Shown: positions 1 through 64,000 of the stretch, one piece after another | Numbering within the stretch: position 1 is the stretch's first letter | How the letters are laid out: each line of letters begins with the position of its first letter | Notes under the pieces: model-generated | The model's input: only the letters and a program-made list of their open reading frames with translations | What the model was told of the DNA's origin: nothing | The model's database searches: none | Translations under genes and position numbers: made by a program | Source of the DNA: Eukaryota sp. GEM-RC1 | Taxonomy: Eukaryota | DNA length: 64,000 nt | Reading direction: 5' to 3' | NCBI GenBank assembly: GCA_040285855.1 | Contig: JAUFOQ010000017.1 | Coordinates: 434,001-498,000, forward strand

Positions 1-294
1 TTTGAAAGGATCTTCAGATAGCGTGGAGTAGAGTCTGGCTTCTGGAAAAGACATGAAAGTGGGAAAAGGTCGTACTCAACTACTGTTGAATTCATTTGGG
101 GTGCATACTCCCCAAAATCATTTTACCCCAAAAACTCTTCACCCCATAACCACATATCCCCAAACTGATTCACTTATACCTTCTTTGATGGATTCCATAC
201 ATCGTTTGATATCCAGTGTTGAGCTTCTTTCAAGATAGAGACGTGTTTGCAGGTGTTCGTTCTTAGACTTGTGAACTGTGTTCAACCATGTCAT
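1..294 (-). CDS. 5' part of a hypothetical protein running off the left edge (frameshifted)
   Basis: ATG at 294 gives MTWLNTVHKSKNEHLQTRLYLERSS...; after G/T-run shifts a frame (DFGEYAPQMNSTVVEYDLFPLSCLFQKPDSTPRYLKILS) stays open to base 1. No family recognised. Confidence 0.3.
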
Positions 295-566
295 GAATAA
301 ACTCAACGTTGTGCAACTAGAACCATCCTACTACACATACATCACATTGACATCTTATCCTCCAAAGGAAAACACTAAGGTTTGCTACAACTCTGCTGGT
401 TTGCTACAACTCTGATCGTGTAATACACTGCTGTGTCTTCAGTCATTTTTGACTGCATTTTTCAATTCTATCAGATGCTATCTGGAATGAGACTAAGGTC
501 AACGACATCAAGTCCATGAAGCTTCATTCATCAGAAGACACAAAGACACCAAGTTATAACTACATG

Positions 567-656
567 TACAACATTTGGTGATACAACATTTGGTGATACA
601 ACATTTGTAACTACAACATTTGGTGATACAACATTTGTAACTACAACATTTGTAAT
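567..656. repeat. Tandem array, 6 x 15 bp TACAACATTTG(GTGA/TAAC)
   Basis: Units read directly at 567, 582, 597, 612, 627 and 642. Confidence 0.9.
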
Positions 657-844
657 GAAAGTGTCGTATGTGTAATGAATTGTTGACCTAGACATGACTC
701 TTATCTGTCTTCACTAATCAATGTGTTAACCCAGCCAAGAAAGATATTCACTATTAATGTCTAGAGTTGACTGAAAAGAACACCTTCGATCTTTTGAATT
801 GTTGACTATTTTATATTAGAATTTACAAAACTACAAGTGCTTTC

Positions 845-1248
845 TGTAACACAAAATGTGTTTTACAAGATCTGTAATACAACATTTGAAACACAAGATC
901 TGTAACACAAGATGTGTTTTACAAGATGTGTAACACAAGATCTGTAATACAACATTTGTAACACAAGATCTGTAACACAAGATCTGTAACACAAGATGTG
1001 TTTTACAAGATGTGTAACACAAGATGTGTAACACAAGATCTGTAATACAACATTTGTAACACAAGATCTGTAACACAAGATGTGTAATACAAGATGTGTT
1101 TTACAAGATGTGTAACACAAGATCTGTAATACAAGATTTGTAATACAAGATGTGTTTTACAAGATGTGTAACACAAGATTTGTAATACAAGATTTGTAAT
1201 ACAAGATGTGTTTTACAAGATGTGTTTTACAAGATGTGTAACACAAAA
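845..1248. repeat. Tandem array of 14-bp variant units, consensus ACAAGAT(G/C/T)TGT(AAC/AAT/TTT), roughly 29 copies
   Basis: Direct reading; the array also produces the spurious repetitive ORFs at 831-1120. Confidence 0.95.
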
Positions 1249-1262
1249 TGAAACTATCAAAA

Positions 1263-1799
1263 TTACCTATATTTTCCAATCTTTTTCAAAATTAAATATA
1301 ATTCAAATAAAACACACATCCCAATCTTTTCATCATTTTTCAAATACTCTTTCAAAACATGAAACAATTCCACAAGCACATCACTACAATAACGTTCATC
1401 AACATTATCCCTATTAATCACATCGGTAATGTAACAGTTTCTTATTGTTTTCACTTCCATACTTGATGCATATTCAGATCCAATACAATCTAGTACATTA
1501 TCGACAATTGACTGAATTCCAATAGTTAAGTCCACTCTCAATTGTTTTGAAGTAGCAACACGATTATACTCCAAAATAGGAGACAATGATATTGTTTCAT
1601 AAGTCATATTGTCAGTTTGTTGATATTCACATATGGAATCACATTTTTCATTTTCAAAGCTTTCAGTTTGAACTTCCTTGAGACAAAATCGCTTTTCATC
1701 ATCAATAAGAGGAAATACTTGGGAACTTTTTCTTTCTATACCAGCACTGACATTCTTTTTTAATAATAAATTCTTCGTTGGTAAAGGGGTTTTCTTCAA
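1263..1799 (-). CDS. Hypothetical protein, possibly the frameshifted C-terminal extension of the Pif1 ORF
   Basis: 178-aa ORF without its own ATG, on the same strand as and downstream of the Pif1 C-terminal ORF; the intervening sequence is acidic/low-complexity and looks coding. Confidence 0.4.
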   Translation of the reverse strand: MKKTPLPTKNLLLKKNVSAGIERKSSQVFPLIDDEKRFCLKEVQTESFENEKCDSICEYQQTDNMTYETISLSPILEYNRVATSKQLRVDLTIGIQSIVDNVLDCIGSEYASSMEVKTIRNCYITDVINRDNVDERYCSDVLVELFHVLKEYLKNDEKIGMCVLFELYLILKKIGKYR

Positions 1800-2065
1800 A
1801 CGGGGAAGCGATGGTAGAGTAATGTTGCCTCGTGGTAACTGAGGAAGTTTAGACTTATTGACACCAATCTCTGGGGAATTTTTGTTAAAAATTGAGTCAC
1901 AATTAATAAATTTGGGAGGAATATTAGTTTCATCTTCTTCAAGTTCATCATTTACAACAAAATCATCTAAACTTGTTGAAATTGTATCACTATCAGATTC
2001 ATCACCAGAATCGGATCCTGATAGTACAGCTTCTGTTTCAAATAAATTTGATTTGTCTAAATGAT

Positions 2066-3747
2066 TTAAACGATTTTTTCAAAGTCAATAATTTGATTAT
2101 CATTATTTTCAATAATTTGTTCATCAACATTATCAACAACAACTTCATCAACACAATGAACAATTTCAGGAACAACAACATCATCCATAATTGGTTCACT
2201 CGATTCTGCACAAAAGTTTGCAAACAATGAATTAAAATGATTGAAATCTCGTTGAAGACAATGTTGATTTCCCAAAACATACAAATCAATAGTGGATGGT
2301 TTAACAGGATGAAAAGTTGAATAATACCATTGGTACAATTCCAAATTTGGTACCGGATAACTTCTTCCAATACTTAAAATCTTTAAACTCCTCCAAGACC
2401 TAACCGTACTTAAGGTCACATAAAGTTGGGCATATTCCCAAAACTGGATAGCAACTTCAATCCCGTCAATTGTTAAACCTTGGGATCGATGCACTGTTAT
2501 CGCCCAGCAAGGTCTTAGCGGAAACTGAATTCTTTTCGCCACTTGAACAGGTCTTCCGATTTCGTTCAAGTGTTCGATAGCAAACCTTGACTGACTGATT
2601 CTTTTCGGTTCTGCTTCAGCGTTGAACCGAACATCAATATATGAATCTGAAAAATTAACAATAACTCCTTTTGAACCATTAACTAGTCCAAGTTCAGGCT
2701 TATTTTGAGTGTACATCACTTGTCCACCCACAACGCATTCTAGTTTTTTTTCAGCAAAGTCATCCAAGCGACTTGTCAGCACAGAAGTTTCAATGTCATA
2801 ATATTTTTCCAAATTAGATTCATTGACTGGAAATCTAGAACTTCTTTTTCTGATTTGAGATTTTAATTCAGATTCATTGAATTTGTCAACAGCTACAAAT
2901 TCAATTGAATCTGAATTTTGGCCAGAAGTTTGAATTGTTTAAAATTTTCTCTAGCAACATCAGTATTCTTTCCGTATAAAATTGTTGGGTTTTCAACAGA
3001 TTCTGCTGTTTCGAAATGAGTACGCAGAATTGATTTCATAAAATTATCTAACAGACCCAATCTCAATTGATTTAGAAAATTAAAAAATTTTGAGTCTGAT
3101 TGCTGACGAATACTTCCAGCCAGTTCACAATATTTAAAATTTAAATTGTTCCAAGCTCTTGATGAAAAAGCGAAATCAGAAATTACCACTTTTCGATTTC
3201 CTTTTCCATCAAGACTTTTCACAACAGGGGCTAATTGAAGAAAGTCCCCAAAACAAATTATCTGAATTCCTCCAAATGGTTTCTTCGGAGAGTGACATTT
3301 TTGCGTGTGCATAAGTTCGCCCAAAATGTCACTCGCCCGTTGAAACAAATTGGAGGATAACATTGAAATTTCATCAATGATTAACATTGTATTTTTTGGA
3401 GTAATATTTTTTAACAAAATTTTGACATTTGATGGCATACATTTGATAACATCATGTATGGATTCTTCTTCTTTCATAAACTTATAACCAAACAGTGAGT
3501 GTATGGTCTGTCCACCAAAAACAGTTGAGGCAACCCCAGTTGTTGCAGTGAAGAAGATTTCACCATTAGCACGCATGAGACGAGATCCTGCGTTATTCCA
3601 CCAGTATTTGAGAGCATGTAAAAGATAAGATTTTCCTGATCCTGCACCACCAGTGACAAAGAAGTTGTGTCTGCTGGTAGTGATTGCGTTAAAGATCTCA
3701 CGTTGGTCATCTGTGAGATTGATGTTGTGTAAAGAGGTTGGTGCCAT
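2066..3747 (-). CDS. PIF1: Pif1-family SF1B DNA helicase, split by frameshift(s) near 2812-2893
   Basis: Motifs FVTGGAGSGKS, TATTGVAS, GGQTIHSLFG, LIIDEISM, PFGGIQIICFGDFLQLAPV, RQQSD..F...LNQLRLG, GLVNGSKGVI, QFPLRPCWAITVHRSQGLT, QLYVTLST. Confidence 0.9.
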
Positions 3748-4535
3748 TGAGTTGATGGATTGTTTGAGCGCAGGGAAACTTGGTCTTCATCAAATTTCTC
3801 TTTCACTTCAAACTATGACTTTATCCAGGGACTGTATTTCAGTCGGGGTATTACAATCTCACATTTCCGCAGTTCACGACTTCAAGTCCTTTTATATTGA
3901 TTCTGTGAACATTTGTCCTTCCATACGATTCATATGCAAGAATTTTCTATATCACACCAGTAGTAGTGATGGAGGATGTGTGTTTGTATGTTTATATGTA
4001 TCATCTCTGACTTCTTTTTGTAATAGTAAACTTCGTTTTAACATCTATGTCTTCTTGTTTATAGATCAAATCTTACTTTCCAACTATTATGATATTACTC
4101 AGCGACATTACTCAGCGACTAACTAATACATCTAGCACCGTCTTCCAATAGAATCAACACAAAATGTTAAAAGAGGAAAAGAGTGAATGTGTTTCCGATA
4201 AGTTTGGCGAGAAGTGTAAAGCAGTGGATTGACCAAACAATAAAGAGTACGCGTAAGTCTGTTTGACTGGGATTAGAATTGTCATGTCTTGATGTTGTCA
4301 TATAAAAGATATGCAACGACGATACGCAAACGAGACACTAGCTGTTTATTATACAAGAAGGAGAATCAAAGACCAAGGGGTAACAATATGGCATTTAACA
4401 TGTGTATCGGGTGTATGTCTTCAGCAAATGTCACTAGCCTTCAGTTTGGGGAGTCACATAACTCTTAAAGAACGAGAAGTAACAGAGTGTGGCTTCGTTG
4501 TGGATATGAGTTTGGATGAAGAAAATGTGGATGTA

Positions 4536-4781
4536 GATACAAGACTGGATGTGTTTCACAAGATCTGTAATACAAGATGTGTTTCACAAGATCTGTAATA
4601 CAACATTTGTAACACAAGATGTGTTTTACAAGATGTGTTTTACAAGATGTGTTTCACAAGATCTGTAATACAACATTTGTAACACAAGATGTGTTTTACA
4701 AGATGTGTTTTACAAGATGTGTAATACAAGATGTGTAATACAAGATGTGTAATACAAGATGTGTAATACAAGATGTGTAAC
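4536..4781. repeat. Second array of the same 14-bp ACAAGATGTGTAAT-type units, about 17 copies
   Basis: Same unit variants and same orientation as 845-1248. Confidence 0.95.
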
Positions 4782-4790
4782 AATATGTAT

Positions 4791-5615
4791 CTACTTACAC
4801 AAATACTTACAAACATACTTCACTACACTATCATTAAACTGCAACAACTCATCACATAAATTCTCCACATCAATCTCATCATTTCCTGACATTTTCCAAG
4901 TCAAAACATGTTTCAAGTCAACAAAATCACTTCGTTCTAAAATAAAACTAAACAAATTGACAACTTCAGTATAATCATTACAATTACCTTTTGCTAAAAC
5001 AATGTTAACAAAAATCAAAACAAACTTTGAAACAGATAGATAATAATCATTGTCCTCAAGTAATAGCAACAATTTATCCTCAATCTTTTTAAAATAAACA
5101 AATCTTAAATGACCATCATCATGAAGTGAACTTTGGAGGAGTACAGGAATTAATAAAGTTGTAGAAGATCGAGAACTGTGACAAAATAATATACCAACTA
5201 AACAAGCAAAACTATTGATCAGCAAATGTAAATGTTTCAAAAATAAACAAGTATCATCATTGAGACAACAATGAAGAAGAATATCAATTAAACCTGTCCA
5301 GTTGAGAAAACTGTTGAGTAGAGGCGTGAACTGCCAAAGATGAGATACTCTGATTAAGACTTCCTCAACATTAGAAGTTTCTGATGAAGGGTAGAACAGA
5401 GTTGACACAAGATCTTTTAAGGAAGTTGATATAGATGTGGTCACAGAATCATCTCCTAACGAAGTACAATGACAACAATTGCATAAGGTTATCAAACTTC
5501 TGTTGCAGTGTTCGTGATATTGTACTAACAGACTTGACATCACTTCAAGAGAAGATTCGTTCAAAGACATTGAGATTCCGATGAAGGAGAATTTGTTTCC
5601 CGGCAAAATTTGCAT
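4791..5615 (-). CDS. Hypothetical protein
   Basis: 274-aa ORF with no recognisable motif; its stop abuts the repeat array. Confidence 0.45.
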   Translation of the reverse strand: MQILPGNKFSFIGISMSLNESSLEVMSSLLVQYHEHCNRSLITLCNCCHCTSLGDDSVTTSISTSLKDLVSTLFYPSSETSNVEEVLIRVSHLWQFTPLLNSFLNWTGLIDILLHCCLNDDTCLFLKHLHLLINSFACLVGILFCHSSRSSTTLLIPVLLQSSLHDDGHLRFVYFKKIEDKLLLLLEDNDYYLSVSKFVLIFVNIVLAKGNCNDYTEVVNLFSFILERSDFVDLKHVLTWKMSGNDEIDVENLCDELLQFNDSVVKYVCKYLCK

Positions 5616-6150
5616 GAACTCATCAACAAACGTTCTGTCTCGGAAACGTCGTCTTTCTGCTTATCAGAGGAAGTATGCATCTAAACACCAAGATGTATAC
5701 AATGTCTTTTCTTTTACTGAGACAAAATCAACTCCTTCAACTTCACCTTGCAATCTCGGAATTAATGGAGATTATATCTTAATCACCCGAGCTGCTGATA
5801 GTACTTCTCATATCGCAGTGTCCACCAACAATACAACATGGTTTAAAAATGTTGTTGGTGATAATCTTAAGGAAAACATTGAATTCTTTATTAACAAAGA
5901 AACTCATATTCTTGAAGAAAAGAATGGTACCACTACTTCCTTGTCCTCTCAAAATTTATATAATATTTTGATTCAAGATCAAAGTGACTCAGCAATAGAC
6001 TTGTCTGATCTTGCAGAACATGAACAACATCAAAAAGTTTCATGTTCTGCAAGACTTTCTAAGATGAAAAAGTCTAAATCTCCAAAGGCAGTTAGAGAAG
6101 AAAACTTATTGAATGAAAAGAAGAATCAAGTAACTCAAGCAATGACTTAG
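5581..6150 (+). CDS. Hypothetical protein with basic NLS-like RKRR
   Basis: 189-aa ORF, divergent from and slightly overlapping the previous ORF. Confidence 0.4.
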   Translation: MKENLFPGKICMNSSTNVLSRKRRLSAYQRKYASKHQDVYNVFSFTETKSTPSTSPCNLGINGDYILITRAADSTSHIAVSTNNTTWFKNVVGDNLKENIEFFINKETHILEEKNGTTTSLSSQNLYNILIQDQSDSAIDLSDLAEHEQHQKVSCSARLSKMKKSKSPKAVREENLLNEKKNQVTQAMT

Positions 6151-6838
6151 AATCAGAATCAACTGGAACAACTGAGATTACTTCGACTCCACTCCCTCCT
6201 CTTAAGTCTCTTGTCAAAAAATCCAATTTTACGAAGAATCCTTTTGAACTTTAGATATATCTTCCCTTCATTATGTACATGAAAGAAACCATCATATACA
6301 ATAAAGATTTTTTGACCATATAGTGAAAAAAAGTGAGAAGAGATGTCTGGTGGTTGTTGACAACCTGTTGAAATTCCTGGATTCGTGTGTAATTGGAGAA
6401 AGTTGATTTGCGCATTTGATCTACTACAACATCATCAGATCGTGGTGGGTTTAGGTGCATATCCGTCACGGCAACGGCATCATAACGACTCATAAGCCAT
6501 ATGGTGAATTATATTCTATTTTTATAAATGTATAGGATGTTTTCAACTGTAACTATCTATTTCATATTTTATTGTGAAGCCAACATTACATAAATATCTC
6601 ATCATTAAAAACCGCAAATACGATTCGATTTTGACCAAGAGTACAGTAAATGAAGGTGGAAACTCAAAAAAAAGTCATGGATCTCATCCAGAACAACACA
6701 TGATGAACTCCAAGTAAGCATGAATTACGTTAGACAGACGTAAACATCCATGGGGATAACGTGTTAAAGAAGTGTTTTTAAGGTGATGTAAAATCCAAGG
6801 TGGTGAAGTGAAGTCAGAAGCATCAAGATCAACATCAA

Positions 6839-9800
6839 ATGAAATTGCTCCGGATATATCTTCCCCATCGTTTCAAAATGCCATTCTCTTCCCCCAATAC
6901 AACATATAGGGATAACATGCTCGTAAAGAAGAGTCATGCCTTGAACTATTGTTGTTGTTGTTCTCCTCCCGTTGTTGAAGCGAAGTCCTCTCTTTCTACG
7001 CCCCCTTCCCCCAATACAACATATAGGGATAACATGCTCGTAAAGAAGAGTCATGCCTTGAACTATTGTTGTTGTTGTTCTCCTCCCGTTGTTGAAGCGA
7101 AGTCCTCTCTTTCTACGCCCCCTTCCCCCAATACAACATATAGGGATAACATGCTCGTAAAGAAGAGTCATGCCTTGAACTATTGTTGTTGTTGTTCTCC
7201 TCCCGTTGTTGAAGCGAAGTCCTCTCTTTCTACGCCCCCTTCCCCCAATACAACATATAGGGATAACATGCTCGTAAAGAAGAGTCATGCCTTGAACTAT
7301 TGTTGTTTTGTACGTGTTACTGAATCTAATGCCTCTCCATCCCATAGTTGGTTAAGAAATCTCACAATGGACGGTGATGTAGAGTCAAATCCCGGTCCAT
7401 TTCCACCCTCCGCTCACTCAGGCTGTGCATTTATTTCACATGAGTCTGTAATCCATCCTGTGAAGAACATTACAGGACATCGTATATGTACTTGCTTGGA
7501 ACACTATCACCTGAATGCTTCACAGTCTGTTCCAGAAGCAATGACTGATCGTGATCCCATTTCTTTTACTGAATGTAAGTCTCAACTAGACAATGCTCTT
7601 GCTCATTTTGATCTACCAATGAAAAGACTTTCTGTTAAAAATATTTATGATTACATTACATCCTTCTTTGAATCTCTGATTGCCCCAGAAGTCGATCATG
7701 TTTTTGTTGAGTTTCTAGAATATCATAATGAAGTTTTCACCTCCATTGACTTGCCGTCCCTGAAAGTTTTACCATCGCAACAACTTCTACAATTTTCTGC
7801 ACAAAAACGTTTGACAATTGATAAACAATGTTCAAGTTACGCCATTTGTAATCAATGTATGCTCCCCCGACAGCCTGGTATACTTCCACAACAGCATGAT
7901 TCGACCAGGCCCGTCCAATGCTGTTTAACCGCTCATACTCTTGATTTCTCGAAATTCATTCGCGTTGTAAATCCTGCCTGTTGTCTTTCGTTAACAACAA
8001 TGTTGACGATAGCACTAACACTGTGTCATCAGTATTTGCAAAGATCTAAATTTTTTAAAGATACCTTTCCAACGCCAGATTCTCTTTCCCCATTCACAGT
8101 TGATTCAGCAAGAGAAGTAAAAACTTGGCTGCGAGATCTGACCCCACCAAAACATTTTAACAAAAATTACTTGGAAAAACTACTCAATGAAATTGTAGAA
8201 TATGCTGAAGCTGCCGATGGCCAAGCTGTTCTTTCAGAACAAACAACTGACGAAGCTGATGAATATGAACAAGTACAGGATTTTAATAATACATCTATTG
8301 ATATGTCTGTAAGAATTGAAAACTATGCTTCCCGATTACTCAATGTTGATGCAAAGTTACAAGATACCTGGATTTTTCGATCACTCTATCGCTTTTATGT
8401 CTTTGCCAAGACATATTTATTTTCAAATGAAACTGATCAAGAGAATTACCGAAATCAACAAATTTCTTCAATTTATTTGTTGGTATTTATGCTAGGTTAT
8501 CAAAGTTACATTATTTCCACTTCAGAATTTGAAAATTGTTTTGAACCCTTTGTAAATCTAATGAACTTCCCATTTGTTTTCATTAGCTATATATTCAATG
8601 GAACAACACATGAAGAAGTTGTTGAACAAGCAATTAAAGATGCTTTGAAATATAAGACAGAGAAAGCCAAAGTTATTGATTTATTACAAGATGTTGAAGA
8701 AACACCCGAAGATCTTACCGAAATTCTCCTTGATGTTAATGCTGTTGATGCTATTGAACCAATTGAGGTAAACCGTCATGATACTAATTTCGATGATCTT
8801 ATGACTGAGCTGATGGATTTAAAATGCGACCTTATTACTCAAATTACTCCAATTATCATCACTCACTGGAAACAATATGCTAGTAGACACAATGTAGACC
8901 ATTTCGCATTGTCTAGTTTGATGAATGTTCTATTTCATGCTCAACGAGATCATAAATTGTCCTTTGTCTCGACTTCTACTGGAAAGAATAGTTTTACTGA
9001 ACTATTAAAGCATTTAATCAAGTGTTATTGTAATTCTGATCGGAGTTATGATTTACCCTATATGATCACTGGTTCAACTGGATCAGGAAAATCTACACTG
9101 TCACCTGTTATTTTTGCGCTTACTTTTTTTAGCAAAGTCATTGTTTCCCAACCAACGGTACCTTCGGCAATCTTTTTGTCTGAATTTCTTAACTCCTTAA
9201 CTAGACCTCGACTGGGTAGTAAATTTATTTACGATTACCCCATTGCTGGATATCACTGTGGTGGTGGGGTATACAATTTTTCAGACAATACTTTGGTTCA
9301 TTATCAAACAACTGGTTTAACTCTCATGTTGTTGATGAATCAGCATTCATTTGTTTCTACTTACAAAGTCGTCATTGTGGATGAAGTTCATGACAGAACT
9401 ATAGATGTCGATCTGTTACTCACAGTAATGAAAATTAATTTAAAAAACTCGGGCATTATACGTGGTTTGTCATCCGCAACTATTGGATCAACAACTGCTG
9501 AACTTAACCCAGTTTTTAAACACTTTGCTCCCTGATAATCAATGGACAGAGACTGATTTACTTAAAGAACAACAAAACCTTATGTTTGACACTGGTCAAT
9601 TCTCAAGAGTCCTGAACGTTTTCGACTTTAAGAATTTCGAAACTAATGACTGGTATTCAAAACTTACTGAAGGATTTCCCCCTCGATTTCGAGAAGCTGT
9701 CTGTGATCATCAACATGATTTTCGTGCAGAAGTGGTAAATTATAAAAAACACTTTGAATCTAAAGTAGATCAGAGACTTCACCCGTCGATTATTAACTCA

Positions 9801-9938
9801 GACGCACTCCTGCAATTGATAATTGTTATTTACAAAATTGTTGTCAAATACTTTGTACTAACAAAACTTCATACAAGACAGTCAGATGTTCCAGGTATAA
9901 CATTAATTGTTTTTTTACCTGAAAAATGTTCCTGTTGA
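6839..9938 (+). CDS. Polyprotein: repeat leader - 2A peptide - unknown domain - DEVH/DEAH-RHA-type SF2 helicase; frameshift near 9530, truncated after motif IV
   Basis: WLRNLTMDGDVESNPGP at 7349-7399; helicase motifs ITGSTGSGKST (I), VSQPT (Ia), YQTTG (Ib), VIVDEVHDR (II), SSATI (III), LIVFLP (IV, in ORF 9462-9938). Motifs V/VI are absent because hAT sequence begins there. Confidence 0.8.
6889..7307 (+). repeat. About 3.6 identical tandem copies of a 117-bp (39-aa) unit in the polyprotein leader
   Basis: CCCCCAATAC anchors at 6891, 7008, 7125 and 7242. Confidence 0.95.
7349..7399 (+). other. 2A-like (StopGo) ribosomal skipping peptide WLRNLTMDGDVESNPG|P
   Basis: Exact match to the D(V/I)ExNPGP consensus, with a typical 'LTxxGD' upstream context. 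Confidence 0.85.
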
Positions 9939-12093
9939 TTGCATTTTGCAATTATTGCAATAACACTGTATTGCAGTATTGCAATACAGTATTGCAACTG
10001 GTTCGAATATTGCAGTACGATATTGCATGTTGTTTCGTTATTGCAGTTATTGTAAGCAATACTCAGCCAATTGCCGAAACCGTTTTATTGTCATTTTAGT
10101 AGTGTGGTGTACTTAAAGCATATATTAAAAAATTAGCTGGTGTTGTGAATATCAGTTTATAAAACAACAGTAAGATGATTATCTTGAAGAGACGAATTTT
10201 GTCAGCTAAATTTCTCTTTGTATGACCCTGCGAGTAAAAGAAACAAATTCTGAACCAACTCCGGCACAACGATCGAGGGCATATTTTACCGAACTCGATA
10301 CTGAAACAGCTGAGGTTCAAAACTTTCTCAGCAAATCACCAGTAAGAGATCGAGATGATGTTGAAGTATGGAAATGTAGATGTGGTGTTTTTCGTACTAG
10401 AAAGCCGAACAGTGGCTGGTCGAATCTCTCATCCCATGTTGTATCAGAACATGTTGATTGGAGAACGGAAACATGGCAATTGCTTAGAGAAGCGGACTCA
10501 AATCAAGATATCTCAAGGATCTTTATTCCATGCAAAACGAAGCGTTACTATTCTTGGTTGGACTGGGTTGTTAGTGAAGGCCTACCCTTTTCAGTTGTTG
10601 AATCTGAAGTTACTCGTTGCTACACCAATCTCCAACCTATCTGTTTCAACACGTTTGTCGACCTCTTTGACTGCCTTAAAGAACATATGTATCATCAGTT
10701 GGAATCTCTACTTGGGTCATGCTTTGCGCTCATTATCGATGCTTGGAAAAGTCCGTCCACAAATCTTCATTATCTCGGAATCTTTGCCATGAATCGTTCT
10801 CTCTCATCCCCTGTCTTTCTATCACTGTTGCCCTTTGAGGCTGAAGCTGGCTCCACTGTCTTCGATAGAATGTTTGGCACAGATGCAGTGATAAACTTGA
10901 TTGAACATTCTCTTGTAATGTTCAACAAATCCTGGCAATGGTTGCTTGTATCGTAGCAGACAATTGTCCGACAATGAAAGCCGTAGCCACCAGAATTTCG
11001 TGTGGATTTGTAGGCTGCGCTTCTCATCGGTTTCAGTTAGGAGTACGGCAGTTCACTTCTCATTTAGACACTGTCTTCAGAAAAATCAACACTATTATGA
11101 AACTGCTTTCTGAACCAAAAAGGGCAACTGTTCTGAACGGTTTCACGAAATTAAAGCCCAAAAAGCGGAATGTCACTAGATGGCACTCGACTGAAGCAAT
11201 GGTTAGACGCTATATAGAACTGAAGGATTCCATTGTCAAGATGATTGTTGAAGCTGCAGATCAAGAATTGTTGCAATATTTGCCATCCTCTTCTAACCAG
11301 TTCTTCTACAAGCATTGAATGATCTTGAAAATCTTGCATTTGTGAGTTTACAACTCCAACGAGAGGATATTGATATGCTAAGTGTACAAAGATTGTTTGC
11401 TTCCACTATTGATGTATACTGTCAAGAAAACGAAAATCCAGAGCTCAAGGAACACCTGACATATCCTGCCTCTTTACGTGCCAGATATCCTGAAAACCAG
11501 GTTCACTTTGAAACGGCAGTTCTCAAACTGCTTCGTAGAGGCGAATGTTTAACAGAAGATGAAAAGAAATGGGTCCAGTGTTTCATTGAACACCCAAATG
11601 CTGAGCCAAGAGCAGGCGAGAGACGCCTTGCCTCCATAAAAGACGTTTTCAGTCAGAAAACAATCGAAGAAGGTTCAACTTATCAAGATCTTTCCTGGAT
11701 TCCTCCTACATCTAACGTCGTTGAAAGACTTTTTAGTCGTGTCCGATTTATTCAAGGATTGAATCGTCATTCTTTGAGTCAAGAACGTCTCGAAACTCAA
11801 GTGTTTTTGTCCATCAATAGACATCATTGGGATATGCAATTGGTAGCCAAAATGATTGTTGATCGAAAACTAGATTTGTAATCAATAGATTGATATAATG
11901 GTATGCATGTCGAATTTATTGAAACATAAATGTAGCACTTAAGCAGCAAATTTGTTAAAAAATATTGCAGTACAGTATTGCAAATGTACCAATTATTGCA
12001 ATACAGTATTGCAACTAAACCAGTTATTGCAATACAGTATTGCAGCAACAAAAATTTTCACAATATATTGCAATTATTTATTGAAGAGCCCTG
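9938..12093 (+). mobile_element. hAT DNA transposon; right end ...GAGCCCTG at 12093 (alternative end ...AACATCCCTG at 12297); left end degenerate
   Basis: Transposase ORFs plus subterminal TATTGCA repeats on both sides, including the palindrome TTGCAATAC-A-GTATTGCAA at 9979-9997 and 11996-12014. Confidence 0.8.
10222..11881 (+). CDS. hAT transposase in three ORF pieces (2 frameshifts)
   Basis: BED-like finger WKCRCG..GWSNLSSHVVSEH; LIIDAW (D), IVADNC (D), GCASH (CxxH), VTRWHS, PPTSNVVERLFS (E) and dimerisation domain. Confidence 0.9.
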
Positions 12094-12502
12094 ATATAGA
12101 GTATAGAATATACATCAACACGTGTTCTTTTTGATGCTAGTGCATGTGTAGATCATGTACATATACTACTGAGTGACTCAATTTCTCAAAATGGTTCAGA
12201 ATGTATCTGGTTATTGCTTACAATAACTACACATTTGTTTGCAATACTATTTTGCACGAGGCCATTGCAAAATGCAATTACCGTTTGAACATCCCTGAGT
12301 TAAACCCCATCTGATAAAAAATAAAACACATCAATAAACATCTAACTTTTCTCATTGCACTCAGATCAACTTAGCTAATAGTTGTTTGTGATACTCGAGC
12401 AATGATTTAATAATAAAGCTTATTTAGTACCACTGTTACAAAAAATACATTTTGACAGTGTTCAACTAAACGATAATGTATATTTAATTCACATACACAT
12501 GT

Positions 12503-12640
12503 ACCAGGTTTTTGGGTTTGAACCTAAACCGTTTTTTACCAAACCTAGCTGAACCTAAACCCATTTTTGGAAAACCAAACCAAACCTAAACCAGGTTCGG
12601 GGTTTGAAACTATTTTGAATCCCAAACCTGCACAGTCCTA
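12503..12640. mobile_element. Right-end fragment of a hAT-type MITE with AAACC/GAACCTAAAC subterminal repeats
   Basis: Clustered AAACC repeats ending in ...GCACAGTCCTA (reverse complement starts TAGG); partner end not found. Confidence 0.45.
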
Positions 12641-12790
12641 CTAGTAGCTACAACACTTACTTCAAATGCCCTACTTCTGAACGAACCATTAAAAAAAAAT
12701 TCAGGCAATTTCAGGATCTACACTGATTGTAAATTTTTCCCCAACATGACCTAGACTAAAAATGTGACAACAACAAATACAGGTATTTAA

Positions 12791-15478
12791 TTAATTTAAA
12801 TATACATCAAAAACAATAACTTTAGAAAAACCCAGTTTCTTTTCTTTTCGTACCTGTTTCCACTTGGGAAGGTTGTCAAAATCGACTCTCTTAATGCCAA
12901 ATTCCTTTTCAAAAGCCTCATCTGAAAGATACACCTCCAACTGAGTCCGATCAAAACCCAGGGGTAAGTCTAAAAGTTTGCTTTTAATCTTGGCTGGGAT
13001 TGAATCCAACTTCTGCTGATGCTCCTCCTCTGGCGACAGAGTAGTAGAAGAAGAAGAAGGTTCATCATTAGTAGTTTCAACATTACCATCAGCTTGTTTC
13101 TTCTTCAGAGGATCAACAAATACAGCTTTCTTCTTCTGTGCTAACTCAGCAAACTCAGGAGTATTACTATTAGCAACAGATGACGATGACTTCTTCAATG
13201 GATCAACAAACTCAGACGTCTTCCTATCAGCCAACTTAGCAAACTCTGGCCTCTTGCTCTTAGCTTCTTCTCTCATTTTAGCCTTCCTGGCTTCATAAGG
13301 ATCTTCAAACTCCTCCAATGTCTTCTCCTGCCATCCAATAAAGTGACAAGTAAACAACGAGGGCTCCTTGCCTTGTTCAACAGTAATAATTGGAGTACCA
13401 GGATCTCTCCCGTCATCAACACACTCAATATACTTTTGAGCGCTTTCAAAACTCTTCTTAGCTTCATTCTCGTTAGCTCCACTTCCTACCCACACGAAAA
13501 CAGTGTGGAAAGTATCCATAACATAAGCATCATCTGATAACAAATCATCCTGACTGAAGTTATGAACTTCTTCAATTCTCCAGGCACCCAGAGCATCAGA
13601 ACAATGGAACAATCTCGGCTCAAAGTCTCCTTGAAGTTCTAAATCCTTACCAGAGGCGTACTCTTCCTTTCCACCTAGGCAGTCCCAGAACTCCCCTGGT
13701 TCTTCTTCTTCCTTGATCACGATCTTCTGTTTTCCTTCAGCAAAGACGTCTGCGACCTTCAAGGCAATGTCTTGCTCACTGTCGTTACAACCAGATCCCA
13801 TCCAAACGAAGACTTTTCCATTAACAGTATCATCGACAACGAAGGAATCGCCAGAATTTAAATTTTTAGAAGTTGTTGGAACTTGAACAGCTCTGGTGTC
13901 AAACTCAGTTGTACCTCGCACGTGATATAACGCAACCGGTTCTCTTTCCTCTTCTGGAGTATCCCAGTCACCCAATCTAACAATCATTTTACCATCCCAA
14001 ATGTTGATGAAATGAGCAGGTTCCTTGTTCTGACAAACACGAACCTGGGTAGCAGTACCAGACCTCTCGTCATCTAATGAAACAGCAAGGAATGCAGAGG
14101 CAGTGGTTTCGTCACGTGATGAGTTGCGTCCTTGGTAGTAGTAAATGAATTCAGTCAGCCTGTTCTTTAAAGTGAATGATAGTAGAACGAGGTAGGAATC
14201 TCCAGAATAGAACTTTCCGTGGTCTTCTTCAGGAACTGGTACTTTACGGAGGTTTTGAATTCTCCAGACTTCAATTTTCTTACTTCCTTCGTCCATTTTT
14301 AAAATTTGTTGTTCTTGTTCCTGTCGTTTTTTAGTCATTACACTTTCAATATCAATATCATCCAATTGAATCTTCTCTCCTTGCCCCATTAACTTCTGCA
14401 GATTATTTCTTGAAAAGTCAACATTCCTAATAACTGGCTTCCCCCACTGTTTGAAATGATCCTTAAACAGCGGAGTCTCACCATCTTGAATTACTCTAGT
14501 AATTGGAGTCCACACAGGTCGTCCGTGGTCAACCAAATACTTCTCAGCATACGTCATGGCTCCCATCTTCTCTTCAGAAGTACTGCCTTTACCTACCCAG
14601 ACGAATAGCTCATTTCCAGTATCTAAAATATAGCAATCATCACCGTTTAGCAGGTCCTTAGTCAAACCCTTCTCACACATTTCTACTTGTTCACACTTTA
14701 GCTCTCCAGAAGCATCAGACACTAAGTAGAGTTTATCATCCTGAGCTTGTTCAGCTTCCTCATCACAACCACCTTCTTCAGCAGAAAGGATTTCAGAGCG
14801 ATCGCCTTCAAGAGCAGCCCAGAAAGGTTCAGCATCGGACTCGTCATCATTCTGACCTTCGTCTAAGAGAATAACTTCAGGTCTGGAACCTCGTTCTTGA
14901 TCCTTGATTTTACAGGTTACGTCTAGACCTTTCGCTCGTTCTAGACGGCTGGATTCTTTACCATTCCATTGAAAGAGAGTGAGACCGAGGTCGAGGACAA
15001 AGACATCACCACAATTGAGAGAAGAAGTTTTGAGAGGGACTTGTTTGCAGCGGATTCTGCGTTTGCCCTTGAGATGGAGTAGACGGGGTTCATAGACATC
15101 GCGTTCAATCTTGTTGAAAGCAGAGACGGACATTTCACCATCTAGGTATTCGATGCCATCAGTCCAGAGAGAGAGAAAGAGGGAGGATTCATGTTGTTGT
15201 ACTTCACGATGTTGAACAGCGTCGCCGCCTAATATGTCGTCAAGTTCGACAGTTTTGAGAGCGGAAGCACCACGTTCATCCTGAGTACTCTCCTCGCCTT
15301 GCCAATAGAAGAGATGACGCTCTTTACGGTTGGAGTGGTTAAATAGCACAATGTAGCAGTCACCGGTATAGAACTGGCCATATTCGGTAGAGTCAACATC
15401 AACTACATCAAAGTTATCGATTCTCCAAACTCTAGTGCCTGGTTCTCTTGAAACATCATGGAAACCAAAAGTAGACAT
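12791..15478 (-). CDS. Villin (six gelsolin repeats plus headpiece)
   Basis: VWRIDNF, GQFYTGDCYIVL, HREVQQHES, SLNCGDVFVLD, GKFYSGDSYLVL, LNSGDSFV, PRLFHCS, C-terminal headpiece YLSDEAF...F..LPKWKQ. Confidence 0.95.
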   Translation of the reverse strand: MSTFGFHDVSREPGTRVWRIDNFDVVDVDSTEYGQFYTGDCYIVLFNHSNRKERHLFYWQGEESTQDERGASALKTVELDDILGGDAVQHREVQQHESSLFLSLWTDGIEYLDGEMSVSAFNKIERDVYEPRLLHLKGKRRIRCKQVPLKTSSLNCGDVFVLDLGLTLFQWNGKESSRLERAKGLDVTCKIKDQERGSRPEVILLDEGQNDDESDAEPFWAALEGDRSEILSAEEGGCDEEAEQAQDDKLYLVSDASGELKCEQVEMCEKGLTKDLLNGDDCYILDTGNELFVWVGKGSTSEEKMGAMTYAEKYLVDHGRPVWTPITRVIQDGETPLFKDHFKQWGKPVIRNVDFSRNNLQKLMGQGEKIQLDDIDIESVMTKKRQEQEQQILKMDEGSKKIEVWRIQNLRKVPVPEEDHGKFYSGDSYLVLLSFTLKNRLTEFIYYYQGRNSSRDETTASAFLAVSLDDERSGTATQVRVCQNKEPAHFINIWDGKMIVRLGDWDTPEEEREPVALYHVRGTTEFDTRAVQVPTTSKNLNSGDSFVVDDTVNGKVFVWMGSGCNDSEQDIALKVADVFAEGKQKIVIKEEEEPGEFWDCLGGKEEYASGKDLELQGDFEPRLFHCSDALGAWRIEEVHNFSQDDLLSDDAYVMDTFHTVFVWVGSGANENEAKKSFESAQKYIECVDDGRDPGTPIITVEQGKEPSLFTCHFIGWQEKTLEEFEDPYEARKAKMREEAKSKRPEFAKLADRKTSEFVDPLKKSSSSVANSNTPEFAELAQKKKAVFVDPLKKKQADGNVETTNDEPSSSSTTLSPEEEHQQKLDSIPAKIKSKLLDLPLGFDRTQLEVYLSDEAFEKEFGIKRVDFDNLPKWKQVRKEKKLGFSKVIVFDVYLN

Positions 15479-17229
15479 GGGTAATAGATTTTGATCTAAT
15501 CAATAAAACGTTACCATCACTTTTCTATGTTACTTTCACTGAACTCGACTTTTATTGCGAATGTTATATGCCAGAATGGTCTGACCGAGGTTGGATTTGA
15601 TCTTGAGTGGTAATCATTACAATCAAAGGAGCAACTGCCGTTTTGATCTGGGGATGAGCTATTGACAGAATAGGTTCAATAAAAGAAGCGGACACTTTAA
15701 AGTGTGGGAGAGCTGAGTGGGTTAATGGCATAGTGAAGAAAAGCTCTGTTTGCGTCCATTAACTCTTTTGGGCTTTATTCACTTTTATCCTCCAAATGAC
15801 AGCCAAGACTGTTACAAACAACGAAAGCTAACTAAAATATTAACCAATCATTAAACTCGTCATCAAATAAGGTCTTCGTAAGTCTCAATAATCATGACCA
15901 TCGTTAAATCAAACTATTTCCCTGAAGCTAGTGTTTGTCGAGTATATACAATTACGGTTCAAAGTCAGAAACTTCATTTTATCATTGTTTGATGGAACTC
16001 TAATTTATCTTGTATTACAGACTTGTCAGGGAGGTGTCCTTAGATAGTTTAGACCACGGTTTAACCCTCCTCTAACACATGTATTGAAACTGATCAGCAT
16101 GGTAAAGGGAGTAACAAATTATCACAGATTTTGCATCAAGCCTTCCAGTCTTGTTTTTTGGAAATATAGATAATGGAAAACAGGCAATTTTGTAATGAAG
16201 CTACCCTAAGATATGTAATAAAGAGTAGACATATCTGATGTTACATTGTTGCAGTAGTGCAATATTTTCAATAATTTTAATATTTTAAAGAATTACAATA
16301 TCCATTGGCGATCTTTCAGAATTACAATATGTATTTTGTGGCTAAAATACATTGTTATTTATTGTAACATTGTTTTCACACCCCTGGTTTTATATCAGGA
16401 CTTGTAATCGTTGAAAGAATTAGTAGTTCAAATTTGATTGCAACAATAAATCAACATGTACAACCCAAGCATACGGTCTACAATGCTTGTGTTAGTACCT
16501 TGCTTGTATTAGGACCTCGATTATGTGTAGACGTTAATCCTTCGTTGCAGGTCAAGAATTCTTATTGATTCTAAACAAGAAGAAGTTGTGATTTCAACCT
16601 TGAGCAATGATAACTGGTTAACGCAATTGTTTGATTCTGAGGAACTAGATTTTAAAGGCTCTAAAACAAGGACAATTGATCTCAGAAATTTACACAATTT
16701 CCGAATTTAATTCATCACACGGCTGAAAATAGGTACAAGCCACAGAATTACTGTAGATAAAGCGAAAACAAACAATTTGACTCCAATTTCTAGTACTTTG
16801 GTCTTCGTAAACAGCACTATGCATTATAGTTTCAGAATTGCAAACGTCATGTTTCAGCACTATAACTACGTTTGTACACACGGTATTATTTCTGGCAATC
16901 TTAATGAGAAACAAGGTTCTGCAATTCTGCACCAATGTGATTTACGGTATTTTGGAGACGTGAAGTTATCATACAACGTGCAAATTGTTTAGATCAATTT
17001 AATTCACTGCTCTAGAGGTGGTTTTAATGGTAAGATATCCAAAAATATGAAAAACTGGAGATGAACGTTCAGTCGATAGCAAAAATAATGTTTTGCTCAG
17101 ATTAATGCAGATTACTTGAAGTAAGTCATTGCTTTGCATGTCAAGCAACCAATATGATGACGTTGCGATGAATGGTGCTGAAATGCAGTCGAAGGAATCT
17201 TGAACTCTTTCTCTCTCCAACTTCCAAAC

Positions 17230-18478
17230 ATGGGTCACTTCTCCAAAAAGTTTTACATGGGCGCTGCCCTCATGATGATCTTCGGTACTGGTACCATGAT
17301 TTCTGCCAAACTTCTACTTGACAGCAAATCAATTGGCCGAGATGGAAAACTGAAACATTTCGACAAACCCTGGTTCCAGTCAACAACTATGTTCATGTCT
17401 ATGAGTTTCTGCATGCTTTTCTTCTTCGAAGGTCAACGTCGTGATAGAAAGCGTCTCGCTACCACTGTAATATCCTCAAAGAGTATCAATAGCGAAGAAA
17501 TATTGATTCCAGCTGATGTACCTGTGGAAAAGGTTCCAGATCGTCGTAGTTACTTTCTTATATCAATTCCCGCTTTGTTGGACCTCCTTGCAACAACAGT
17601 GATGACTTTTTCACTCATTCTACTGCCCGTCAGTACAATGCAGTTGTTAAGAGGCTCAATGGTTGTATTTTCAGCCATTTTAAATGTGGTTTTGCTCCGA
17701 AGAAAGTTACTCCCATATAGATGGTTTGGTGTCCTCTTTGTTACCATTGGTATCATCATGATTGGCTTCTCCAGTGTCCTCTCGTCTCACGATGAAGGAG
17801 GCAGTGGTGCTGCAATGGTTGTAGGAATCGTTCTCTGCATTGCATCCCAATTCCTGCAAGCACTGCAGATTGTTACTGAGGATCATTTGCTCTCTGGAGT
17901 GTCATGCATTCCCACCCAGGTAGTTGGAATGGAGGGGGTTTGGGGAACAGTCTTTTGTGCTGTTATCTTCATCCCACTGGCTCAGGTGTTTAAGGTGTTT
18001 TCATTTGGTGAAGATACTATAGATACCGTTGTCATGCTTTCCAATAACAAATCTTTGCTCATCATTTCCGGTGTATACTGCGTTTCCATCTTGTTGCTTA
18101 ACTATGCTGGAATGACTGTTACTCATGAAAGGGATGTTTCCTTTACTTACTAACCTTAGTACCAGTGTTGTACGCACGATTCTTGAAGCAATAAGAACTG
18201 TTTTCATTTGGATTGTTGATCTTGTAATTTACAGGATTAATCCTGATTTTGGAGAGAAGTGGAACAAATGGTCTTACTTGCAATTGGCTGGTTTTATTGT
18301 TCTTTCGTTCTCCATGTTTGCTTATGAGGGAATTATCAAACTTCCTGTATGTTTTATACTTGGAAAATCTAACTCTAGGGGTTTAGATATGAATCTGATT
18401 CCAAAAAGACGTCAGATACAGATTATAATCTTGTGGAGGATAATTAGTATAGTTTTTAGTTTATTTTCGATTTACTAA
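17230..18478 (+). CDS. SLC35F6-like / DMT-superfamily transporter with one small intron (about 18132-18159)
   Basis: FDKPWFQSTTMFMSMSFC, PALLDL, QLLRGSMVVFSA, VVGMEGVWG, STSVVRTILEAIRTVFIW; TACTAAC branch site and TTAG acceptor at the frame change. Confidence 0.85.
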
Positions 18479-18948
18479 ATTATTTAATATGTTATTGTCT
18501 TTTCAAACTTTGAAATGAATGATTCTCCCATTAATACTATGCCTCGTCATCCGCCTGAATGTATGAGAATGAATGAATTCATGAAAACAATTTGTTTATC
18601 TTGAAAAACTTACTGGTAAGTTGAGTGTAGTAATTGGAACCGTTGACACATCAATATTCTCACAACATAGAACTCACTACTAGCAACGCTTTGGAGATGG
18701 AGAATTGTTGTCTTTACAGCAAAAACTATACAACTAGTAAGTACACTTTATACAATAAACTCAAACAAGTCCTTTTCCACATCACAAAACTAATAAACAA
18801 AACTAAGACCAAATGTAAGTCAAAGATCACCTGGAAAATCAATAGAGACATAAGAACAGAAATAGACCAAAAGTGCTAACAAACACTCAAGTTCCACCAA
18901 TATACAATAAAAAAATAAAAAATTTTAAATAATTGAAAATTTCAACCG

Positions 18949-21900
18949 CTACAGACCAAAAGGATCGTATTTCTTAGGCTGTTGCCTTGGAGACTCACCA
19001 TCCTTCTTAAAAGATCCGTTATCCAAATACTTTAGTTCAAAATCCAACACAAAATGAAAAGAAAAGAAAGACAATGGTTCAACAATTCCAATTAGTCGGT
19101 CCAAAGCATCAGAAACTTTACCAACACTACTAGCATTATTGAAGTAGTATCGATGTACAGCAGTTTCATCAGAATAGATCTCCCTCAAAACCCCACATAA
19201 CATCTTCTTTTCTAAACAATCGCAAATGAGAGCACGGAAACGTTGAGCATCGTCAGTAAATTCAGAAAAGTTTCGGATTCTATTAACACTAGTAGCTAAC
19301 AGGGGGTAATTTGACCAATTATACTCAGAAAAGAACTTCCAAAGGGAGTTTCTGTAAATAATTCTAACAGTTGGTTTTAGACCAAGTGATAATAAACTGC
19401 TCAATCCAGCACAAATCCCGCCTCTCACCAACGACGACATTGCCACGTCGTGGGGCTCACATCCACGTGTTGATGACGTGGAAGATTCAAGATAGGACAC
19501 TAACTTCGTTACTTTCTGTTGAATCTCTTTGAAGGGGTTTTCTAAATTAGTCATTGCACCAGACTCAGACTCATTATAGTTATTAGTAGTCTTCATTACT
19601 GAAACATCCTGATTTGACTTGAATTTAACTGGCAACTGAAACGTGAACTGAGCGTCCAGCATCTCAGCAACTGCCACGTAGTGACCGACAGGAGAGTTAC
19701 GGATGGGAGCGTCCTCGGTCCAAAAAGTAGCAATCAAGTTGACGTCAGCAGCGAGAGCTCTCATTAAGACTGCCAGTCTTGAGGTGTTGAGAGCTATTCT
19801 AAGGAGTAACACCGATCGAAGACGAGTGATTTCGAACTTAGGCATTCGTGGTAAATCTAAAGAAGCAGCTTCCGAAACTAGCTTTATGATTGCAGGCATT
19901 TTAGACTGGGAGATGGCATACCACAAGTCAACAGAAGTCAACAGACCTTGCCCTTTGATTCCAGTTGACAACGCACCATGCAATAGCTGTACAATCTGAT
20001 GAGGTACCGGGTTAGACCCCGGGATGGCCATCTTGCAGAGGAGGAATTAGGAAGTCCTTGTACTGAGTGTAACTCTGCTACCTTCTGTAACAACTCATAA
20101 GCAGATTGATCAGGTTCTGAAGAAGGCTGTGGAGAAAGACTCAAACGTGATGGTGACGATTTCTTTTGAGATATTAATGAGTTTTGAGCTTCTTGTAAGG
20201 AGGTTTCAATCTTGGATGGATTCCTGTTCTTCTCTGAATAAACTTCCCACATTAGGGATACCGGATCTCTTCTAAGCATTAGAGGAACCCCACAGGTTGG
20301 TTCTTGAGGTACTGTGACAACGGTGGCTGCTGCACGACGACATACAGGGAAACGAGAGACGTTTAGGAGGGGTTTACAGTCAGGAGCTAACTGCCATCCA
20401 TGACGTGTAGGGACGAGCTCAATATCTGAGACACGGACTGTGGAGATCGCATTAGGAAGGGTACCTTTACGTCCTCTTTTTGAGCTGAAGAAACCTGTCA
20501 CGTCAGCAGGATCGACAAGGTCAATCACAATGCCAGTGTCCTGAGAGTCTTCGATGATCTCTACTCGATGACGATGAGAACGTTGAGTTCGGGTAGGTTC
20601 GATTGAAGTGGTTTTTCTTAGGGGTTTTTTGGCGGCAGGTTCGATTGGAGCAGTAGTAACACGTGGTTTTGAAGGATTATCTGTTTTGATTGAGTGTGAT
20701 TGGGATCCAATTTTAGGAGTTTCAACAGGAATTTGAATGGGTTTCGAAGATTCCTTTGGAATTTGAGTTTGTGATTGAATCGCTTTTGCAACAGGAATTT
20801 CAACTGGTTTTGAAGCTGTTCGTGAAATTTTGACTTTATCTTGAGTTGGTTTTGCAACAGGAAGTTCAACTAATCTCGAAGATTCCTTTGGAATTTGAGT
20901 TTGTGATTGAACCGGTTTTGCGACAGGAATTTCAACTGGTTTTGAAGCTGTTCGTGAAGTTTTGACGTTTTCTTGAGTTGGTTTTGCAACAGGAAGTTCA
21001 ACTAATCTCGAAGATTCCTTTGGAATTTGAGTTTGTGATTGAACTGGGTTTTCAACAGGAATTTCAACTGGTTTTGAAGCTGTTCGTGAAGTTTTGACTT
21101 TATCTTGAGTTGGTTTTTCAACAGGAATTTCAATTGGTCTCGAAGATTCTTTTGGAATTTGACTGTGTGATTGAACCGGGTTTTCAACAGGAATTTCAAC
21201 TGGTTTTGAAGCTGTTCGTGGAGTTTTGACTTTATCTTGAGTTGTTTTTTCAACAGGAATTTCAATTGGTCTCGAAGATTCTTTTGGAATTTGAGTTTGT
21301 GATTGAACCGGGTTTTCAACAGGAATTTCAACTGGTTTTGAAGCTGTTCGTGGACTTTTGACTTTATCTTGAGTTGTTTTTTCAACAGGAATTTCAATTG
21401 GCCTCGAAGATTCTTTTGGAATTTGAGTTTGTGATTGAACCGGGTTTTCAACAGGAATTTCAACTGGTTTTGAAGCTGTTCGTGGACTTTTGACTTTATC
21501 TTGAGTTGTTTTTTCAACAGGAATTTCAATTGGCCTCGAAGATTCTTTTGGAATTTGAGTTTGTGATTGAACCGGGTTTTCAACAGGAATTTCAACTGGT
21601 TTTGAAGCTGTTGGTGAAGTTTTGACTTTATCTTGAGTTGTTTTTTCAACAGGAATTTCAATTGGTCTCGAAGATTCTTTTGGAATTTGAGTTTGTGATT
21701 GAACCGGGTTTTCAACAGGAATTTCAACTGGTTTTGAAGCTGTTCGTGGAGTTTTGACTTTATCTTGAGTTGTTTTTTCAACAGGAATTTCAATTGGCCT
21801 CGAAGATTCTTTTGGAATTTGAGTTTGTGATTGAACCGGGTTTTCAACAGGAATTTCAACTGGTTTTGAAGCTGTTGGTGAAGTTTTGACTTTATCTTGA

Positions 21901-22517
21901 GTTGGTTTTTCAACAGGAACTTCAATTGGTCTCGATGATTCCTTCGGACTAACAGCCTGGTCTTCAACCGAGTCCAGTGGTTTTGCATAAGAGCCATTGA
22001 GAGGAGTTAGCTCACCATAGCTCCTAGTAAATGAGGAAGTAAGAGAATCAAAAGATCCCGAAGTACTTTGATAGGATAAAACAGGAGAGGGAGGTCGCTG
22101 TATTGGTTCAGATAATCTTAAGAGCTCCTCGTCAGCAATACCAGACTTTGTTGGATCAGAGTTGTTCTGAGCAGCAGCCTCTTCTTTAAGTAAAGATTGA
22201 GCCCGCTTTAGTGCACGTATCCATGATGCTGATTCACTTGGAGTACGAGCAAGAAGATGGAAGGTTTTGTGCGGAACGGCAATTTCGAAACGATCACCAT
22301 TACGAGAAAATGTTGAGTTTAAAAGTGGAATAGATCCTATAGGATCATCTTCTGCTGTAGAGCTGGAATAGTAGTTTAGACAATAGCCCTCAAGGCGAAA
22401 GAATCTTCTAGAATAGGTCCCAAAGAAGCCATCCTTAAGTTTCAGAAACCCATGTAGGACAACTGAAGAAAGAGACATATGAGTATCGAGATTAAGTCTT
22501 GAAAATTTGAAGGACAA
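18949..22517 (-). CDS. PH-domain, proline-rich repeat, RUN-domain protein (frameshift near 20030)
   Basis: N-terminal PH (GFLKLK..RRFFRL..LNYY..PIGSIPL..W..AL); C-terminal RUN-like segments (L..GLK...W.F, RFRALICDCLE..L, ..YY...). Confidence 0.75.
20720..21940 (-). repeat. Coding minisatellite, 132-bp (44-aa) unit made of two 22-aa halves, about 9 copies
   Basis: PVEIPVENPVQSQTQIPKESSR / PIEIPVEKTTQDKVKTPRTASK repeated. Confidence 0.95.
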
Positions 22518-22796
22518 TAAAATGAATCAATGATCGAGAAGTCTACATGTACATACTATGTATAGTAGTAGTTTTAACAATACTTCTAATCCAGCAAAAC
22601 TTGAAATCAACAAAAGCAAAATGATTCATGTAGTACATTATTCATCATTGAAACACATATATTAATGATGACACTTGTACTGTTAATAACTAAACCTGAA
22701 GAAGTTTATTGTTTATGATTGTGGAAATCGAACTATATAGACCATAAATTCAGCATGACAGATGGTACAGACTAATAATTGTATGTCGTTTAAAAC

Positions 22797-23532
22797 TTAT
22801 TGAGCTGGGACAGCTGTGGGAAAAGTGATGTAAACCTTGCTTTCTGGTTCACCGACGTGCTCAGTTTCCTTGGGTTCATAGAAGGTAATTTTGTCGGGTA
22901 GAACTGAAGAGACTTGGGGATTCTTAGGTTGGGGAAGCATAATGGAAACCTTGATACCAAGGACACCTTGCTTCAAAAGAACATGACGGGTGGCAGTTTC
23001 AACATGATCGATGTTTGGTTGACCGGTCTTGATCATATATCCAGATCCGAACTTAAGACTTTTGGCACGAGCACCACGGACTTTACCGGAGATCATGATC
23101 TCACATCCCTTACCACCAGCCTCAGTGATTTGTCTGATGACACCATAACAGGCCTTACGGACAGCGGTTCCACCGAGAATTTTGAACTTGATGGATTCGG
23201 CCTGAGCAGCGGCACAGAGTCCACGTTCCTCCACACGTTTGGCGAAAAGAGCTAGGCGTCCTTCTTCGAAACCCCATCTCTTGGAGATAATGGAGGTGAG
23301 CTCACGGATACGGCGAGCACCTTCACCCAAAACTTCGGAAGTCTTAGTAGCGTGAATGACAACTTCGGTTCTTAGGGGAGTCTGTCTAACATTAAGACCA
23401 GCAAACCCGGCACTGGCCAATTCACGTTCAAGAAACTCATTGAGTTCGGCGAAAAAATACCGTCTGAAACAAACTAAGATAAGGTGATCGCAGGGAGAAA
23501 GATACCTTTTTCTTCTTGTTGATAACGTTCAT
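22797..23532 (-). CDS. RPS3: 40S ribosomal protein S3 (uS3); exon 1 23506-23532, 32-nt intron 23474-23505, 1-nt homopolymer deletion near 23455
   Basis: [14 protein letters not shown](IFF)[69 protein letters not shown]...TTAG intron. Confidence 0.97.
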
Positions 23533-23753
23533 GCAAATTCAAAAGAGGGAGGTGAGCAAAAGGAAGGGTTCATTTTTCTGCTTCTGTGATCGTTACCTTT
23601 GTTCACTTCTTTGTCTTGAACCCATACACTTCAGATTATCTTGCATTCTATCTTGTTATGATGGTCTTTAATGTTATAGCCATTGAACTCCAATATTACA
23701 AAACAAAATCAGTTTTATCACAAATGACTTAAGAACAATGTGATTACATGTAG

Positions 23754-24928
23754 CTATTCATTCAATAACATCGCAAACTGCTGAGCTGAGTCTAAATCGG
23801 AACATTGGGCTGAGAATTCTAGAGTTTTGGCTAACTGTTTGACACTACTGACATTGCTTTGTGAGATCAATACTGCCAGGAAGTTCCATTCACTATCCTG
23901 AAATGACAGAGGATCTGCATTGACAAAAACCGATGCTATCCGGTCTATCAGTGATACAAGTGTTGATTCTTGTACTTCTTCTTCAAATAGACTACAAACA
24001 CATCGAAGTAACTCAAACAGACTCGAATATCGGACCATTGACAAGATGTGAGACGATGTAAGAGACAATACAACCATCAGCACACGTGTTCGAGCAAAAG
24101 TCACTTGATTAACAAACCGACAGTCACTCATAACTATCTCAATTTGATCAACCAATGTCTGATCTACTGTTTCACTGATTGCATTGTTTAAATAATTGAA
24201 CATCAACGCAGACACAATTGAAATAGAAAGTACAATAGAGAAGCAATAATCACTCTCGAGAGGTGTTTCCAACTTCAGCAAGTCTTTCAAAAGGTTCTGG
24301 CCTTTTTGTCATTTAAAAGCAGGGCAAGAACAGAAGTGTCAAAACCAAAATCTAACTTTTTGACAAAAGAATCCAGGGGAAGTCGAAGCTGTTTTGCTAC
24401 ACTGTTATAAAGTTTCAGACGATTCTCAGAAGTAGGTTGTTCCTTTTCTAATAACAAATAATCACAAATACCTAAATGATATGAGTAAACCTTTTCTATA
24501 AGTAAATTCAGAAAATAATGTGACGAAAGGCCATGTTTTTGAACAGGTGGATTAAAATCAGGGAGTACAGGACGAACACCAGAACCTGATAGTGGAATAC
24601 ATCCTAAAGTCTTTGGAGGTAATTTAACAAAGGAAACAGTATCTTTGACCTTTGGTTTTGTGTATAATGTAGGCATGTGCTTAGGAGGAGGGTGACTCAT
24701 TTCAAAATAGTGATCTTCAACATAAGGATCATTCATAACAACAGAACACGATCGGGATGATAGGATGAAGTGATAATCAGCTTCTGTAAAGATGTGATGA
24801 GTTTGCAAATCAGATAAGGTTCTGGTTTTGGGTTTGGGTTTGGGATGTTGTACGGTGAGTGACGCTTCAAACTCGTCTACAAAGACAGCATCACCGGTGG
24901 CAAGAAGATCAGAAATAGAAGGTTGCAT
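23754..24928 (-). CDS. PAT1: PAT1-like mRNA decapping factor (frameshift near 24290)
   Basis: IFTEADYHFI...NDPYVEDHYF, TLGCIPLS...RP and LLIEKVYSYHLGICDY resemble conserved Pat1 blocks. Confidence 0.6.
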
Positions 24929-25666
24929 CTATTCTTAAAGATTTAGGAAAAATCCGGTTTTATTTTACTATTGCAAACAATATACCCTACTAGATAGTAC
25001 ATGTACAGTACAGTATGTGTAAAACTGCTGTAAGTACTACAACAATGTCATGGTATTGGCAAAGGATATACCAGTCATAATACCTCTACATCATATTCAC
25101 GTCTCGAACCAAAGAGAGGGTTTACAATCGGATTAAACAACCTGTTCATTGGCTGAAAAGTGAAGATGAATGACAATGTTACACTCTAATATTTGATTAA
25201 AACTCTTTCCGATATTAATGAAGAATTTTACACACTCTGAACAAAATTTTGCAAATTATCAAAATCCAGAAAATTAAATGCCAAAATTACGGTACAGATC
25301 TAAAGGCAAACGAATGGTGTACACGAGAATTTATTGTCGCTCTATATTCAAAATAGGTAATCAATGTTCGTGAGCTGAAAGTATTTGTTCAAAATTACTG
25401 ACTCGAATGTTTCAATTTCAATGTCAAATTTTTAACATGTCTATCTATCGGTTCATATCCAAACTCGTCGAGTTGTTACAGAAATTGTGAAACTGTAAGT
25501 TATTAAGAAACACAATACAAGCATACCACTACCCTTTTTTACGTATTGTTTTGTGAGCACGATTGTACTTGAATCATCAACAAGTTAGATTTATCTAAAT
25601 TTCCCAAAAAAACAATAATCATTACTAATACAATACACATATTATCAAACTTAAATTCAAAACCCC

Positions 25667-26884
25667 TTATTCATAATCAGACTGGGCTTTCTCCGCTTGT
25701 TTCCTCTTAGATTCCTCCGCAAACAAAAACAACTCCCATAGACACTCCACACTCATGGAGTCAAAATCAATCTCAATCTCTTCATCTTCATTATCAGCAT
25801 TGATGTATCTTTCAACAATCTCAATAACAGGTTCGCTATCATCAAGATCCCCAAGGTATTCCTTAAGATCACGTTTTTCTTCAAAAGTCAATTGTCTCAT
25901 ACCAACTGGTTTAGGCTTAGCCGGTTCAGCTGGCTGCGTTGCTGGCAGAGGAGTTTGAGGTTCTACTGGAGCCTGAGTCGGGGGTTGGACCGGGGGCTGA
26001 GTGGCTGGCATAGGGGTACCTGGAAGAGGTACCTCCACTGGCTTAGACTCAACAGGTTTAGTCTGTTGAGGCTGGGGAGAAGAGATGGGATGAGGGAGGG
26101 AAACTGAAGTGGGAGCTGGAACCACGGCCTTCAGCATATCTTCGAATCTGTTTTTCAAATATAGTGCTATATTATGAACAGGGTGATCTTTGGGATTGAA
26201 AGTGAGAGAGTTTTCAAAGGTCTGGCGACAGTCATCAGCAAACTCCTCTATTGATCTGTAGTAACCGTTATGAAGACGGTTCCTCACTGTTCCAAGATCC
26301 ATGGGATTGATCACTCTATCGTAATAGTCAGGGGCTCCACAGGTATTAGGGTCTACAGGAGCGCTGAAGAGCTGACCACCACTTGGGTCAGCAACGAGAG
26401 TATCAACAATGGTAAGACAAGACTTCATGATAGAGTCTGTGCTTGGTCGTTGACCACCTGGACGAGGGTGACTGTCAGGGATGGGAATGGGGATATAAGA
26501 CTTGGGGGGAACAGGGGTTCGTTTTTGACGAGCAGCGGGTGACTTCTTCTTTGTGGTTGAACGAGAAGTAGACTTTGGAGCTCTGGTTTTGTGAGCAGGG
26601 GTATAGGGACTGCTTTGGTAGGAAGCATATGATGGTTGAGCAACAGGAGTCATGGAAGTTGGGTCTTGTACAGAAGGAATACTAGTTTGTAGATACTTGA
26701 GACAGGAAATATAACGTTGAAGTAGGTTACGTTTCTGTTCTACGGATAGTGAATCCCAGTCAGGACGGTTTCTAGGGAAAACCAAGTCCTCAGAAGATAG
26801 TGTTTGAGGGAGAAAGTCACTTCGAGAGCGCTTCAATTCGGGTGCATCAAAGGTTCCCAGTCTCTTGTTACCTACAGAGTGCAT
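25667..26884 (-). CDS. Bromodomain plus ET-domain (BET/GTE-like) protein
   Basis: LFSAPVDP..CGAPDYYDRVINPMDLGTV..RL..GYY....FADD..QTFEN..TFN; ET: LTFEEKRDL...EIEIDFDSMS..CLWEL. Confidence 0.92.
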   Translation of the reverse strand: MHSVGNKRLGTFDAPELKRSRSDFLPQTLSSEDLVFPRNRPDWDSLSVEQKRNLLQRYISCLKYLQTSIPSVQDPTSMTPVAQPSYASYQSSPYTPAHKTRAPKSTSRSTTKKKSPAARQKRTPVPPKSYIPIPIPDSHPRPGGQRPSTDSIMKSCLTIVDTLVADPSGGQLFSAPVDPNTCGAPDYYDRVINPMDLGTVRNRLHNGYYRSIEEFADDCRQTFENSLTFNPKDHPVHNIALYLKNRFEDMLKAVVPAPTSVSLPHPISSPQPQQTKPVESKPVEVPLPGTPMPATQPPVQPPTQAPVEPQTPLPATQPAEPAKPKPVGMRQLTFEEKRDLKEYLGDLDDSEPVIEIVERYINADNEDEEIEIDFDSMSVECLWELFLFAEESKRKQAEKAQSDYE

Positions 26885-26958
26885 ATAAAGAATGCTTGAG
26901 GAGATGATGAGTTTTGGCTTTGAAACAAAATTCGACCATCTTCACTTCTTTGAAAGTT

Positions 26959-28197
26959 ATGACTGACTCAAAAATCCAAGAACTACAAGCACTTGAAAAG
27001 AAACATCGCTTAGCGGAGGATAAGGACAACACTCGAGCTGTGGCAATAGAACTTTTAGATGTTTGTCGCAGCGTCAGTGACTCTCGTGCTCTTTCAGAAC
27101 TTACTACTCTTGTTAAAAAGCGTCTACAACAACCCGATACAATTACAGCAATTGTTCGTCATGTCCTGTCTTGGGCCGATGATTATTCGGAATCCGATCC
27201 ATCAACAGTCCCATTTAGGCAAAGCATCTTCTCTGTTGTACGTGAAGCCTCTGCAGGCAAATTAACAGTCGAAAGAGAACACGCTTTTGCCACTAAATCC
27301 CTTTCATTATTATTAGATCAACAAGGCAAGATCTCTGAAGCATCTTCTATCATTAAAGACTTTGCTCCCGAACAAATCGGAGCTCTTTCACGATCAGAAC
27401 GTATCGACATGATCCTCTTCCAGACCTCAACCTTTCTCAAATCTGATGATTTCGTCAGGGCTGAGATAGCATTCAGGAAGATCACCACAAGATCTCTTCA
27501 ACATGAAGAAGTCTCACCTGAACTGAGGGTTCGATTCTACTCCTTGGCTACTTCAATTGCCAATATCAAGAAGGAGTTGCTCACGGCTGCTGCTGCTTAC
27601 TTTGACCTCTACATTTCCTCTCTCACACTTCCTTCAGACTCTTCTCTTCATTCTCTGGCAGAAGGATCGCTTTCCTTTGCTGCACGGTATTGCCTAATGT
27701 CAGAGCTCTCTCCTGAACGTACCACTCTGATTGGAAGAATAATGGAGGCAGTTGTACTCAAGGAAGATCTCCCTTCAGAAGTTGACCTTCTTAAAACAAC
27801 TTTAGGATCAGAGCTAATCAATATCACAGCTACTGATGAACTTCCTGAGTCGTCTACAACTCAGCAGTTTTTCCCAAATTGGAAGTTGCTAGTCAAGGAG
27901 AGATTGATTGACCACAATATTACTGTCATTGCTAAGTTCTTTAGTCGCATTTCCTTTGATGATATTTCTTCTCTTGTTCAGTGTGATGTTTCAACCATGG
28001 AAGATCGTGTGTGTACATTGTTTGGTAATAATGTTATCTTTTGTAGAATTGATCGCTTAAAAGAGGAGATTTCGTTTAGAAAGGATCTTGATCCCGCATC
28101 TGAAGCTAATGAGTGGAGTATGTCGTTGATGAGTACGATTGACAAGTTAGAAAAGGCAGTTCATTTGATTGAAGTAGAGCAGAGTTTCAGCAAATAA
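26959..28197 (+). CDS. RPN5: 26S proteasome lid subunit RPN5/PSMD12
   Basis: LQALEKKHRLAED, LVKKRLQ, AGKLTVEREHA, C-terminal PCI domain (ERLIDHNITVIAKFFSRI, CRIDR). Confidence 0.92.
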   Translation: MTDSKIQELQALEKKHRLAEDKDNTRAVAIELLDVCRSVSDSRALSELTTLVKKRLQQPDTITAIVRHVLSWADDYSESDPSTVPFRQSIFSVVREASAGKLTVEREHAFATKSLSLLLDQQGKISEASSIIKDFAPEQIGALSRSERIDMILFQTSTFLKSDDFVRAEIAFRKITTRSLQHEEVSPELRVRFYSLATSIANIKKELLTAAAAYFDLYISSLTLPSDSSLHSLAEGSLSFAARYCLMSELSPERTTLIGRIMEAVVLKEDLPSEVDLLKTTLGSELINITATDELPESSTTQQFFPNWKLLVKERLIDHNITVIAKFFSRISFDDISSLVQCDVSTMEDRVCTLFGNNVIFCRIDRLKEEISFRKDLDPASEANEWSMSLMSTIDKLEKAVHLIEVEQSFSK

Positions 28198-28252
28198 ATA
28201 GCTTGTATATGCAATTGTGTTGTCTAACACCATTAATAATTGTGTATATATA

Positions 28253-28561
28253 TTATGATATATATTTAATGATATTAATTTTATACTTCATATGATGAAT
28301 ATATGAAGTAATGATTTCTAGACCTGAAGAAGAGTCGAAGCTATTGTCGTCCTTGCAAACAAGTTCAGCAAATGGTGAAAGAATTCCAAAAGCCAGAATG
28401 AGAAGAAGCTCGTATTCCTTAAATCTAACAGCAGCATAGAAGACAACAATAAGACCTGTAGCATCAGTCAGTGCAGATATAGCGAACACCTTCAAGAAAG
28501 AAAGTAAGTCAATCAAAGCGTGTTAGGACTAGCAAGACGCTGATACCTGAGAAAGCTGCAT
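28253..28561 (-). CDS. Small membrane protein, Vps55/endospanin-like N-terminal half, apparently truncated; 57-nt intron 28490-28546
   Basis: ATG CAG CTT TCT CAG | GTATCA...TTGAAG | GTG TTC GCT gives MQLSQVFAISALTDATGLIVVFYAAV...LSPFAELVCKDDNSFDSSSG; two TM segments; the intron carries an in-frame stop. Confidence 0.4.
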
Positions 28562-28657
28562 CAGTAGCAGTAAAAAGTGAAAAGAAAACTGGGTAAAATC
28601 AAAATCCCCTATGAAACGGAATCCTGCTGAGAGGAAAGTGATGAACAATCAATAACA

Positions 28658-29311
28658 ATGTCGACAGTGACTTATTTCCGTCTCATGACTCCATCAGGTT
28701 TGTTGATGTCTCACACAGTAAGAGGTTCCAATCCTCCTCGGCTGGACGTTTTGTATCCAGTTGAGACTGAAAGTTCCATCCTTTCAGTTATGTGTTCAGG
28801 AGGTTCCAATCCTCCTAACACTATAAGAGGTTCCAATCTTCCTCGGCTGGATGTTTTGTATCCAGTTGAGACTGAAAGTTCCGTCCTTTCAGTTATGTGT
28901 TCAGGAGGTTCCAATCCTCCTCGGCTGGATGTTTCGTATCCAGTTGAGACTGAAAGTTCCGTCCTTTCAGTTATGAATTTGGGTGGGGACTACGGCCCTA
29001 ACCCAGGATTAACAACTCAGGGCAGTTGCAGAGAAGAGGCTAACAGCTTGATATCTGCAACTCCTGATGAGTTAATACCGCAGTGGTCCGTGTCTTGTTG
29101 TAAAACTCGACAAAAGCAATTCACTTTTGATTTGGAGAATAAACACAATTTCAAATTTTGTTTGATTCATTTGTTTGTGAAAGATTTAACCAACGATGGT
29201 GATATCGAGTCGAATCCCGGACCGGTATCATTTAACTCACATGAATTTGAAGACATAACATTGTTGTCTGAATGGGAATGGTTAGAGCTATTCCATCTTC
29301 TTTTTCCATAA
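28658..29311 (+). CDS. Polyprotein segment 1: repeat leader, 2A peptide and start of the Ulp1-like domain
   Basis: 26-aa repeats, FVKDLTNDGDIESNPGP, then EDITLLSEWEWLE; the frame changes at the T-run near 29301-29305. Confidence 0.75.
   Translation: MSTVTYFRLMTPSGLLMSHTVRGSNPPRLDVLYPVETESSILSVMCSGGSNPPNTIRGSNLPRLDVLYPVETESSVLSVMCSGGSNPPRLDVSYPVETESSVLSVMNLGGDYGPNPGLTTQGSCREEANSLISATPDELIPQWSVSCCKTRQKQFTFDLENKHNFKFCLIHLFVKDLTNDGDIESNPGPVSFNSHEFEDITLLSEWEWLELFHLLFP
28722..28975 (+). repeat. Three 78-bp units (last one partial) plus a 27-bp insert; each unit contains three short hairpins
   Basis: GAGGTTCC anchors at 28722, 28800, 28827 and 28905; stems GAGG/CCTC, CTGGA/TCCAG, ACTGAAAG/CTTTCAGT. 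Confidence 0.9.
29174..29224 (+). other. 2A-like (StopGo) peptide FVKDLTNDGDIESNPG|P
   Basis: Exact D(V/I)ExNPGP consensus with 'DLTxxGD' context. Confidence 0.85.
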
Positions 29312-30531
29312 ATAATATCAGTTTGGATTACCCACTCGCCAATCAAACTATTGGATTTTATCATGTATATAACTTTCTAACGTTAGAGAAAGATGTTATT
29401 TATCATGATATAAGAGAAAAAAATGCAGATTGTCGGCTTGTTCTTATTCTCATGAACAATGGTATTATTGACGGATTTGCGGGAACTCACTGGGGACTAT
29501 GTGTTGTAGATTTCATGACTGAAACGTTATACTTCATGGATTCTATTTCTAATAGTGATTTGTTGTCCTCAAAAATTCATTTTATACAATCGTTTTGCCC
29601 AAACAACTTTTACCATTGTCACATTAATTCTGTGAAACAGGACAATGGTTATGATTGTGGCATATTTGTTCTGTATTTTATTGAAGTTTTATTTAAGACA
29701 TTTAACGTTGAAACAATTGGTCACATTGATCACTGTATAATGATGACAGATTTTCAAAATGAAATTATGCATCATCAATTTGATCCCTCTCCATTTCGTA
29801 TCAGATTGAATCTAAAACTGGACAGCCACGTTAATCCAGGAAAAAGACTGGCCACTATCAGCAATATGCCTCCAAGAAAACAAAAACGATCAAACAATAG
29901 TAATGAAAACGAACCGCAACTGGTGAAAAAAATAATTGGGCGTAAATGTTCAAAGTGTAGAAACACTGGTTATGATATAAGAAAATGCCCATTGGCAGTA
30001 AAAACAAGTGAAAAAACAAACGAAAAAGAATCACCAGTTAAGTCTAAAAAAAGAAAAGATCCTTTCGAAAACGTAACCTTAATGTTAGATCACAAACACT
30101 CGATTAAGTGTATTTTTGTGAAAATGATCGAAGCTTCAGCAGCTATTAAAGAAACTAAAAAAGAAAAAGAGAAAAAAATAATCACATCAATAATCACTCA
30201 AACAGTTCAGGTCCAGGTCCAAGTAATTTCAATTGTAGAATCAATTATATTCACTACACAACAAAGTATCGATTCAGTTCTGTCACGTAATTCTGAGCAT
30301 GCTAGAGTGAATGTTCAAGCGTTTAATCAAGAGGAATCTATGATTAGTGCGTTTAATGATTATTTAGTTTTAACTGACTGTGGTCTGATAATTGGTTATG
30401 ATGCAAGTTCTACGTTGGATGAATTTAATTTTAAATCAGAGAATTGTTCAATTATTCAGTGTCCTCTCTTTTACAAATATTTTTTAAAACAATTCAAAAA
30501 TTCAGTTGATAGATTTGGGCCGTGTTATTAG
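29272..30531 (+). CDS. Polyprotein segment 2: Ulp1/SENP8-like C48 cysteine protease plus CCHC-like zinc knuckle
   Basis: THWGLCVVD (His 29488), YFMDS (Asp 29539), KQDNGYDCGIFV (Gln 29638, Cys 29656); RKCSKCRNTGYDIRKC at 29941-29988. Confidence 0.85.
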   Translation: MGMVRAIPSSFSINNISLDYPLANQTIGFYHVYNFLTLEKDVIYHDIREKNADCRLVLILMNNGIIDGFAGTHWGLCVVDFMTETLYFMDSISNSDLLSSKIHFIQSFCPNNFYHCHINSVKQDNGYDCGIFVLYFIEVLFKTFNVETIGHIDHCIMMTDFQNEIMHHQFDPSPFRIRLNLKLDSHVNPGKRLATISNMPPRKQKRSNNSNENEPQLVKKIIGRKCSKCRNTGYDIRKCPLAVKTSEKTNEKESPVKSKKRKDPFENVTLMLDHKHSIKCIFVKMIEASAAIKETKKEKEKKIITSIITQTVQVQVQVISIVESIIFTTQQSIDSVLSRNSEHARVNVQAFNQEESMISAFNDYLVLTDCGLIIGYDASSTLDEFNFKSENCSIIQCPLFYKYFLKQFKNSVDRFGPCY

Positions 30532-33139
30532 AAATTTTTACAGACCTAGAACTGGAAAATCTTTGAATTGGGTTACTGTTGTAAAGAACATTTTAAAAAA
30601 TGAAAGTTATTCAGTTCCCACACCAGTTTCTACAGATTTCACATCTGAACAAAACTTGAAATGTTTACGTGAGCATTTTAACGATATTGTTGAATTACAA
30701 AGCCTTTTTGTGTATTTCCTTCAAGTCGAAACACAAGAGTTGCTGAAATGCCCGGGTGAAAAAACGGTTAAAGTAACACAAAAATCTGTTTGGAGTGATA
30801 ATAACTTATTGGTTAATGAAATTTCTATAAATCATCACCGAATTAAACAACGTGCATTGCTGCTACTTCAAGGCTTTTGCATGAACTCTTTTGATAACCA
30901 GGAATTGAATCCAGTAGAATGGACCAAAGAAAGTGTCCAACAATTGCTCTGGAATATTGGATACTTGTCTCCATTAGCTCATCAAAGATTTAAAAATGAG
31001 GAAAATATTGATGGAACTGAAATTCTCAAATGGGTAACTGAGATTGTTCAAAGTACTCCAGGCAAAAAGCACAATGCTTTGAAAGTTCAATTGGGATGCT
31101 TCTATATCCAACATCTTCTCCCCGTGGATATGGAAATTCCCAATGTCAAGTACTCTGATATGTCTCGTACACTAAATTATACAGCTACTGAGATTGTTAC
31201 AATGTATCAAAATAATATTTCATCCCATTTTATTGAATATTTGGAAAAACATGGGAACTATTCTTTAATTTAAATGGACAACTAGAAATTATTAAAAACA
31301 ATGCACTTAAAAAAAGTCGAAAAAGACCAGTTGCAAAAGTTGTCTAACAATATCCTCAAAGAAATTTTAGAAGGCAGAGGATCCGATATTGATTTTACCG
31401 AGATCTGGCAAAATCCATCAGATGAACATCAAAATTTCATTACATTTGTCAAAAACTTTAAGCCAGACTCTAAAGGACTCAAATACCAATTAAAGGTAAA
31501 GCCTTTGGAGCTCTTACCAGAGGCCTTCGTTCTCAACAAATTGATTGAGAATAATCCTTCCTGTAATGAGATTCCACCAAAGATGTACCGCATGTTTCCA
31601 CAATCCACCAGCTTAATTCCTGGTCACCTTCGATTGGATACGCTAGCTATGATTAATTTATTTAAACCTCAAGTTCAAGGTTATAATCTAAAACATCTGA
31701 GCGAAAACATTAATTTATTTAAAAATCAAATTTGGAGCCAGTATTTGAATCTTGATCACAAATACTTGAACACCTTCAAAAAGATGTATTCATTTGGTCA
31801 CCAGATAACTACCAATGGTGAATCAATCAGTCTCATGATGACCAGAAATGATCTACTGTTCAAACCATACTCTGCCAAGTCTCCGGAGGAAAAAGAGGAG
31901 TATGTGGAAGATTTACATCCTGAAAAATTAGAGGATTTAAAAAATAAAAAAAGTCGTGGTGGGGGACCCTAACCAATGGGATATTCTGTACTTGGTTGGA
32001 AGATAAACCCAGGAAGAAATTGATAATCCTGGGCATTGTGCTCCCCACTTGACCCAAAAATCTCAAAAACATATGAAAAGAAGAGATTGAAAGAAATTAA
32101 AAGGCATAAAGCCCAGTTCCAAAAAGAGAATAATGAGGTCAAAAAATCAAGTAAAAAGAGACCATTTCAAAAGAAAAATCAATTCAAAAAAATGAGATAT
32201 ACTCAAGGAACTCGAAGGCACGAAGGAAAACAAAAAAAATACAATGTATTTCAGAACCAAGCCTTCAAAAACTATTCTTTTAACGAAATTTCAGGAAGAC
32301 AACTGACAGCTGAACAGATTCAGACAGAATTTTCAGAATTTACTTCCAAAACAACAAATTTTTCAAAATTCAAAGCGTACGTCCAACAATTCTACATGTA
32401 TGCAAATAGAATGGAGTCTCTGTACCATCAATCTAAATGGCGCAAATGGAGCTATTGGAAATCAGTATACAAGGAAAAAAGTGAACGTAAAATGCTCCAT
32501 CGATTCCGTCAAGTTTACGGAGAGCCAACCAACACGTGGTTGGCCATAGGTGATTGGAGTCAGTCAAGGCATAGGAAATACAAGCCTCCATCCATGGGGA
32601 AAGGATCGAGAAAGTTGTTCAAAAAAGCTGGCTATCAGGTTCTTCTGGTTAACGAATTCAGGACATCTCTTCAGTGCCACGGATGTTCTGAGAACAACGA
32701 TGACGAAGGGGAAACGGAAACCTTCCTTAAAGTCAAGGATCCAAACTTCCGGAAGAAGAAGCGAAGAGTTGACAAGAAGGCAAATCGCCTATCAGCGCTG
32801 AGGAATTGGTCTAGTTGGACGGACGAAGATGATAAGCTGTTGTGGCAGGAAGAGCCCGATGAAGTCAAGTGTTGGGGTTTAGTGCGTTGTAAAAAATGTC
32901 ATAAACTCTGGAATCGAGACTTCAATAGCTGTTTGAATATTCTAAAGATTGTTGAGTGTACTCCCGCTGGTGAGGATCGACCAATGTGTTTCTCTGACAA
33001 GTTAGCTGAAGAAAGACGGAAGAGAGCAGCAAAGAGTACAAACAACAATGAAGATTCAATAACAGAAACAGTGGCGGACCCGCAAGGGATAGAACCGCCA
33101 CAGCCCATGTGCACTGTGAGTGTAGATGAATGTCCATAA
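30506..33139 (+). CDS. Polyprotein segment 3: Fanzor1 (eukaryotic TnpB-like) RNA-guided endonuclease, broken by homopolymer frameshifts
   Basis: LNYTATEIVTMYQNNISSHF, MFPQSTSLIPGHLRLDT, ITTNGESISL, RuvC-I KVVVGDPN (Asp 31965, read after the A7 run), RYTQGTRRHE, AIGDWS..PPSMGKG, RuvC-II LVNEFRTS (Glu 32654), CHGC...CKKC, RuvC-III WNRDFNSCLNI (Asp 32918), ..RP. Confidence 0.9.
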
Positions 33140-33180
33140 TTCGTTATGGGGAATTCATCTTAAGAGAAATTCACAGTTGA
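33068..33180 (+). ncRNA. Putative Fanzor omega-RNA scaffold overlapping the ORF 3' end
   Basis: GTGGCGG(33071-77)/CCGCCAC(33095-101) enclosing CCC-GCAA-GGG; AGATGAAT(33124-31)/ATTCATCT(33153-60) enclosing CCATAA-TTCG-TTATGG; ACTGTGA(33113-19)/TCACAGT(33171-77). Confidence 0.7.
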
Positions 33181-33222
33181 CTTTTTGACAGAATTTTCCA
33201 ACCTTAAACCTCTAAACTCTCT

Positions 33223-33547
33223 ATGGTTGTCCACTTTTGTGAAGAATGTAAGGGTCTCCTTAAACCTATAGTTCAAGATGAACAACTTGTGTATGCCTGT
33301 ATGACTTGTGAAACCAGTTTTCCTGCTGAAACCAATTGTGTTTTCCGTCACGTTATATCTCATAAATATCATGAAGAAAAAGACTATCAAACGTTCTGAT
33401 GACTTTGATGCTTCTGTTTCGCGTACTTCGAGTCAGGAGTGTCCGAACTGTGACAAGCGAGAAGTTGGATTCACAACAGCAAACGGTCCTGATGAGCAAA
33501 TATTGATTGTGTATAAGTGTCAAAACTGTTCTCATACGTGGCAATAG
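33223..33547 (+). CDS. RPB9: RNA polymerase II subunit RPB9 (1-nt frameshift in the A-run near 33377-33381)
   Basis: MVVHFCEECKGLLKP...LVYACMTC...AETNCVFRH, then DASVSRT..ECPNCDKREVGF...IVYKCQNCSHTW: two zinc ribbons. Confidence 0.85.
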
Positions 33548-33814
33548 ACTGTGGTGTTCTTTTTCCGGTTAATTGCTTTTTTGTTAGGGTTGTATTTCTG
33601 GCAAACTTTGTACTGTAGTTATTCTAATGTTTTATGATGGTATACTGTCTAACATTAAGTAACTCTGTTGAGATAAACAATTTAACTTGAAAGTAAAATT
33701 TAGACTGTACTTTGCTACTAGTATTTAGTTTTGTTCAAAAACACACTTTTAATCGAAACCGCTACGTGTTTATGGAAAATCGGACTTCTTAAAGATTATA
33801 GAACTACATAAAAT

Positions 33815-33886
33815 TTCTTCTGCCCAGAATCGAACTGGGATTGCTTGATTCAAAGTCAAGCGTGCTAACCATTACACTACAGAAGA
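33815..33886 (-). tRNA. tRNA-Gln(UUG)
   Basis: TCTTCTG TAGTGTAATGGTTAGCAC G CTTGA-CTTTGAA-TCAAG CAAT CCCAG-TTCGATT-CTGGG CAGAAGA A; full cloverleaf. Confidence 0.95.
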
Positions 33887-34168
33887 GACGACTCGCCTAT
33901 GAAAAGATCCGAAATTGAACTTACTCTCTATCCAGCCAAATATGTTTTAGTCCTGTCTATCATAAAAACGGACTCAATCAGTAAATGCTTTTGCAGAAAT
34001 TAGTAACTAACAGACACTAACTAAAGTATCTAAACTATGATCCTTCTGTCCATCACCCAACCATATTACAACACTAACGCATTGAACAAATTGTTTTCGT
34101 CAGCAAAAATAACATACTAGTAAATCTTTCAATGACAAAAACGCATTTTATTTACAAATACATAGTCA

Positions 34169-34610
34169 TCAATATGAACAAAAGAGATACGAATTCCTAT
34201 ACATTATCTCACATTCATATCTCAATTCAAAGAGACGGATTAAAATCGAATCACAATACCTAGACAATGCTTTAAAGAGGGAAAATGCCAACCTTCCTCT
34301 CCAATAAATTTCATTAAAATTCTTTTCATACTGATTACACAATTTGCTAAAAGATGTGAGAAAATTTTGGCCTAAGAAGCCACCCGTTCCTAAAAAAAGA
34401 AATAGCAAAAGGATGGAGAACAAACGGATTGTGTCGATGAGAATTCATCTTGGCAATTAATTCACCATATCCATCTATTTTTTTTTGGTCAGTAGTTTCA
34501 AGAGCAGAATAATTTTCGTCTAAAATTTTGTTAACAAAAGCTGATTTACAATGATCAACCGTAGTAAAGTCCATAATTATTTCTTGCGAGGACAACCAAG
34601 GACCAATCAT
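34169..34610 (-). CDS. Small hypothetical protein (two overlapping ORFs, probable frameshift at an A-run)
   Basis: ORFs 34347-34610 and 34169-34423 overlap across the A7 run near 34392. Confidence 0.35.
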
Positions 34611-34675
34611 ATGAGTGGTTATCGTTGTTAAGGATTTCAGTTGCCGTATAACGCGTGATGATCGAAAAATTATTA

Positions 34676-35492
34676 AGGGGCTCTATTCGGTAGGGCTCTA
34701 ATCAGTAGGGCTCTAATTTAGAGCCCCTTCCGCATATGGCTCTATTTGGTAGTTTTTTTCTATGAAAAGGAGCCATAATCAATACAGGGGAGGAGTTTTT
34801 TGACTTTGTGCTCATTAATAGTCATATAATATAAAACAATAACTAATAGGGTTGTTAAAGGTCACAGGTCACAGGTCAGGTCAATTCATTTGATGACCTT
34901 GACCTGACCCGTGACCTGTTACTGTGGACCTTGACCTGACCTTTGACCCGATTTATGTGATCTTGACCTGACCTTTGACCTTAATCAGTTGACCTTGACC
35001 TGGCCTTTGACCTGAAATCTACAATTTACTTTATTCTTTAACTATCGAAAATCCGTATAAACAAAGTCAAATCTAATGATTTCTTGAATATTAGTGTATA
35101 CTAAGAGTAAATGGCGTGAGTTAATGTAATTTTGATCATTTAAAACAAGATACTAACACATAAACTGCCAAATGTTTGACCTTGACCTGACCTTTGACCT
35201 GAATGGTAAGACCTTGACCTGACCTTTGACCTGATGTTCGTTAGCTTGACCTGACCTTTGACCTGAATGGTAAGACCTTGACCTGACCTTTGACCTGACC
35301 TGACCTGTGATTTTCAGGTCTTGACCTGAACTTTTAACAACCCTAATAAATAATGATTTTATTTAATGTTTTATATGAATACGTCAAATAATAAGTTATT
35401 TCCAGAAACGGGGTCTATTCGGTAGGACTCAAATTTAGAGCTCCCATCAATTGGGGCTCTATTCGGTAGGGGCTCTATTCGGTAGTTGACTG
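34676..35492. mobile_element. Remnant of a Tc1/mariner-pogo-like non-autonomous element with GGCTCTATTCGGTAG repeats, interrupted by a hAT MITE
   Basis: Repeats at 34678-34752 and 35411-35485; right end ...GTTGACTG|TA (reverse complement TA|CAGTCAAC); matching left end not found. Confidence 0.5.
34847..35345. mobile_element. hAT-type MITE with TGACC subterminal repeats
   Basis: 13-bp TIR TAGGGTTGTTAAA / TTTAACAACCCTA; 8-bp TSD ATAACTAA / ATAAATAA (7 of 8 match); many GACCTTGACCTGACCTTTGACC units. Confidence 0.9.
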
Positions 35493-35534
35493 TACTATCG
35501 ATAAATACACTTTAATAAAATATTTGTTTATTCA

Positions 35535-35674
35535 AGCCGAAAAAATATCGACTTGGCTTGGCTTCGAGTCGACTTGTCACTTTGGTTTGGCTTACTCAAA
35601 TGGCTCAAGCCAAAGCCGAACCAGTTTGGAATTTTACAAGCCAAACCATCTGGCTCAAGCCATTGACAGGTCTA
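35535..35674. mobile_element. MITE end fragment with TGGCT/AAGCCA repeats
   Basis: Clustered GGCTT/AAGCC motifs ending ...TTGACAGGTCTA; no partner end seen. Confidence 0.35.
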
Positions 35675-35869
35675 AAAAAACTTTTATTGTTCACAATGAC
35701 AATTCCACATTGCTTCAGGTCTCATATTGTCAAGAATTATCGCTGGTGGACAGTAAATATATATTTTCAAATCCCTGCTTCTGAACAAGAATAATAAATA
35801 AAAGATTCATTACAGAACAAAAATAACTTCGTTAAATATTAGATATTCAGTTTAAATTCCAAAATGACA

Positions 35870-38800
35870 TCAATTAAAGCTCATCGGAATAGATTTTAAA
35901 TTTTTAAGAGGAGCTAAAAACTGCTCCAAGTCATCGGCACTTTCCGTTTCCTTATAATTGAGATCAAAATTCTTCAAATCCAATGCAGTTAAATAATCAG
36001 AAACGTTAGTTGATTGAGAAAAATCAACCGAAACATCACTCACATCATCTCTAGAAGCCGTCTTAATCCAATCAAATTTAGTTAAAAGTTCCCCAATAGA
36101 GCAATCCAAATTCGAATATCCTGAGCTCTTTTCTGAGCCCTTTTCGGTGTAATCACTATCAGAAAGAACTCCAGCAACCTTACTTTTCCAGTTATTCTCA
36201 ACTGTTGATGTCATTTCTTCATCTTCTGAATCTCCTGTCACCACGGAATCGTCAAGAGAGAAGTCTGGGAGAGGAAGATTGGGATTAGACGTGGGAAACG
36301 AAGGGGAATCGTCAGGGGAGAATGAAATAGGTGAGGGTTGAGTGGACACTGAATTATAGAAATTTGGAATTGGAGAAATGTTTCGCAGGTTTTTGATCTC
36401 TTCATCAATCACCACGTCGTCAATCAAACGGTTATTAACTGGATATGTTTCCGTGACCTTGTCAGACACAGATTCCTTGAAATCATCTAATTGAGGAGAA
36501 GTACATCGATTCACGATTTCAGATCGTTTTGAGCTTGATTTCTGACCTGTCACGTGATTGGATTGACCTCCAGCGTTGTTTGACTGAGCTCTTAATGTAT
36601 TGGATAGATAGTTAGTTCGCTGCTCAACAACTTTCAAGATACTTTCTGTAGCTTGAAGTCTAGCCACACTGCCAAATTCTAACCCCATAGAGTCAACACG
36701 ATTCTTGTTGAAAATCATGTCATCACTATCAAACTGACTTGTAATTGGAACTGTATCTCTTTTTGGAAACAAAAGTAAAGGGTTTTCTTTTGAAATCTGA
36801 TCCTAGTTTTGAGCTAGGAGGGATGTCGAGGTCAGAAGGAGTAATCCGTGGGAGAGAAGGGGCCATGTGATTGGATTGATTTTGACCTTTTGCAAACGTG
36901 AGAGGTGGTGTTGATTGAGTGTTGAAATTCGACCGTGATACATTGTGATTGCGAAGTTGACGTGCTCTAAGAGACGTTCTAATGATTGGTGATGAGACAG
37001 ACTTTCCCTTTTGATTGAGTTGATTGACTGTAATACTGGGGGTTGATTGATCTCTGTTATCCGCTTCATGGGCTGTTCTTCTTGGTTTAGGCAAGTCATC
37101 GTTTTTGGATTCAAAATCACTAGTTTGAAGTTCAATATCGACACCCTTTTCCTTTTCTTTTAAATTTTCAACAATTTTTGAATCAAATAGAGTAGATACT
37201 TCCTTATCTGAATTCTTTTTACATAGAATTACTTCTTCCTTGTACTGTTGCACGTCATCGTGATTACTGCTGCTGACGTCATCACTTTCCGTTGATTGAG
37301 TATCACGTGATAAAGGAATCACCGCCGCTGATTGAGTATTTACTGGGGTAGAAACTGCAACCTCGTCTTCAAAATTCAACAAAAAGAGATCATCGTCGAT
37401 TTGATTGTAATTTGATTCCGAAGGACTCACCGACTTAGAACAATCAGAAACTGAATAATTGATTGATTCCATTCCATCATCACTCACGTCATCAAGAGGC
37501 TTATTTAGCATGAAAGTTGGAACCAACATCCACTGTCCTTCAATCAAAACGAGACCGGAAACCTGTTCCTCTCGATTGTAATCATAAGTTGGGTTAACGT
37601 CATCAAAGGTCAACAACTGAGGATCATCTTCTACTTGGGGAGTATCCGTGAGCTCATCTTGACTGTCATCATCTCCATCTTCCCCTTTCGACATCTCAAT
37701 CAAACTCTCATTCGCCTGATCGAGTTCCACTTGCTCTTCTGACTCCACTTCTGATTGAACTCTTTCCTCTTCCTTCTCCAGTTGTTCTTTCACTTCAACT
37801 TCAATGGAAACGTGCCTGGGATCGACTTCTTGTGATTGATCATTCTCAGAATCTTTGACAGAAGAAGCAGCATCAACACTGGATTCAATCAGATCTGATT
37901 GATTAGCGTCACCAGTGAATAGAACCTTGTCTAACTCGTGATTCACGAACTTAATGAAGACTGTGTCATTCAAATAACTCGTACTCAGACTTTCCATGGA
38001 CAAAACGTCATCATTTTGACCTTTAGATGAAGTCAACCAATCAGGAATTGATTGAGAGTCAAATGTGGCAATCAAACGTTTAAATCTATTTCTGAGTGGA
38101 GGGAAAAACAAACTAGTAGAAATACCATAATCAATCATTAAATTAGAAGCAACTTCCAAATCAATGGTCGAAAGTAGCTCAAAAAGTCCAATCAAATACG
38201 ATTGGATTATTTTGGGGTCAAAAATATCACTGAAACAAAGAACACGCAAGCACCATTTGATTGTTTTAACTATTTTTGAGCCTAATATATTTGAAGTAGA
38301 AGAAGATGAGGACCAATCTGACGACAAAGACACATCCAATTTAGGATCGAAAAAGACGTCTAAATTGAATTTTCTAATGAAAATATTAAATTTGTCTCGA
38401 CACAAGCAGATCCACAACACCTTTTTCAAGTCAGTAATAAGCAAACCTTTCTTTTGAGAATAATCATCAACATTCAACTTTAAAAGACAATTAATAACAA
38501 AGATACAACACTTCACTAAGTAAATCACGTCATGTCTCACAGACAACTCTTCATTAGACTCATTGCCTACCTCTAACTCTCCCTCACTCCTCCAATTCCA
38601 AAAGAAAGGAAGATCAAAGGAGGAAGGGACAAGAGGGGGAAGAGAGGAGAGCAGGGAGAGAACATGGGAGTGTATGAATGAGTGGAATGAATCTAGAAAG
38701 GAATCAAAGTTCGGGGTGGGAGGGAAAGAAGGTAGAACTGAGGTGATCTGAGAGTAGAGATGGGAAGGAAAGGACTGTGGAAGAGGTGGAGTACTTTGTT

Positions 38801-39302
38801 TCAGAAAGGACGAATAAAATAGATATGGATCAGCTTCTTTACTGAAAAGAAGAGAAAGATCAGGTTGAAAGTCTTTGTACATTCGGAAGGATAGGTCAAA
38901 ATAACCAAGAGAGAAGAGAGAAAGGACAACGTAGGATAAGGGTGGATCACTTTGTGAACTAGAAGACGGAGGGGAGTGAGAGAAGGAAGTAGGGTCAAGT
39001 GGGTAGGATTCGGATCCATAGAGAAGAGCGAGAGATCTGCAGATGTCGTATAGATCATTTGATGATGGAAAAGGATCGTAGAGTTTGGAGAAATGAGCAG
39101 AAAGTTCTTTTGGATGGGCAGAAGGTCTTTTAGTGGAAATTAGAGCAGATACATTGATAGTATCAGTGTCATCAGGTAGAAATGGTAGTGATAAAGATGA
39201 TGATTTGAAGGTTGTTTGAGGTGTTGTAGGAGCAATGTAATCTGATGTATCTTCATGATCAGACTCTACAGTTGCACAGGCGCAACAGAAGAAGCGTTTC
39301 AT
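35870..39302 (-). CDS. Large hypothetical protein with an acidic, low-complexity C-terminal half (frameshift near 36760); N-terminal Cys cluster
   Basis: ORFs of 857 aa and 300 aa overlap on the same strand; MKRFFCCACA start may be lipidated; no family recognised. Confidence 0.65.
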
Positions 39303-39339
39303 AAAGTCTACTTCAAGGGCCTACCAAAAGACTCAAAAA

Positions 39340-40225
39340 ATGAGTATCTTTGATACAAACAAATGTTCTCTGATGTCTGTTCGACAAAAGCTTGTCGCAT
39401 TGTCTCCATTCATCGCCCTTACGGTGGCTAGTCTTTCCTTTCCTCGAACTTTATATCCCAATCTGTCCTTGATATCAGTTGCTCTTCTTCAGTCTGATGA
39501 TTTAGTTGTTCTCTTTCTTCTTGCTCCATTTCTACTTTTTCCTGGTTTCTCCAAATCCAAAAGTCAAGTGTCATGTGTTCTTTATCTAGTCTGGATCTAT
39601 CTCTCCAAACTAGTGATCATTCCTTTGTCTTTTCTTTTTGTCCTGAATTTGATCCTTCTTGTAACTCTAACTTTCACGTTTTGGTGGTTGTCCAACTCCT
39701 CTGATCCTGTTCACTTCCAGCAATCGCCTTATTTAAATTCGTTTGTCTTTGCAATTGGTGCATGTTCCTTCCTCTTCTTCGTCGCTGATCTACTGATTCT
39801 CAGCAGTCGCATGCTAGATCCACATCCATTACTAGCTTCAAGTGGAAGATCATCAGCTTTGTATATAGCCGTTGCTTTCCCCCCTTCTATTGTACACTCT
39901 CTTTGCTTTCTACCCTTATGTAAACTCTGTCAAACAATGCCCTCCTCAGAACATGCAACTGTTCCTATGTAGTGCTCATTTCCTGTTGTTTTATAGTTTT
40001 AAACACATTTGCCTTGCTATTCTAACGTGTCATTTAGATTTGCCCATTGTTTTGTACTTTCCAACAGTGATTGGTGTTTGTATATTATTTGTTGTTTTTG
40101 CATTTTGTTTTTGCACATCTCATTTACATTTCGCCATGGCAAATAAAAGCCTAACCTGGATCTTGCTGTTTGATAATAGAGTAAATGTTCGATTTACAGA
40201 GTGGACATGTTCGATTCATTGTTAA
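39340..40225 (+). CDS. Multi-pass membrane hypothetical protein (frameshifted)
   Basis: Two overlapping hydrophobic ORFs. Confidence 0.55.
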
Positions 40226-40654
40226 CCATTTCTTAATGCAGGTGGAGTGGAAGGCGTGGCAGCTTGGACATGGTAGAGATGCAAGGAGTTCACCTTCTGT
40301 GTACTCATCAAGACATATTGCACATGATGTTGAAAAGGAAAAGCCTGTAGCAAGAGACTTATTGAAATGGAAAATAGGAAGATGTTGAAGGAGGTGGCCT
40401 CTTAATCCATTTTCGGGAGCAGAACACCGATCCAAAGCAAGAAGTGTTTCGTAATCATCCGAAGTCAGCTCTCTGTTGGCTAACTGAAGGTGGAGATTAA
40501 GTAAGGACAAATTTGGTTGGAAAGTGGGTCGTCTTCGAGAAGTAGAAGTATCTATATATCTGTATGTGTAGTAGAAGGCCACTGTTGTCACTAGTACGAT
40601 CTGGCTGATGACTATTGTTAAGAAGAAGTTTGGATTACTAAGGAAGATCATCAT
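40151..40654 (-). CDS. Membrane-anchored RING-H2 E3 ubiquitin ligase
   Basis: N-terminal [25 protein letters not shown]...[18 protein letters not shown]....CPLC. Confidence 0.9.
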
Positions 40655-42173
40655 ATTGATGTCGTAGATTTAATAGGATTGCAAATCACGATTTGTCTAG
40701 TTTCAGCATTTACCCACATACGAATATTATATATGTGGCATCACAGCTTGTCTACAGTACTCAGCAATAGTCCTGTTCACTAACCTCAGGCGGTGTAGCC
40801 AACTTCATCCAAGAAGTGAAGTACTGTTTCTTATTTTTGGATTATTCAACAACCGGGGACAGTACCAAAGACGGTTTTGAGGTTTAACATAATATTGATT
40901 AGATCAACGAATTCAACGGTTTAATAATAATTATTGATTCGGTGCAAAAAAGTACGTATTCTACTAGTAGGTTATTACTAAATGATCATCAATGGAGCAC
41001 TACAATGAGACTGCGTTGTTATTTATGGCCATACAATTTGCCAAATGATCTTCAATGTAGCTAGCTGTGGAAGACAATTAACCTTTTTCTCATTCGTTAA
41101 GTTGTAATCGCTACATAACTTATCGAACATGTATGCATGATACTGTAAGAGATCATATACATGATATGTGTAAGTCTTACAAAATTGAATCATTTGTTGA
41201 ACCACTTCTAAGATCTTTAGAACCAAATAATAATAGTAATGACGAAGAACAGCCCCAATTTTTAGGTAAATGGTGAGCAGATGTTGTTATCCCTTCTTCT
41301 GCAGACAAATTGTCTGTTGTCGATGTAGTGTCATTGGATGTTTGTAAAAAGACATCTTTAAAGAATGAATCCCCTTTAGACATTTCTGAACAAGCCAAGC
41401 AGGATAAGTACAAGAAACAATTGATCGCTTTAAAACATGTAAAACATAATCTTTTTATGCTATAAATTAACGAAATACAAACAACTAGTACTTAAAACAT
41501 GTAAAACATGTTGAATACGAATTATGCCCTTTTGATGTTTCGATTTACCGACGTTTAGGAAAAAGTGCATTGAATTTTTTAAACGATTTCGGCAAAATCG
41601 TTAAAAATAGAATGAACAAACGTTTTGATCATATGTTATGGTTGAATCTGAATCGGATCGTTTTTACTGTTTTTAAAACAATTCTCCTAATCATCTTCAA
41701 AGACTTATTAGCTGTGAGTTCCTTTTATGAGGACAACGCGGTTGTAAGATTTGATAGCGACGGGTGTTGTTTTTATGATATCAAATTATAGTTGTTTGAT
41801 CTATTACATTTATAAATCAATATTACTATTGAAAACTAGTAGGTTTGTTTATTCCAAATATGATGACGATGTTCTGTAGCCAATTAGGTAACCTTCCTGC
41901 AAAACTATGAAAAAATATTCCAAATATTAGGGATGTTGAATGGTTCAGTTCAAGTGTGTGTGAACCGGTTCTGAACCGATCCTTTTTGGATGTTTGAGTT
42001 AGTACAAAAAACTGCAATTATCCTCGCATATGCATATGATTGTATGATACGAAATCAGAGGTAAAACAATCAAACAATCAATAATCGTTTTGAGAAAGTA
42101 TATATACAGTATATTGTTCTTCTATACTGTACTTCTTTCTTCAAAATCTTCCCATAACGTTAATGCTTAAGGT

Positions 42174-42311
42174 CAACCCAGTAGTATTGTTTCTAAACGT
42201 TTACTTTCACTTGCTGGACTTGTTTCCAGTAAGACGAGGGCCAAATTGAGTGAAGAGTCTGACCAATCTCTTGTATGTCTGGACTCATGGCTTAAGGCAA
42301 ACCTAGATTAG
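42174..42311 (+). pseudogene. Relic of a hAT transposase C-terminal dimerisation domain
   Basis: QPSSIVSKRLLSLAGLVSSKTRAKLSEESDQSLVCLDSWLK*, a decayed SERxFSxAG...RxxL motif. Confidence 0.65.
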
Positions 42312-42925
42312 GAGACAACCACATGTTCATGGTAATCAATTATTGTTTTTGTTCAGTTCAGTGACAAAGTTGAGTTGTAGTCTTTAATTGAGTATATATA
42401 TTAAACTGAACCATTTGACATGCTTACTAAATATCAAAGTCCAGATTTACATTTACTCTGGTTCTCACTTATTATCTCGGTAACTCATTAGTTTGAATCA
42501 TAAATTAGTCTCGTTCAGATTTGTCATGCAGTTATATGTAGTCGAAACAATCAACTTTTCTGTGAATTGTTAATATGCCTAGTTACTGTTCTAAAACTCT
42601 GATTCAAGTACAAGAAATTTAGACCATCAAAACTCCAGAGACTGGTTGATACATTGACTTTAACAGTGTGCTACTTTCAGTTTTCAGTTGGAGACAAAGG
42701 CAAAGTCGTTGCAAAACACGATGTAAAACTGATCCAACAACTTACGAAAGCTCTGATCTTCGATTCATCTTTTCAAAGAAAAGATGTGTATTCGTTCGAC
42801 TCAATATAGTTCACCTTGTAACTGATACATATGGAGAGCAGTAGATAAAGCAAATTTGCTTCAAAAAAAATCTAAAAATTTATTTTAATTCCATTATTCT
42901 CTTATTTCCTTTGTCTACCTAAGAC

Positions 42926-45900
42926 TTGCAACTTGTACCAGCGTTTTTGATGACAGAAACTACTGATAAGAACCAAAGTTCAAACAGGAACACCAAACCT
43001 AGAAGGTGGAGAAAGCGACCAAACGAATCCGAATCTCCACAACACAACGCAGTGAAGCCCATGGATTTCACCTTAGTACGGCTATTCTGGGACTGTATAG
43101 ACGAAGAGATCACTGTACGTGTTGATGAAGATCCCACCAACCATTCTTTGTCTCCTGATAAGGCTTCTAACAATGTGATGTCTGTCGCTGTTCGTCTTAC
43201 GCTTGGATATCATGACCTTGTCTTTTGTGAATACGAAAATCCAGTCTACAATAAGTGTTATCCAAAATCTGATTCTGGGCACAATTACATTGTTGTTGAA
43301 GAAGTTCCAGTCATTAATCAGCTAGATCTTATGAAGGATTCTACTGGAGAGGAAGTCCTTCTTCACCAATTCAACTATTGGTTTGGAAATGAAGCTTACT
43401 ACAGAGGCTCTGATTTGGATCGGTTCGCAAGGTCCAGTGATCAAAATGGATGGGTTTCCTTTACAAAAATAAGAACGTTTCCAATGTTGGATTTGATTTT
43501 CTCTCGATTTAACATCAACCCAAGCAATGAAGATCTTTGTCAACTCCTTCAATCTTCAGATCTAGTGAAGGCAGACCCTGAGAAGGGAATCCGACGTCTT
43601 AATAAGAGTATTCCGTCAAAACTTGAAGTCGAATCTCGTAAAATTGCTATTTTCCCACTTAAACACACCAATGAAGTCTTTGACATCCTGGACCTGCTCT
43701 CCGATGAATATACAATCTCTTCTTTTGTGTCTCTTTTCAAGAAAGGCTGTCCTCGTCTTGTTCTCACTTTGGCCAGTCATTCCGATGCCGTAGCTCTCAA
43801 CTCCCTGGAAACTCTCACTTTTGATGACCGCAAACACATTGTACGCTTCGAATATGCAAATGTAGAAGAAAAACTTGAAGACTCAATCGACGAAACACAA
43901 TCTCCTACATCAAACAAATCTCATCCGAAGTCACCCAAAAGATCAAAGAAGGCAACTGGAAAGAAACAAAAAGAGAAGAAGACACGTATCCGTACTTTTG
44001 CAGAGAGAATGCTTAAAAGGACAGCACAACAACTTCCGATCCTGTCAGAGTATAACACGATCCTCAATCGATTGAGCTCAGAACGTTTCTTGACAGTCAT
44101 TGCTGCCACTGGATCAGGAAAGACAACCCAGTTACCACAATATCTTGCAGAAAAGTTCAGCTCTGAAGGAAAAGTTGTTTGTACTCAGCCCAGAGCTGTT
44201 GCGGCACTTTCCCTCGCAGAAAGAATTGCTGAGGAATTTGATGGAACTTCTCCTGGTTACAACGTGGGATTTGAGGTTGGAGGAAAGAAAGTAAAAGGAG
44301 ATCAAATCATGTTAATGACTGATGGTCAGTTAATCAAGAAAGCTGCTAAAGATATTCTACTTTCCGATGTTTCTGTTTTGATTATTGATGAGGCTCATGA
44401 AAGATCTTTAGATACAGATCTTGTTCTAGGTATTGCCAAAGTAATTTTCAAACAACGAAGTGACTTCCGTGTGGTTATTTCCTCTGCTACCATTGATCCC
44501 TCTAAGTTTCTCCACTTCTTCTACGATGGTAATCCTAATTGTCCTCCACCTCTTGAATGTCCGGGAAGACTGTTTGAAATTGGAATTGATGAGAAACCGA
44601 TGGAAGCATCGGCTATAATTGACGAACTTCCTCTTATTGTTCATCAAGCAATGCATAATGACTCCTATTATGAAGATGGGAATCCTTCTGGTCATGTTCT
44701 GGTCTTTATGTCAAGTATTCGTGATATTGAAGATTCTATTCAGGATTTTCAGAGGTTATGTGATGATTTAGATCTGACTCATATTGATCCTAAACCTTTA
44801 CATGGAAAACTTACACCTGAAGAACAAAAGGAAGTGTTGACGTATGATTTAGACAATGATGACGTGACCGATGGTACCGCCAGAAGAATGGTTTGTTTTT
44901 GTACAAATGTTGCTGAAACTTCACTTACAGTTCCTGGTATTAAGCTAGTTATTGACACTGGTCTAGCCAAGGAAGCCAGATTCGATCCAGTTAGAAGGTT
45001 GACTTTGCTATCAGAAGTTTTGATTAGTAAAAGTTCAGCTGATCAAAGAAAAGGAAGAGCTGGAAGGTTGTGCAGTGGTTTCTGTTTGAGATTATTTAAA
45101 TATGATGAATTAACTCGGGCTGGAATTGAACCTGAAATCTTGCGATCCTCTCTTGAATTTGTTTGCTTGAAACTGTTAATGCTCAGACAAGATCCGTGTT
45201 CTTTTCATTTTATCGATGCTCCTTCATCAGAACTTCTTCAATCATCGGTTGATTTACTTTCCTCTTTTGAATGTATTTCTCCCAATAAGGAAGTTACACC
45301 CGTAGGAAGATTCTTCTTTGACCTTCCTCTAGATGTTCGTATGAGTTACTTTGTTTACTTATGTGCCAAGGAAGGTTATTTAAAGGAAGCTGCAGATCTA
45401 GCAGCTATACTGACTGCTCCTGGGTCTATCTTTTTCCATTCTCAATCTACTCAAGGAAAAAGAACAGAAGTACGATTAGCCAGACAAGAAGAAGCTGCCA
45501 AGTATGATTCTGATTTGATTTATGTCTATGACGTTTACCACAAATGGAGCAAAGTACTTAAAGAAAAGCTCAGTAATGTTGCTACTAAATATGCTCGTGA
45601 TAATCAATTAAACAATCGTATTTGTAACAATGTCAGAACTAGCGCATCCAGTGTTTGCAAAGAATTCAAGAGATTTCCCTTAATTTCTTCTGTTGAACAA
45701 CTCCTTTCCTCAGTGGATCAGACTACTTTTCGTGATGTTTTATCTAAAACTCTTCCTATTTGTTTTGAAGAGCAAATCTGTCAGTTTATTGAAAGTTCTA
45801 TTCCCACTAAGTATGACCTCTTTGTCTTAAAATCTGGACTTAAAGGTAGAATTGACCGGGGTTCTTGTTTTTCTTCAATGATTCCTGCCGTTAAGTTTGC

Positions 45901-48900
45901 TTTGGCTTATTCTATTGTTGATTTAGAGGTAACTACCATTGTTCAACAACTTCATCCACTTCCAGAAGAGTTTCTTCCCAAATCTTTATTAGACAAAGTA
46001 TATGACCATTCCCTTGTTAAAGTCACTAGAACTATTAGAGAAAACATTGGACCTTTTGCTCTTGGTGCCCTCAGACGTGCTCTCAAGGATCGTCTTTCCA
46101 CTGAATCCAGGAGTTCTCTCTGGCACTTTGTAGATCTTCTTTATGATGACGCGACTCTCAAAGTGTCTGCTCCCCAACAAGTGGACCAATCAGTTGTTGA
46201 TTGGTCAATGGAGATCGTACGTGATGAGTTTCTCAATCAATCAAATCAGTCTCGAACCTATACTTTATTTAATTCTGCTGTACAAATTTCTAATGGTCTG
46301 GAAGTGTTATCGATTGAACGTCCGGGACCAACCCTTGTTGTAAAAAGACCTGTAAACGATTCTCGTGATAAGTTCAAGGACTTTTGTATTGAAATTATTG
46401 GTGTTTCTCTTGTAACCAAAATATCTAATAATAACAAGAATCCAATCCAATTTCAACTTTCAAGTCCTATAAAACAACGTCAATCTTCAGTAGAGAACTA
46501 TGATAATTACAAACGAGGTTTTGTAGTTTTCCCACACATTTCTGACGAAGTGTATAAGGAACTTCTTGGTAAATTTGAAGCAGCTGGAGTAATGGATGAT
46601 GTTTCTGAAATAGGGATGCACAACTTATATGGTAGAAACCTTACATTAAAATCAACGCTTAGTCTATCAAAAATTTTAGATATGTTTCCAAAAGTAAAAG
46701 TATTTGAAATATCACCTGCTACTCTTATTGTTTCTGACTTTCCTAGTTCAACTCAAGTCTATGATCTCCGTAATTACCTTGGTCAAGGATTCAAACTTAT
46801 TAGAAAAGAACGTGGTGGTAGCGTCCAAATAACTATTCAGTGTGAGTCAAAGTCAGTCAATGAAGCCATTGCCAAGCTCCAAGAATGTCCTCTGTTTACC
46901 CAGGCCCATGACATCACTTTCACTAACAGAAGTGGAAATACAGTGACCAAGAGTACCACGGCCAAGGTCTTCAAGACTTTCCCTGCAATTGTTTCACTTA
47001 AATTCACTTCAACTGAGCAGTCTGCAGCTGCTTTAACTCAGCTCAATGGACAAGGCCATCCCACTGTGTTTAATGAGTCGTTTAAATGTGAAAAATTACC
47101 AATGTCTCTAGCTAATATTATCAATACTGTCCAAGTTCCTGAAGTTTCCATTACTGAAAGAAATTCTCGACTTTCATTAGAATCTCAAAGTCTTGCAGCT
47201 ATAGCTAAAGCTGCTAATGCCGTAAAAGACATAATTAATCCAATGAAAATGTACTTCAACACTTTAGAACAACGGTATTTTATTCAAGAAGTTAGAAATT
47301 TAAAATTACACATGGATTGGGCTAATGAGTTTGATCTTGACGTTCAAATTAAGAAACAAAGTTTTAATTATTCTGTACTAGTGCGCGGTTCTGGAATCAA
47401 TCAGGGAAAATTTGTCAAAGCACTCAATAATTATCATGCTCACTTTTCTGAACGATTTAAAATCATTTCCATGGGTTCCAAACAAAAGTCGTTGTTCCAG
47501 GGTAAGAATTCTTTATTTGACAAGTGGACCAAAACTGTAGACCCTGATTTACAATCACTTTTGAAAATGATTAATTATGAATTCTTCATTTCATCAGTAA
47601 TAATCTACCAAGAACCTGATTCTACTGATACAATTACTGAAGCCGAGGAATTTTTGGACTCCTTCTTTTCCATTTATGATGTAAGTTCAGATTGTGCAAA
47701 TTCTTGTGTTTTCTGTGACAAAGTTTGTCGTAGTCCGTCAGTGTTCCATCTGTGTGGTCATACTTATTGTCGTTCTTGTCTGAAAGATGTTGCCAATGCT
47801 CTTAAATCTTCTTCAGATGATCTTTGCTGTCCAAAGTGTTTATCTTCTGTCTCTATAAGAGATTTAGTTCCCTTGTTTGATCGTAGAATGGACTTCATGA
47901 TGCTTCTTGAAAATGTCGTAATCAATTCTGTTGAGAATTCAGATCACTTTCCTGATATTACTATCTGTAAAAATCATGAATGTAAAGCAATTATTCCTAA
48001 AGTTTCCAGTTACTCATTCTGTTCTAAATGTGGTACTGGTCAATGCACTTCTTGTGGTTGTTACAGTGATCATCTTCATTTGAATTTGTCTTGTGAAGAA
48101 TATCTTGAATGCAAGAAGTCCATGGGTGATTTCTTACAGCAATTGTATTCTAAAGCAGAAGAATTTGTTCAAGAACAATGGAATATTCAACCAACTCTAG
48201 TACAACCTTACCTCCGCAATCCTTACCTTCCTTTGGGAGCTCCAGTAGTACAGAAGTTTGCAAAGGTAGTGAAGAAACATGGTGGAATTGCCTGTATTGA
48301 CAAAGTTGTTTTTGCTTGGCATGGTACTAAACAACCAGCTGTTGAACCCATTGCTTACGAAGGGTTTAACCCGGGGTTCCGCCGGGGTCAGGCCCAGGGT
48401 CCTGGAGAATACTTTGGACACAGCCAAAATCCATCTGTTTCAGTGGGTTATTCAAGTAATTGTCGTTACATGTTTGTTGCCGCCATTTTACCTTTTGATG
48501 GAGTGTTCTCTTCTCATTCGAACGTTTGCTTCGTCGTGAACAATCCCATCGACTTTGAGTCAACTTACTGCCTTCCAGTACTTATACTAGAAATGCAGAA
48601 TAGTATTCCCCATGAGCCAGTTTTATTTAGAGAACTTACACCAACCCCATTTGAATTTGAAAACTTGTCAGTTTCCAGTACTCCTCAGTCTAGAAGCATA
48701 ATCCCTTCAGTAGCTCAATGGTATTGGCAAGATGACAGTGGTTTTAAACCCTATAGCGATGAAATGTCACGTCAAATTGAATCACAGTATGGTAAGTATC
48801 AAATCAACTTAGCTGGACCTTCTTTTGTTTCTGAAACTGTGAGCCTCAATGATGACCAACCTCAGAGTTATACCATTGACTTTGACTCTAACCAACAAAT

Positions 48901-50156
48901 CAACAACAACTCTGGTGACACTAGAGCTATTAAAAGAGAGCTAGTATCTGTTTCCCTTGATTCTCGAGGTGTTTGGTACTTCAAGGAGAACTCTTCTTGG
49001 ATTCGTTATGATGAACTTTGCCAAGAACAAGTTGAACAAGCCTTTTCCAACTACATCAATGGAACTTCTGCAGTAGTCTCTTTAACTTTCCCTGGTCGTC
49101 CTGAGACTTATCTCTTGGACTTCAGTCAAGGAACTCAAACCAATACCACAAGTGGAGTTGTAAGTAGTATTAAGAGAGATGTCAAGGAAGATGTTGGTGA
49201 TGGTACCACATTCAACTTTAAAGTTGATAATCAGAATGATCAATCAGAGGATGGTCAGAATCAACTTCTTAAACTGATTGAAGGTCAACTCTCCGAAATG
49301 ATTGTCAAAACAAGCAATGATTCCGAATCTGATTTTGTTCTTATTTTTGATACCAATGAGTCCACGTTCATTTTAACCCTTGGTCCATCACTTTCTTCTA
49401 TTTCTCCAATTTTATTCTCTGTTGTTTATCGTTGTCTCAAATCTCAAGGAGTTTCTGTTTTTGTTACAGAAGATGAAGCTAATGATGGAATATCAAATCT
49501 ACGTTTAAGAAATCTTTTATCAGGAATTATTCCAACTAAAATGGATCGTGATGGAGTTATGCAATACTTAGCTTATATCCTGGTCTGGAACTGTAATTGT
49601 ACAATTTTCGGTGCATATGTTAGAGATTTCCTTGTTAGAAATTGGAAAGCTAACGGTATCGATGTCATTGTGAGCTCTACTCAATCGTTGGATGACACTA
49701 TTGGAAACTTTAAAAATGAACTACAGTTTTCAAATTTCAATCCAGTTTTTCGGGATTTGCCAATGAATAATAATATCTGTAAGTCTATTGATGTTAGTAT
49801 TGGAAACTATCAAATTCAAGTAGAATTTACCACTGCTGATGGTTTACGACAGCTTGACAACTCTGCACCTCCTTATGTTGAAGCTGACGTTTCAAATCTT
49901 ATTCTTAACAAGTCTGGACTTGGATTTAAGGAGCCAGGAGTTCAAGAAGAAAAAAGCAATCAGTATCAAAACGACCATTGAACATGCAATTAATCAAGAG
50001 TTTGTCTTCTTTTACGATTTGAATCAGTATCCCGCTTTAAAGTGTAGCCTCCAGCGATTTAGAGATCGTGGTTTTGTTTGTCTTTCGCAGGTTCCAGTTC
50101 ATTGTTTGGATATATTTGAACCTTTACCCTCTCCTTTCTATAGACCTTTGAATTAG
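42926..50156 (+). CDS. Multidomain protein: La motif/RRM - DEAH helicase - RING/IBR - PARP-like ART - 2x WWE - nucleotidyltransferase-like (last ~60 aa after a frameshift near 49950)
   Basis: QFNYWFG..GWVSFTKIRTF (La); AATGSGKTTQ, CTQPR, IIDEAHER, SSAT, TNVAETSLT, QRKGRAGR; CVFC..LCGHTYCRSC..CPKC; C..HEC..FCSKC..CTSC..H...C; AWHGT..GPGEYFG; QWYWQDD and VWYFKE..W..Y; IFGAYVRD. Confidence 0.88.
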
Positions 50157-51415
50157 TATTATTGTGATATAAAACACTAATTTATAATTGATCATTTCTT
50201 TTCGATTCTTGTCCCACATTTCACAACACAATGCGTTTTCTCTATATTTATTGTGCACATTGTGATTGATATTCTACCTCTGATACAATACCGTCAAATA
50301 TGTAAGTGTGAATATTTAGTCCTAAAAATCTAAGTCTTTTCCAAACCATTACCTACTCCGTGTGACGTCTCAAAAACTTACAAAGTTTGGAATCATGATT
50401 GTCTTGATGGGACTATGTACAATGAGGCTGGTGAAGTAGTTGGTAATATGTGGTTTTCTGATGATTCAGATAGGGAGGATTAACCTGGTTTCGTTTAAAA
50501 ACCAGACTAGGTTCGAATTTTCACCTGATAGTGGGATTCTTGATATCAATTTCGATCCGAAAAATAAGTTAGAATACAATTTTACAGTTCTTTTCATCTC
50601 CTTTGATTCCTTCATGGGAATGTTACAACAGTGTATTTTGGGTAGTAGGTGTTGTTTGATCATGATCTTTAGAAGTGTGGGTAAATCTGGAAAAGATTTT
50701 CGTGTTAACCTTATTTAAAAACCCTAAACTCGATTAAATAATATTCTTTATTTTGAAGTATCCAATACATAAAACCGTTTTTAATTAAACCTAATCTAGA
50801 TCTACTTGTCATCTGGAATAAATCTACCAGCAGCCACATATTCATGAGAACAGTACTTGTTTCTACCACTGCTTCTGTTTTACAAAATCTCAATTAAATT
50901 GTTGAGCCATCTATTAAAGAGTTGACTGTACTAAAAACCGTTGTCGTTCACACTAATCTTGTAATAATCTGTTGTTGTTGTTGTTTGCTTTTGAAACATT
51001 CCCAAATTTGCAAATCTTTTCTATTATTGCTAAGTAATGATCATTTACCAGTACAACACAAAAATTGATGGAACAAAGCCTATTTATTGACTGTTTAGCT
51101 GAACAATAAACAATAAAATTACGTATTATGATCTTTTATCTCACATAAGCGACCTTTGTTTTAATTTAGCTTTTCTTATGTCAGAACAAAAACTCCTTTT
51201 CAAGTTCAATCAGACATTGATTCTATAATTGCACTATTCAATAATCTGAGTTAATTAGTGCTGCATGAACTAAACAAAGCTAAAAATCCCTCGAATCAAT
51301 GACGAGTTGGCAGCGTAATGAAATCAGGATGCTACAATGTGGTAGTTCAAGAATTTCGAATCTTGCTACCTCTTATAGCCGCTTTCGAACCTTGTTCCAA
51401 AAAGCGAGCAACCAA

Positions 51416-51760
51416 TTACTCAACGTTTCGTTTAAGGAAGATAATTCTAATAAGAAACAAAGCCAGCAGAAAGCCAAGAAATATATAACAGAATTGCTTG
51501 CAACCACCAGTTCTTATCATGGTGTTAAGTCTTGTGGTAGAAGTGACTGCTGCAGAGCGAGCAGATAACATATAACGAGATAGATGATCTGTTAGAGCTA
51601 AGTGTTCATCAACCTGACGTTCAATCTCTCTAGTTCCTTGGTTAACACGAGTAAGTTTGGAAGAAAGGCGCATTAACTCTTGATCTTGTTCTTCTAGAGC
51701 TCGTAAAGCAGAATCTTCGTCCTTAGTTCTGTCATCAAGGAAGGGTCGTTTTTCTGACAT
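51416..51760 (-). CDS. Qc-SNARE (Bet1/Syp6-like)
   Basis: EEQDQELMRLSSKLTRV...EIERQVDEH coiled coil plus C-terminal TM. Confidence 0.8.
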   Translation of the reverse strand: MSEKRPFLDDRTKDEDSALRALEEQDQELMRLSSKLTRVNQGTREIERQVDEHLALTDHLSRYMLSARSAAVTSTTRLNTMIRTGGCKQFCYIFLGFLLALFLIRIIFLKRNVE

Positions 51761-51876
51761 TAGGGATCCAAGAAAGGAGGTATCTAAATGAAACCCACAG
51801 CAGTATGAACAGAGTTCTTAACAGTGTCTGGTTTGTCACAAAAATTTCCAATCTCTCTTCTTCTGTTACAGAACAA

Positions 51877-52880
51877 ATGATTTGGTTCACCCACTTCTGT
51901 GTACTTCTATGGAAGAACTATCTTACCTTGAAACGTTCTCCTTCAAATGTGATTCTCAGAACTGTTTTACCAGTTGCTGTCATCATTATCCTCATTCAAT
52001 TATCCAAAATGACTGCCATCACCCAGGACGCTGATTTTCGTCAACAAGGACGAGATATCAAACATCCTGAGTCTAACTCAATCTCAAAGCATTTTCCCAC
52101 ATGTGACCTCCCTTGTTATACTCTCGCAGTCTCTCCAGACGAACCTAGCTACAGAAAAATAATATCAATCATGATGGATCAGCGGGGTCAGTCAATAGAA
52201 AATGTCGTCTTCCTGCCATCCTCCAAAGAACTTTCTCTCTACCTCTACAACGGTACTAAAGTTCCAGTTCTTGCTGCCATTGATTTCAAGGAGGATGACA
52301 ACTATGACAACACTATCAAAGCCGTGGTCCGTCTCAATGCCTCTGCCACCTCCACCTGTACCAATGAACAGCTCTATGGAGCTGGTTATTCATACGATCC
52401 CTGCTTCCCTCTCGTTGAATCCACTGCCTTCCCCATCCATGCCTCGCTTCAACAAGCTCTCATGACCTACACCGCTGGTGAGGACTTCACCATTGACTTC
52501 TCCTGGGCCTTCGCTCCTCATCCTGTTGTCTCCAGAGGTCAAGTCCAAACTGACGCCAGCTCTTACGTATCCTACCTCTTCCTCTCTCTCGTTCTCCTCC
52601 TCTCCTTCCTCGTCATTGATGAAAAGAAGAGCTCAATGAGAGCTCACTTGATTCAATGTGGTATGAAAAGACTCCGCATTCTGGTGTTCCTGGCTTCTAA
52701 CTCTCTTTTCCCTTGTCCTCATTGGCTCCGGTCTCCTGCTCCTCGCCACCTTCATCATTGACGTGGAAGCCCTCGTGGTAAATGAACTCAAACTAGTCAT
52801 TTATGTCTGGGCTCACCTAGTCCTCTTCTCTACGGCTGCCACTCTCTTCACTTCCTCCTTCATTGGAACTCCTTCTGGGT
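51877..52880 (+). pseudogene. ABCA-family transporter N-terminal part, truncated before the ATPase domain
   Basis: HFCVLLWKNYLTLKR, extracellular domain, LVIDEKKSSMRAHLIQCGM; coding character is lost near 52880 and no Walker A follows. Confidence 0.7.
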
Positions 52881-53581
52881 GGGCAGGCTTCTAACTTATG
52901 TTTTGTAATGAAAACAATAGAATCTTTTGAGAGAAATTCTTGAAAGTGTTTGTTTTTAACCAAAATTGTATTCTTAGTTTTAAATGTAATCAAATCTTTT
53001 ACCACTAGTCGACTGTTAGTTATAGAGATTGATTGAATGATTGTGCGTTTTTTCTTCTTCCATCCTTATCAGACTTAGAGAGTCTTTTAATTCACTTCAA
53101 GTTTTTTTTCCACACAATGAGTCGTACTGATTCAATTTTGACTTGCTCAAACTCTGTGAAACACATCATTGATTGTAAGATATTTTTCATAACCAAAGTA
53201 AGATTCTGGGTAAATACACCACGTATCTATCTAGGTTCTAAAATACCTCCACACACGTTAGGTCATCATCATTGAACTCTCTTGCAAAAAAATTCCAGTT
53301 AACAGCTGCTATTCCAGAACCAACTTTTTTCCTTTCTTCACAATACAACTCATATAATGAGAGTTCATTGATGAGTTGAGCATCCTTTGTTGTTGATTTC
53401 AAGTAACAAGTCAACATTTAGAATTAATTAAAATTTCCCGAAATATTTGAGGTGATCATCCTTTGTTGTTGATTTCAAGTAACAAGTCAACAAGTTTCTT
53501 GACGTGTCTTGGGTTTGAGTTTATCCCTCTTTGTTCCAAAAAACATCACGGAACATGCATCCAGGATCACAAATAATTTGT

Positions 53582-54284
53582 TCCAGTTGTTCAAATTCCA
53601 GACAGAGATTCCGTAATAAAATTCGTGTGGCTGGTCTCCCGAGATAAACGTAATTGCATCGACCATCTTCTGCATCATCGAGATCGTCCCACAATTCTTT
53701 AGACAATTTTAGATTCCTTTTAGCTACGGCATCAACAAAGGACCAACATGCAAGTGTTTTCATTTATTTCTGGACTATAAACCAAACTTTGAATCAAACT
53801 TCCTAAGACCGTCATTCGTTCAACGAAATACACTGGACACATCAAATGCATCCACTTATTTAAGTCATTTTGTTGTTTCAAATCTTTGCCTAATCTAAAA
53901 GAAGATTAGATGATTGAATATAGGCTTCCTTAATCATCATTTGTTTGTAAATGATGAGCCAAAACACGCTGATACACATTCACATCATTTGTTGATAAGA
54001 AAGATGAACATCACTCAAAACAAGTTTTCTTGAGAGTTAAGTTCATTTACAGATGGTGACGTTCTTTTGAGAGAGTAGGTTCATCCTCGTGAACAGGTAG
54101 TGATGACTGAGATAGAGTAATGGATTGTCGTAAAGAGAAAGGATCAGATTTGATTGACGAAATGACTGGTTGAATTTTGATTTTGAACAAACTTATGTCT
54201 TCAACATTATTCAAAACAATCTCAAGGATATCATCACCAGGCACTTAATCGCAGCCACAAAATTGAAATAAGAAAGATTCGTCT
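53582..54284 (-). repeat. Left arm of a ~700-bp near-identical inverted duplication
   Basis: Reverse complement of 56409-57111; the identical 65-aa ORF MPGDDILE... and the near-identical ORF MKTLACWS... occur on opposite strands. Confidence 0.95.
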
Positions 54285-54501
54285 ACTTTAGTTTTATTAA
54301 ATCTAATTTTTGAGCCATCGGGTAAAGAGTTGCCAGAACAATGCAATGTCATCAATTTGTTGAGATTTGGGTATTCTTTCTGTGTTTATGTACTAGTAGT
54401 ATTGTAGAAAATTGTATTCTCCATTGACATTGACGGGGAATACAACTCTATACTCTATAGACTGATACAAATAAAACAAATAGAAATACACTATTTCTAT
54501 C

Positions 54502-55154
54502 TAGGGTTGCACAACACGTCACCTTGACACGTCAAAATACGTTTTAATACGCGTCTGCGTCTAATACGTTCCAATACGTGAAAAATATGCAGACGTCACA
54601 TTTTTTCCTTCCCTCATCATCTCTCTATTTTCATCAAGACCATAGATTGGTCATCCTACTATAACATTGCTTTTGAAGGGAATCCTGATGACAGGGACTA
54701 TTGATCAAGACCAAGTGGGTGATGATGAAGATGATGTGGTTCGTTGTGAGGACAGAAGAGTCTCTGAATCCAGTAATTGACTTCAGTAATAATGTTTTTT
54801 TGTTTTGGCCACTTTTCTTCGATGATTTGATGTGATATACAGTTTTTAGATGAAAAGGGCAAACAAATATACTAGAATTTATGACACTAAAGCAATTCAC
54901 TTTAGTGATAGGGAAAGATGTTTATAGATGAACTGGGTATACTCTAAATATACTGACCATGTAACCACACCAATACCTTTGACTACCATTAGTATATGTT
55001 AGTGACACTAAAGATGTCGATAATTCACTGGATTTGCTGATAATAGTAACCCCAATATTCAACAGACACTAACGTCTCTATATCTGAAGTTACGTTTCGA
55101 GACGGACGTGGACGAAGACTGACTTAGACGTGAAATACGTCCTGTGCAACCCTA
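54502..55154. mobile_element. hAT-type MITE, 653 bp
   Basis: 12-bp TIR TAGGGTTGCACA / TGTGCAACCCTA; perfect 8-bp TSD TTTCTATC (54494-54501 and 55155-55162); ACGT-rich subterminal motifs. Confidence 0.95.
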
Positions 55155-56408
55155 TTTCTATCACATGAGTGTATTTCACTTGTATGATCACTGTAAGTAA
55201 TTGTCGTACTCAGTTGGAATTATATAGACTGAATTAAACTAACAGTGTAATACATTAAGTCAGACAAAAACATAGCATCTTCATTCAACCATCTTGCTCG
55301 AGCGTCTGCCTTTTCAGGAAGCGAACCTTTGATTTCCCCATTGTAGTATTGGTTCACTGAAACTGTGTTGGCACATCAACCTTAAAAAAATATCATGTTT
55401 GTAGAATTCGTCATCTTCTTTACAATTACGCTGCACATATCCTATAGAAGGTCGTTGGAATTATTGATCGAAGCAGCCAATGTGATATTGCACATAGTGA
55501 TGCTTCCAAATCCTCATACAAGAAAGAAAATTTTCAAAAATTCAAAACAATTGATTGTTGAATATAATCTAACTTATCAACTGATTTGTAATACACTTGA
55601 GAATGCACGTAATGCAAACAGAGTGTTTCATATGTTCAGGCAGTATTTTGCAGCAAAAATTCAAATCATTACGAACAATCGAATATTTTAAGCAGTCGTG
55701 ACATCAGAAATGATCAGTACCGTCGGTTGTTTCACTACTAAAGAACCACAGACTAACACAGTGATTAACTCAATCAAGTTGTGATTTATATCACAATCAT
55801 ATAAACGTTCTGTCGATTAAAATGTTAAACTAGATACTTTATTGGGCACATTTGAAAATTCTTTTTTAAACATCTGATAAGTTATCATTTCCGACTTTAA
55901 TCACAGACCTCTTTGATCTATCATTATAGTACACAACTAACTGTTATTGGCACTATTGAGTGCAAATTTCAATTTACTCCAATCATATTTGTAAACTTCA
56001 AAATCATAGTCGATGGGCACATAAAGACGTGACCAAATTGAACAGCTGATTTTAAACCTTCTAGTCTTTGTTTCAACGGTGCATCTTCCGATAAAAAATC
56101 AGACGTCAGTATTTATTTAACGAGATTCTTTCAGAAAATCAAGCAGTTTAAATAACAGTAGATTAACTAGTTTGATGTGAATCTGAACAGATTCATAAAC
56201 TATCAAAATTCAGTTTCTGTTTCTGGTATCGTGTAATTCAGATTGTAATCATATTTTACTTATTAAACTGTAAATAAACTTGTTTAAAAGACTTCATCAA
56301 ATACTTACTATAACTAATACACTTCCATTGGATATTGAAGAACGGATTCTCGAATTGTTTGCCCCACAGAAGAAAGTTCTTTCGTATCAGCACAGACTCA
56401 ATGATCTA

Positions 56409-57111
56409 AGACGAATCTTTCTTATTTCAATTTTGTGGCTGCGATTAAGTGCCTGGTGATGATATCCTTGAGATTGTTTTGAATAATGTTGAAGACATAA
56501 GTTTGTTCAAAATCAAAATTCAACCAGTCATTTCGTCAATCAAATCTGATCCTTTCTCTTTACGACAATCCATTACTCTATCTCAGTCATCACTACCTGT
56601 TCACGAGGATGAACCTACTCTCTCAAAAGAACGTCACCATCTGTAAATGAACTTAACTCTCAAGAAAACTTACTTTGAGTGATCTTCATCTTTCTTATCA
56701 ACAAATGATGTGAATGTGTATCAGCGTGTTTTGACTCATCTTTTTCAAACAAATGATGATTAAGGAAGCCTATATTCAATCATCTAATCTTCTTTTAGAT
56801 TAGGCAAAGATTTGAAACAACAAAATGACTTAAATAAGTGGATGCATTTGATGTGTCCAGTGTATTTCGTTGAACGAATGACGGTCTTAGGAAGTTTGAT
56901 TCAAAGTTTGGTTTATAGTCCAGAAATAAATGAAAACACTTGCATGTTGGTCCTTTGTTGATGCCGTAGCTAAAAGGAATCTAAAATTGTCTAAAGAATT
57001 GTGGGACGATCTCGATGATGCAGAAGATGGTCGATGCAATTACGTTTATCTCGGGAGACCAGCCACACGAATTTTATTACGGAATCTCTGTCTGAAATTT
57101 GAACAACTGGA
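56409..57111 (+). repeat. Right arm of the inverted duplication; weaker homology continues to about 57870
   Basis: See left arm; 57268-57364 matches 53480-53577 and 57846-57868 matches 53236-53258 in reverse complement. Confidence 0.95.
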
Positions 57112-58129
57112 GATCCGTACAGATTAAAAACACTGCAAGAAGATCTAGCAAAACGGTCAATTATTTCTTATGTCATTCCAGCACAACTCTCAAGTTCACC
57201 CGTCATTACTCATATCGCAGTAATGTTGCCATTTCAAAACAGAAGATTCAAAGAGGATTCCGGGATAATTATTTGTGATCCTGGATGCCTGTTCCGTGAT
57301 GTTTTTTGCATCAGAGAGGGATATCCTCAAACCCATGACACGTCAAGGAACTTGTTGACTTGTTCACTGAAATGTTCTAAATAGAGAAGTCTCTATCCCT
57401 CTCTTCAGAATACTAAAACAAGCAAACATAACCTACAAACGAGTTCAGGCGTTAATGCATAGTCCACGATTTCGTCAAATACGGTACTTTGAGAGATAGT
57501 TTGCTGCAAGTGTCGGACGTGTAGATCATAATCAATTAGTGATTTTCTGAAAAAGCTTGGAAATATAGTCTGATAAGATGTAGCATAAAATCATCACAGA
57601 ATGGGTGATCATCAACTACTAACAGTCTACATTGTAGGTACTACTGATAGATCTGAAGAGTTTACTGAAGAAGCATCTTTACTTTATGCACAGAAGATTC
57701 AAAGATGATTCCGGGGTAATTATTAGGGGAACTTGTTGACTTTTTCATTGAAATCAACAACAGATCATGAGCATTTAATCAAAGAATTCTCACTATACGA
57801 AGGGTGTTGTGATGAAATTATTCAGCAACGGCTTACAACAATCTCACGTGTGTGGAGGTATTTTAGAAATTAAATAGAATCTGTGGTGCAACTACACGAG
57901 TTTCTACTTATATTGGATAAAATCTGGGTGTTCTATAACAAAGAGAAAGTTAAGTATCATAATCATTGAATTTGTTGAATTAATTTAAGTGGAGAAAATT
58001 ACTTTGTCCACCAGTGAAGAAACTAAAAGACATATAAAACAGTGTGACTGAGCTAAGTTTTCCGCTCAGTCATTAAGGATGTATTCTTTCATTGAAAGAG
58101 AAAGCTAATTTAATAAAACCAATCGTTTA

Positions 58130-59396
58130 TCAAACAATACAACCATTTGAGATCCTTTTGATGACGTGATGGGTGTTAGAATCAAAAGAATTTTTGTCCA
58201 AAAACATCTCAGTTTTAACATTGTCCTTCAAGCTTTCAGCCAATGCCAATGCTCCTTCATTACCAATGGAGTTGTATTCTAAATGAACCTCAGTAAGAGT
58301 TGGATTGACCTTTAGTGCTGCTGCTAATGCTTTGGCACCTTCACATTTAATAGAATTACCACCAAGGAATAATTCAGAAATTGAACGATTGACTTTCAAA
58401 GCTTCAGCCAGAGCAATAGCACCTTCATCACCTAGAAAGTTATTCTCAATATAAAACAAAGAAATTGTAGAGTTGAACTTTAAAGCTTCAGCTAAATCCA
58501 CAGCGTCGTCACCACTGATTGCGTTATTTTCTAAGTAGAGCTCAGTGATTGTTGAATTAACTTTCAAAGCTGCAGCAAAAGCACAAATGCCAAAGAGGTC
58601 ACCAAAGAAGTTGGTCTCCAAATAAACCAAAGTAATAGTTGAATTAACTTTCAAAGCATGAGACAAAGCATGGATTCCATCGCCACCGAGAGAGTTATTC
58701 AGGAGAGAAATCTCTGTAACAGTAGAATTCTCCTTCAAACCTTCAGATAACGCTGCTACTGCTTCGTTAACTAGAACTCTACGGAAATCATCGTAATCGT
58801 CCTCATCTTCTTCATCAAAAACATGATAGAAGTCAATTCCTTCCTCAACAGACAGCACTAATCGTTTGAGACAAGGGGAGATGCTGAGGAGAAGAGGACT
58901 TGAGGAAGTCAAAGCAGTGAGATGATTGTAGATTCAAACTGAGTTCAGAGATGACGTGACGAGAAATGGACAAGTTTAAAACATCTAATTCCCCGTTTAC
59001 TTCTAGAAAAACAGACTGTAGCTTAGCGCCAAAGAGGGAGGCTATGGAAGAAAGAGTTGGGAGGTCCTCGTAAGTAACAGGAAATGCGGTGTTCTCGATG
59101 AAATCCTTAACTGACAGAAAAGCAGTTTCAAGGAAAAACTGACTCACATAAGCGAATTTGACAAAGAAAGCAGAAAGTTCGTCTATTAAACAGTACACAG
59201 AATGGCAAGGACCGGTCATGGTAGTTTCAAGAGAGGACTTCACAACACATGGAACTAATTCGGAGTATACAAGTACTAAGATAGACTGTTGCAGAGCTAT
59301 AGGCTTGGAGGAGGGTTTAAGGTTGGTCCTCATTGATTTAACATGAAATGATGTCAACTTCCATTTCAATTCAATCGTTGTAAGTTTCTGTCCCAT
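58130..59396 (-). CDS. RNI-like leucine-rich repeat protein (NLRC3-like LRRs), frameshift near 58880-58910
   Basis: 28-aa repeats ALAEALKVNSTITELYLENN.IG.EGA. Confidence 0.85.
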
Positions 59397-59514
59397 ACAA
59401 GGCTTATATGACCTTGTTCTGTACTGTTACTCTCAGTCTGGTTAAGTCATAGCTTTTTCAATCTTGAGTTCCGATTCGATGTACTTTTAGAGATGTCCTG
59501 TTCACTTATCGTCA

Positions 59515-61782
59515 ATGATCCGTCTCCTTAATTTCTATGTCGTACATCTCACTGGTTTCATTGTACTGGGCTTGATCGGTGGCATCCTCCTCTTCATAGT
59601 CAGCTCTCTATCCTTAATCAACTCCTTCTTCACCTCCTACTCTGCCATCACTGTCACAGGACTTCTCCCCTATGACTTCTCAACAATGTCCATTGCTTTC
59701 CAGCTAATCACCCTAATCCTCATCCAAGCAGGATCAGTATCTCTCTGGACTCTTGTCCCCGTAGTTGTTAGACGTCGTTACTTAATGCAACGATTCAATG
59801 AAGTCGTCATTCCGCAAGAGTTCGATCGATCTCACTTAAACCCTCCTACTGAGAAAGGAGTTCCCCTCTACCTCTACTCCATTGAACACTGGGCGATGAG
59901 CAGACTCATTGTCAATGTCCTCTTATACATTGGCTTCTGGTATCTCTTTGGCATGACTTCTTTACTAATTCGCTTCCTCTCTTCTCCTGCCTCAAGAGCC
60001 ATGGCGTCCACCGTGGGGGGATTTGGTTACTGGACTGTATTCCACGTCATCTCCGCCTTCAACAACGCTGGATTTGCTCTCTTTGCTACTTCCCTAGAAC
60101 CCTTCAACAGAGATCCTTTCATTATGATCCCTCTCTCCTTCCTCATCATTGCTGGTCAAACAGGCTTCCCAATCCTCCTTCGTCTCTTCATTGTCATTCG
60201 ATCTAAGTTCTCTAGGTTTGCTCCTGTTCATTCCTTCTTACTTAATCATGGGAGAGAGATCTACACTCACTTGTTTAGCAGAGTGGAAACTCTGTGGTTG
60301 TCCTTTGGTGGATTGTCTTCTTTGTTTTCCAGTCTGTTATCTTTACTATTCTTGACTTTGGATCTTTCCCAGGTCCCTTCTTTCCTTCGATACTTAACAT
60401 CTACTTCATGACGATCTCAACTAGGACAGCTGGCTTTGCTACATTCAATCTTAACCTCCTTTCAGAATCCTCTCTCATGCTCATGACTCTCTACATGATC
60501 CTTGCTCCTGCTCCTTTCATTGCCATCCTTCGTAAAACCTCTCAAAGAGTTGAGCCAAGGCAAACAGAAGAACCAGGGGGAGTACGAGCTGCTCTTAAAG
60601 CTGCCTTTAGAATTCAAATGGATGAGCCCTTTATACGTGATTTCTTTTGGATCTTCTTTAGTTGGTTTTTCATTAGTCTTACCATTACATTTGTTCAAAC
60701 TGGCTTCCTCTTCCCACTAATCTTTGAAGTAGCCTCTGCCTATGGAACAGTTGGACTTTCATTAGGCTTCCCAGGATTCATTGGGGGATTCTCAGCTGTT
60801 CTACCTTGGACTGGGAAAGTGTTCCTCATGATTACGATGCTTGCCGGTCGTCATCGTGGTCTCCCCTACTAATCTTGATAAGGCTACCACCACTAGAACC
60901 TTTGAAGGGCTAGCAGAAGAGGTTCTACAACTACTTCCTCATCATATCCTTGTTAAAATGAATGTAGTTGAGAGATCTAGCCACCCTGAGTTTACTTTAG
61001 ATCCAAGGATCTCTTCTATTGAGTCAAAAGGAAGGTTTGCTGGGAACGTGACCACGTACATTGGTTTGACTTCTCTTGACTTCTCACTCTAGCTAATCCA
61101 ATGAGGTTTCCTCCTAGAACTTTGTCTGAGGATGAGTATTTACGGTTACATGAAAGTGGACTGGCAGCTGATCACGTGCCTTCTAAATTGGTACCAACAG
61201 AACCTGGAAGAAATTGCGTATCTTCCGGCAATTCTAGGGCATTTTAGGGGGAATGTAATGACTGAACCGATTCTAGAAGTTAAGTCATTGCGACCTGAAC
61301 ATTTTGAGACTGACATTTTCCAAAAGAGAAGCTCACCGCGACTATCACCGACCAAGTCTATGCCTTCTTTGAGTGCTGGTCAGCCTTCGCCCCTAAGGAG
61401 AAGGATAACGTCACCAGTGATTGTGGAAAAGGTTGATGAGGATCGACCTTTATCTGTGTGGGAGATGAGTCCGAAACCAATCAAAACTGACCATTCAATC
61501 AAAACTGATCGATTGAAAACTCCAGAACCCGCAGTCAATGGAAGGGCTTATTTTGGTTCTGTTCCAATGTCTCCAATATCTCCTAGTTTAAAAAGACCAA
61601 GATTACCTAGAATGCCAATGATTTCTATTAAAGACAGAAGACCACCATCACCAGTATATGTCAAAGGACATATACCTACGCCTGAACAGCTATTTTCTAA
61701 GAAAATTGTTAGTATTAAACCACCATTACCTAAAGGACATTTAATAGCTCAAAAGGAAGAATTAGAGGCGTTATCGCCGTAA
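59515..61782 (+). CDS. Trk/Ktr/HKT-family cation transporter with a low-complexity C-terminal tail (frameshifts and a probable small intron near 61050-61092)
   Basis: SYSAITVTGL, FHVISAFNNAGF, LIIAGQTGFPILLR, STRTAGF, IFEVASAYGTVGLSLG, MLAGRHRGLP. Joining of the 61132-61782 tail is less certain. Confidence 0.85.
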
Positions 61783-62543
61783 CTATTCCTTTACTTAATT
61801 TTATTCAGTTCAATATTTGATTTGTGTGTTGTGTTTTAGAGTTCTTTAATACTGTTTAGTTTTTCTTATCTTGACTTTTATTTGATAAATGAAATTTTTA
61901 TTTTGTGTTTTTAAGTTTTGTTTTTGGAGAATCACTCCTGTGTAATTAGGAGAAATAAAAACGCATATACAATGTCCAAAACGAAATTATGAGCAGCAAT
62001 ATGTGTTTTGAAAGGTAAAACCGTCTTTACTAAAAAAATTGGAGTCAAAAAACTATATACATGTACTAGATGCAGGTTTTGACTACACTACCTTCTTCAA
62101 TCGATCAATAGCGCAGTGTGATCGAGTCAACAGATATCTTGATTTACATTATTCGCTTCCGTATTGTGAAGCTATCACTGTACAAATTGAAAGTTCCTTA
62201 CTAGTAAGTAATAAAATGTCTTCAGATGAGATGAACAAAAACAAAAACCATACATCTAATCCCAGTATAATAAACACTAGACACATAAAATTCCTTATCA
62301 ATTGCACTGCAGATCTTGGGGCAATTACTTACATGTCTTATTTTGGCATCACTACATAGAAATCTAAAGTGTTAATAAAGAAGTTCTGGAGTTATTACTG
62401 TTTGGAATAACCAAAACAGCTCTTCGGACTCAATGGTTCTAAATATGCAAACAACAGTCAAGAACATCACTGAGGCACAGCGCTCATCCATCTGCTAATC
62501 TTCCAATTGGCATTTTGAAAGAACGAAATCATCCTACTCTCAA

Positions 62544-63371
62544 ATGTCTTCCTCCGAACACTCTTCTTCTGATGAATCATCAAACATCGAAGCAGTAGAA
62601 GGAATCTATTCCGCTGTTGCTCCTAATGAGTTTGGCATAATTGATAAATGTCTTGCCGATCTAAGTGTATCTGTTCCTGAACATTCTGGTGACAAATTCA
62701 AGAGGGCTGAGAAATATGGACACATTGTCCATCACTCTTCTGGAGCATGTATACTTGCCGAGGGAACTAAAATAGCAGACGGCCAATATCTCGCCGCTGA
62801 CGGGTCTCATATCTTCCATGTTTCTCCCGATCTCTCTGTGTCTGATGTGACAGAGATCGATTCCTCGTTGTTAAATTCTTCTCGCACTGAGTTTGTCTCA
62901 GATCTAGAATCAGTCCTAGCTCAGTACACCGCAGAATATTACAAACGAGGTAAGTTCTGTATAGTCAATCTCGCGGGAAGACCTCTGCAAATCCTCTTCT
63001 CCGCTGCTGTAGTGAATCAGGATAGTAGTTACACTGGACAATGGTTTTCTGTGTATACTTTCTCTGATGATCTCACCAAAATAACTCCTATTGTCCTACC
63101 ATATGTTCACTTGTTTGAAAGTGGAAATGTTCATCTTCGTGGAATTTATCCAGCTAAAGCAAAGGAACAATCGCTGTCCGAAGCTTCTGCAACTGCTGTA
63201 TTGGCTTTTATCAAGAAGTTTGAAGTTGACTATATCAAAAATGTACAAGATTTGTGGGAATCCTTAAATGAGAAAGTTCTGAAAACCTTTAGAAGAAAAC
63301 TTCCAGTTTTCAAGAAAAAGATTGACTGGACAAGTATTGCATCGCTTCGAATGAGAATTCCTCATAAGTAA
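62544..63371 (+). CDS. CAPZA: F-actin capping protein alpha subunit
   Basis: APNEF, YTGQWFSVY, VHLFESGNVHL, LKTFRRKLPVFKKKIDW. Confidence 0.9.
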   Translation: MSSSEHSSSDESSNIEAVEGIYSAVAPNEFGIIDKCLADLSVSVPEHSGDKFKRAEKYGHIVHHSSGACILAEGTKIADGQYLAADGSHIFHVSPDLSVSDVTEIDSSLLNSSRTEFVSDLESVLAQYTAEYYKRGKFCIVNLAGRPLQILFSAAVVNQDSSYTGQWFSVYTFSDDLTKITPIVLPYVHLFESGNVHLRGIYPAKAKEQSLSEASATAVLAFIKKFEVDYIKNVQDLWESLNEKVLKTFRRKLPVFKKKIDWTSIASLRMRIPHK

Positions 63372-63682
63372 GTTTGTATAATGAATGTTTATAAAGTATT
63401 ATCACTTTCAAGCATGATGTCTCCTAAATCAGTTACAGCTATTTACAAGCCTCATTTCAACATTAGATTCACTGGGATTGACGATTTTGTACTTGTATTC
63501 AATAAAAATCATAAACTTTTACTATCAGACCTAGACGATGTTGTTTAATTTGAATCGGGAGATTTCAGCAACAATAGACATTCAAAGAGCAACTGCTCTC
63601 CTTTTTGGGGAAAAATGGAACTGCTGAGGAAAATTGTAAAAACTCCACCTAGACTCAGATTGGCTCCTCGTCGTGATCTCAG

Positions 63683-64000
63683 ATGCTTAAACTTATCAAA
63701 ACCTCCTCAACCAATCCGTTCTTTAACCTTGCTGTTGAAAACTTTCTCCTAGGCAACGATACAAAACACAAATGTCTATATCTTTGGCGTAACGATCCCA
63801 CTGTTGTCATTGGTAAGTATCAAAACGCCTTTCTTGAATGTGATGTTTCTGCCATGCATAAAGACCAAGTGAATCTAGCCCGCAGAACATCAGGTAAGTT
63901 CTGTATTCCAAACTAACAATCAGGTGGAGGAGCAGTTTACCAGGATCTTGGCAACCTTAACTTCACATTCATATCTCCTACTCGTTCTTTCTCAAAAGAA
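63683..64000 (+). CDS. lplA: Lipoate-protein ligase A / lipoyltransferase (5' part; 30-nt intron 63894-63923)
   Basis: NPFFNLAVENFL, LYLWRNDPTVVIGKYQN, LARRTSG|GGAVYQDLGNLNFTF; GTAAGT...CTAAC..CAG intron. Confidence 0.92.

Follow-up and report, generated by a model that had tools for sequence, protein, structure and literature searches.

A truncated member of a multicopy gene family pairs a 2A/StopGo-like leader with a DEAH/RHA helicase in Eukaryota sp. GEM-RC1

INTRODUCTION

Most known cellular 2A (StopGo) sequences come from LINEs, with others in some immune-type genes, and what they do in their native setting is an open question (bioRxiv 2026.06.17.732966). In APE-type non-LTR retrotransposons (L1Tc, Ingi, CR1, L2, and Crack), a 2A-like motif lies near the N terminus of a long open reading frame (ORF) in repeated sequence, some copies carry a decayed motif, and canonical motifs can be inactive (PMC3708506). 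Viral StopGo sequences of the DLTxDG class include motif 4 of PMC12846837 and entry A42 of PMC12338488; a tested example of the class is almost 100% active (PMC12846837), A42, from a picornavirus, has no activity value, and an iflavirus 2A ending DLTQDGDVESNPGP has an activity of 0.99 (PMC12338488). The 344-row structure table of PMC13405545 has three curated helicase calls: a PIF1-like protein preceded by a canonical 2A, and two proteins with non-canonical motifs, one RecQ-like and one DHX29-like, the latter with its motif in an internal position. In a literature search mostly outside subscription papers, no canonical 2A in front of an RHA helicase came to light, nor any report on transposon-borne DExH helicases or on 2A with DEAH proteins; the word "helicase" is absent from the main text of the 2A papers searched.

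Here we describe a locus in a 64,000-nucleotide stretch of DNA (the window) in which a 2A-like motif precedes a DEAH/RHA helicase split over two reading frames, ORF A and ORF B. Like the 2A-bearing non-LTR retrotransposons, it has the motif near the N terminus of a long ORF in repeated sequence and decay of the motif among its copies; unlike them, it has a DEAH/RHA helicase behind an orphan region as its enzyme, and scans of ORF A, ORF B, and the related gene models P0007, P0008, and P0009 detected neither an APE/RLE endonuclease nor a reverse transcriptase. The core octapeptide is exactly that of viral DLTxDG StopGo sequences, but the element is a nuclear repeat, and its 2A would free a short leader instead of separating functional proteins. 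Motifs I to VI and, apparently, HA2/OB-like C-terminal features are shared with cellular DEAH/RHA helicases (Prp2/16/22/43, DHX35, DHX29/36, MLE, Spindle-E, and bacterial HrpA/HrpB), to which the element is at most 45% identical over part of the core and from which it differs in being multicopy and 2A-led, in having a motif Ia without the two arginines, and in having no subfamily placement. The 2A-PIF1-like protein (one row in supplement 4 of PMC13405545) has the same order of short leader, canonical 2A, and helicase protein; that enzyme is an SF1 DNA helicase, whereas the element encodes an SF2 RNA helicase in which no Rep domain was found. We assign a probability of roughly 55% to the reading that the locus is one truncated copy of a multicopy gene family, probably spread recently on a mobile element, with a 2A predicted to free a short leader from the orphan region and helicase.

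RESULTS

Layout of the locus

The window is AT-rich eukaryotic DNA in which housekeeping genes (gelsolin/villin, ribosomal S3, bromodomain, PSMD12, and capping protein) are interspersed with repeats. Near-identical proteins carry the label Eukaryota sp. GEM-RC1, which the taxonomy lists among unclassified eukaryotes and which is presumably a free-living anaerobic protist (metamonad). The element copy sits between a Pif1 block and a hAT-like element and has the following features.

6839 to 9535, + strand: ORF A (898 aa when counted from its first ATG), encoding the repeat leader, the 2A, the orphan region, and the first RecA domain of a DEAH/RHA helicase
6888 to 7311, + strand: tandem 117-bp (39-codon) unit, 3.6 copies, with an in-frame ATG in each unit
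7268 to 7396, + strand: shortest leader, Met144 to Gly186, 43 aa; Met144 is kept in the diverged copy P0005
7349 to 7399, + strand: 2A/StopGo-like motif, DLTxDG-type upstream hexapeptide plus core DVESNPG/P
7397 to 9058, + strand: orphan region, 554 aa (residues 187 to 740), with Cys/His clusters near its start
9071 to 9481, + strand: helicase motifs I (GSTGSGKST), Ia (SQPTVPSA), Ib, II (DEVH), and III (SAT)
9530 to 9538, + strand: end of ORF A, CCC-TGA-TAA; with one +1 step, reading continues from ORF A into ORF B and meets no stop
9444 to 9938, + strand: ORF B, with the III-IV insert followed by motif IV (IVFLP, 9906 to 9920)
9921 to 12093, + strand: hAT-like DNA transposon cutting the helicase short, with 31-bp subterminal repeats at both ends and a transposase in three frames

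Gene models near-identical to ORF A start at 6878; the Walker A, DEVH, and SAT motifs start at 9071, 9380, and 9473. The original prediction took 6839 to 9938 as one unit encoding a DEVH helicase with motifs I to IV. All of these motifs are present, but not in a single ORF: ORF A, with motifs I to III, stops at 9533 to 9535, and motif IV is found only in the +1-frame ORF B. The three full 117-bp units are identical to each other. A Pfam match to PPIase_AIP on these repeats was treated as a repeat artifact, with no stretch passing alone.

A 2A motif that fits the DLTxDG class

The 2A motif is WLRNLTMDGDVESNPGP at 7349 to 7399 (WLRNLTMDGDVESNPG/P), with a predicted skip site between G186 and P187. 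Its core octapeptide, DVESNPGP (7376 to 7399), fits (D/G/C/N)(V/I)ExNPGP, a pattern with two matches in six frames of the window against 0.00017 expected; the core is not due to chance. The upstream context, WLRNLTMDG, shows two conservative differences from the class pattern WV(R/K)DLTx(acidic)G, and 14 of 15 residues match the picornavirus entry A42 (PMC12338488). Three relatives cover the site: the motif is identical in P0001 and P0004 and decayed in P0005, whose core, DVDSDTGP, carries three changes. By these residues the element 2A fits the DLTxDG class, and ribosome skipping is predicted.

Given the in-frame ATG in each repeat, the leader could be 43 to 186 residues long. The term "polyprotein" was therefore an overstatement, as the 2A would release only this short leader. 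The 2A had also been placed directly after the 39-aa repeats; both features were confirmed, with about 14 unique residues lying between them. RNA folding around the 2A, the repeat, and the frame break gave z scores between -1.27 and +1.34.

Near-identical copies of the gene

Seven other gene models under the label Eukaryota sp. GEM-RC1 match the window copy, six of them at 99 to 100% identity where aligned and the seventh, P0005 (a 164-aa diverged model, found separately), at 78% (102/130 residues). Against the window, identities are 756/758 for P0001, 641/644 for P0004 (the three differences begin its private frame break), 166/167 for P0003, and 113/113 for P0008; against P0008, they are 477/478 for P0007 and 330/331 for P0009. 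The protein cluster of ORF A has four members, including the window's own model, and that of ORF B has three. Many of the models are fragments. The copies are known here as proteins, and their dispersion was read from the protein records, which give seven different, widely spaced locus tags on contigs of three lengths, taken as three contigs. Repeat number varies among otherwise identical copies, with one unit fewer than the window in P0001 and two fewer in P0004; P0005 has a single unduplicated unit. Judged from these records, the family is recently amplified and dispersed, in the pattern of a young dispersed repeat.

A single-copy, vertically inherited orthologue, the contrary outcome set beforehand, fails against these copies. 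The proposal of a mobile-element gene is supported because there are seven matching models, six of them at 99 to 100% where aligned. The search for intact paralogues yielded these seven relatives, among which P0008 supplies motifs V and VI, and no annotated copy under the same organism label that spans ORF A and ORF B joined. Against mobility, no mobilizing-enzyme domain, whether transposase, reverse transcriptase, or endonuclease, was found in the family proteins examined (ORF A, ORF B, P0007, P0008, and P0009). Third-position GC is 0.26 in the element against 0.33 to 0.57 in five housekeeping genes; composition is weak evidence because the large helicase gene at 42923 to 49981 has a similar value (0.29).

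The orphan region

An unknown stretch of about 550 aa, Cys/His-rich at its start, had been predicted between the 2A and the helicase, and this description holds: residues 187 to 740 (554 residues) have no credible family match, and Cys and His are enriched in residues 187 to 236 (3 C, 6 H) and 337 to 386 (6 C, 2 H). Among 1.84 billion representatives, no credible relative was found outside the Eukaryota sp. GEM-RC1 label. The search gave two matches, P0005 and the repetitive bacterial protein P0006; the latter (E = 3.7e-8) was rejected as a relative, with only 48 residues matched. The Atlas gave no usable match. As for the suggested structural check, single-sequence folds had low mean pLDDT values (34.7 for window positions 7397 to 9532; 36.7 for P0008).

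Helicase domains and placement

DEAH/RHA motifs I to VI are all present across the copies: I to IV in the window and V and VI in P0007 and P0008, the latter (921 aa) running on through both beyond motif IV. The PDB matches of P0008 are DEAH/RHA helicases (best E = 4.9e-18), the Atlas gives a feature score of 0.95 to Helicase_C/HA2/OB clusters (TM 0.41 to 0.48), and in Pfam only Helicase_C exceeds the cutoff. By these comparisons the C-terminal half of P0008 looks like cellular DEAH/RHA proteins with HA2/OB domains. Its true C-terminal end is uncertain because P0008 and P0009 part after residue 850. Within these ends, neither model gave a match to a Tudor domain as in Spindle-E/TDRD9, and Spindle-E is the last of the 60 P0008 matches listed.

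A homologue search returned 6,598 of 7,993 candidates, of which the best 120 were mostly HrpB, at 33 to 46% identity. HrpB was rejected as the closest kin: it heads the list, but the tree leaves the element outside the HrpB group. A scan of giant-virus contigs gave 181 confirmed RHA helicase stretches; the best 80 of the 181 were kept, and 78 of these yielded a usable core. Tree 1 (quick method) has 99 distinct rows, namely, the viral cores, 25 of 28 hand-picked matches, the window's other RHA gene, and the element; tree 2 (careful method) has 38 hand-picked rows from tree 1. The element row is ORF A joined to P0008, and the trees contain no named poxvirus NPH-II or TDRD9.

The element forms a long branch in an open fork, with 2.66 and 2.11 changes per column in trees 1 and 2, respectively. 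Among these rows, which include no named NPH-II, neither tree puts it within the starred viral clade; tree 2 leaves it out of the starred viral (98/88), HrpB (100/99), and eukaryotic DEVH (96/95) groups, although a long branch can be wrongly excluded. The proposed phylogeny against cellular RHA and viral families gives the element no subfamily placement and an apparent position outside the viral clade. The DEVH motif and the long stretch inserted ahead of motif IV (131 residues as represented in the tree, where 16 codons are omitted, versus a median of 69.5 in the 62 rows measured) resemble the eukaryotic DEVH group. Survival of motifs I to VI despite a branch of 2.1 to 2.7 changes per column points to long selection, as far as residues can tell.

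The cellular RHA layout, together with the DEVH motif and a long III-IV insert as in eukaryotic DEVH relatives, speaks for the main rival explanation, namely, that this gene belongs to the host, most likely encoding an RHA helicase of antiviral defense or RNA silencing, and that its 2A leader was borrowed from a mobile element and it multiplied by segmental duplication or as passive cargo. Such an origin would agree with the 2A-like peptides in death-domain, NLR, and ankyrin proteins (bioRxiv 2026.06.17.732966) and with the presence in the window of another large helicase gene, with WWE domains. The copies, though, are 99 to 100% identical, are often fragments, and have no detectable relative in other organisms, and the element helicase shares just 31% identity, across 141 residues, with the other RHA gene in the window and does not group with it. 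We regard a host gene as a serious but rather unlikely origin.

The virus-derived half of the original prediction is unsupported for the helicase. An endogenous fragment of an RNA virus (as the 2A source) or of a giant DNA virus (as the helicase source) could explain a 2A nearly identical to that of a picornavirus, and it draws on the RHA helicases of giant-virus contigs and on the long branch, which leaves the helicase placement unsure. Against it stand the cellular-type C-terminal half and the position outside the viral clade in both trees, as well as the absence of a 2A from all of the best 80 of the 181 viral helicase loci. No close relative was confirmed in viral or metagenome contigs, and no viral hallmark gene was found among 35 window ORFs (Pfam) or 9 proteins (PHROGs). 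HA2/OB-type C-terminal regions, moreover, are not known as an RNA-virus feature. A viral origin is accordingly judged highly improbable, and a gene spread on a mobile element remains our preferred reading.

The frame break between the RecA domains

ORF A stops at CCC-TGA (9530 to 9535), and motif IV follows in the +1 frame. P0001 and ORF A share their last residue. The models P0007 and P0008 both open with the first Met past the break, even though a Met is present in ORF A a short way upstream of the break. Other frame breaks are private to single models. Going by these model ends, the +1 break appears common to P0001, P0007, and P0008. A lesion inherited from one master copy is a possible explanation that falls short of probable, and the same holds for a systematic assembly error. 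A 40-nt GT-AG intron at 9512 to 9551 would join the frames too and is very unlikely.

The break could also be a programmed +1 frameshift at CCC-UGA, by which most ribosomes would stop after the first RecA domain and a few would make the full helicase. A single +1 step at CCC-T restores a continuous frame, CCC makes up 0.9% of codons in the window's long ORFs, the end of P0001 and the starts of P0007 and P0008 agree with the break, and three Listeria phages as well as two antizyme mRNAs use CCC-UGA for +1 shifting (PMC5009743). However, indels are among the errors of the assembly (a T run in the ribosomal S3 frame lacks a base), a +1 offset is also seen in 3 of the window's 9 other overlapping ORF pairs, and an inherited master-copy lesion accounts for the sharing equally well, in addition to the competing intron. 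Testing the three junction frames against a profile yielded no signal over background and did not tell the coding frame apart, and no stimulatory structure was found downstream (z = +1.34). We therefore consider programmed frameshifting unlikely.

The assembly shows short introns and homopolymer deletions, and the remaining 6 of the 9 other overlapping ORF pairs are -1. Ribosomal S3 (22797 to 23530, - strand) presumably needs a 32-nt intron plus one extra T in the T run, judged against the expected S3 sequence.

Truncation by a hAT-like element

The window equals residues 1 to 113 of P0008 at 100% over 9582 to 9920 and then departs; the remainder of P0008 was not found in the window. The gene is cut after motif IV at 9920, and the window copy is dead because motifs V and VI are lost. 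On its transposase motifs, the element at 9921 to 12093 is putatively hAT-like; the pieces gave no match in Pfam or plasmids and no relevant match in PDB. A terminal sequence of this element lies at 12080 to 12093, no left terminal repeat matching this right end was found, and the 8 bases past the right end occur once in the window. In the simplest reading, insertion of a transposon followed by a deletion truncated the helicase. A second hAT-like end, inverted and matching 10042 to 10085 at 73%, lies at 12100 to 12297 as a nested remnant.

A second 2A-led locus and other loci in the window

Another 2A follows a repeat leader 22 kb away.

28661 to 33139, + strand: second 2A locus, 105/78-bp repeat leader, then DLTNDG-DIESNPGP (29183 to 29224)

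After this 2A come an Ulp1 protease (PF02902), a CCHC-like knuckle, and TnpB/Fanzor-like frames (PF07282) with several breaks; a decayed 2A-like sequence, GDYGPNPG, lies near 28985. The leader is unrelated to the element leader apart from the 2A region. The lengths of all three repeat units (117, 105, and 78 bp) are divisible by three, consistent with leaders that are translated, and the second locus suggests a reusable leader module. The literature search gave no report combining StopGo and Fanzor. Neither window 2A peptide is a eukaryotic entry in the supplementary tables searched (PMC12338488 and PMC13405545); the largest PMC13405545 files, outside this scope, could hold one. A tRNA-Gln(TTG) lies at 33815 to 33886 (- strand), about 700 bp past the TnpB/Fanzor-like frame.

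Upstream of the element, the block at 567 to 4788 holds a broken Pif1 helicase (PF05970, 1263 to 3786, - strand) between two direct arrays of 14-bp units (845 to 1250 and 4548 to 4788), beside a 15-bp array at 567 to 655; the block may belong to a larger element, perhaps the one that carries the helicase gene. The gene at 42923 to 49981 (+ strand) is a 2352-codon open frame with a DEAH helicase, a Cys-rich stretch that is putatively RING/IBR-like, a putative PARP-like motif, and two WWE domains; it looks like an immune-type gene. At 53226 to 57878, 703-bp arms that are 99% identical (53582 to 54284 and 56409 to 57111) are nested in older inverted repeats, with no long ORF between the arms; our reading is a foldback or non-autonomous element. 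A MITE-like block of non-coding DNA at 34675 to 35494 has two 32-bp arrays (TGACCTTGACC), with 30-nt inverted repeats and 15/16-bp repeats as their frame. A 132-bp coding repeat (9.3 copies, 20720 to 21948, - strand) lies within a PH/RUN-domain gene.

DISCUSSION

If the gene spread on a mobile element, an intact copy would work as follows. Translation would begin within or upstream of the repeats, and the ribosome would skip the Gly-Pro bond, shedding a leader of 43 to 186 aa, and continue into a product of about 1,650 aa (ORF A past the 2A plus the P0008 part). The leader repeats could expand freely because the leader would be discarded. By analogy with the proposal for 2A-led LINE proteins (PMC3708506), the 2A would likely ration helicase output. 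The helicase would probably serve the element by remodeling RNA-protein complexes, with the element's own transcript and host silencing complexes as examples. The likely carrier would be a DNA transposon or another large element, with its enzyme encoded beyond the part seen.

A bolder proposal would be that the family represents a novel class of mobile elements in eukaryotes, centered on a DEAH/RHA RNA helicase and expressed by two recoding steps, in which StopGo would free an expandable leader, a +1 shift at CCC-UGA between the RecA domains would set the level of active helicase, and the repeat-plus-2A start would be a portable expression module that also heads the Ulp1/Fanzor-like element. 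We hold this to be a long shot.

What appears to be new here is the pairing of a 2A with a helicase, an unusual enzyme among 2A-led repeat genes. If the shared CCC-UGA break is programmed, the gene would use two recoding events; if it is an error or a lesion, the interest rests on the 2A-helicase pairing and the carrier. A virus-like canonical 2A ahead of an RHA helicase in a young repeat family widens the range of cellular 2A, and copies with different leader lengths, one of them with a decayed 2A, form a natural series for leader function.

Follow-up and report, generated by a model that had tools for sequence, protein, structure and literature searches.

Two loci in a 64,000-nucleotide stretch of DNA from Eukaryota sp. 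GEM-RC1 (the window) place unrelated enzymes behind leaders of nearly equal length that contain tandem repeats and end in a 2A peptide. An earlier note proposed that they belong to a genome-wide module, possibly one family of elements with exchangeable cargo, in which the 5′ RNA repeats or an unstable leader matter and 2A frees the enzyme. Is this one design or two? Translation bears out the note's leader lengths, 186 aa for leader 1 (6839..7396, plus strand) and 188 aa for leader 2 (28658..29221, plus strand), counted from the first in-frame ATG; the deposited gene models begin at later ATGs, at 6878 and 28685, giving 173 and 179 aa. Both leaders close at the last glycine of GD(V/I)ESNPGP, ahead of the proline. 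The core is GDVESNPGP at locus 1 (7373..7399, plus strand), preceded by WLRNLTMD, and GDIESNPGP at locus 2 (29198..29224, plus strand), preceded by FVKDLTND and invariant in 6/6 copies. The two are indeed related (23/29 nt identical). A six-frame scan of the window turned up no further strict match to the 2A motif, and 100 base shuffles gave none.

The canonical core, (G/H)D(V/I)ExNPGP, is also present in P0005, P0119 and P0159, with an NLGP variant in P0161, and lies 95–197 aa from the annotated or first-ATG start across copies and relatives. After the 2A proline the frame stays open for 712 aa at locus 1 and for 29 aa in 6/6 locus-2 copies, and it is intact in P0119. N-terminal 2A peptides are established in ORFs of mobile elements, although the motif alone is insufficient and several of the element 2As described are inactive (PMC3708506). 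A W(V/I)RDL...GDVESNPGP context, which that of locus 1 resembles, is reported as highly active, and the W-x-R-(D/N)-L...GDVESNPGP arrangement of locus 1 and P0119 is like that of the chimeric class A/B and tandem 2A peptides described from viruses (bioRxiv 10.64898/2026.09.24.754024). At both loci, release of the leader by the 2A as the protein is being made is therefore likely, a prediction from the motifs. Leader 2 also contains an in-frame possible relic 2A, GDYGPNPGL (28985..29011, plus strand), kept in all six copies; it ranks fourth among 77,149 stop-free 9-mers, a chance of about 0.005 per leader for a motif found post hoc. It resembles the upstream member of a viral tandem 2A, but the viral 2As in that source stand back-to-back, whereas here the relic is degenerate, lies 71 codons upstream and is part of nuclear multi-copy protist DNA (bioRxiv 10.64898/2026.09.24.754024). 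Leader 1 offers a similar candidate, RVTESNASP, but at a chance of about 0.09 per leader it was not accepted.

What follows the 2A differs completely between the two loci. At locus 1, a region of about 550 aa with Cys/His clusters (7397..9040, plus strand) shares its first ~460 residues with P0005 at 36–37% identity; domain searches returned no family match for it, and its AlphaFold model (pLDDT 33) was unusable. Next comes the first RecA domain of a DEAH/RHA-type helicase (9041..9487, plus strand) with motifs I, II and III (GSGKST, DEVH and SAT). Its PDB matches are spliceosomal DEAH, Spindle-E and DHX36-type proteins (E 3e-6 to 1e-5), and it is 32% identical (E 5e-12) to the helicase gene at 42923–49981. 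A probable continuation in another frame (9444..9938, plus strand), which would supply the second RecA/C-terminal part, had no database match and ends at the neighbouring element; the frame break is also present in the sibling P0004. The neighbour is a multi-copy transposase element (9940..12093, plus strand; ends approximate) with two frame breaks in this copy and intact, 99–100% identical siblings of 553–554 aa. We take it to be hAT-like from its motifs; Pfam and PDB searches did not confirm the label (Hermes only at E 0.37, and no match for an intact sibling). Copies of locus 1 at 94–99.5% identity lie on three contigs, and P0005 is a distant paralog whose cargo differs from that of P0001. 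We discounted a Pfam PPIase_AIP hit on P0001, with 0 passing stretches, as a product of the repeats. As read from its sequence, locus 1 is a multi-copy ORF with a cellular-type DEAH helicase, a separate 3′-truncated family cut by the transposase element.

Locus 2 is ordered as a hairpin-array leader, 2A, Ulp1-like protease, knuckle, PolB exonuclease-like domain and Fanzor1. The Ulp1/SENP-like C48 protease (29222..29715, plus strand; PF02902, E 1.5e-9) matches Ulp1 and SENP8 structures, with which its His-Asp-Cys triad and oxyanion Gln align (GTHW, FMDS, KQDNGYDCG). It starts in the 2A frame and continues in another: in all six copies the 2A frame ends 29 codons past the 2A. A candidate 41-nt GT-AG intron (29281..29321, plus strand) spans this break, is the sole GT-AG pair of 20–70 nt there and fits the frame, but it counts for little because a pair of this kind turns up in 51% of random stretches. 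A word-based search, a weak method, returned no read-through protein of 397–2000 aa for leader 2. Beyond the protease lies what we presume to be a degenerate zinc knuckle, CX2CX4YX4C (29947..29988, plus strand), read by eye and without a family match. The PolB-type 3′-5′ exonuclease-like domain (30124..30748, plus strand; PF03104, E 0.04) has partly degenerate catalytic motifs, with ExoI not recognisable and ExoII and ExoIII altered in the window family. The stretch is nonetheless colinear with P0119 (E 7e-11), and for the exonuclease part alone 1/1000 shuffles reach the score.

The Fanzor1 nuclease itself (30761..33139, plus strand), with short off-frame interruptions, covers positions 9–656 of 674 in our own Fanzor profile and matches PF07282; its only PDB matches at E ≤0.01 are SpuFz1 and PpFz1 (1e-10 and 2e-10), which sets it nearer to Fanzor1 than to Fanzor2 or TnpB. 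The Fanzor1 C-terminal motif, D...TS-x-x-C4 zinc finger...RD (PMC3627910), is present as GDP (in a shifted frame), NEFRTSLQC, CKKC and NRD. A candidate omega-RNA scaffold and 3′ end (33110..33205, plus strand; end estimated) would fold over and after the Fanzor stop (z −2.9 for 33000–33230, −1.9 for 33100–33210). There are at least three further near-identical copies of the element. No terminal inverted repeat was seen among the 25 longest pairs listed, and no target duplications were found, so that mobility is judged from copy number. Locus 2 is likely a transposase-less Fanzor1 element and a jumping gene. Like the Fanzor1 elements described in PMC3627910 and PMC10530073, it has the RuvC/zinc-finger C-terminal motif, multiple copies, a 3′ region predicted to fold and no transposase; it differs from them in ~700 extra N-terminal residues, the 2A, the exonuclease-like domain and the optional protease.

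Support for this architecture comes from P0119, which in a related protist is an intact 1473-aa leader-2A-exonuclease-Fanzor1 ORF with neither protease nor repeats. Its exonuclease is clear (PF03104, E 5e-13; we read FDVET, GYNCDKFD and YCVND as the motifs), and the exonuclease-Fanzor junction is common to P0119 and locus 2. P0159 is intact as well. The Ulp1 domain and zinc knuckle of locus 2 have no counterpart in P0119, so the cargo variation of the earlier note does occur between relatives that keep the 2A. P0119 alone has a 2A among the best 150 Fanzor relatives, and the N-terminal extension in the 77 relatives that reach the profile start has a median of 4 aa and a maximum of 74 aa; a separate word-based search, likewise weak, added one distant long Fanzor. 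In a quick tree with long branches, the window Fanzor clusters with four skoliomonad-named Fanzors (SH-aLRT 98), and a tree of the C-terminal half did not join it to the P0119 group or resolve the placement. No viral relative of P0119 was detected. The literature we searched contained no 2A- or exonuclease-fused Fanzor, and the papers listed for Giardia and Trichomonas had nothing relevant on the use of 2A.

The leaders themselves proved less alike than the earlier note suggested. Array 1 (6888..7311, plus strand) was scored by TRF as 117 bp × 3.6 with 99% matches, in frame as the note described. Array 2 (28719..28975, plus strand) was scored as 105 bp × 1.9 or 78 bp × 1.9; the 78-bp unit of the note has to be replaced by a family unit of 105 bp (35 aa), since the shorter period arises from a 27-bp deletion in one of the three units of the window copy. 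Nor are the leaders built wholly from repeats, which fill 76% at locus 1 and 46% at locus 2. The repeat units are unrelated, as the note had seen: on either strand their local alignment score is lower than the average for shuffles, and similarity between leaders was likewise rejected. The plus strand of the repeats is stop-free in the 2A frame only, and the unit lengths of 117 and 105 bp, like the 27 bp lost in the deletion, are divisible by three. Two further long-unit coding arrays occur elsewhere in the window.

Leader length is not conserved. Near-identical siblings of locus 1 (99.0–99.5% identity) have leaders of 95, 134 and 173 aa, the shorter two having two and one fewer units, and the locus-2 leaders, counted from the MTPSG start, are 153, 153, 179, 188 and 188 aa, again differing by whole units. 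The P0005 leader is 110 aa, with a third, unrelated 26-aa repeat ahead of its 2A, and those of the P0119 group are 108–119 aa. Because near-identical siblings vary by whole repeat units, the shared ~187-aa length is a matter of chance, a possibility the earlier note had itself allowed. In the P0179 model, of the locus-2 family, the array is entered from a different frame with the 2A unchanged. Each repeat unit has an in-frame ATG, so translation could begin in the last unit. The recurrence of a repeat leader with a 2A, beyond what chance predicts, is the part of the module that stands, with three unrelated repeats in three lineages versus 0/39 outside 2A loci and a background of ~4% in the window. 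Repeats are not obligatory, however: the annotated leaders of P0119, P0159 and P0161 have none. The two loci share no ends that we found. Between P0119 and P0159 the annotated leader (88/90 identical) is no more diverged than the next 400 aa (378/400).

Our results are best explained by a model in which, probably, these are two unrelated multi-copy and likely mobile elements, and 2A provides a fixed Pro start that frees the leader to vary. The 2A would release the leader during translation, and the enzyme part would therefore start at the same proline whatever the leader length. Uncoupled from the enzyme, the leader peptide would be nearly free of constraint apart from its open frame, which would let unrelated duplications arise independently and then expand and contract in frame. 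Splicing or bypass of the shared break would let locus 2 encode a protease-knuckle-exonuclease-Fanzor protein. Several observations count against this model: the stop after the 2A in all six locus-2 copies, the in-frame ATG of each repeat unit, the annotated leaders of P0119 and P0159, which lack repeats and are no more diverged than the residues that follow, the C-terminal tree, and the hairpin order of array 2, which departs from what neutral drift would produce. Array 2 forms a chain of perfect hairpins, mostly with 7-nt loops starting UUCC, with folding z-scores of −6.0 and −6.1, below all 160 background windows (lowest −4.3). It is probable that the unit acts at the nucleic-acid level, for instance as a 5′ promoter or an RNA control module.

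That role could extend to both arrays, with translation incidental and 2A stripping a junk peptide from internal promoters or structured 5′ RNA. We consider this rather unlikely as the main account. It draws on the hairpins, on the four unit differences in array 2 (three in loops, one changing G-C to G-U) and on a degenerate partial 117-bp unit that precedes the first in-frame ATG of locus 1 (6743..6775, plus strand; local alignment score 28, reached by 0/300 shuffles). The loops also resemble a tRNA T-loop/B-box (GGTTCCAATCC), but the matches are a single motif repeated, with C at the usual purine position, and array 2 has no Rfam family or tRNA match. Moreover, the stems show no compensatory changes among the three units compared, and structure in array 1 was rejected (z +0.3); of the two loci, only locus 2 lends support to the earlier note's suggestion that repeats in the 5′ RNA have a function. 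A different departure from our model, in which both loci are dead relics with disused 2As and leaders and arrays made by neutral slippage in a repeat-rich genome, seems unlikely. It would account for the several frame breaks of the window copy, the break common to six locus-2 copies, the degenerate exonuclease and knuckle motifs, the NLGP variant and the long-unit coding arrays elsewhere. However, the upstream Fanzor breaks are private to the window copy, lie at homopolymer runs and are read through in siblings; the same type of break in genes resembling those for ribosomal protein S3 and RPB9, and in the 99–100%-identical transposase, points to assembly indels. The invariant 2A core and the intact P0119 and P0159 also argue against decay.

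We likewise doubt that locus 1, instead of being a transposon, derives from the polyprotein of an endogenised RNA virus or belongs to a defence-type helicase family that expanded in the host. The pairing of a 2A with a superfamily-2 helicase does recall the layout of viruses, and no transposase or RT was seen at locus 1. Cellular NLR-type genes are among the carriers of 2A described in PMC13405545. Against this, the helicase matches cellular DEAH proteins, viral and prokaryotic contigs held no relative of locus 1, and its copies are spread over three contigs. Finally, the single family with a fixed ~187-aa leader and exchangeable cargo is highly improbable. The 2A contexts are related, each family varies in its cargo (compare P0005 with P0001, and P0119 with locus 2), and, locus 1 being cut short at its 3′ end, a shared 3′ module is possible. 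Yet leader length varies among siblings, there is no DNA or protein similarity beyond the 29-nt 2A core, and likeness of that core follows from the amino-acid motif, with similar 2As in unrelated contigs. Since the loci share the 2A alone, we do not regard them as a single element whose cargo was exchanged.

Two unrelated elements, each with a leader that is predicted to be released, have partial parallels elsewhere. The 2A-bearing APE-type non-LTR retrotransposons described in PMC3708506 (L1Tc/Ingi, Rex1, L2, CR1, Crack) also carry a 2A early in one long ORF, where it parts the leader from the enzymes, and a role of 2A in limiting the downstream protein has been proposed for them. They differ in that their 2A lies ~40–80 aa from the start in that account, and in that no APE or RT Pfam hit was obtained at either of our loci (locus 1 being 3′-truncated), where variable tandem-array leaders precede a Fanzor1 or a DEAH helicase. 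Copy-number-variable 5′ units of a mobile element are seen here, too. In mouse L1 and Dictyostelium TRE5-A, comparable 5′ monomer arrays act as internal promoters; unlike those, the window units stay in frame ahead of a 2A, and a promoter role is only putative.

A stronger version, which we advance tentatively, is that a skoliomonad lineage of live Fanzor1 elements on the plan of viral polyproteins may exist, in which the number of units in a hairpin-array leader sets expression, the 2A is functional, and the RNA-guided nuclease is fused to a natural 3′-5′ exonuclease and, in some elements, to a SUMO/NEDD8-type protease, and that several unrelated families in one genome took up the same 2A cassette, the free N-terminal zone then evolving repeats. 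If so, an RNA-guided nuclease element would join RNA viruses and LINEs in using StopGo recoding, in a protist group for which our search found no report of natural 2A use. P0119 and P0159 supply an intact natural exonuclease-Fanzor fusion, comparable with engineered exonuclease-nuclease fusions, and siblings that differ only in leader unit number would be a natural test of whether 2A serves uncoupling or down-regulation.

Our analysis leaves two things standing: a recurrent layout of repeat leader and 2A peptide, and a Fanzor1 lineage that combines a 2A with an exonuclease-like fusion. Several mobile elements lie in the window, a gene-dense stretch of eukaryotic DNA. The leaders of 186 aa (6839–7396, locus 1) and 188 aa (28658–29221, locus 2) described in the earlier note are real, and by translation both terminate at GD[VI]ESNPG/P. 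The strict 2A motif has just two matches in six frames of the window, one per locus, and none in 100 shuffles. TRF recovered the 117-bp array of locus 1 (array 1; 3.6 copies), whereas the 78-bp unit proposed for locus 2 overlaps a 105-bp period (array 2), the family unit being 105 bp (35 aa); in the window copy, 27 bp are deleted between two short segments of identical sequence. DNA and protein comparisons bear out that the repeat units are dissimilar, and the leaders are likewise unrelated. The sole match between the loci is the 2A core (23/29 nt identical), which leaves a single family with exchangeable cargo unsupported.

The shared leader length of about 187 aa is chance, since near-identical siblings vary at both loci. 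The siblings, which carry the name Eukaryota sp. GEM-RC1, came from cluster look-ups and were compared as protein records. The Gly of the locus-1 leader lies at 173 in the window's own model versus 134 and 95 in two siblings (99.0–99.5% identity), which have one and two 39-aa units fewer; a third sibling is a leaderless fragment. The five siblings of locus 2 are spread over four contigs. With MTPSG taken as the start, the leader is 179 aa in the window and 153, 153, 188 and 188 aa in siblings, and one sibling model reaches the array via a different frame.

The earlier note had envisaged a genome-wide module. The design does recur: P0005, a paralog of the locus-1 post-2A region (37% identity), carries about three copies of a third, unrelated repeat of 26 aa, and its DLTNDGDVEANPGP lies at residue 110. 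Its C terminus is a histidine phosphatase, possibly through gene-model fusion. The design is not universal, however, as repeats are absent from the leaders annotated for P0119, a 2A-bearing Fanzor protein of a related protist, and for P0159 and P0161. In a control search, a degenerate form of the 2A pattern returned 61 metagenome or viral-contig loci, representing 42 distinct outside 2As, 39 of them with at least 500 nt upstream. None of these 39 had a long-unit array upstream, and three had weak 21–24-bp pairs. Because many of these controls look viral, the window itself is the fairer background; there, a long-unit array lies at most 560 nt upstream of about 4% of positions. One metagenome contig (L022, match at 867–907, minus) has back-to-back 2A motifs 21 residues apart. 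Other long-unit in-frame arrays in the window lack a 2A, at 20720–21948 (132 bp × 9.3, in a long ORF) and 13100–13264 (90 bp × 1.8, in a villin-like gene).

The proposal that the 5′ RNA repeats matter fits only one locus. Array 2 is a hairpin chain with folding z-scores of −6.0 (one unit) and −6.1 (region), exceeding all 160 background windows, whereas folding found no RNA structure in array 1; the two arrays thus do not share an RNA design. Of the differences between array 2 units, three fall in loops and one preserves pairing, and no compensatory change between units was found. The GGTTCCAATCC hairpin loops of array 2 (28724–28917) resemble a tRNA T-loop/B-box. They also encode GSNP, in the frame of the SNPGP of the 2A; any tie to how the 2A originated is speculative.

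We infer skipping, transcription starts, splicing and mobility, and the mechanism that we favor, with somewhat more confidence than doubt, builds on the first of these. Predicted 2A skipping would free the leader and let the enzyme begin at Pro; with the leader released and the start fixed, an open frame would be the leader's only need, and in-frame duplications could build up in each leader independently. The array 2 unit probably has a nucleic-acid function as well.

At locus 1, no known family was found for the roughly 550 aa after the 2A. They are followed by the first RecA domain of a cellular-type DEAH/RHA helicase and then by a frame break also present in P0004, a sibling copy. The stretch past the break is probably the helicase continuation, which a multi-copy transposase element cuts at about 9938. 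No relative was found among viral or prokaryotic contigs, and the presence of several near-identical copies, spread over three contigs, suggests that the family moved or was duplicated recently. A short stretch 3′ of the transposase element (12100–12300), ending like the element's terminal sequence, is possibly a miniature derivative. Elsewhere, a 2352-aa DEAH helicase (42923–49981), 32% identical to that of locus 1 in its helicase, has Cys-rich RING-like stretches, two WWE domains and a stretch with a PARP-like motif.

Locus 2 comprises, in order, the hairpin array, a possible relic 2A (rank 4 among 77,149 9-mers), the 2A, a Ulp1/SENP-like protease with intact triad, a degenerate zinc knuckle, a PolB exonuclease-like domain, Fanzor1 and a folded 3′ stretch, beyond which lies an RPB9-like host gene. 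A tRNA-Gln gene (33815–33886, minus) lies about 600 bp beyond the Fanzor element's inferred 3′ end. Searching 1.84 billion representatives with HMMER gave 1356 relatives; among the best 150, many of them fragments, only P0119 has a 2A. Of these 150, 77 extend to the start of the profile, and their N-terminal extension has a median of 4 aa. P0119, which belongs to a four-member cluster and carries the name Eukaryota sp. TZLM3-RCL, has an intact ORF of 1473 aa with a leader, WRRNLVLDGDVEANPGP, a Ser-rich stretch, a PolB exonuclease (E 5e-13) and Fanzor1, and it lacks the protease. The locus-2 family is colinear with it over the exonuclease–Fanzor junction (E 7e-11); for the exonuclease part alone, the score was matched by 1/1000 shuffles. 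A full-length tree made by a quick method (28 rows: 22 of 68 relatives of 600–760 aa plus six chosen rows) grouped the window Fanzor with four skoliomonad-named proteins on long branches (SH-aLRT 98), and they did not come together in a C-terminal tree of 48 rows. Two skoliomonad-named proteins, P0025 and P0135, represent further Fanzor1 families of the same lineage, with C-terminal pieces only on record.

In the accessible portions of the literature, N-terminal 2As are established in APE-type LINEs (PMC3708506; PMC13405545), 2A is rare among cellular genes (PMC12846837), and Fanzor1 proteins vary in their N-terminal halves and have numerous transposon partners (PMC3627910; PMC10530073). The accessible parts of the last two papers contain no mention of a 2A, protease or exonuclease fusion of Fanzor1. 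Searches pairing Fanzor with 2A, protease or exonuclease, StopGo with DNA transposons, and 2A with tandem-repeat leaders did not find the layout in the text available, although supplements of Fanzor and bioRxiv 2A surveys could list such proteins. The 2A peptides of both loci are absent from four supplementary files of PMC13405545, perhaps not the full set. According to the available text of PMC11316075, the organisms whose names the sibling records bear are free-living metamonads with long-read, repeat-rich assemblies.

Two kinds of frame break must be distinguished at locus 2. Those at about 30490 and 31250–31310 coincide with A/T runs, which are common (0.7 per 60 nt). The siblings P0184 and P0185 are uninterrupted there, and similar breaks occur in a ribosomal protein S3-like gene (at a T run), the RPB9-like gene (33217–33547, at an A run) and a transposase otherwise 99–100% identical to intact copies; assembly indels are therefore likely. 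Many host ORFs in the window appear split, probably in the same way. The break 29 codons past the locus-2 2A stands apart because it is common to all six copies. An intron is a tentative reading, a little short of even: a candidate 41-nt GT–AG intron would mend the frame, but a suitable GT–AG pair also turns up in half of random stretches. The host intron available for comparison, in the S3-like gene (23474–23505, minus), is 32 nt and GT–AG. A real break or frameshift seems unlikely, and a systematic T-run error slightly more so.

Three further features of the window stand out. A frame-broken PIF1 helicase gene (1263–3786, minus) sits between two direct arrays of one 14-bp satellite (845–1250 and 4548–4780; 845–4780 overall) and is possibly, with them, another mobile element. 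A small element at 34678–35485 has GGGGCTCTATTCGGTA-type repeats on either side and TGACCTTGACC arrays inside. Finally, a long inverted repeat at 53217–57888, whose 703-bp arms (53582–54284 and 56409–57111) match at 99% and are flanked by shorter ones, may mark an element bounded by long terminal inverted repeats.

Follow-up and report, generated by a model that had tools for sequence, protein, structure and literature searches.

A candidate Fanzor1 guide-RNA scaffold at the 3' end of a Fanzor1 gene in Eukaryota sp. GEM-RC1

In the characterised Fanzor systems, the nuclease ORF contributes its 3' end and the element its right end to the guide RNA, whose 3' terminus is the guide (PMC10432273, PMC10530073). 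A first stem-loop (SL1) of 7 bp is described for all three solved Fanzor1 complexes, GtFz1, SpuFz1 and PpFz1; in SpuFz1 and PpFz1 a single SL2 stands ahead of the guide, the scaffolds measure 75-150 nt and the part past SL1 is variable (PMC11423790). According to PMC10711439, Fanzor1 RNAs have no need of a pseudoknot, whereas TnpB and Fanzor2 RNAs depend on one. The same source places the TIRs and TSDs of Fanzor1-carrying TIR transposons within the scaffold and lets the RNAs reach about 15 nt past the TSD.

Here, we describe a strongly folded region at the stop codon of a Fanzor1 gene in a 64-kb stretch of DNA from Eukaryota sp. GEM-RC1, which was analysed as a whole and is referred to as the window. 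With a probability of roughly 0.65, we regard positions 33069-33177 as the guide-RNA (omegaRNA) scaffold of the Fanzor1 element and the next 15-20 nt, starting at 33178, as its guide. This reading is based on the stability of the fold, its place at the Fanzor1 stop, a layout of a 7-bp SL1 and one SL2, the analogy with distant relatives and the copy number of the element. A preliminary description of the locus had started from the general rule that Fanzor and TnpB omegaRNAs arise from the right end of the element and take the guide from the flank, which matches the published accounts (PMC10432273, PMC10530073, PMC10711439, PMC11423790). The coordinates of all features are collected in Table 1.

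Table 1. Features of the Fanzor1 locus (positions refer to the window)
Feature	Position	Strand	Description and basis
Fanzor1 coding region, read via paralog	30340..33139	+	ATG 30340 (MISAFNDY...), TAA 33137-33139; reading frames and paralog P0027
Predicted omegaRNA scaffold, 109 nt	33069..33177	+	CAGU lead through SL2 closing stem; fold, z-score and genomic background; 3' limit by analogy with the relatives
SL1	33071..33101	+	7-bp stem 33071-33077/33095-33101; 3-bp GCAA-capped mini-hairpin inside the loop
SL1-SL2 linker, 11 nt, ACAGCCCATGT...	33102..33112	+	Fold
SL2 closing stem, 5' strand ACTGTGAGT	33113..33121	+	9 bp with 33169-33177, one G-U
SL2 upper part	33124..33160	+	8-bp stem and 7-bp apical stem, UUCG loop 33140-33143; holds the Fanzor stop
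SL2 closing stem, 3' strand ATTCACAGT	33169..33177	+	Predicted last bases of the scaffold and right end of the element; position by the rule of the relatives
Predicted guide	33178..33197	+	First 15-20 nt of the flank (to about 33192-33197); published Fanzor/TnpB biology and boundary rule of the relatives
RPB9	33223..33547	+	Downstream neighbour on the same strand; frame change at A-run 33376-33380

The protein encoded upstream of the fold was identified from frame 2, which contains a TnpB/Fanzor-like protein at 30506-33139. A Pfam search detected a Cas12f1-like TNB domain in this ORF (30.5 bits, cut-off 26.3), the nearest solved structures were SpuFz1 (8gkh) and PpFz1 (9cf0) with E values of about 1e-10, and full-length relatives of 657-710 aa showed 33-37% identity. 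The preliminary description had called a Fanzor ORF, and the TNB domain, the structure matches and the relatives confirm it as Fanzor1. The catalytic residues D (VGDPN), E (VNEFRTS) and D (WNRD) are present, together with the C4 zinc finger (EFRTSLQCHGC...CKKC). The ORF also matches the Fanzor1 motif D-X(125,275)-[TS][TS]-X-X-C4 zinc finger-X(5,50)-RD, as given in PMC3627910, with VGDPN lying in another frame: the RuvC-I segment KKVVVGDPNQWDILYLV at 31947-32003 is out of frame with the rest of the ORF.

In the assembly, the gene cannot be read in a single frame. Stops are found at 31272 and 31284 and again near 32004-32026, and the frame changes near 31250, 31310, 31945 and 32004-32035. Paralog P0027, whose 491-aa N-terminal product starts at the equivalent of position 30340, is open across the breaks near 31250 and 31310 because two of its A-runs differ in length from those of the window copy, one by an extra A and the other by a missing A, and is itself frame-shifted at a different A-run near 31778. 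GT-AG introns that would remove the stops at 31272 and 31284 were rejected, as no GT is present and P0027 reads through with the two A-run length changes. A ciliate-type genetic code was dropped as well, because the standard code keeps an ORF of 2351 codons open and RPB9 terminates at TAG. Since several of the breaks lie in A-runs, P0027 is shifted at another A-run and RPB9 is shifted too, some of the frame breaks may be assembly errors. An 8-nt indel at 30491-30504 between the window copy and P0027 is more likely real than an assembly error; if real, it would cut the window copy off from its start codon.

The Fanzor1 element is multi-copy, with at least four copies on different contigs. In the protein database, the annotated Fanzor product of the window itself (P0024, 215 aa) is joined by three products on three other contigs with 96-98% identity, which gives a cluster of four members on four contigs (96-100% identity). 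Although the last 33 residues are identical in all four, this invariance is not significant, because only 13 of the 215 columns are variable and about two variable columns would be expected in 33.

Downstream of the last conserved part of the protein, the plus strand folds into two successive stem-loops. In the predicted, unprobed fold, GTGGCGG (33071-33077) and CCGCCAC (33095-33101) form the SL1 stem with seven Watson-Crick pairs, and within its loop CCC (33079-33081) pairs with GGG (33086-33088) around the GNRA loop GCAA (33082-33085). SL2 is a single composite stem-loop at 33113-33177 with tiers of 9, 8 and 7 bp (24 bp): above the closing stem, AGATGAAT (33124-33131) pairs with ATTCATCT (33153-33160), followed by the apical stem of TCCATAA (33133-33139) and TTATGGG (33144-33150) with a TTCG loop (33140-33143). 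The closing pair of this UUCG loop is A-U and not the classic C-G. The Fanzor stop codon TAA (33137-33139) lies within the apical stem. GCAA- and UUCG-capped hairpins around the Fanzor stop had been described before, and every pairing of that description is found in the sequence. An additional 7-bp pairing of ACTGTGA with TCACAGT had been proposed to close a long-range stem or a pseudoknot. It does exist, but it comprises 9 bp, and since the closing stem joins 33113-33121 with 33169-33177, TCACAGT is located at 33171-33177, one base to the left of the previously claimed 33172-33178. A pseudoknot is not needed for it and this reading was dropped, as the pairing simply closes SL2 at its base.

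The stability of this structure was assessed against shuffled sequence and against the genomic background. RNAfold calculated a minimum free energy of -43.1 kcal/mol for 33060-33200, compared to -29.6 +/- 3.3 kcal/mol in 200 dinucleotide shuffles (z = -4.06), none of which was as stable. When 118-nt windows on both strands of the 64 kb were compared, 25 of 4260 were equally stable, which places the scaffold region in the top 0.6%; among GC-matched 118-nt windows the count was 14 of 769. The fold is also more stable on the plus strand (-40.5 kcal/mol) than on the minus strand (-34.0 kcal/mol). Region 33069-33177 belongs to a small number of sites outside repeats in the 64 kb that fold strongly.

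It is unlikely that the region is not a guide RNA at all, but a chance fold, an element of the Fanzor mRNA 3' end or an upstream feature of RPB9. About seven other loci in the window are equally stable, an Rfam search of 28000-36000 (E up to 1) returned no match at the fold, its only matches being a tRNA and, within a repeat, miRNA-like ones below threshold, and three covariance-model tests, presented below, found no significant link to the RNA of the relatives; all of this would fit such a reading. Most of the equally stable windows, however, belong to repeat arrays, tandem or inverted, such as those at 28.7-29.0 kb and 34.7-34.9 kb, the local GC content at the fold is 0.48 compared to 0.33-0.44 across 2-kb windows, and the layout of a 7-bp SL1 plus SL2 is found exactly at the RNA position of every characterised Fanzor.

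To place the guide-RNA candidate among the published Fanzor1 RNAs, the comparison was made by layout rules. The fold lies on the nuclease strand and extends over the end of the ORF, including the stop codon; SL1 has 7 bp in the predicted fold, and between SL1 and the guide there is one composite SL2, with no pseudoknot required. SpuFz1 from Spizellomyces punctatus and PpFz1 from Parasitella parasitica are homologous Fanzor1 systems with a same-strand RNA at the 3' end, and, as they are described (Saito 2023, PMC10432273; Xu 2024, PMC11423790), the window RNA shares with them the 7-bp SL1, the one SL2 before the guide, a scaffold length within 75-150 nt and a guide from the flank, which is predicted here. 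It differs from both in the extra GCAA mini-hairpin in the SL1 loop, in the long, three-tier SL2 of 24 bp and in its overlap with the final 69 nt of the ORF through the stop. The reRNA of the Fanzor1 from Spodoptera frugiperda ascovirus 1a and related elements of insect viruses is likewise multi-stem and pseudoknot-free and abuts the right end of the transposon; in contrast to the window, where neither a TIR nor a TSD was found, these elements have clear TIRs, and the scaffold includes both TIR and TSD (Yoon 2023, PMC10711439). The ISDra2 TnpB omegaRNA (IS200/IS605) resembles the window RNA in that it extends over the end of its nuclease ORF and takes the guide from the flank (cited in PMC10432273), whereas TnpB and Fanzor2 RNAs are stated to rely on a pseudoknot (PMC10711439), which is neither needed nor evident in the window.

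For a comparison with more distant Fanzor1 genes (30-38% identity), we used back-translated searches and analysed the best 80 of 319 confirmed metagenome loci and the best 80 of 222 viral loci, many of the latter from giant-virus bins. Near the stop codon, these relatives encode an RNA that consists of CAGU, a first hairpin, ACAnAACCAnAAU and a closing stem enclosing two to three hairpins and a CAUUUUAAA box; its linker has 10 nt and begins with ACA. In 21 distinct sequences, 93.2% of the cells are paired, compared to 31-41% with slid partners, and a compensatory change on both sides is observed in 16 of the 24 pairs; none of 500 shuffles attained the score. The fitted alignment with 67 distinct rows is still 91% paired. 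A covariance model of 21 relatives (R1) matched 64 of the best 80 of the 319 metagenome loci, with four extra copies on the minus strand, and 78 of the best 80 of the 222 viral loci, the two misses being loci that end just past the gene. The start of the RNA relative to the stop codon varies, between 85 nt ahead of it and 21 nt past it, so the conservation is that of an RNA and not of a peptide. These observations are in line with the published account, by which Fanzor1 RNAs have no pseudoknot and include TIR and TSD in the scaffold (PMC10711439). In the MAFFT alignment A6, of relatives without hairpin P3, SL1 falls into different registers in different subgroups.

The window RNA has several features in common with this giant-virus/metagenome RNA (A2, R1). 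It occupies the same place relative to the Fanzor stop and shows the CAGU lead (CAGUGG), a 7-bp first stem followed by ACA, a 10-11-nt linker and a closing stem. In the relatives, the element ends with the 3' strand of this closing stem, and the same is predicted for the window. Insertions near the SL1-loop point are also present in some of the relatives, for instance L064, L018, L027 and L015. On the other hand, the window RNA has neither the inner hairpins P3 and P4 nor the CAUUUUAAA box, and identity between the proteins amounts to only 30-38%.

Covariance models were used to judge this resemblance. R1 aligned over its full length at 33069-33175, with 9.8 bits, rank 16 of 18 and an E value of 9.5 across the window; an E value of 0.052 was obtained only when the search was restricted to 351 nt around the stop. 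Model R2, built from 68 relatives, gave no match at the window fold with E values up to 10. Model R3, built from the window RNA alone, had no matches in 100 loci of the relatives (E up to 10), and in the 64-kb window it found itself and no second copy. A loose descriptor of the layout did not discriminate either, with 10 loci in the window and 7.0 expected in random sequence. Membership of the window RNA in the giant-virus/metagenome family is therefore not significant by any of these models, and since R1, R2, R3 and the descriptor all lack significance, we treat the resemblance as a lead and not as evidence of homology; the two are not demonstrably of the same family. The omega-RNA candidate of the preliminary description is thus backed by the fold, the Fanzor1 ORF and the layout, but the covariance models do not link it to the RNA of the relatives.

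The relatives also provided a rule for the end of the element. When near-identical copies are compared, their similarity runs exactly to the final base of the closing stem, on its 3' strand. Applied to the window by analogy, this rule puts the predicted last base of the scaffold at 33177 and the first of the guide at 33178. This estimate lies within the interval proposed before for the element end (33163-33180). The predicted guide is located 26-45 nt upstream of the RPB9 ATG, closer than the 40-60 bp assumed in that proposal. A T5 run (33182-33186) begins 5 nt inside the predicted guide and would terminate transcription by Pol III prematurely, which speaks against the main reading.

A different boundary within the same omegaRNA region, with the scaffold extending to 33181 (TTGAC) or 33187, the TSD included and the guide placed later, seems quite unlikely. 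It could draw on the placement of Fanzor1 TIRs and TSDs within scaffolds and of RNA ends about 15 nt past the TSD (PMC10711439), on an outer helix of 33063-33068 with about 33182-33187 in the RNAfold structure of 33060-33200, and on the two occurrences of TTGAC (33177-33181 and 33185-33189). In the relatives, however, the 5' CAGU lead is unpaired and the identity stops directly at the end of the closing stem, and neither a TSD nor a left end can be defined in the window.

The earlier inference that empty alleles would be cut requires a TAM and a left end; these, like the TSD, were not located in the window. A search of the 64 kb for an inverted copy of 33160-33177 with up to three mismatches yielded nothing, and neither a left terminal repeat nor another copy of the right end was found in the window. 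The right end is thus not detectable as a terminal inverted repeat within the 64 kb, in contrast to the giant-virus/metagenome relatives, where it is the TIR of a DDE transposon. In loci L031 and L022, the final 33 nt of this RNA also serve as the terminal inverted repeat on the right of an element of 4.3 kb that contains a DDE-like ORF, so one might ask whether the window fold acts as DNA only, as a transposon-end hairpin or a terminal repeat recognised by a transposase. We consider this very improbable: besides the missing inverted partner in the 64-kb window, the RNA strand, which includes a G-U pair, is 6.5 kcal/mol more stable than its complement. Moreover, DNA and RNA roles coexist in the relatives, so that a role as DNA does not exclude one as RNA.

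The position of the scaffold predicted at 33069-33177 is further constrained by the downstream gene, for which both halves had RPB9 as the best solved-structure match. A 25-nt intron in RPB9 was considered and dropped, because the frame-1 reading across the supposed intron still aligns to RPB9 structures. The last conserved block of the Fanzor1 protein (GEDRP) ends near 32983 and the RPB9 ATG is at 33223; a scaffold at the right end must therefore lie in 33000-33222. The fold fills this gap, only 45 nt separate its end at 33177 from the RPB9 ATG, and there is no alternative site for a scaffold before RPB9. The placement of the element beside RPB9 looks incidental. Yeast lacking RPB9 is viable, and the earlier view that the guide would direct cuts next to an essential gene is doubtful in this respect.

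If 33069-33177 is the scaffold, the RNA would be excised from the Fanzor transcript and bound by Fanzor via SL1 (RuvC/TNB surface) and the scaffold-guide junction (WED/REC). Its guide, provided by flanking DNA, would then direct cleavage of the matching element-free site, given a proper TAM alongside. The nuclease gene of the window copy is interrupted in the assembly; any use of the RNA may depend on protein supplied by a paralog. A more far-reaching version is decidedly unlikely in our view. Here, the window copy would be a protein-dead 'ghost' whose intact guide-RNA gene programmes a paralogous Fanzor to cut element-free alleles upstream of RPB9, and the element would be a composite of a kind undescribed for Fanzor, with a frame continuous with an upstream Ulp1-type protease ORF that is itself preceded by a 2A-like skipping peptide. 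Frame breaks at A-runs affect even RPB9 in this assembly, which is a reason not to infer 'dead' nuclease copies from assembled sequence by itself.

Taken together, the window RNA is likely a further ordinary example of the published Fanzor1 guide-RNA design, and it leaves the understanding of the Fanzor mechanism unchanged. Particular to it are the GCAA mini-hairpin in the SL1 loop, the three-tier SL2, the lack of a detectable terminal repeat and the host, Eukaryota sp. GEM-RC1. For annotators, the analysis offers a testable boundary at 33177. If confirmed, the RNA would add a compact Fanzor1 guide-RNA scaffold of about 109 nt from Eukaryota sp. GEM-RC1, and it would mean that the published rule of a 7-bp SL1 plus one SL2 can locate Fanzor1 RNAs where sequence-based models fail.

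In the window copy of Fanzor1, the open reading frame of an Ulp1-type protease enters the start of the nuclease: the final 55 codons of the protease ORF ahead of the 8-nt indel correspond to the N-terminus of P0027, the product of a Fanzor paralog elsewhere in the genome. Among proteins of 230-734 aa, no paralog product carrying the protease part was found, and therefore the link between both frames may be local to the window copy. Directly upstream, and overlapping the protease ORF by 40 nt, lies an ORF containing three 105/78-nt tandem repeats, whose repeat region is among the most stable folds of the window. This repeat-bearing ORF ends in DIESNPGP, in agreement with the consensus D(V/I)ExNPGP of 2A ribosome-skipping peptides.

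Changes of the reading frame are located at A-runs, both in Fanzor (31250, 31310 and 31940-31950) and in the downstream gene RPB9 (33376-33380), and the A-run bearing the frame change differs from one Fanzor copy to the other. The position of these changes in A-runs of Fanzor copies and RPB9 suggests homopolymer errors of the assembly. Several pairs of neighbouring host ORFs overlap in different frames (e.g. 35870-36772/36729-39302 and 23754-24290/24287-24928). At the predicted junction of scaffold and guide, two TTGAC copies (33177-33181 and 33185-33189) are spaced by 3 nt, which could be a duplication or chance.

Features of the window and of related Fanzor1 loci (L numbers) from giant viruses and metagenomes
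Feature	Position	Strand	Details
Repeat-bearing ORF with 2A-like end	28658-29311	+	DIESNPGP at 29201-29224
Ulp1-protease ORF, 419 codons	29272-30531	+	Ulp1/C48 peptidase domain, 38.5 bits
32-nt repeat array	34850-35330		GACCTTGACCTGACCTTTGACCTGA-like units
Inverted repeat, 703 nt	53582-54284 and 56409-57111		99% complementary, arms 2.1 kb apart
ORF with PIF1-like helicase domain	2893-3747	-	E 5e-33
Extra copies of relatives' RNA	L074:6402-6504, L070:5840-5930, L044:6464-6559, L039:6473-6568, L091:6473-6568	-	
Extra copy of relatives' RNA	L129:182-316	+	
Relatives' Fanzor1 elements	L031:467-4816, L022:130-3658		~33-nt terminal inverted repeats as bounds

Elsewhere in the window, the most stable fold, on both strands, sits in the 32-nt repeat array, where Rfam matches to miRNA families were sub-threshold. 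The 703-nt inverted repeat is flanked by weaker inverted pairs and could represent an element of the foldback or TIR type. The PIF1-like ORF, adjoined by 14-nt tandem arrays, could encode a Helitron-type or a telomere-related helicase.

In the two bounded elements of the relatives, the right terminal inverted repeat supplies the 3'-terminal third of the guide RNA's scaffold. Inside, the minus strand carries an ORF featuring a DDE-like block, LDETSI. The six extra copies of the relatives' RNA are located 1.5-4.5 kb from the Fanzor-linked copy, five of them on the opposite strand, and may mark the right ends of elements that lie nearby or lack a nuclease.
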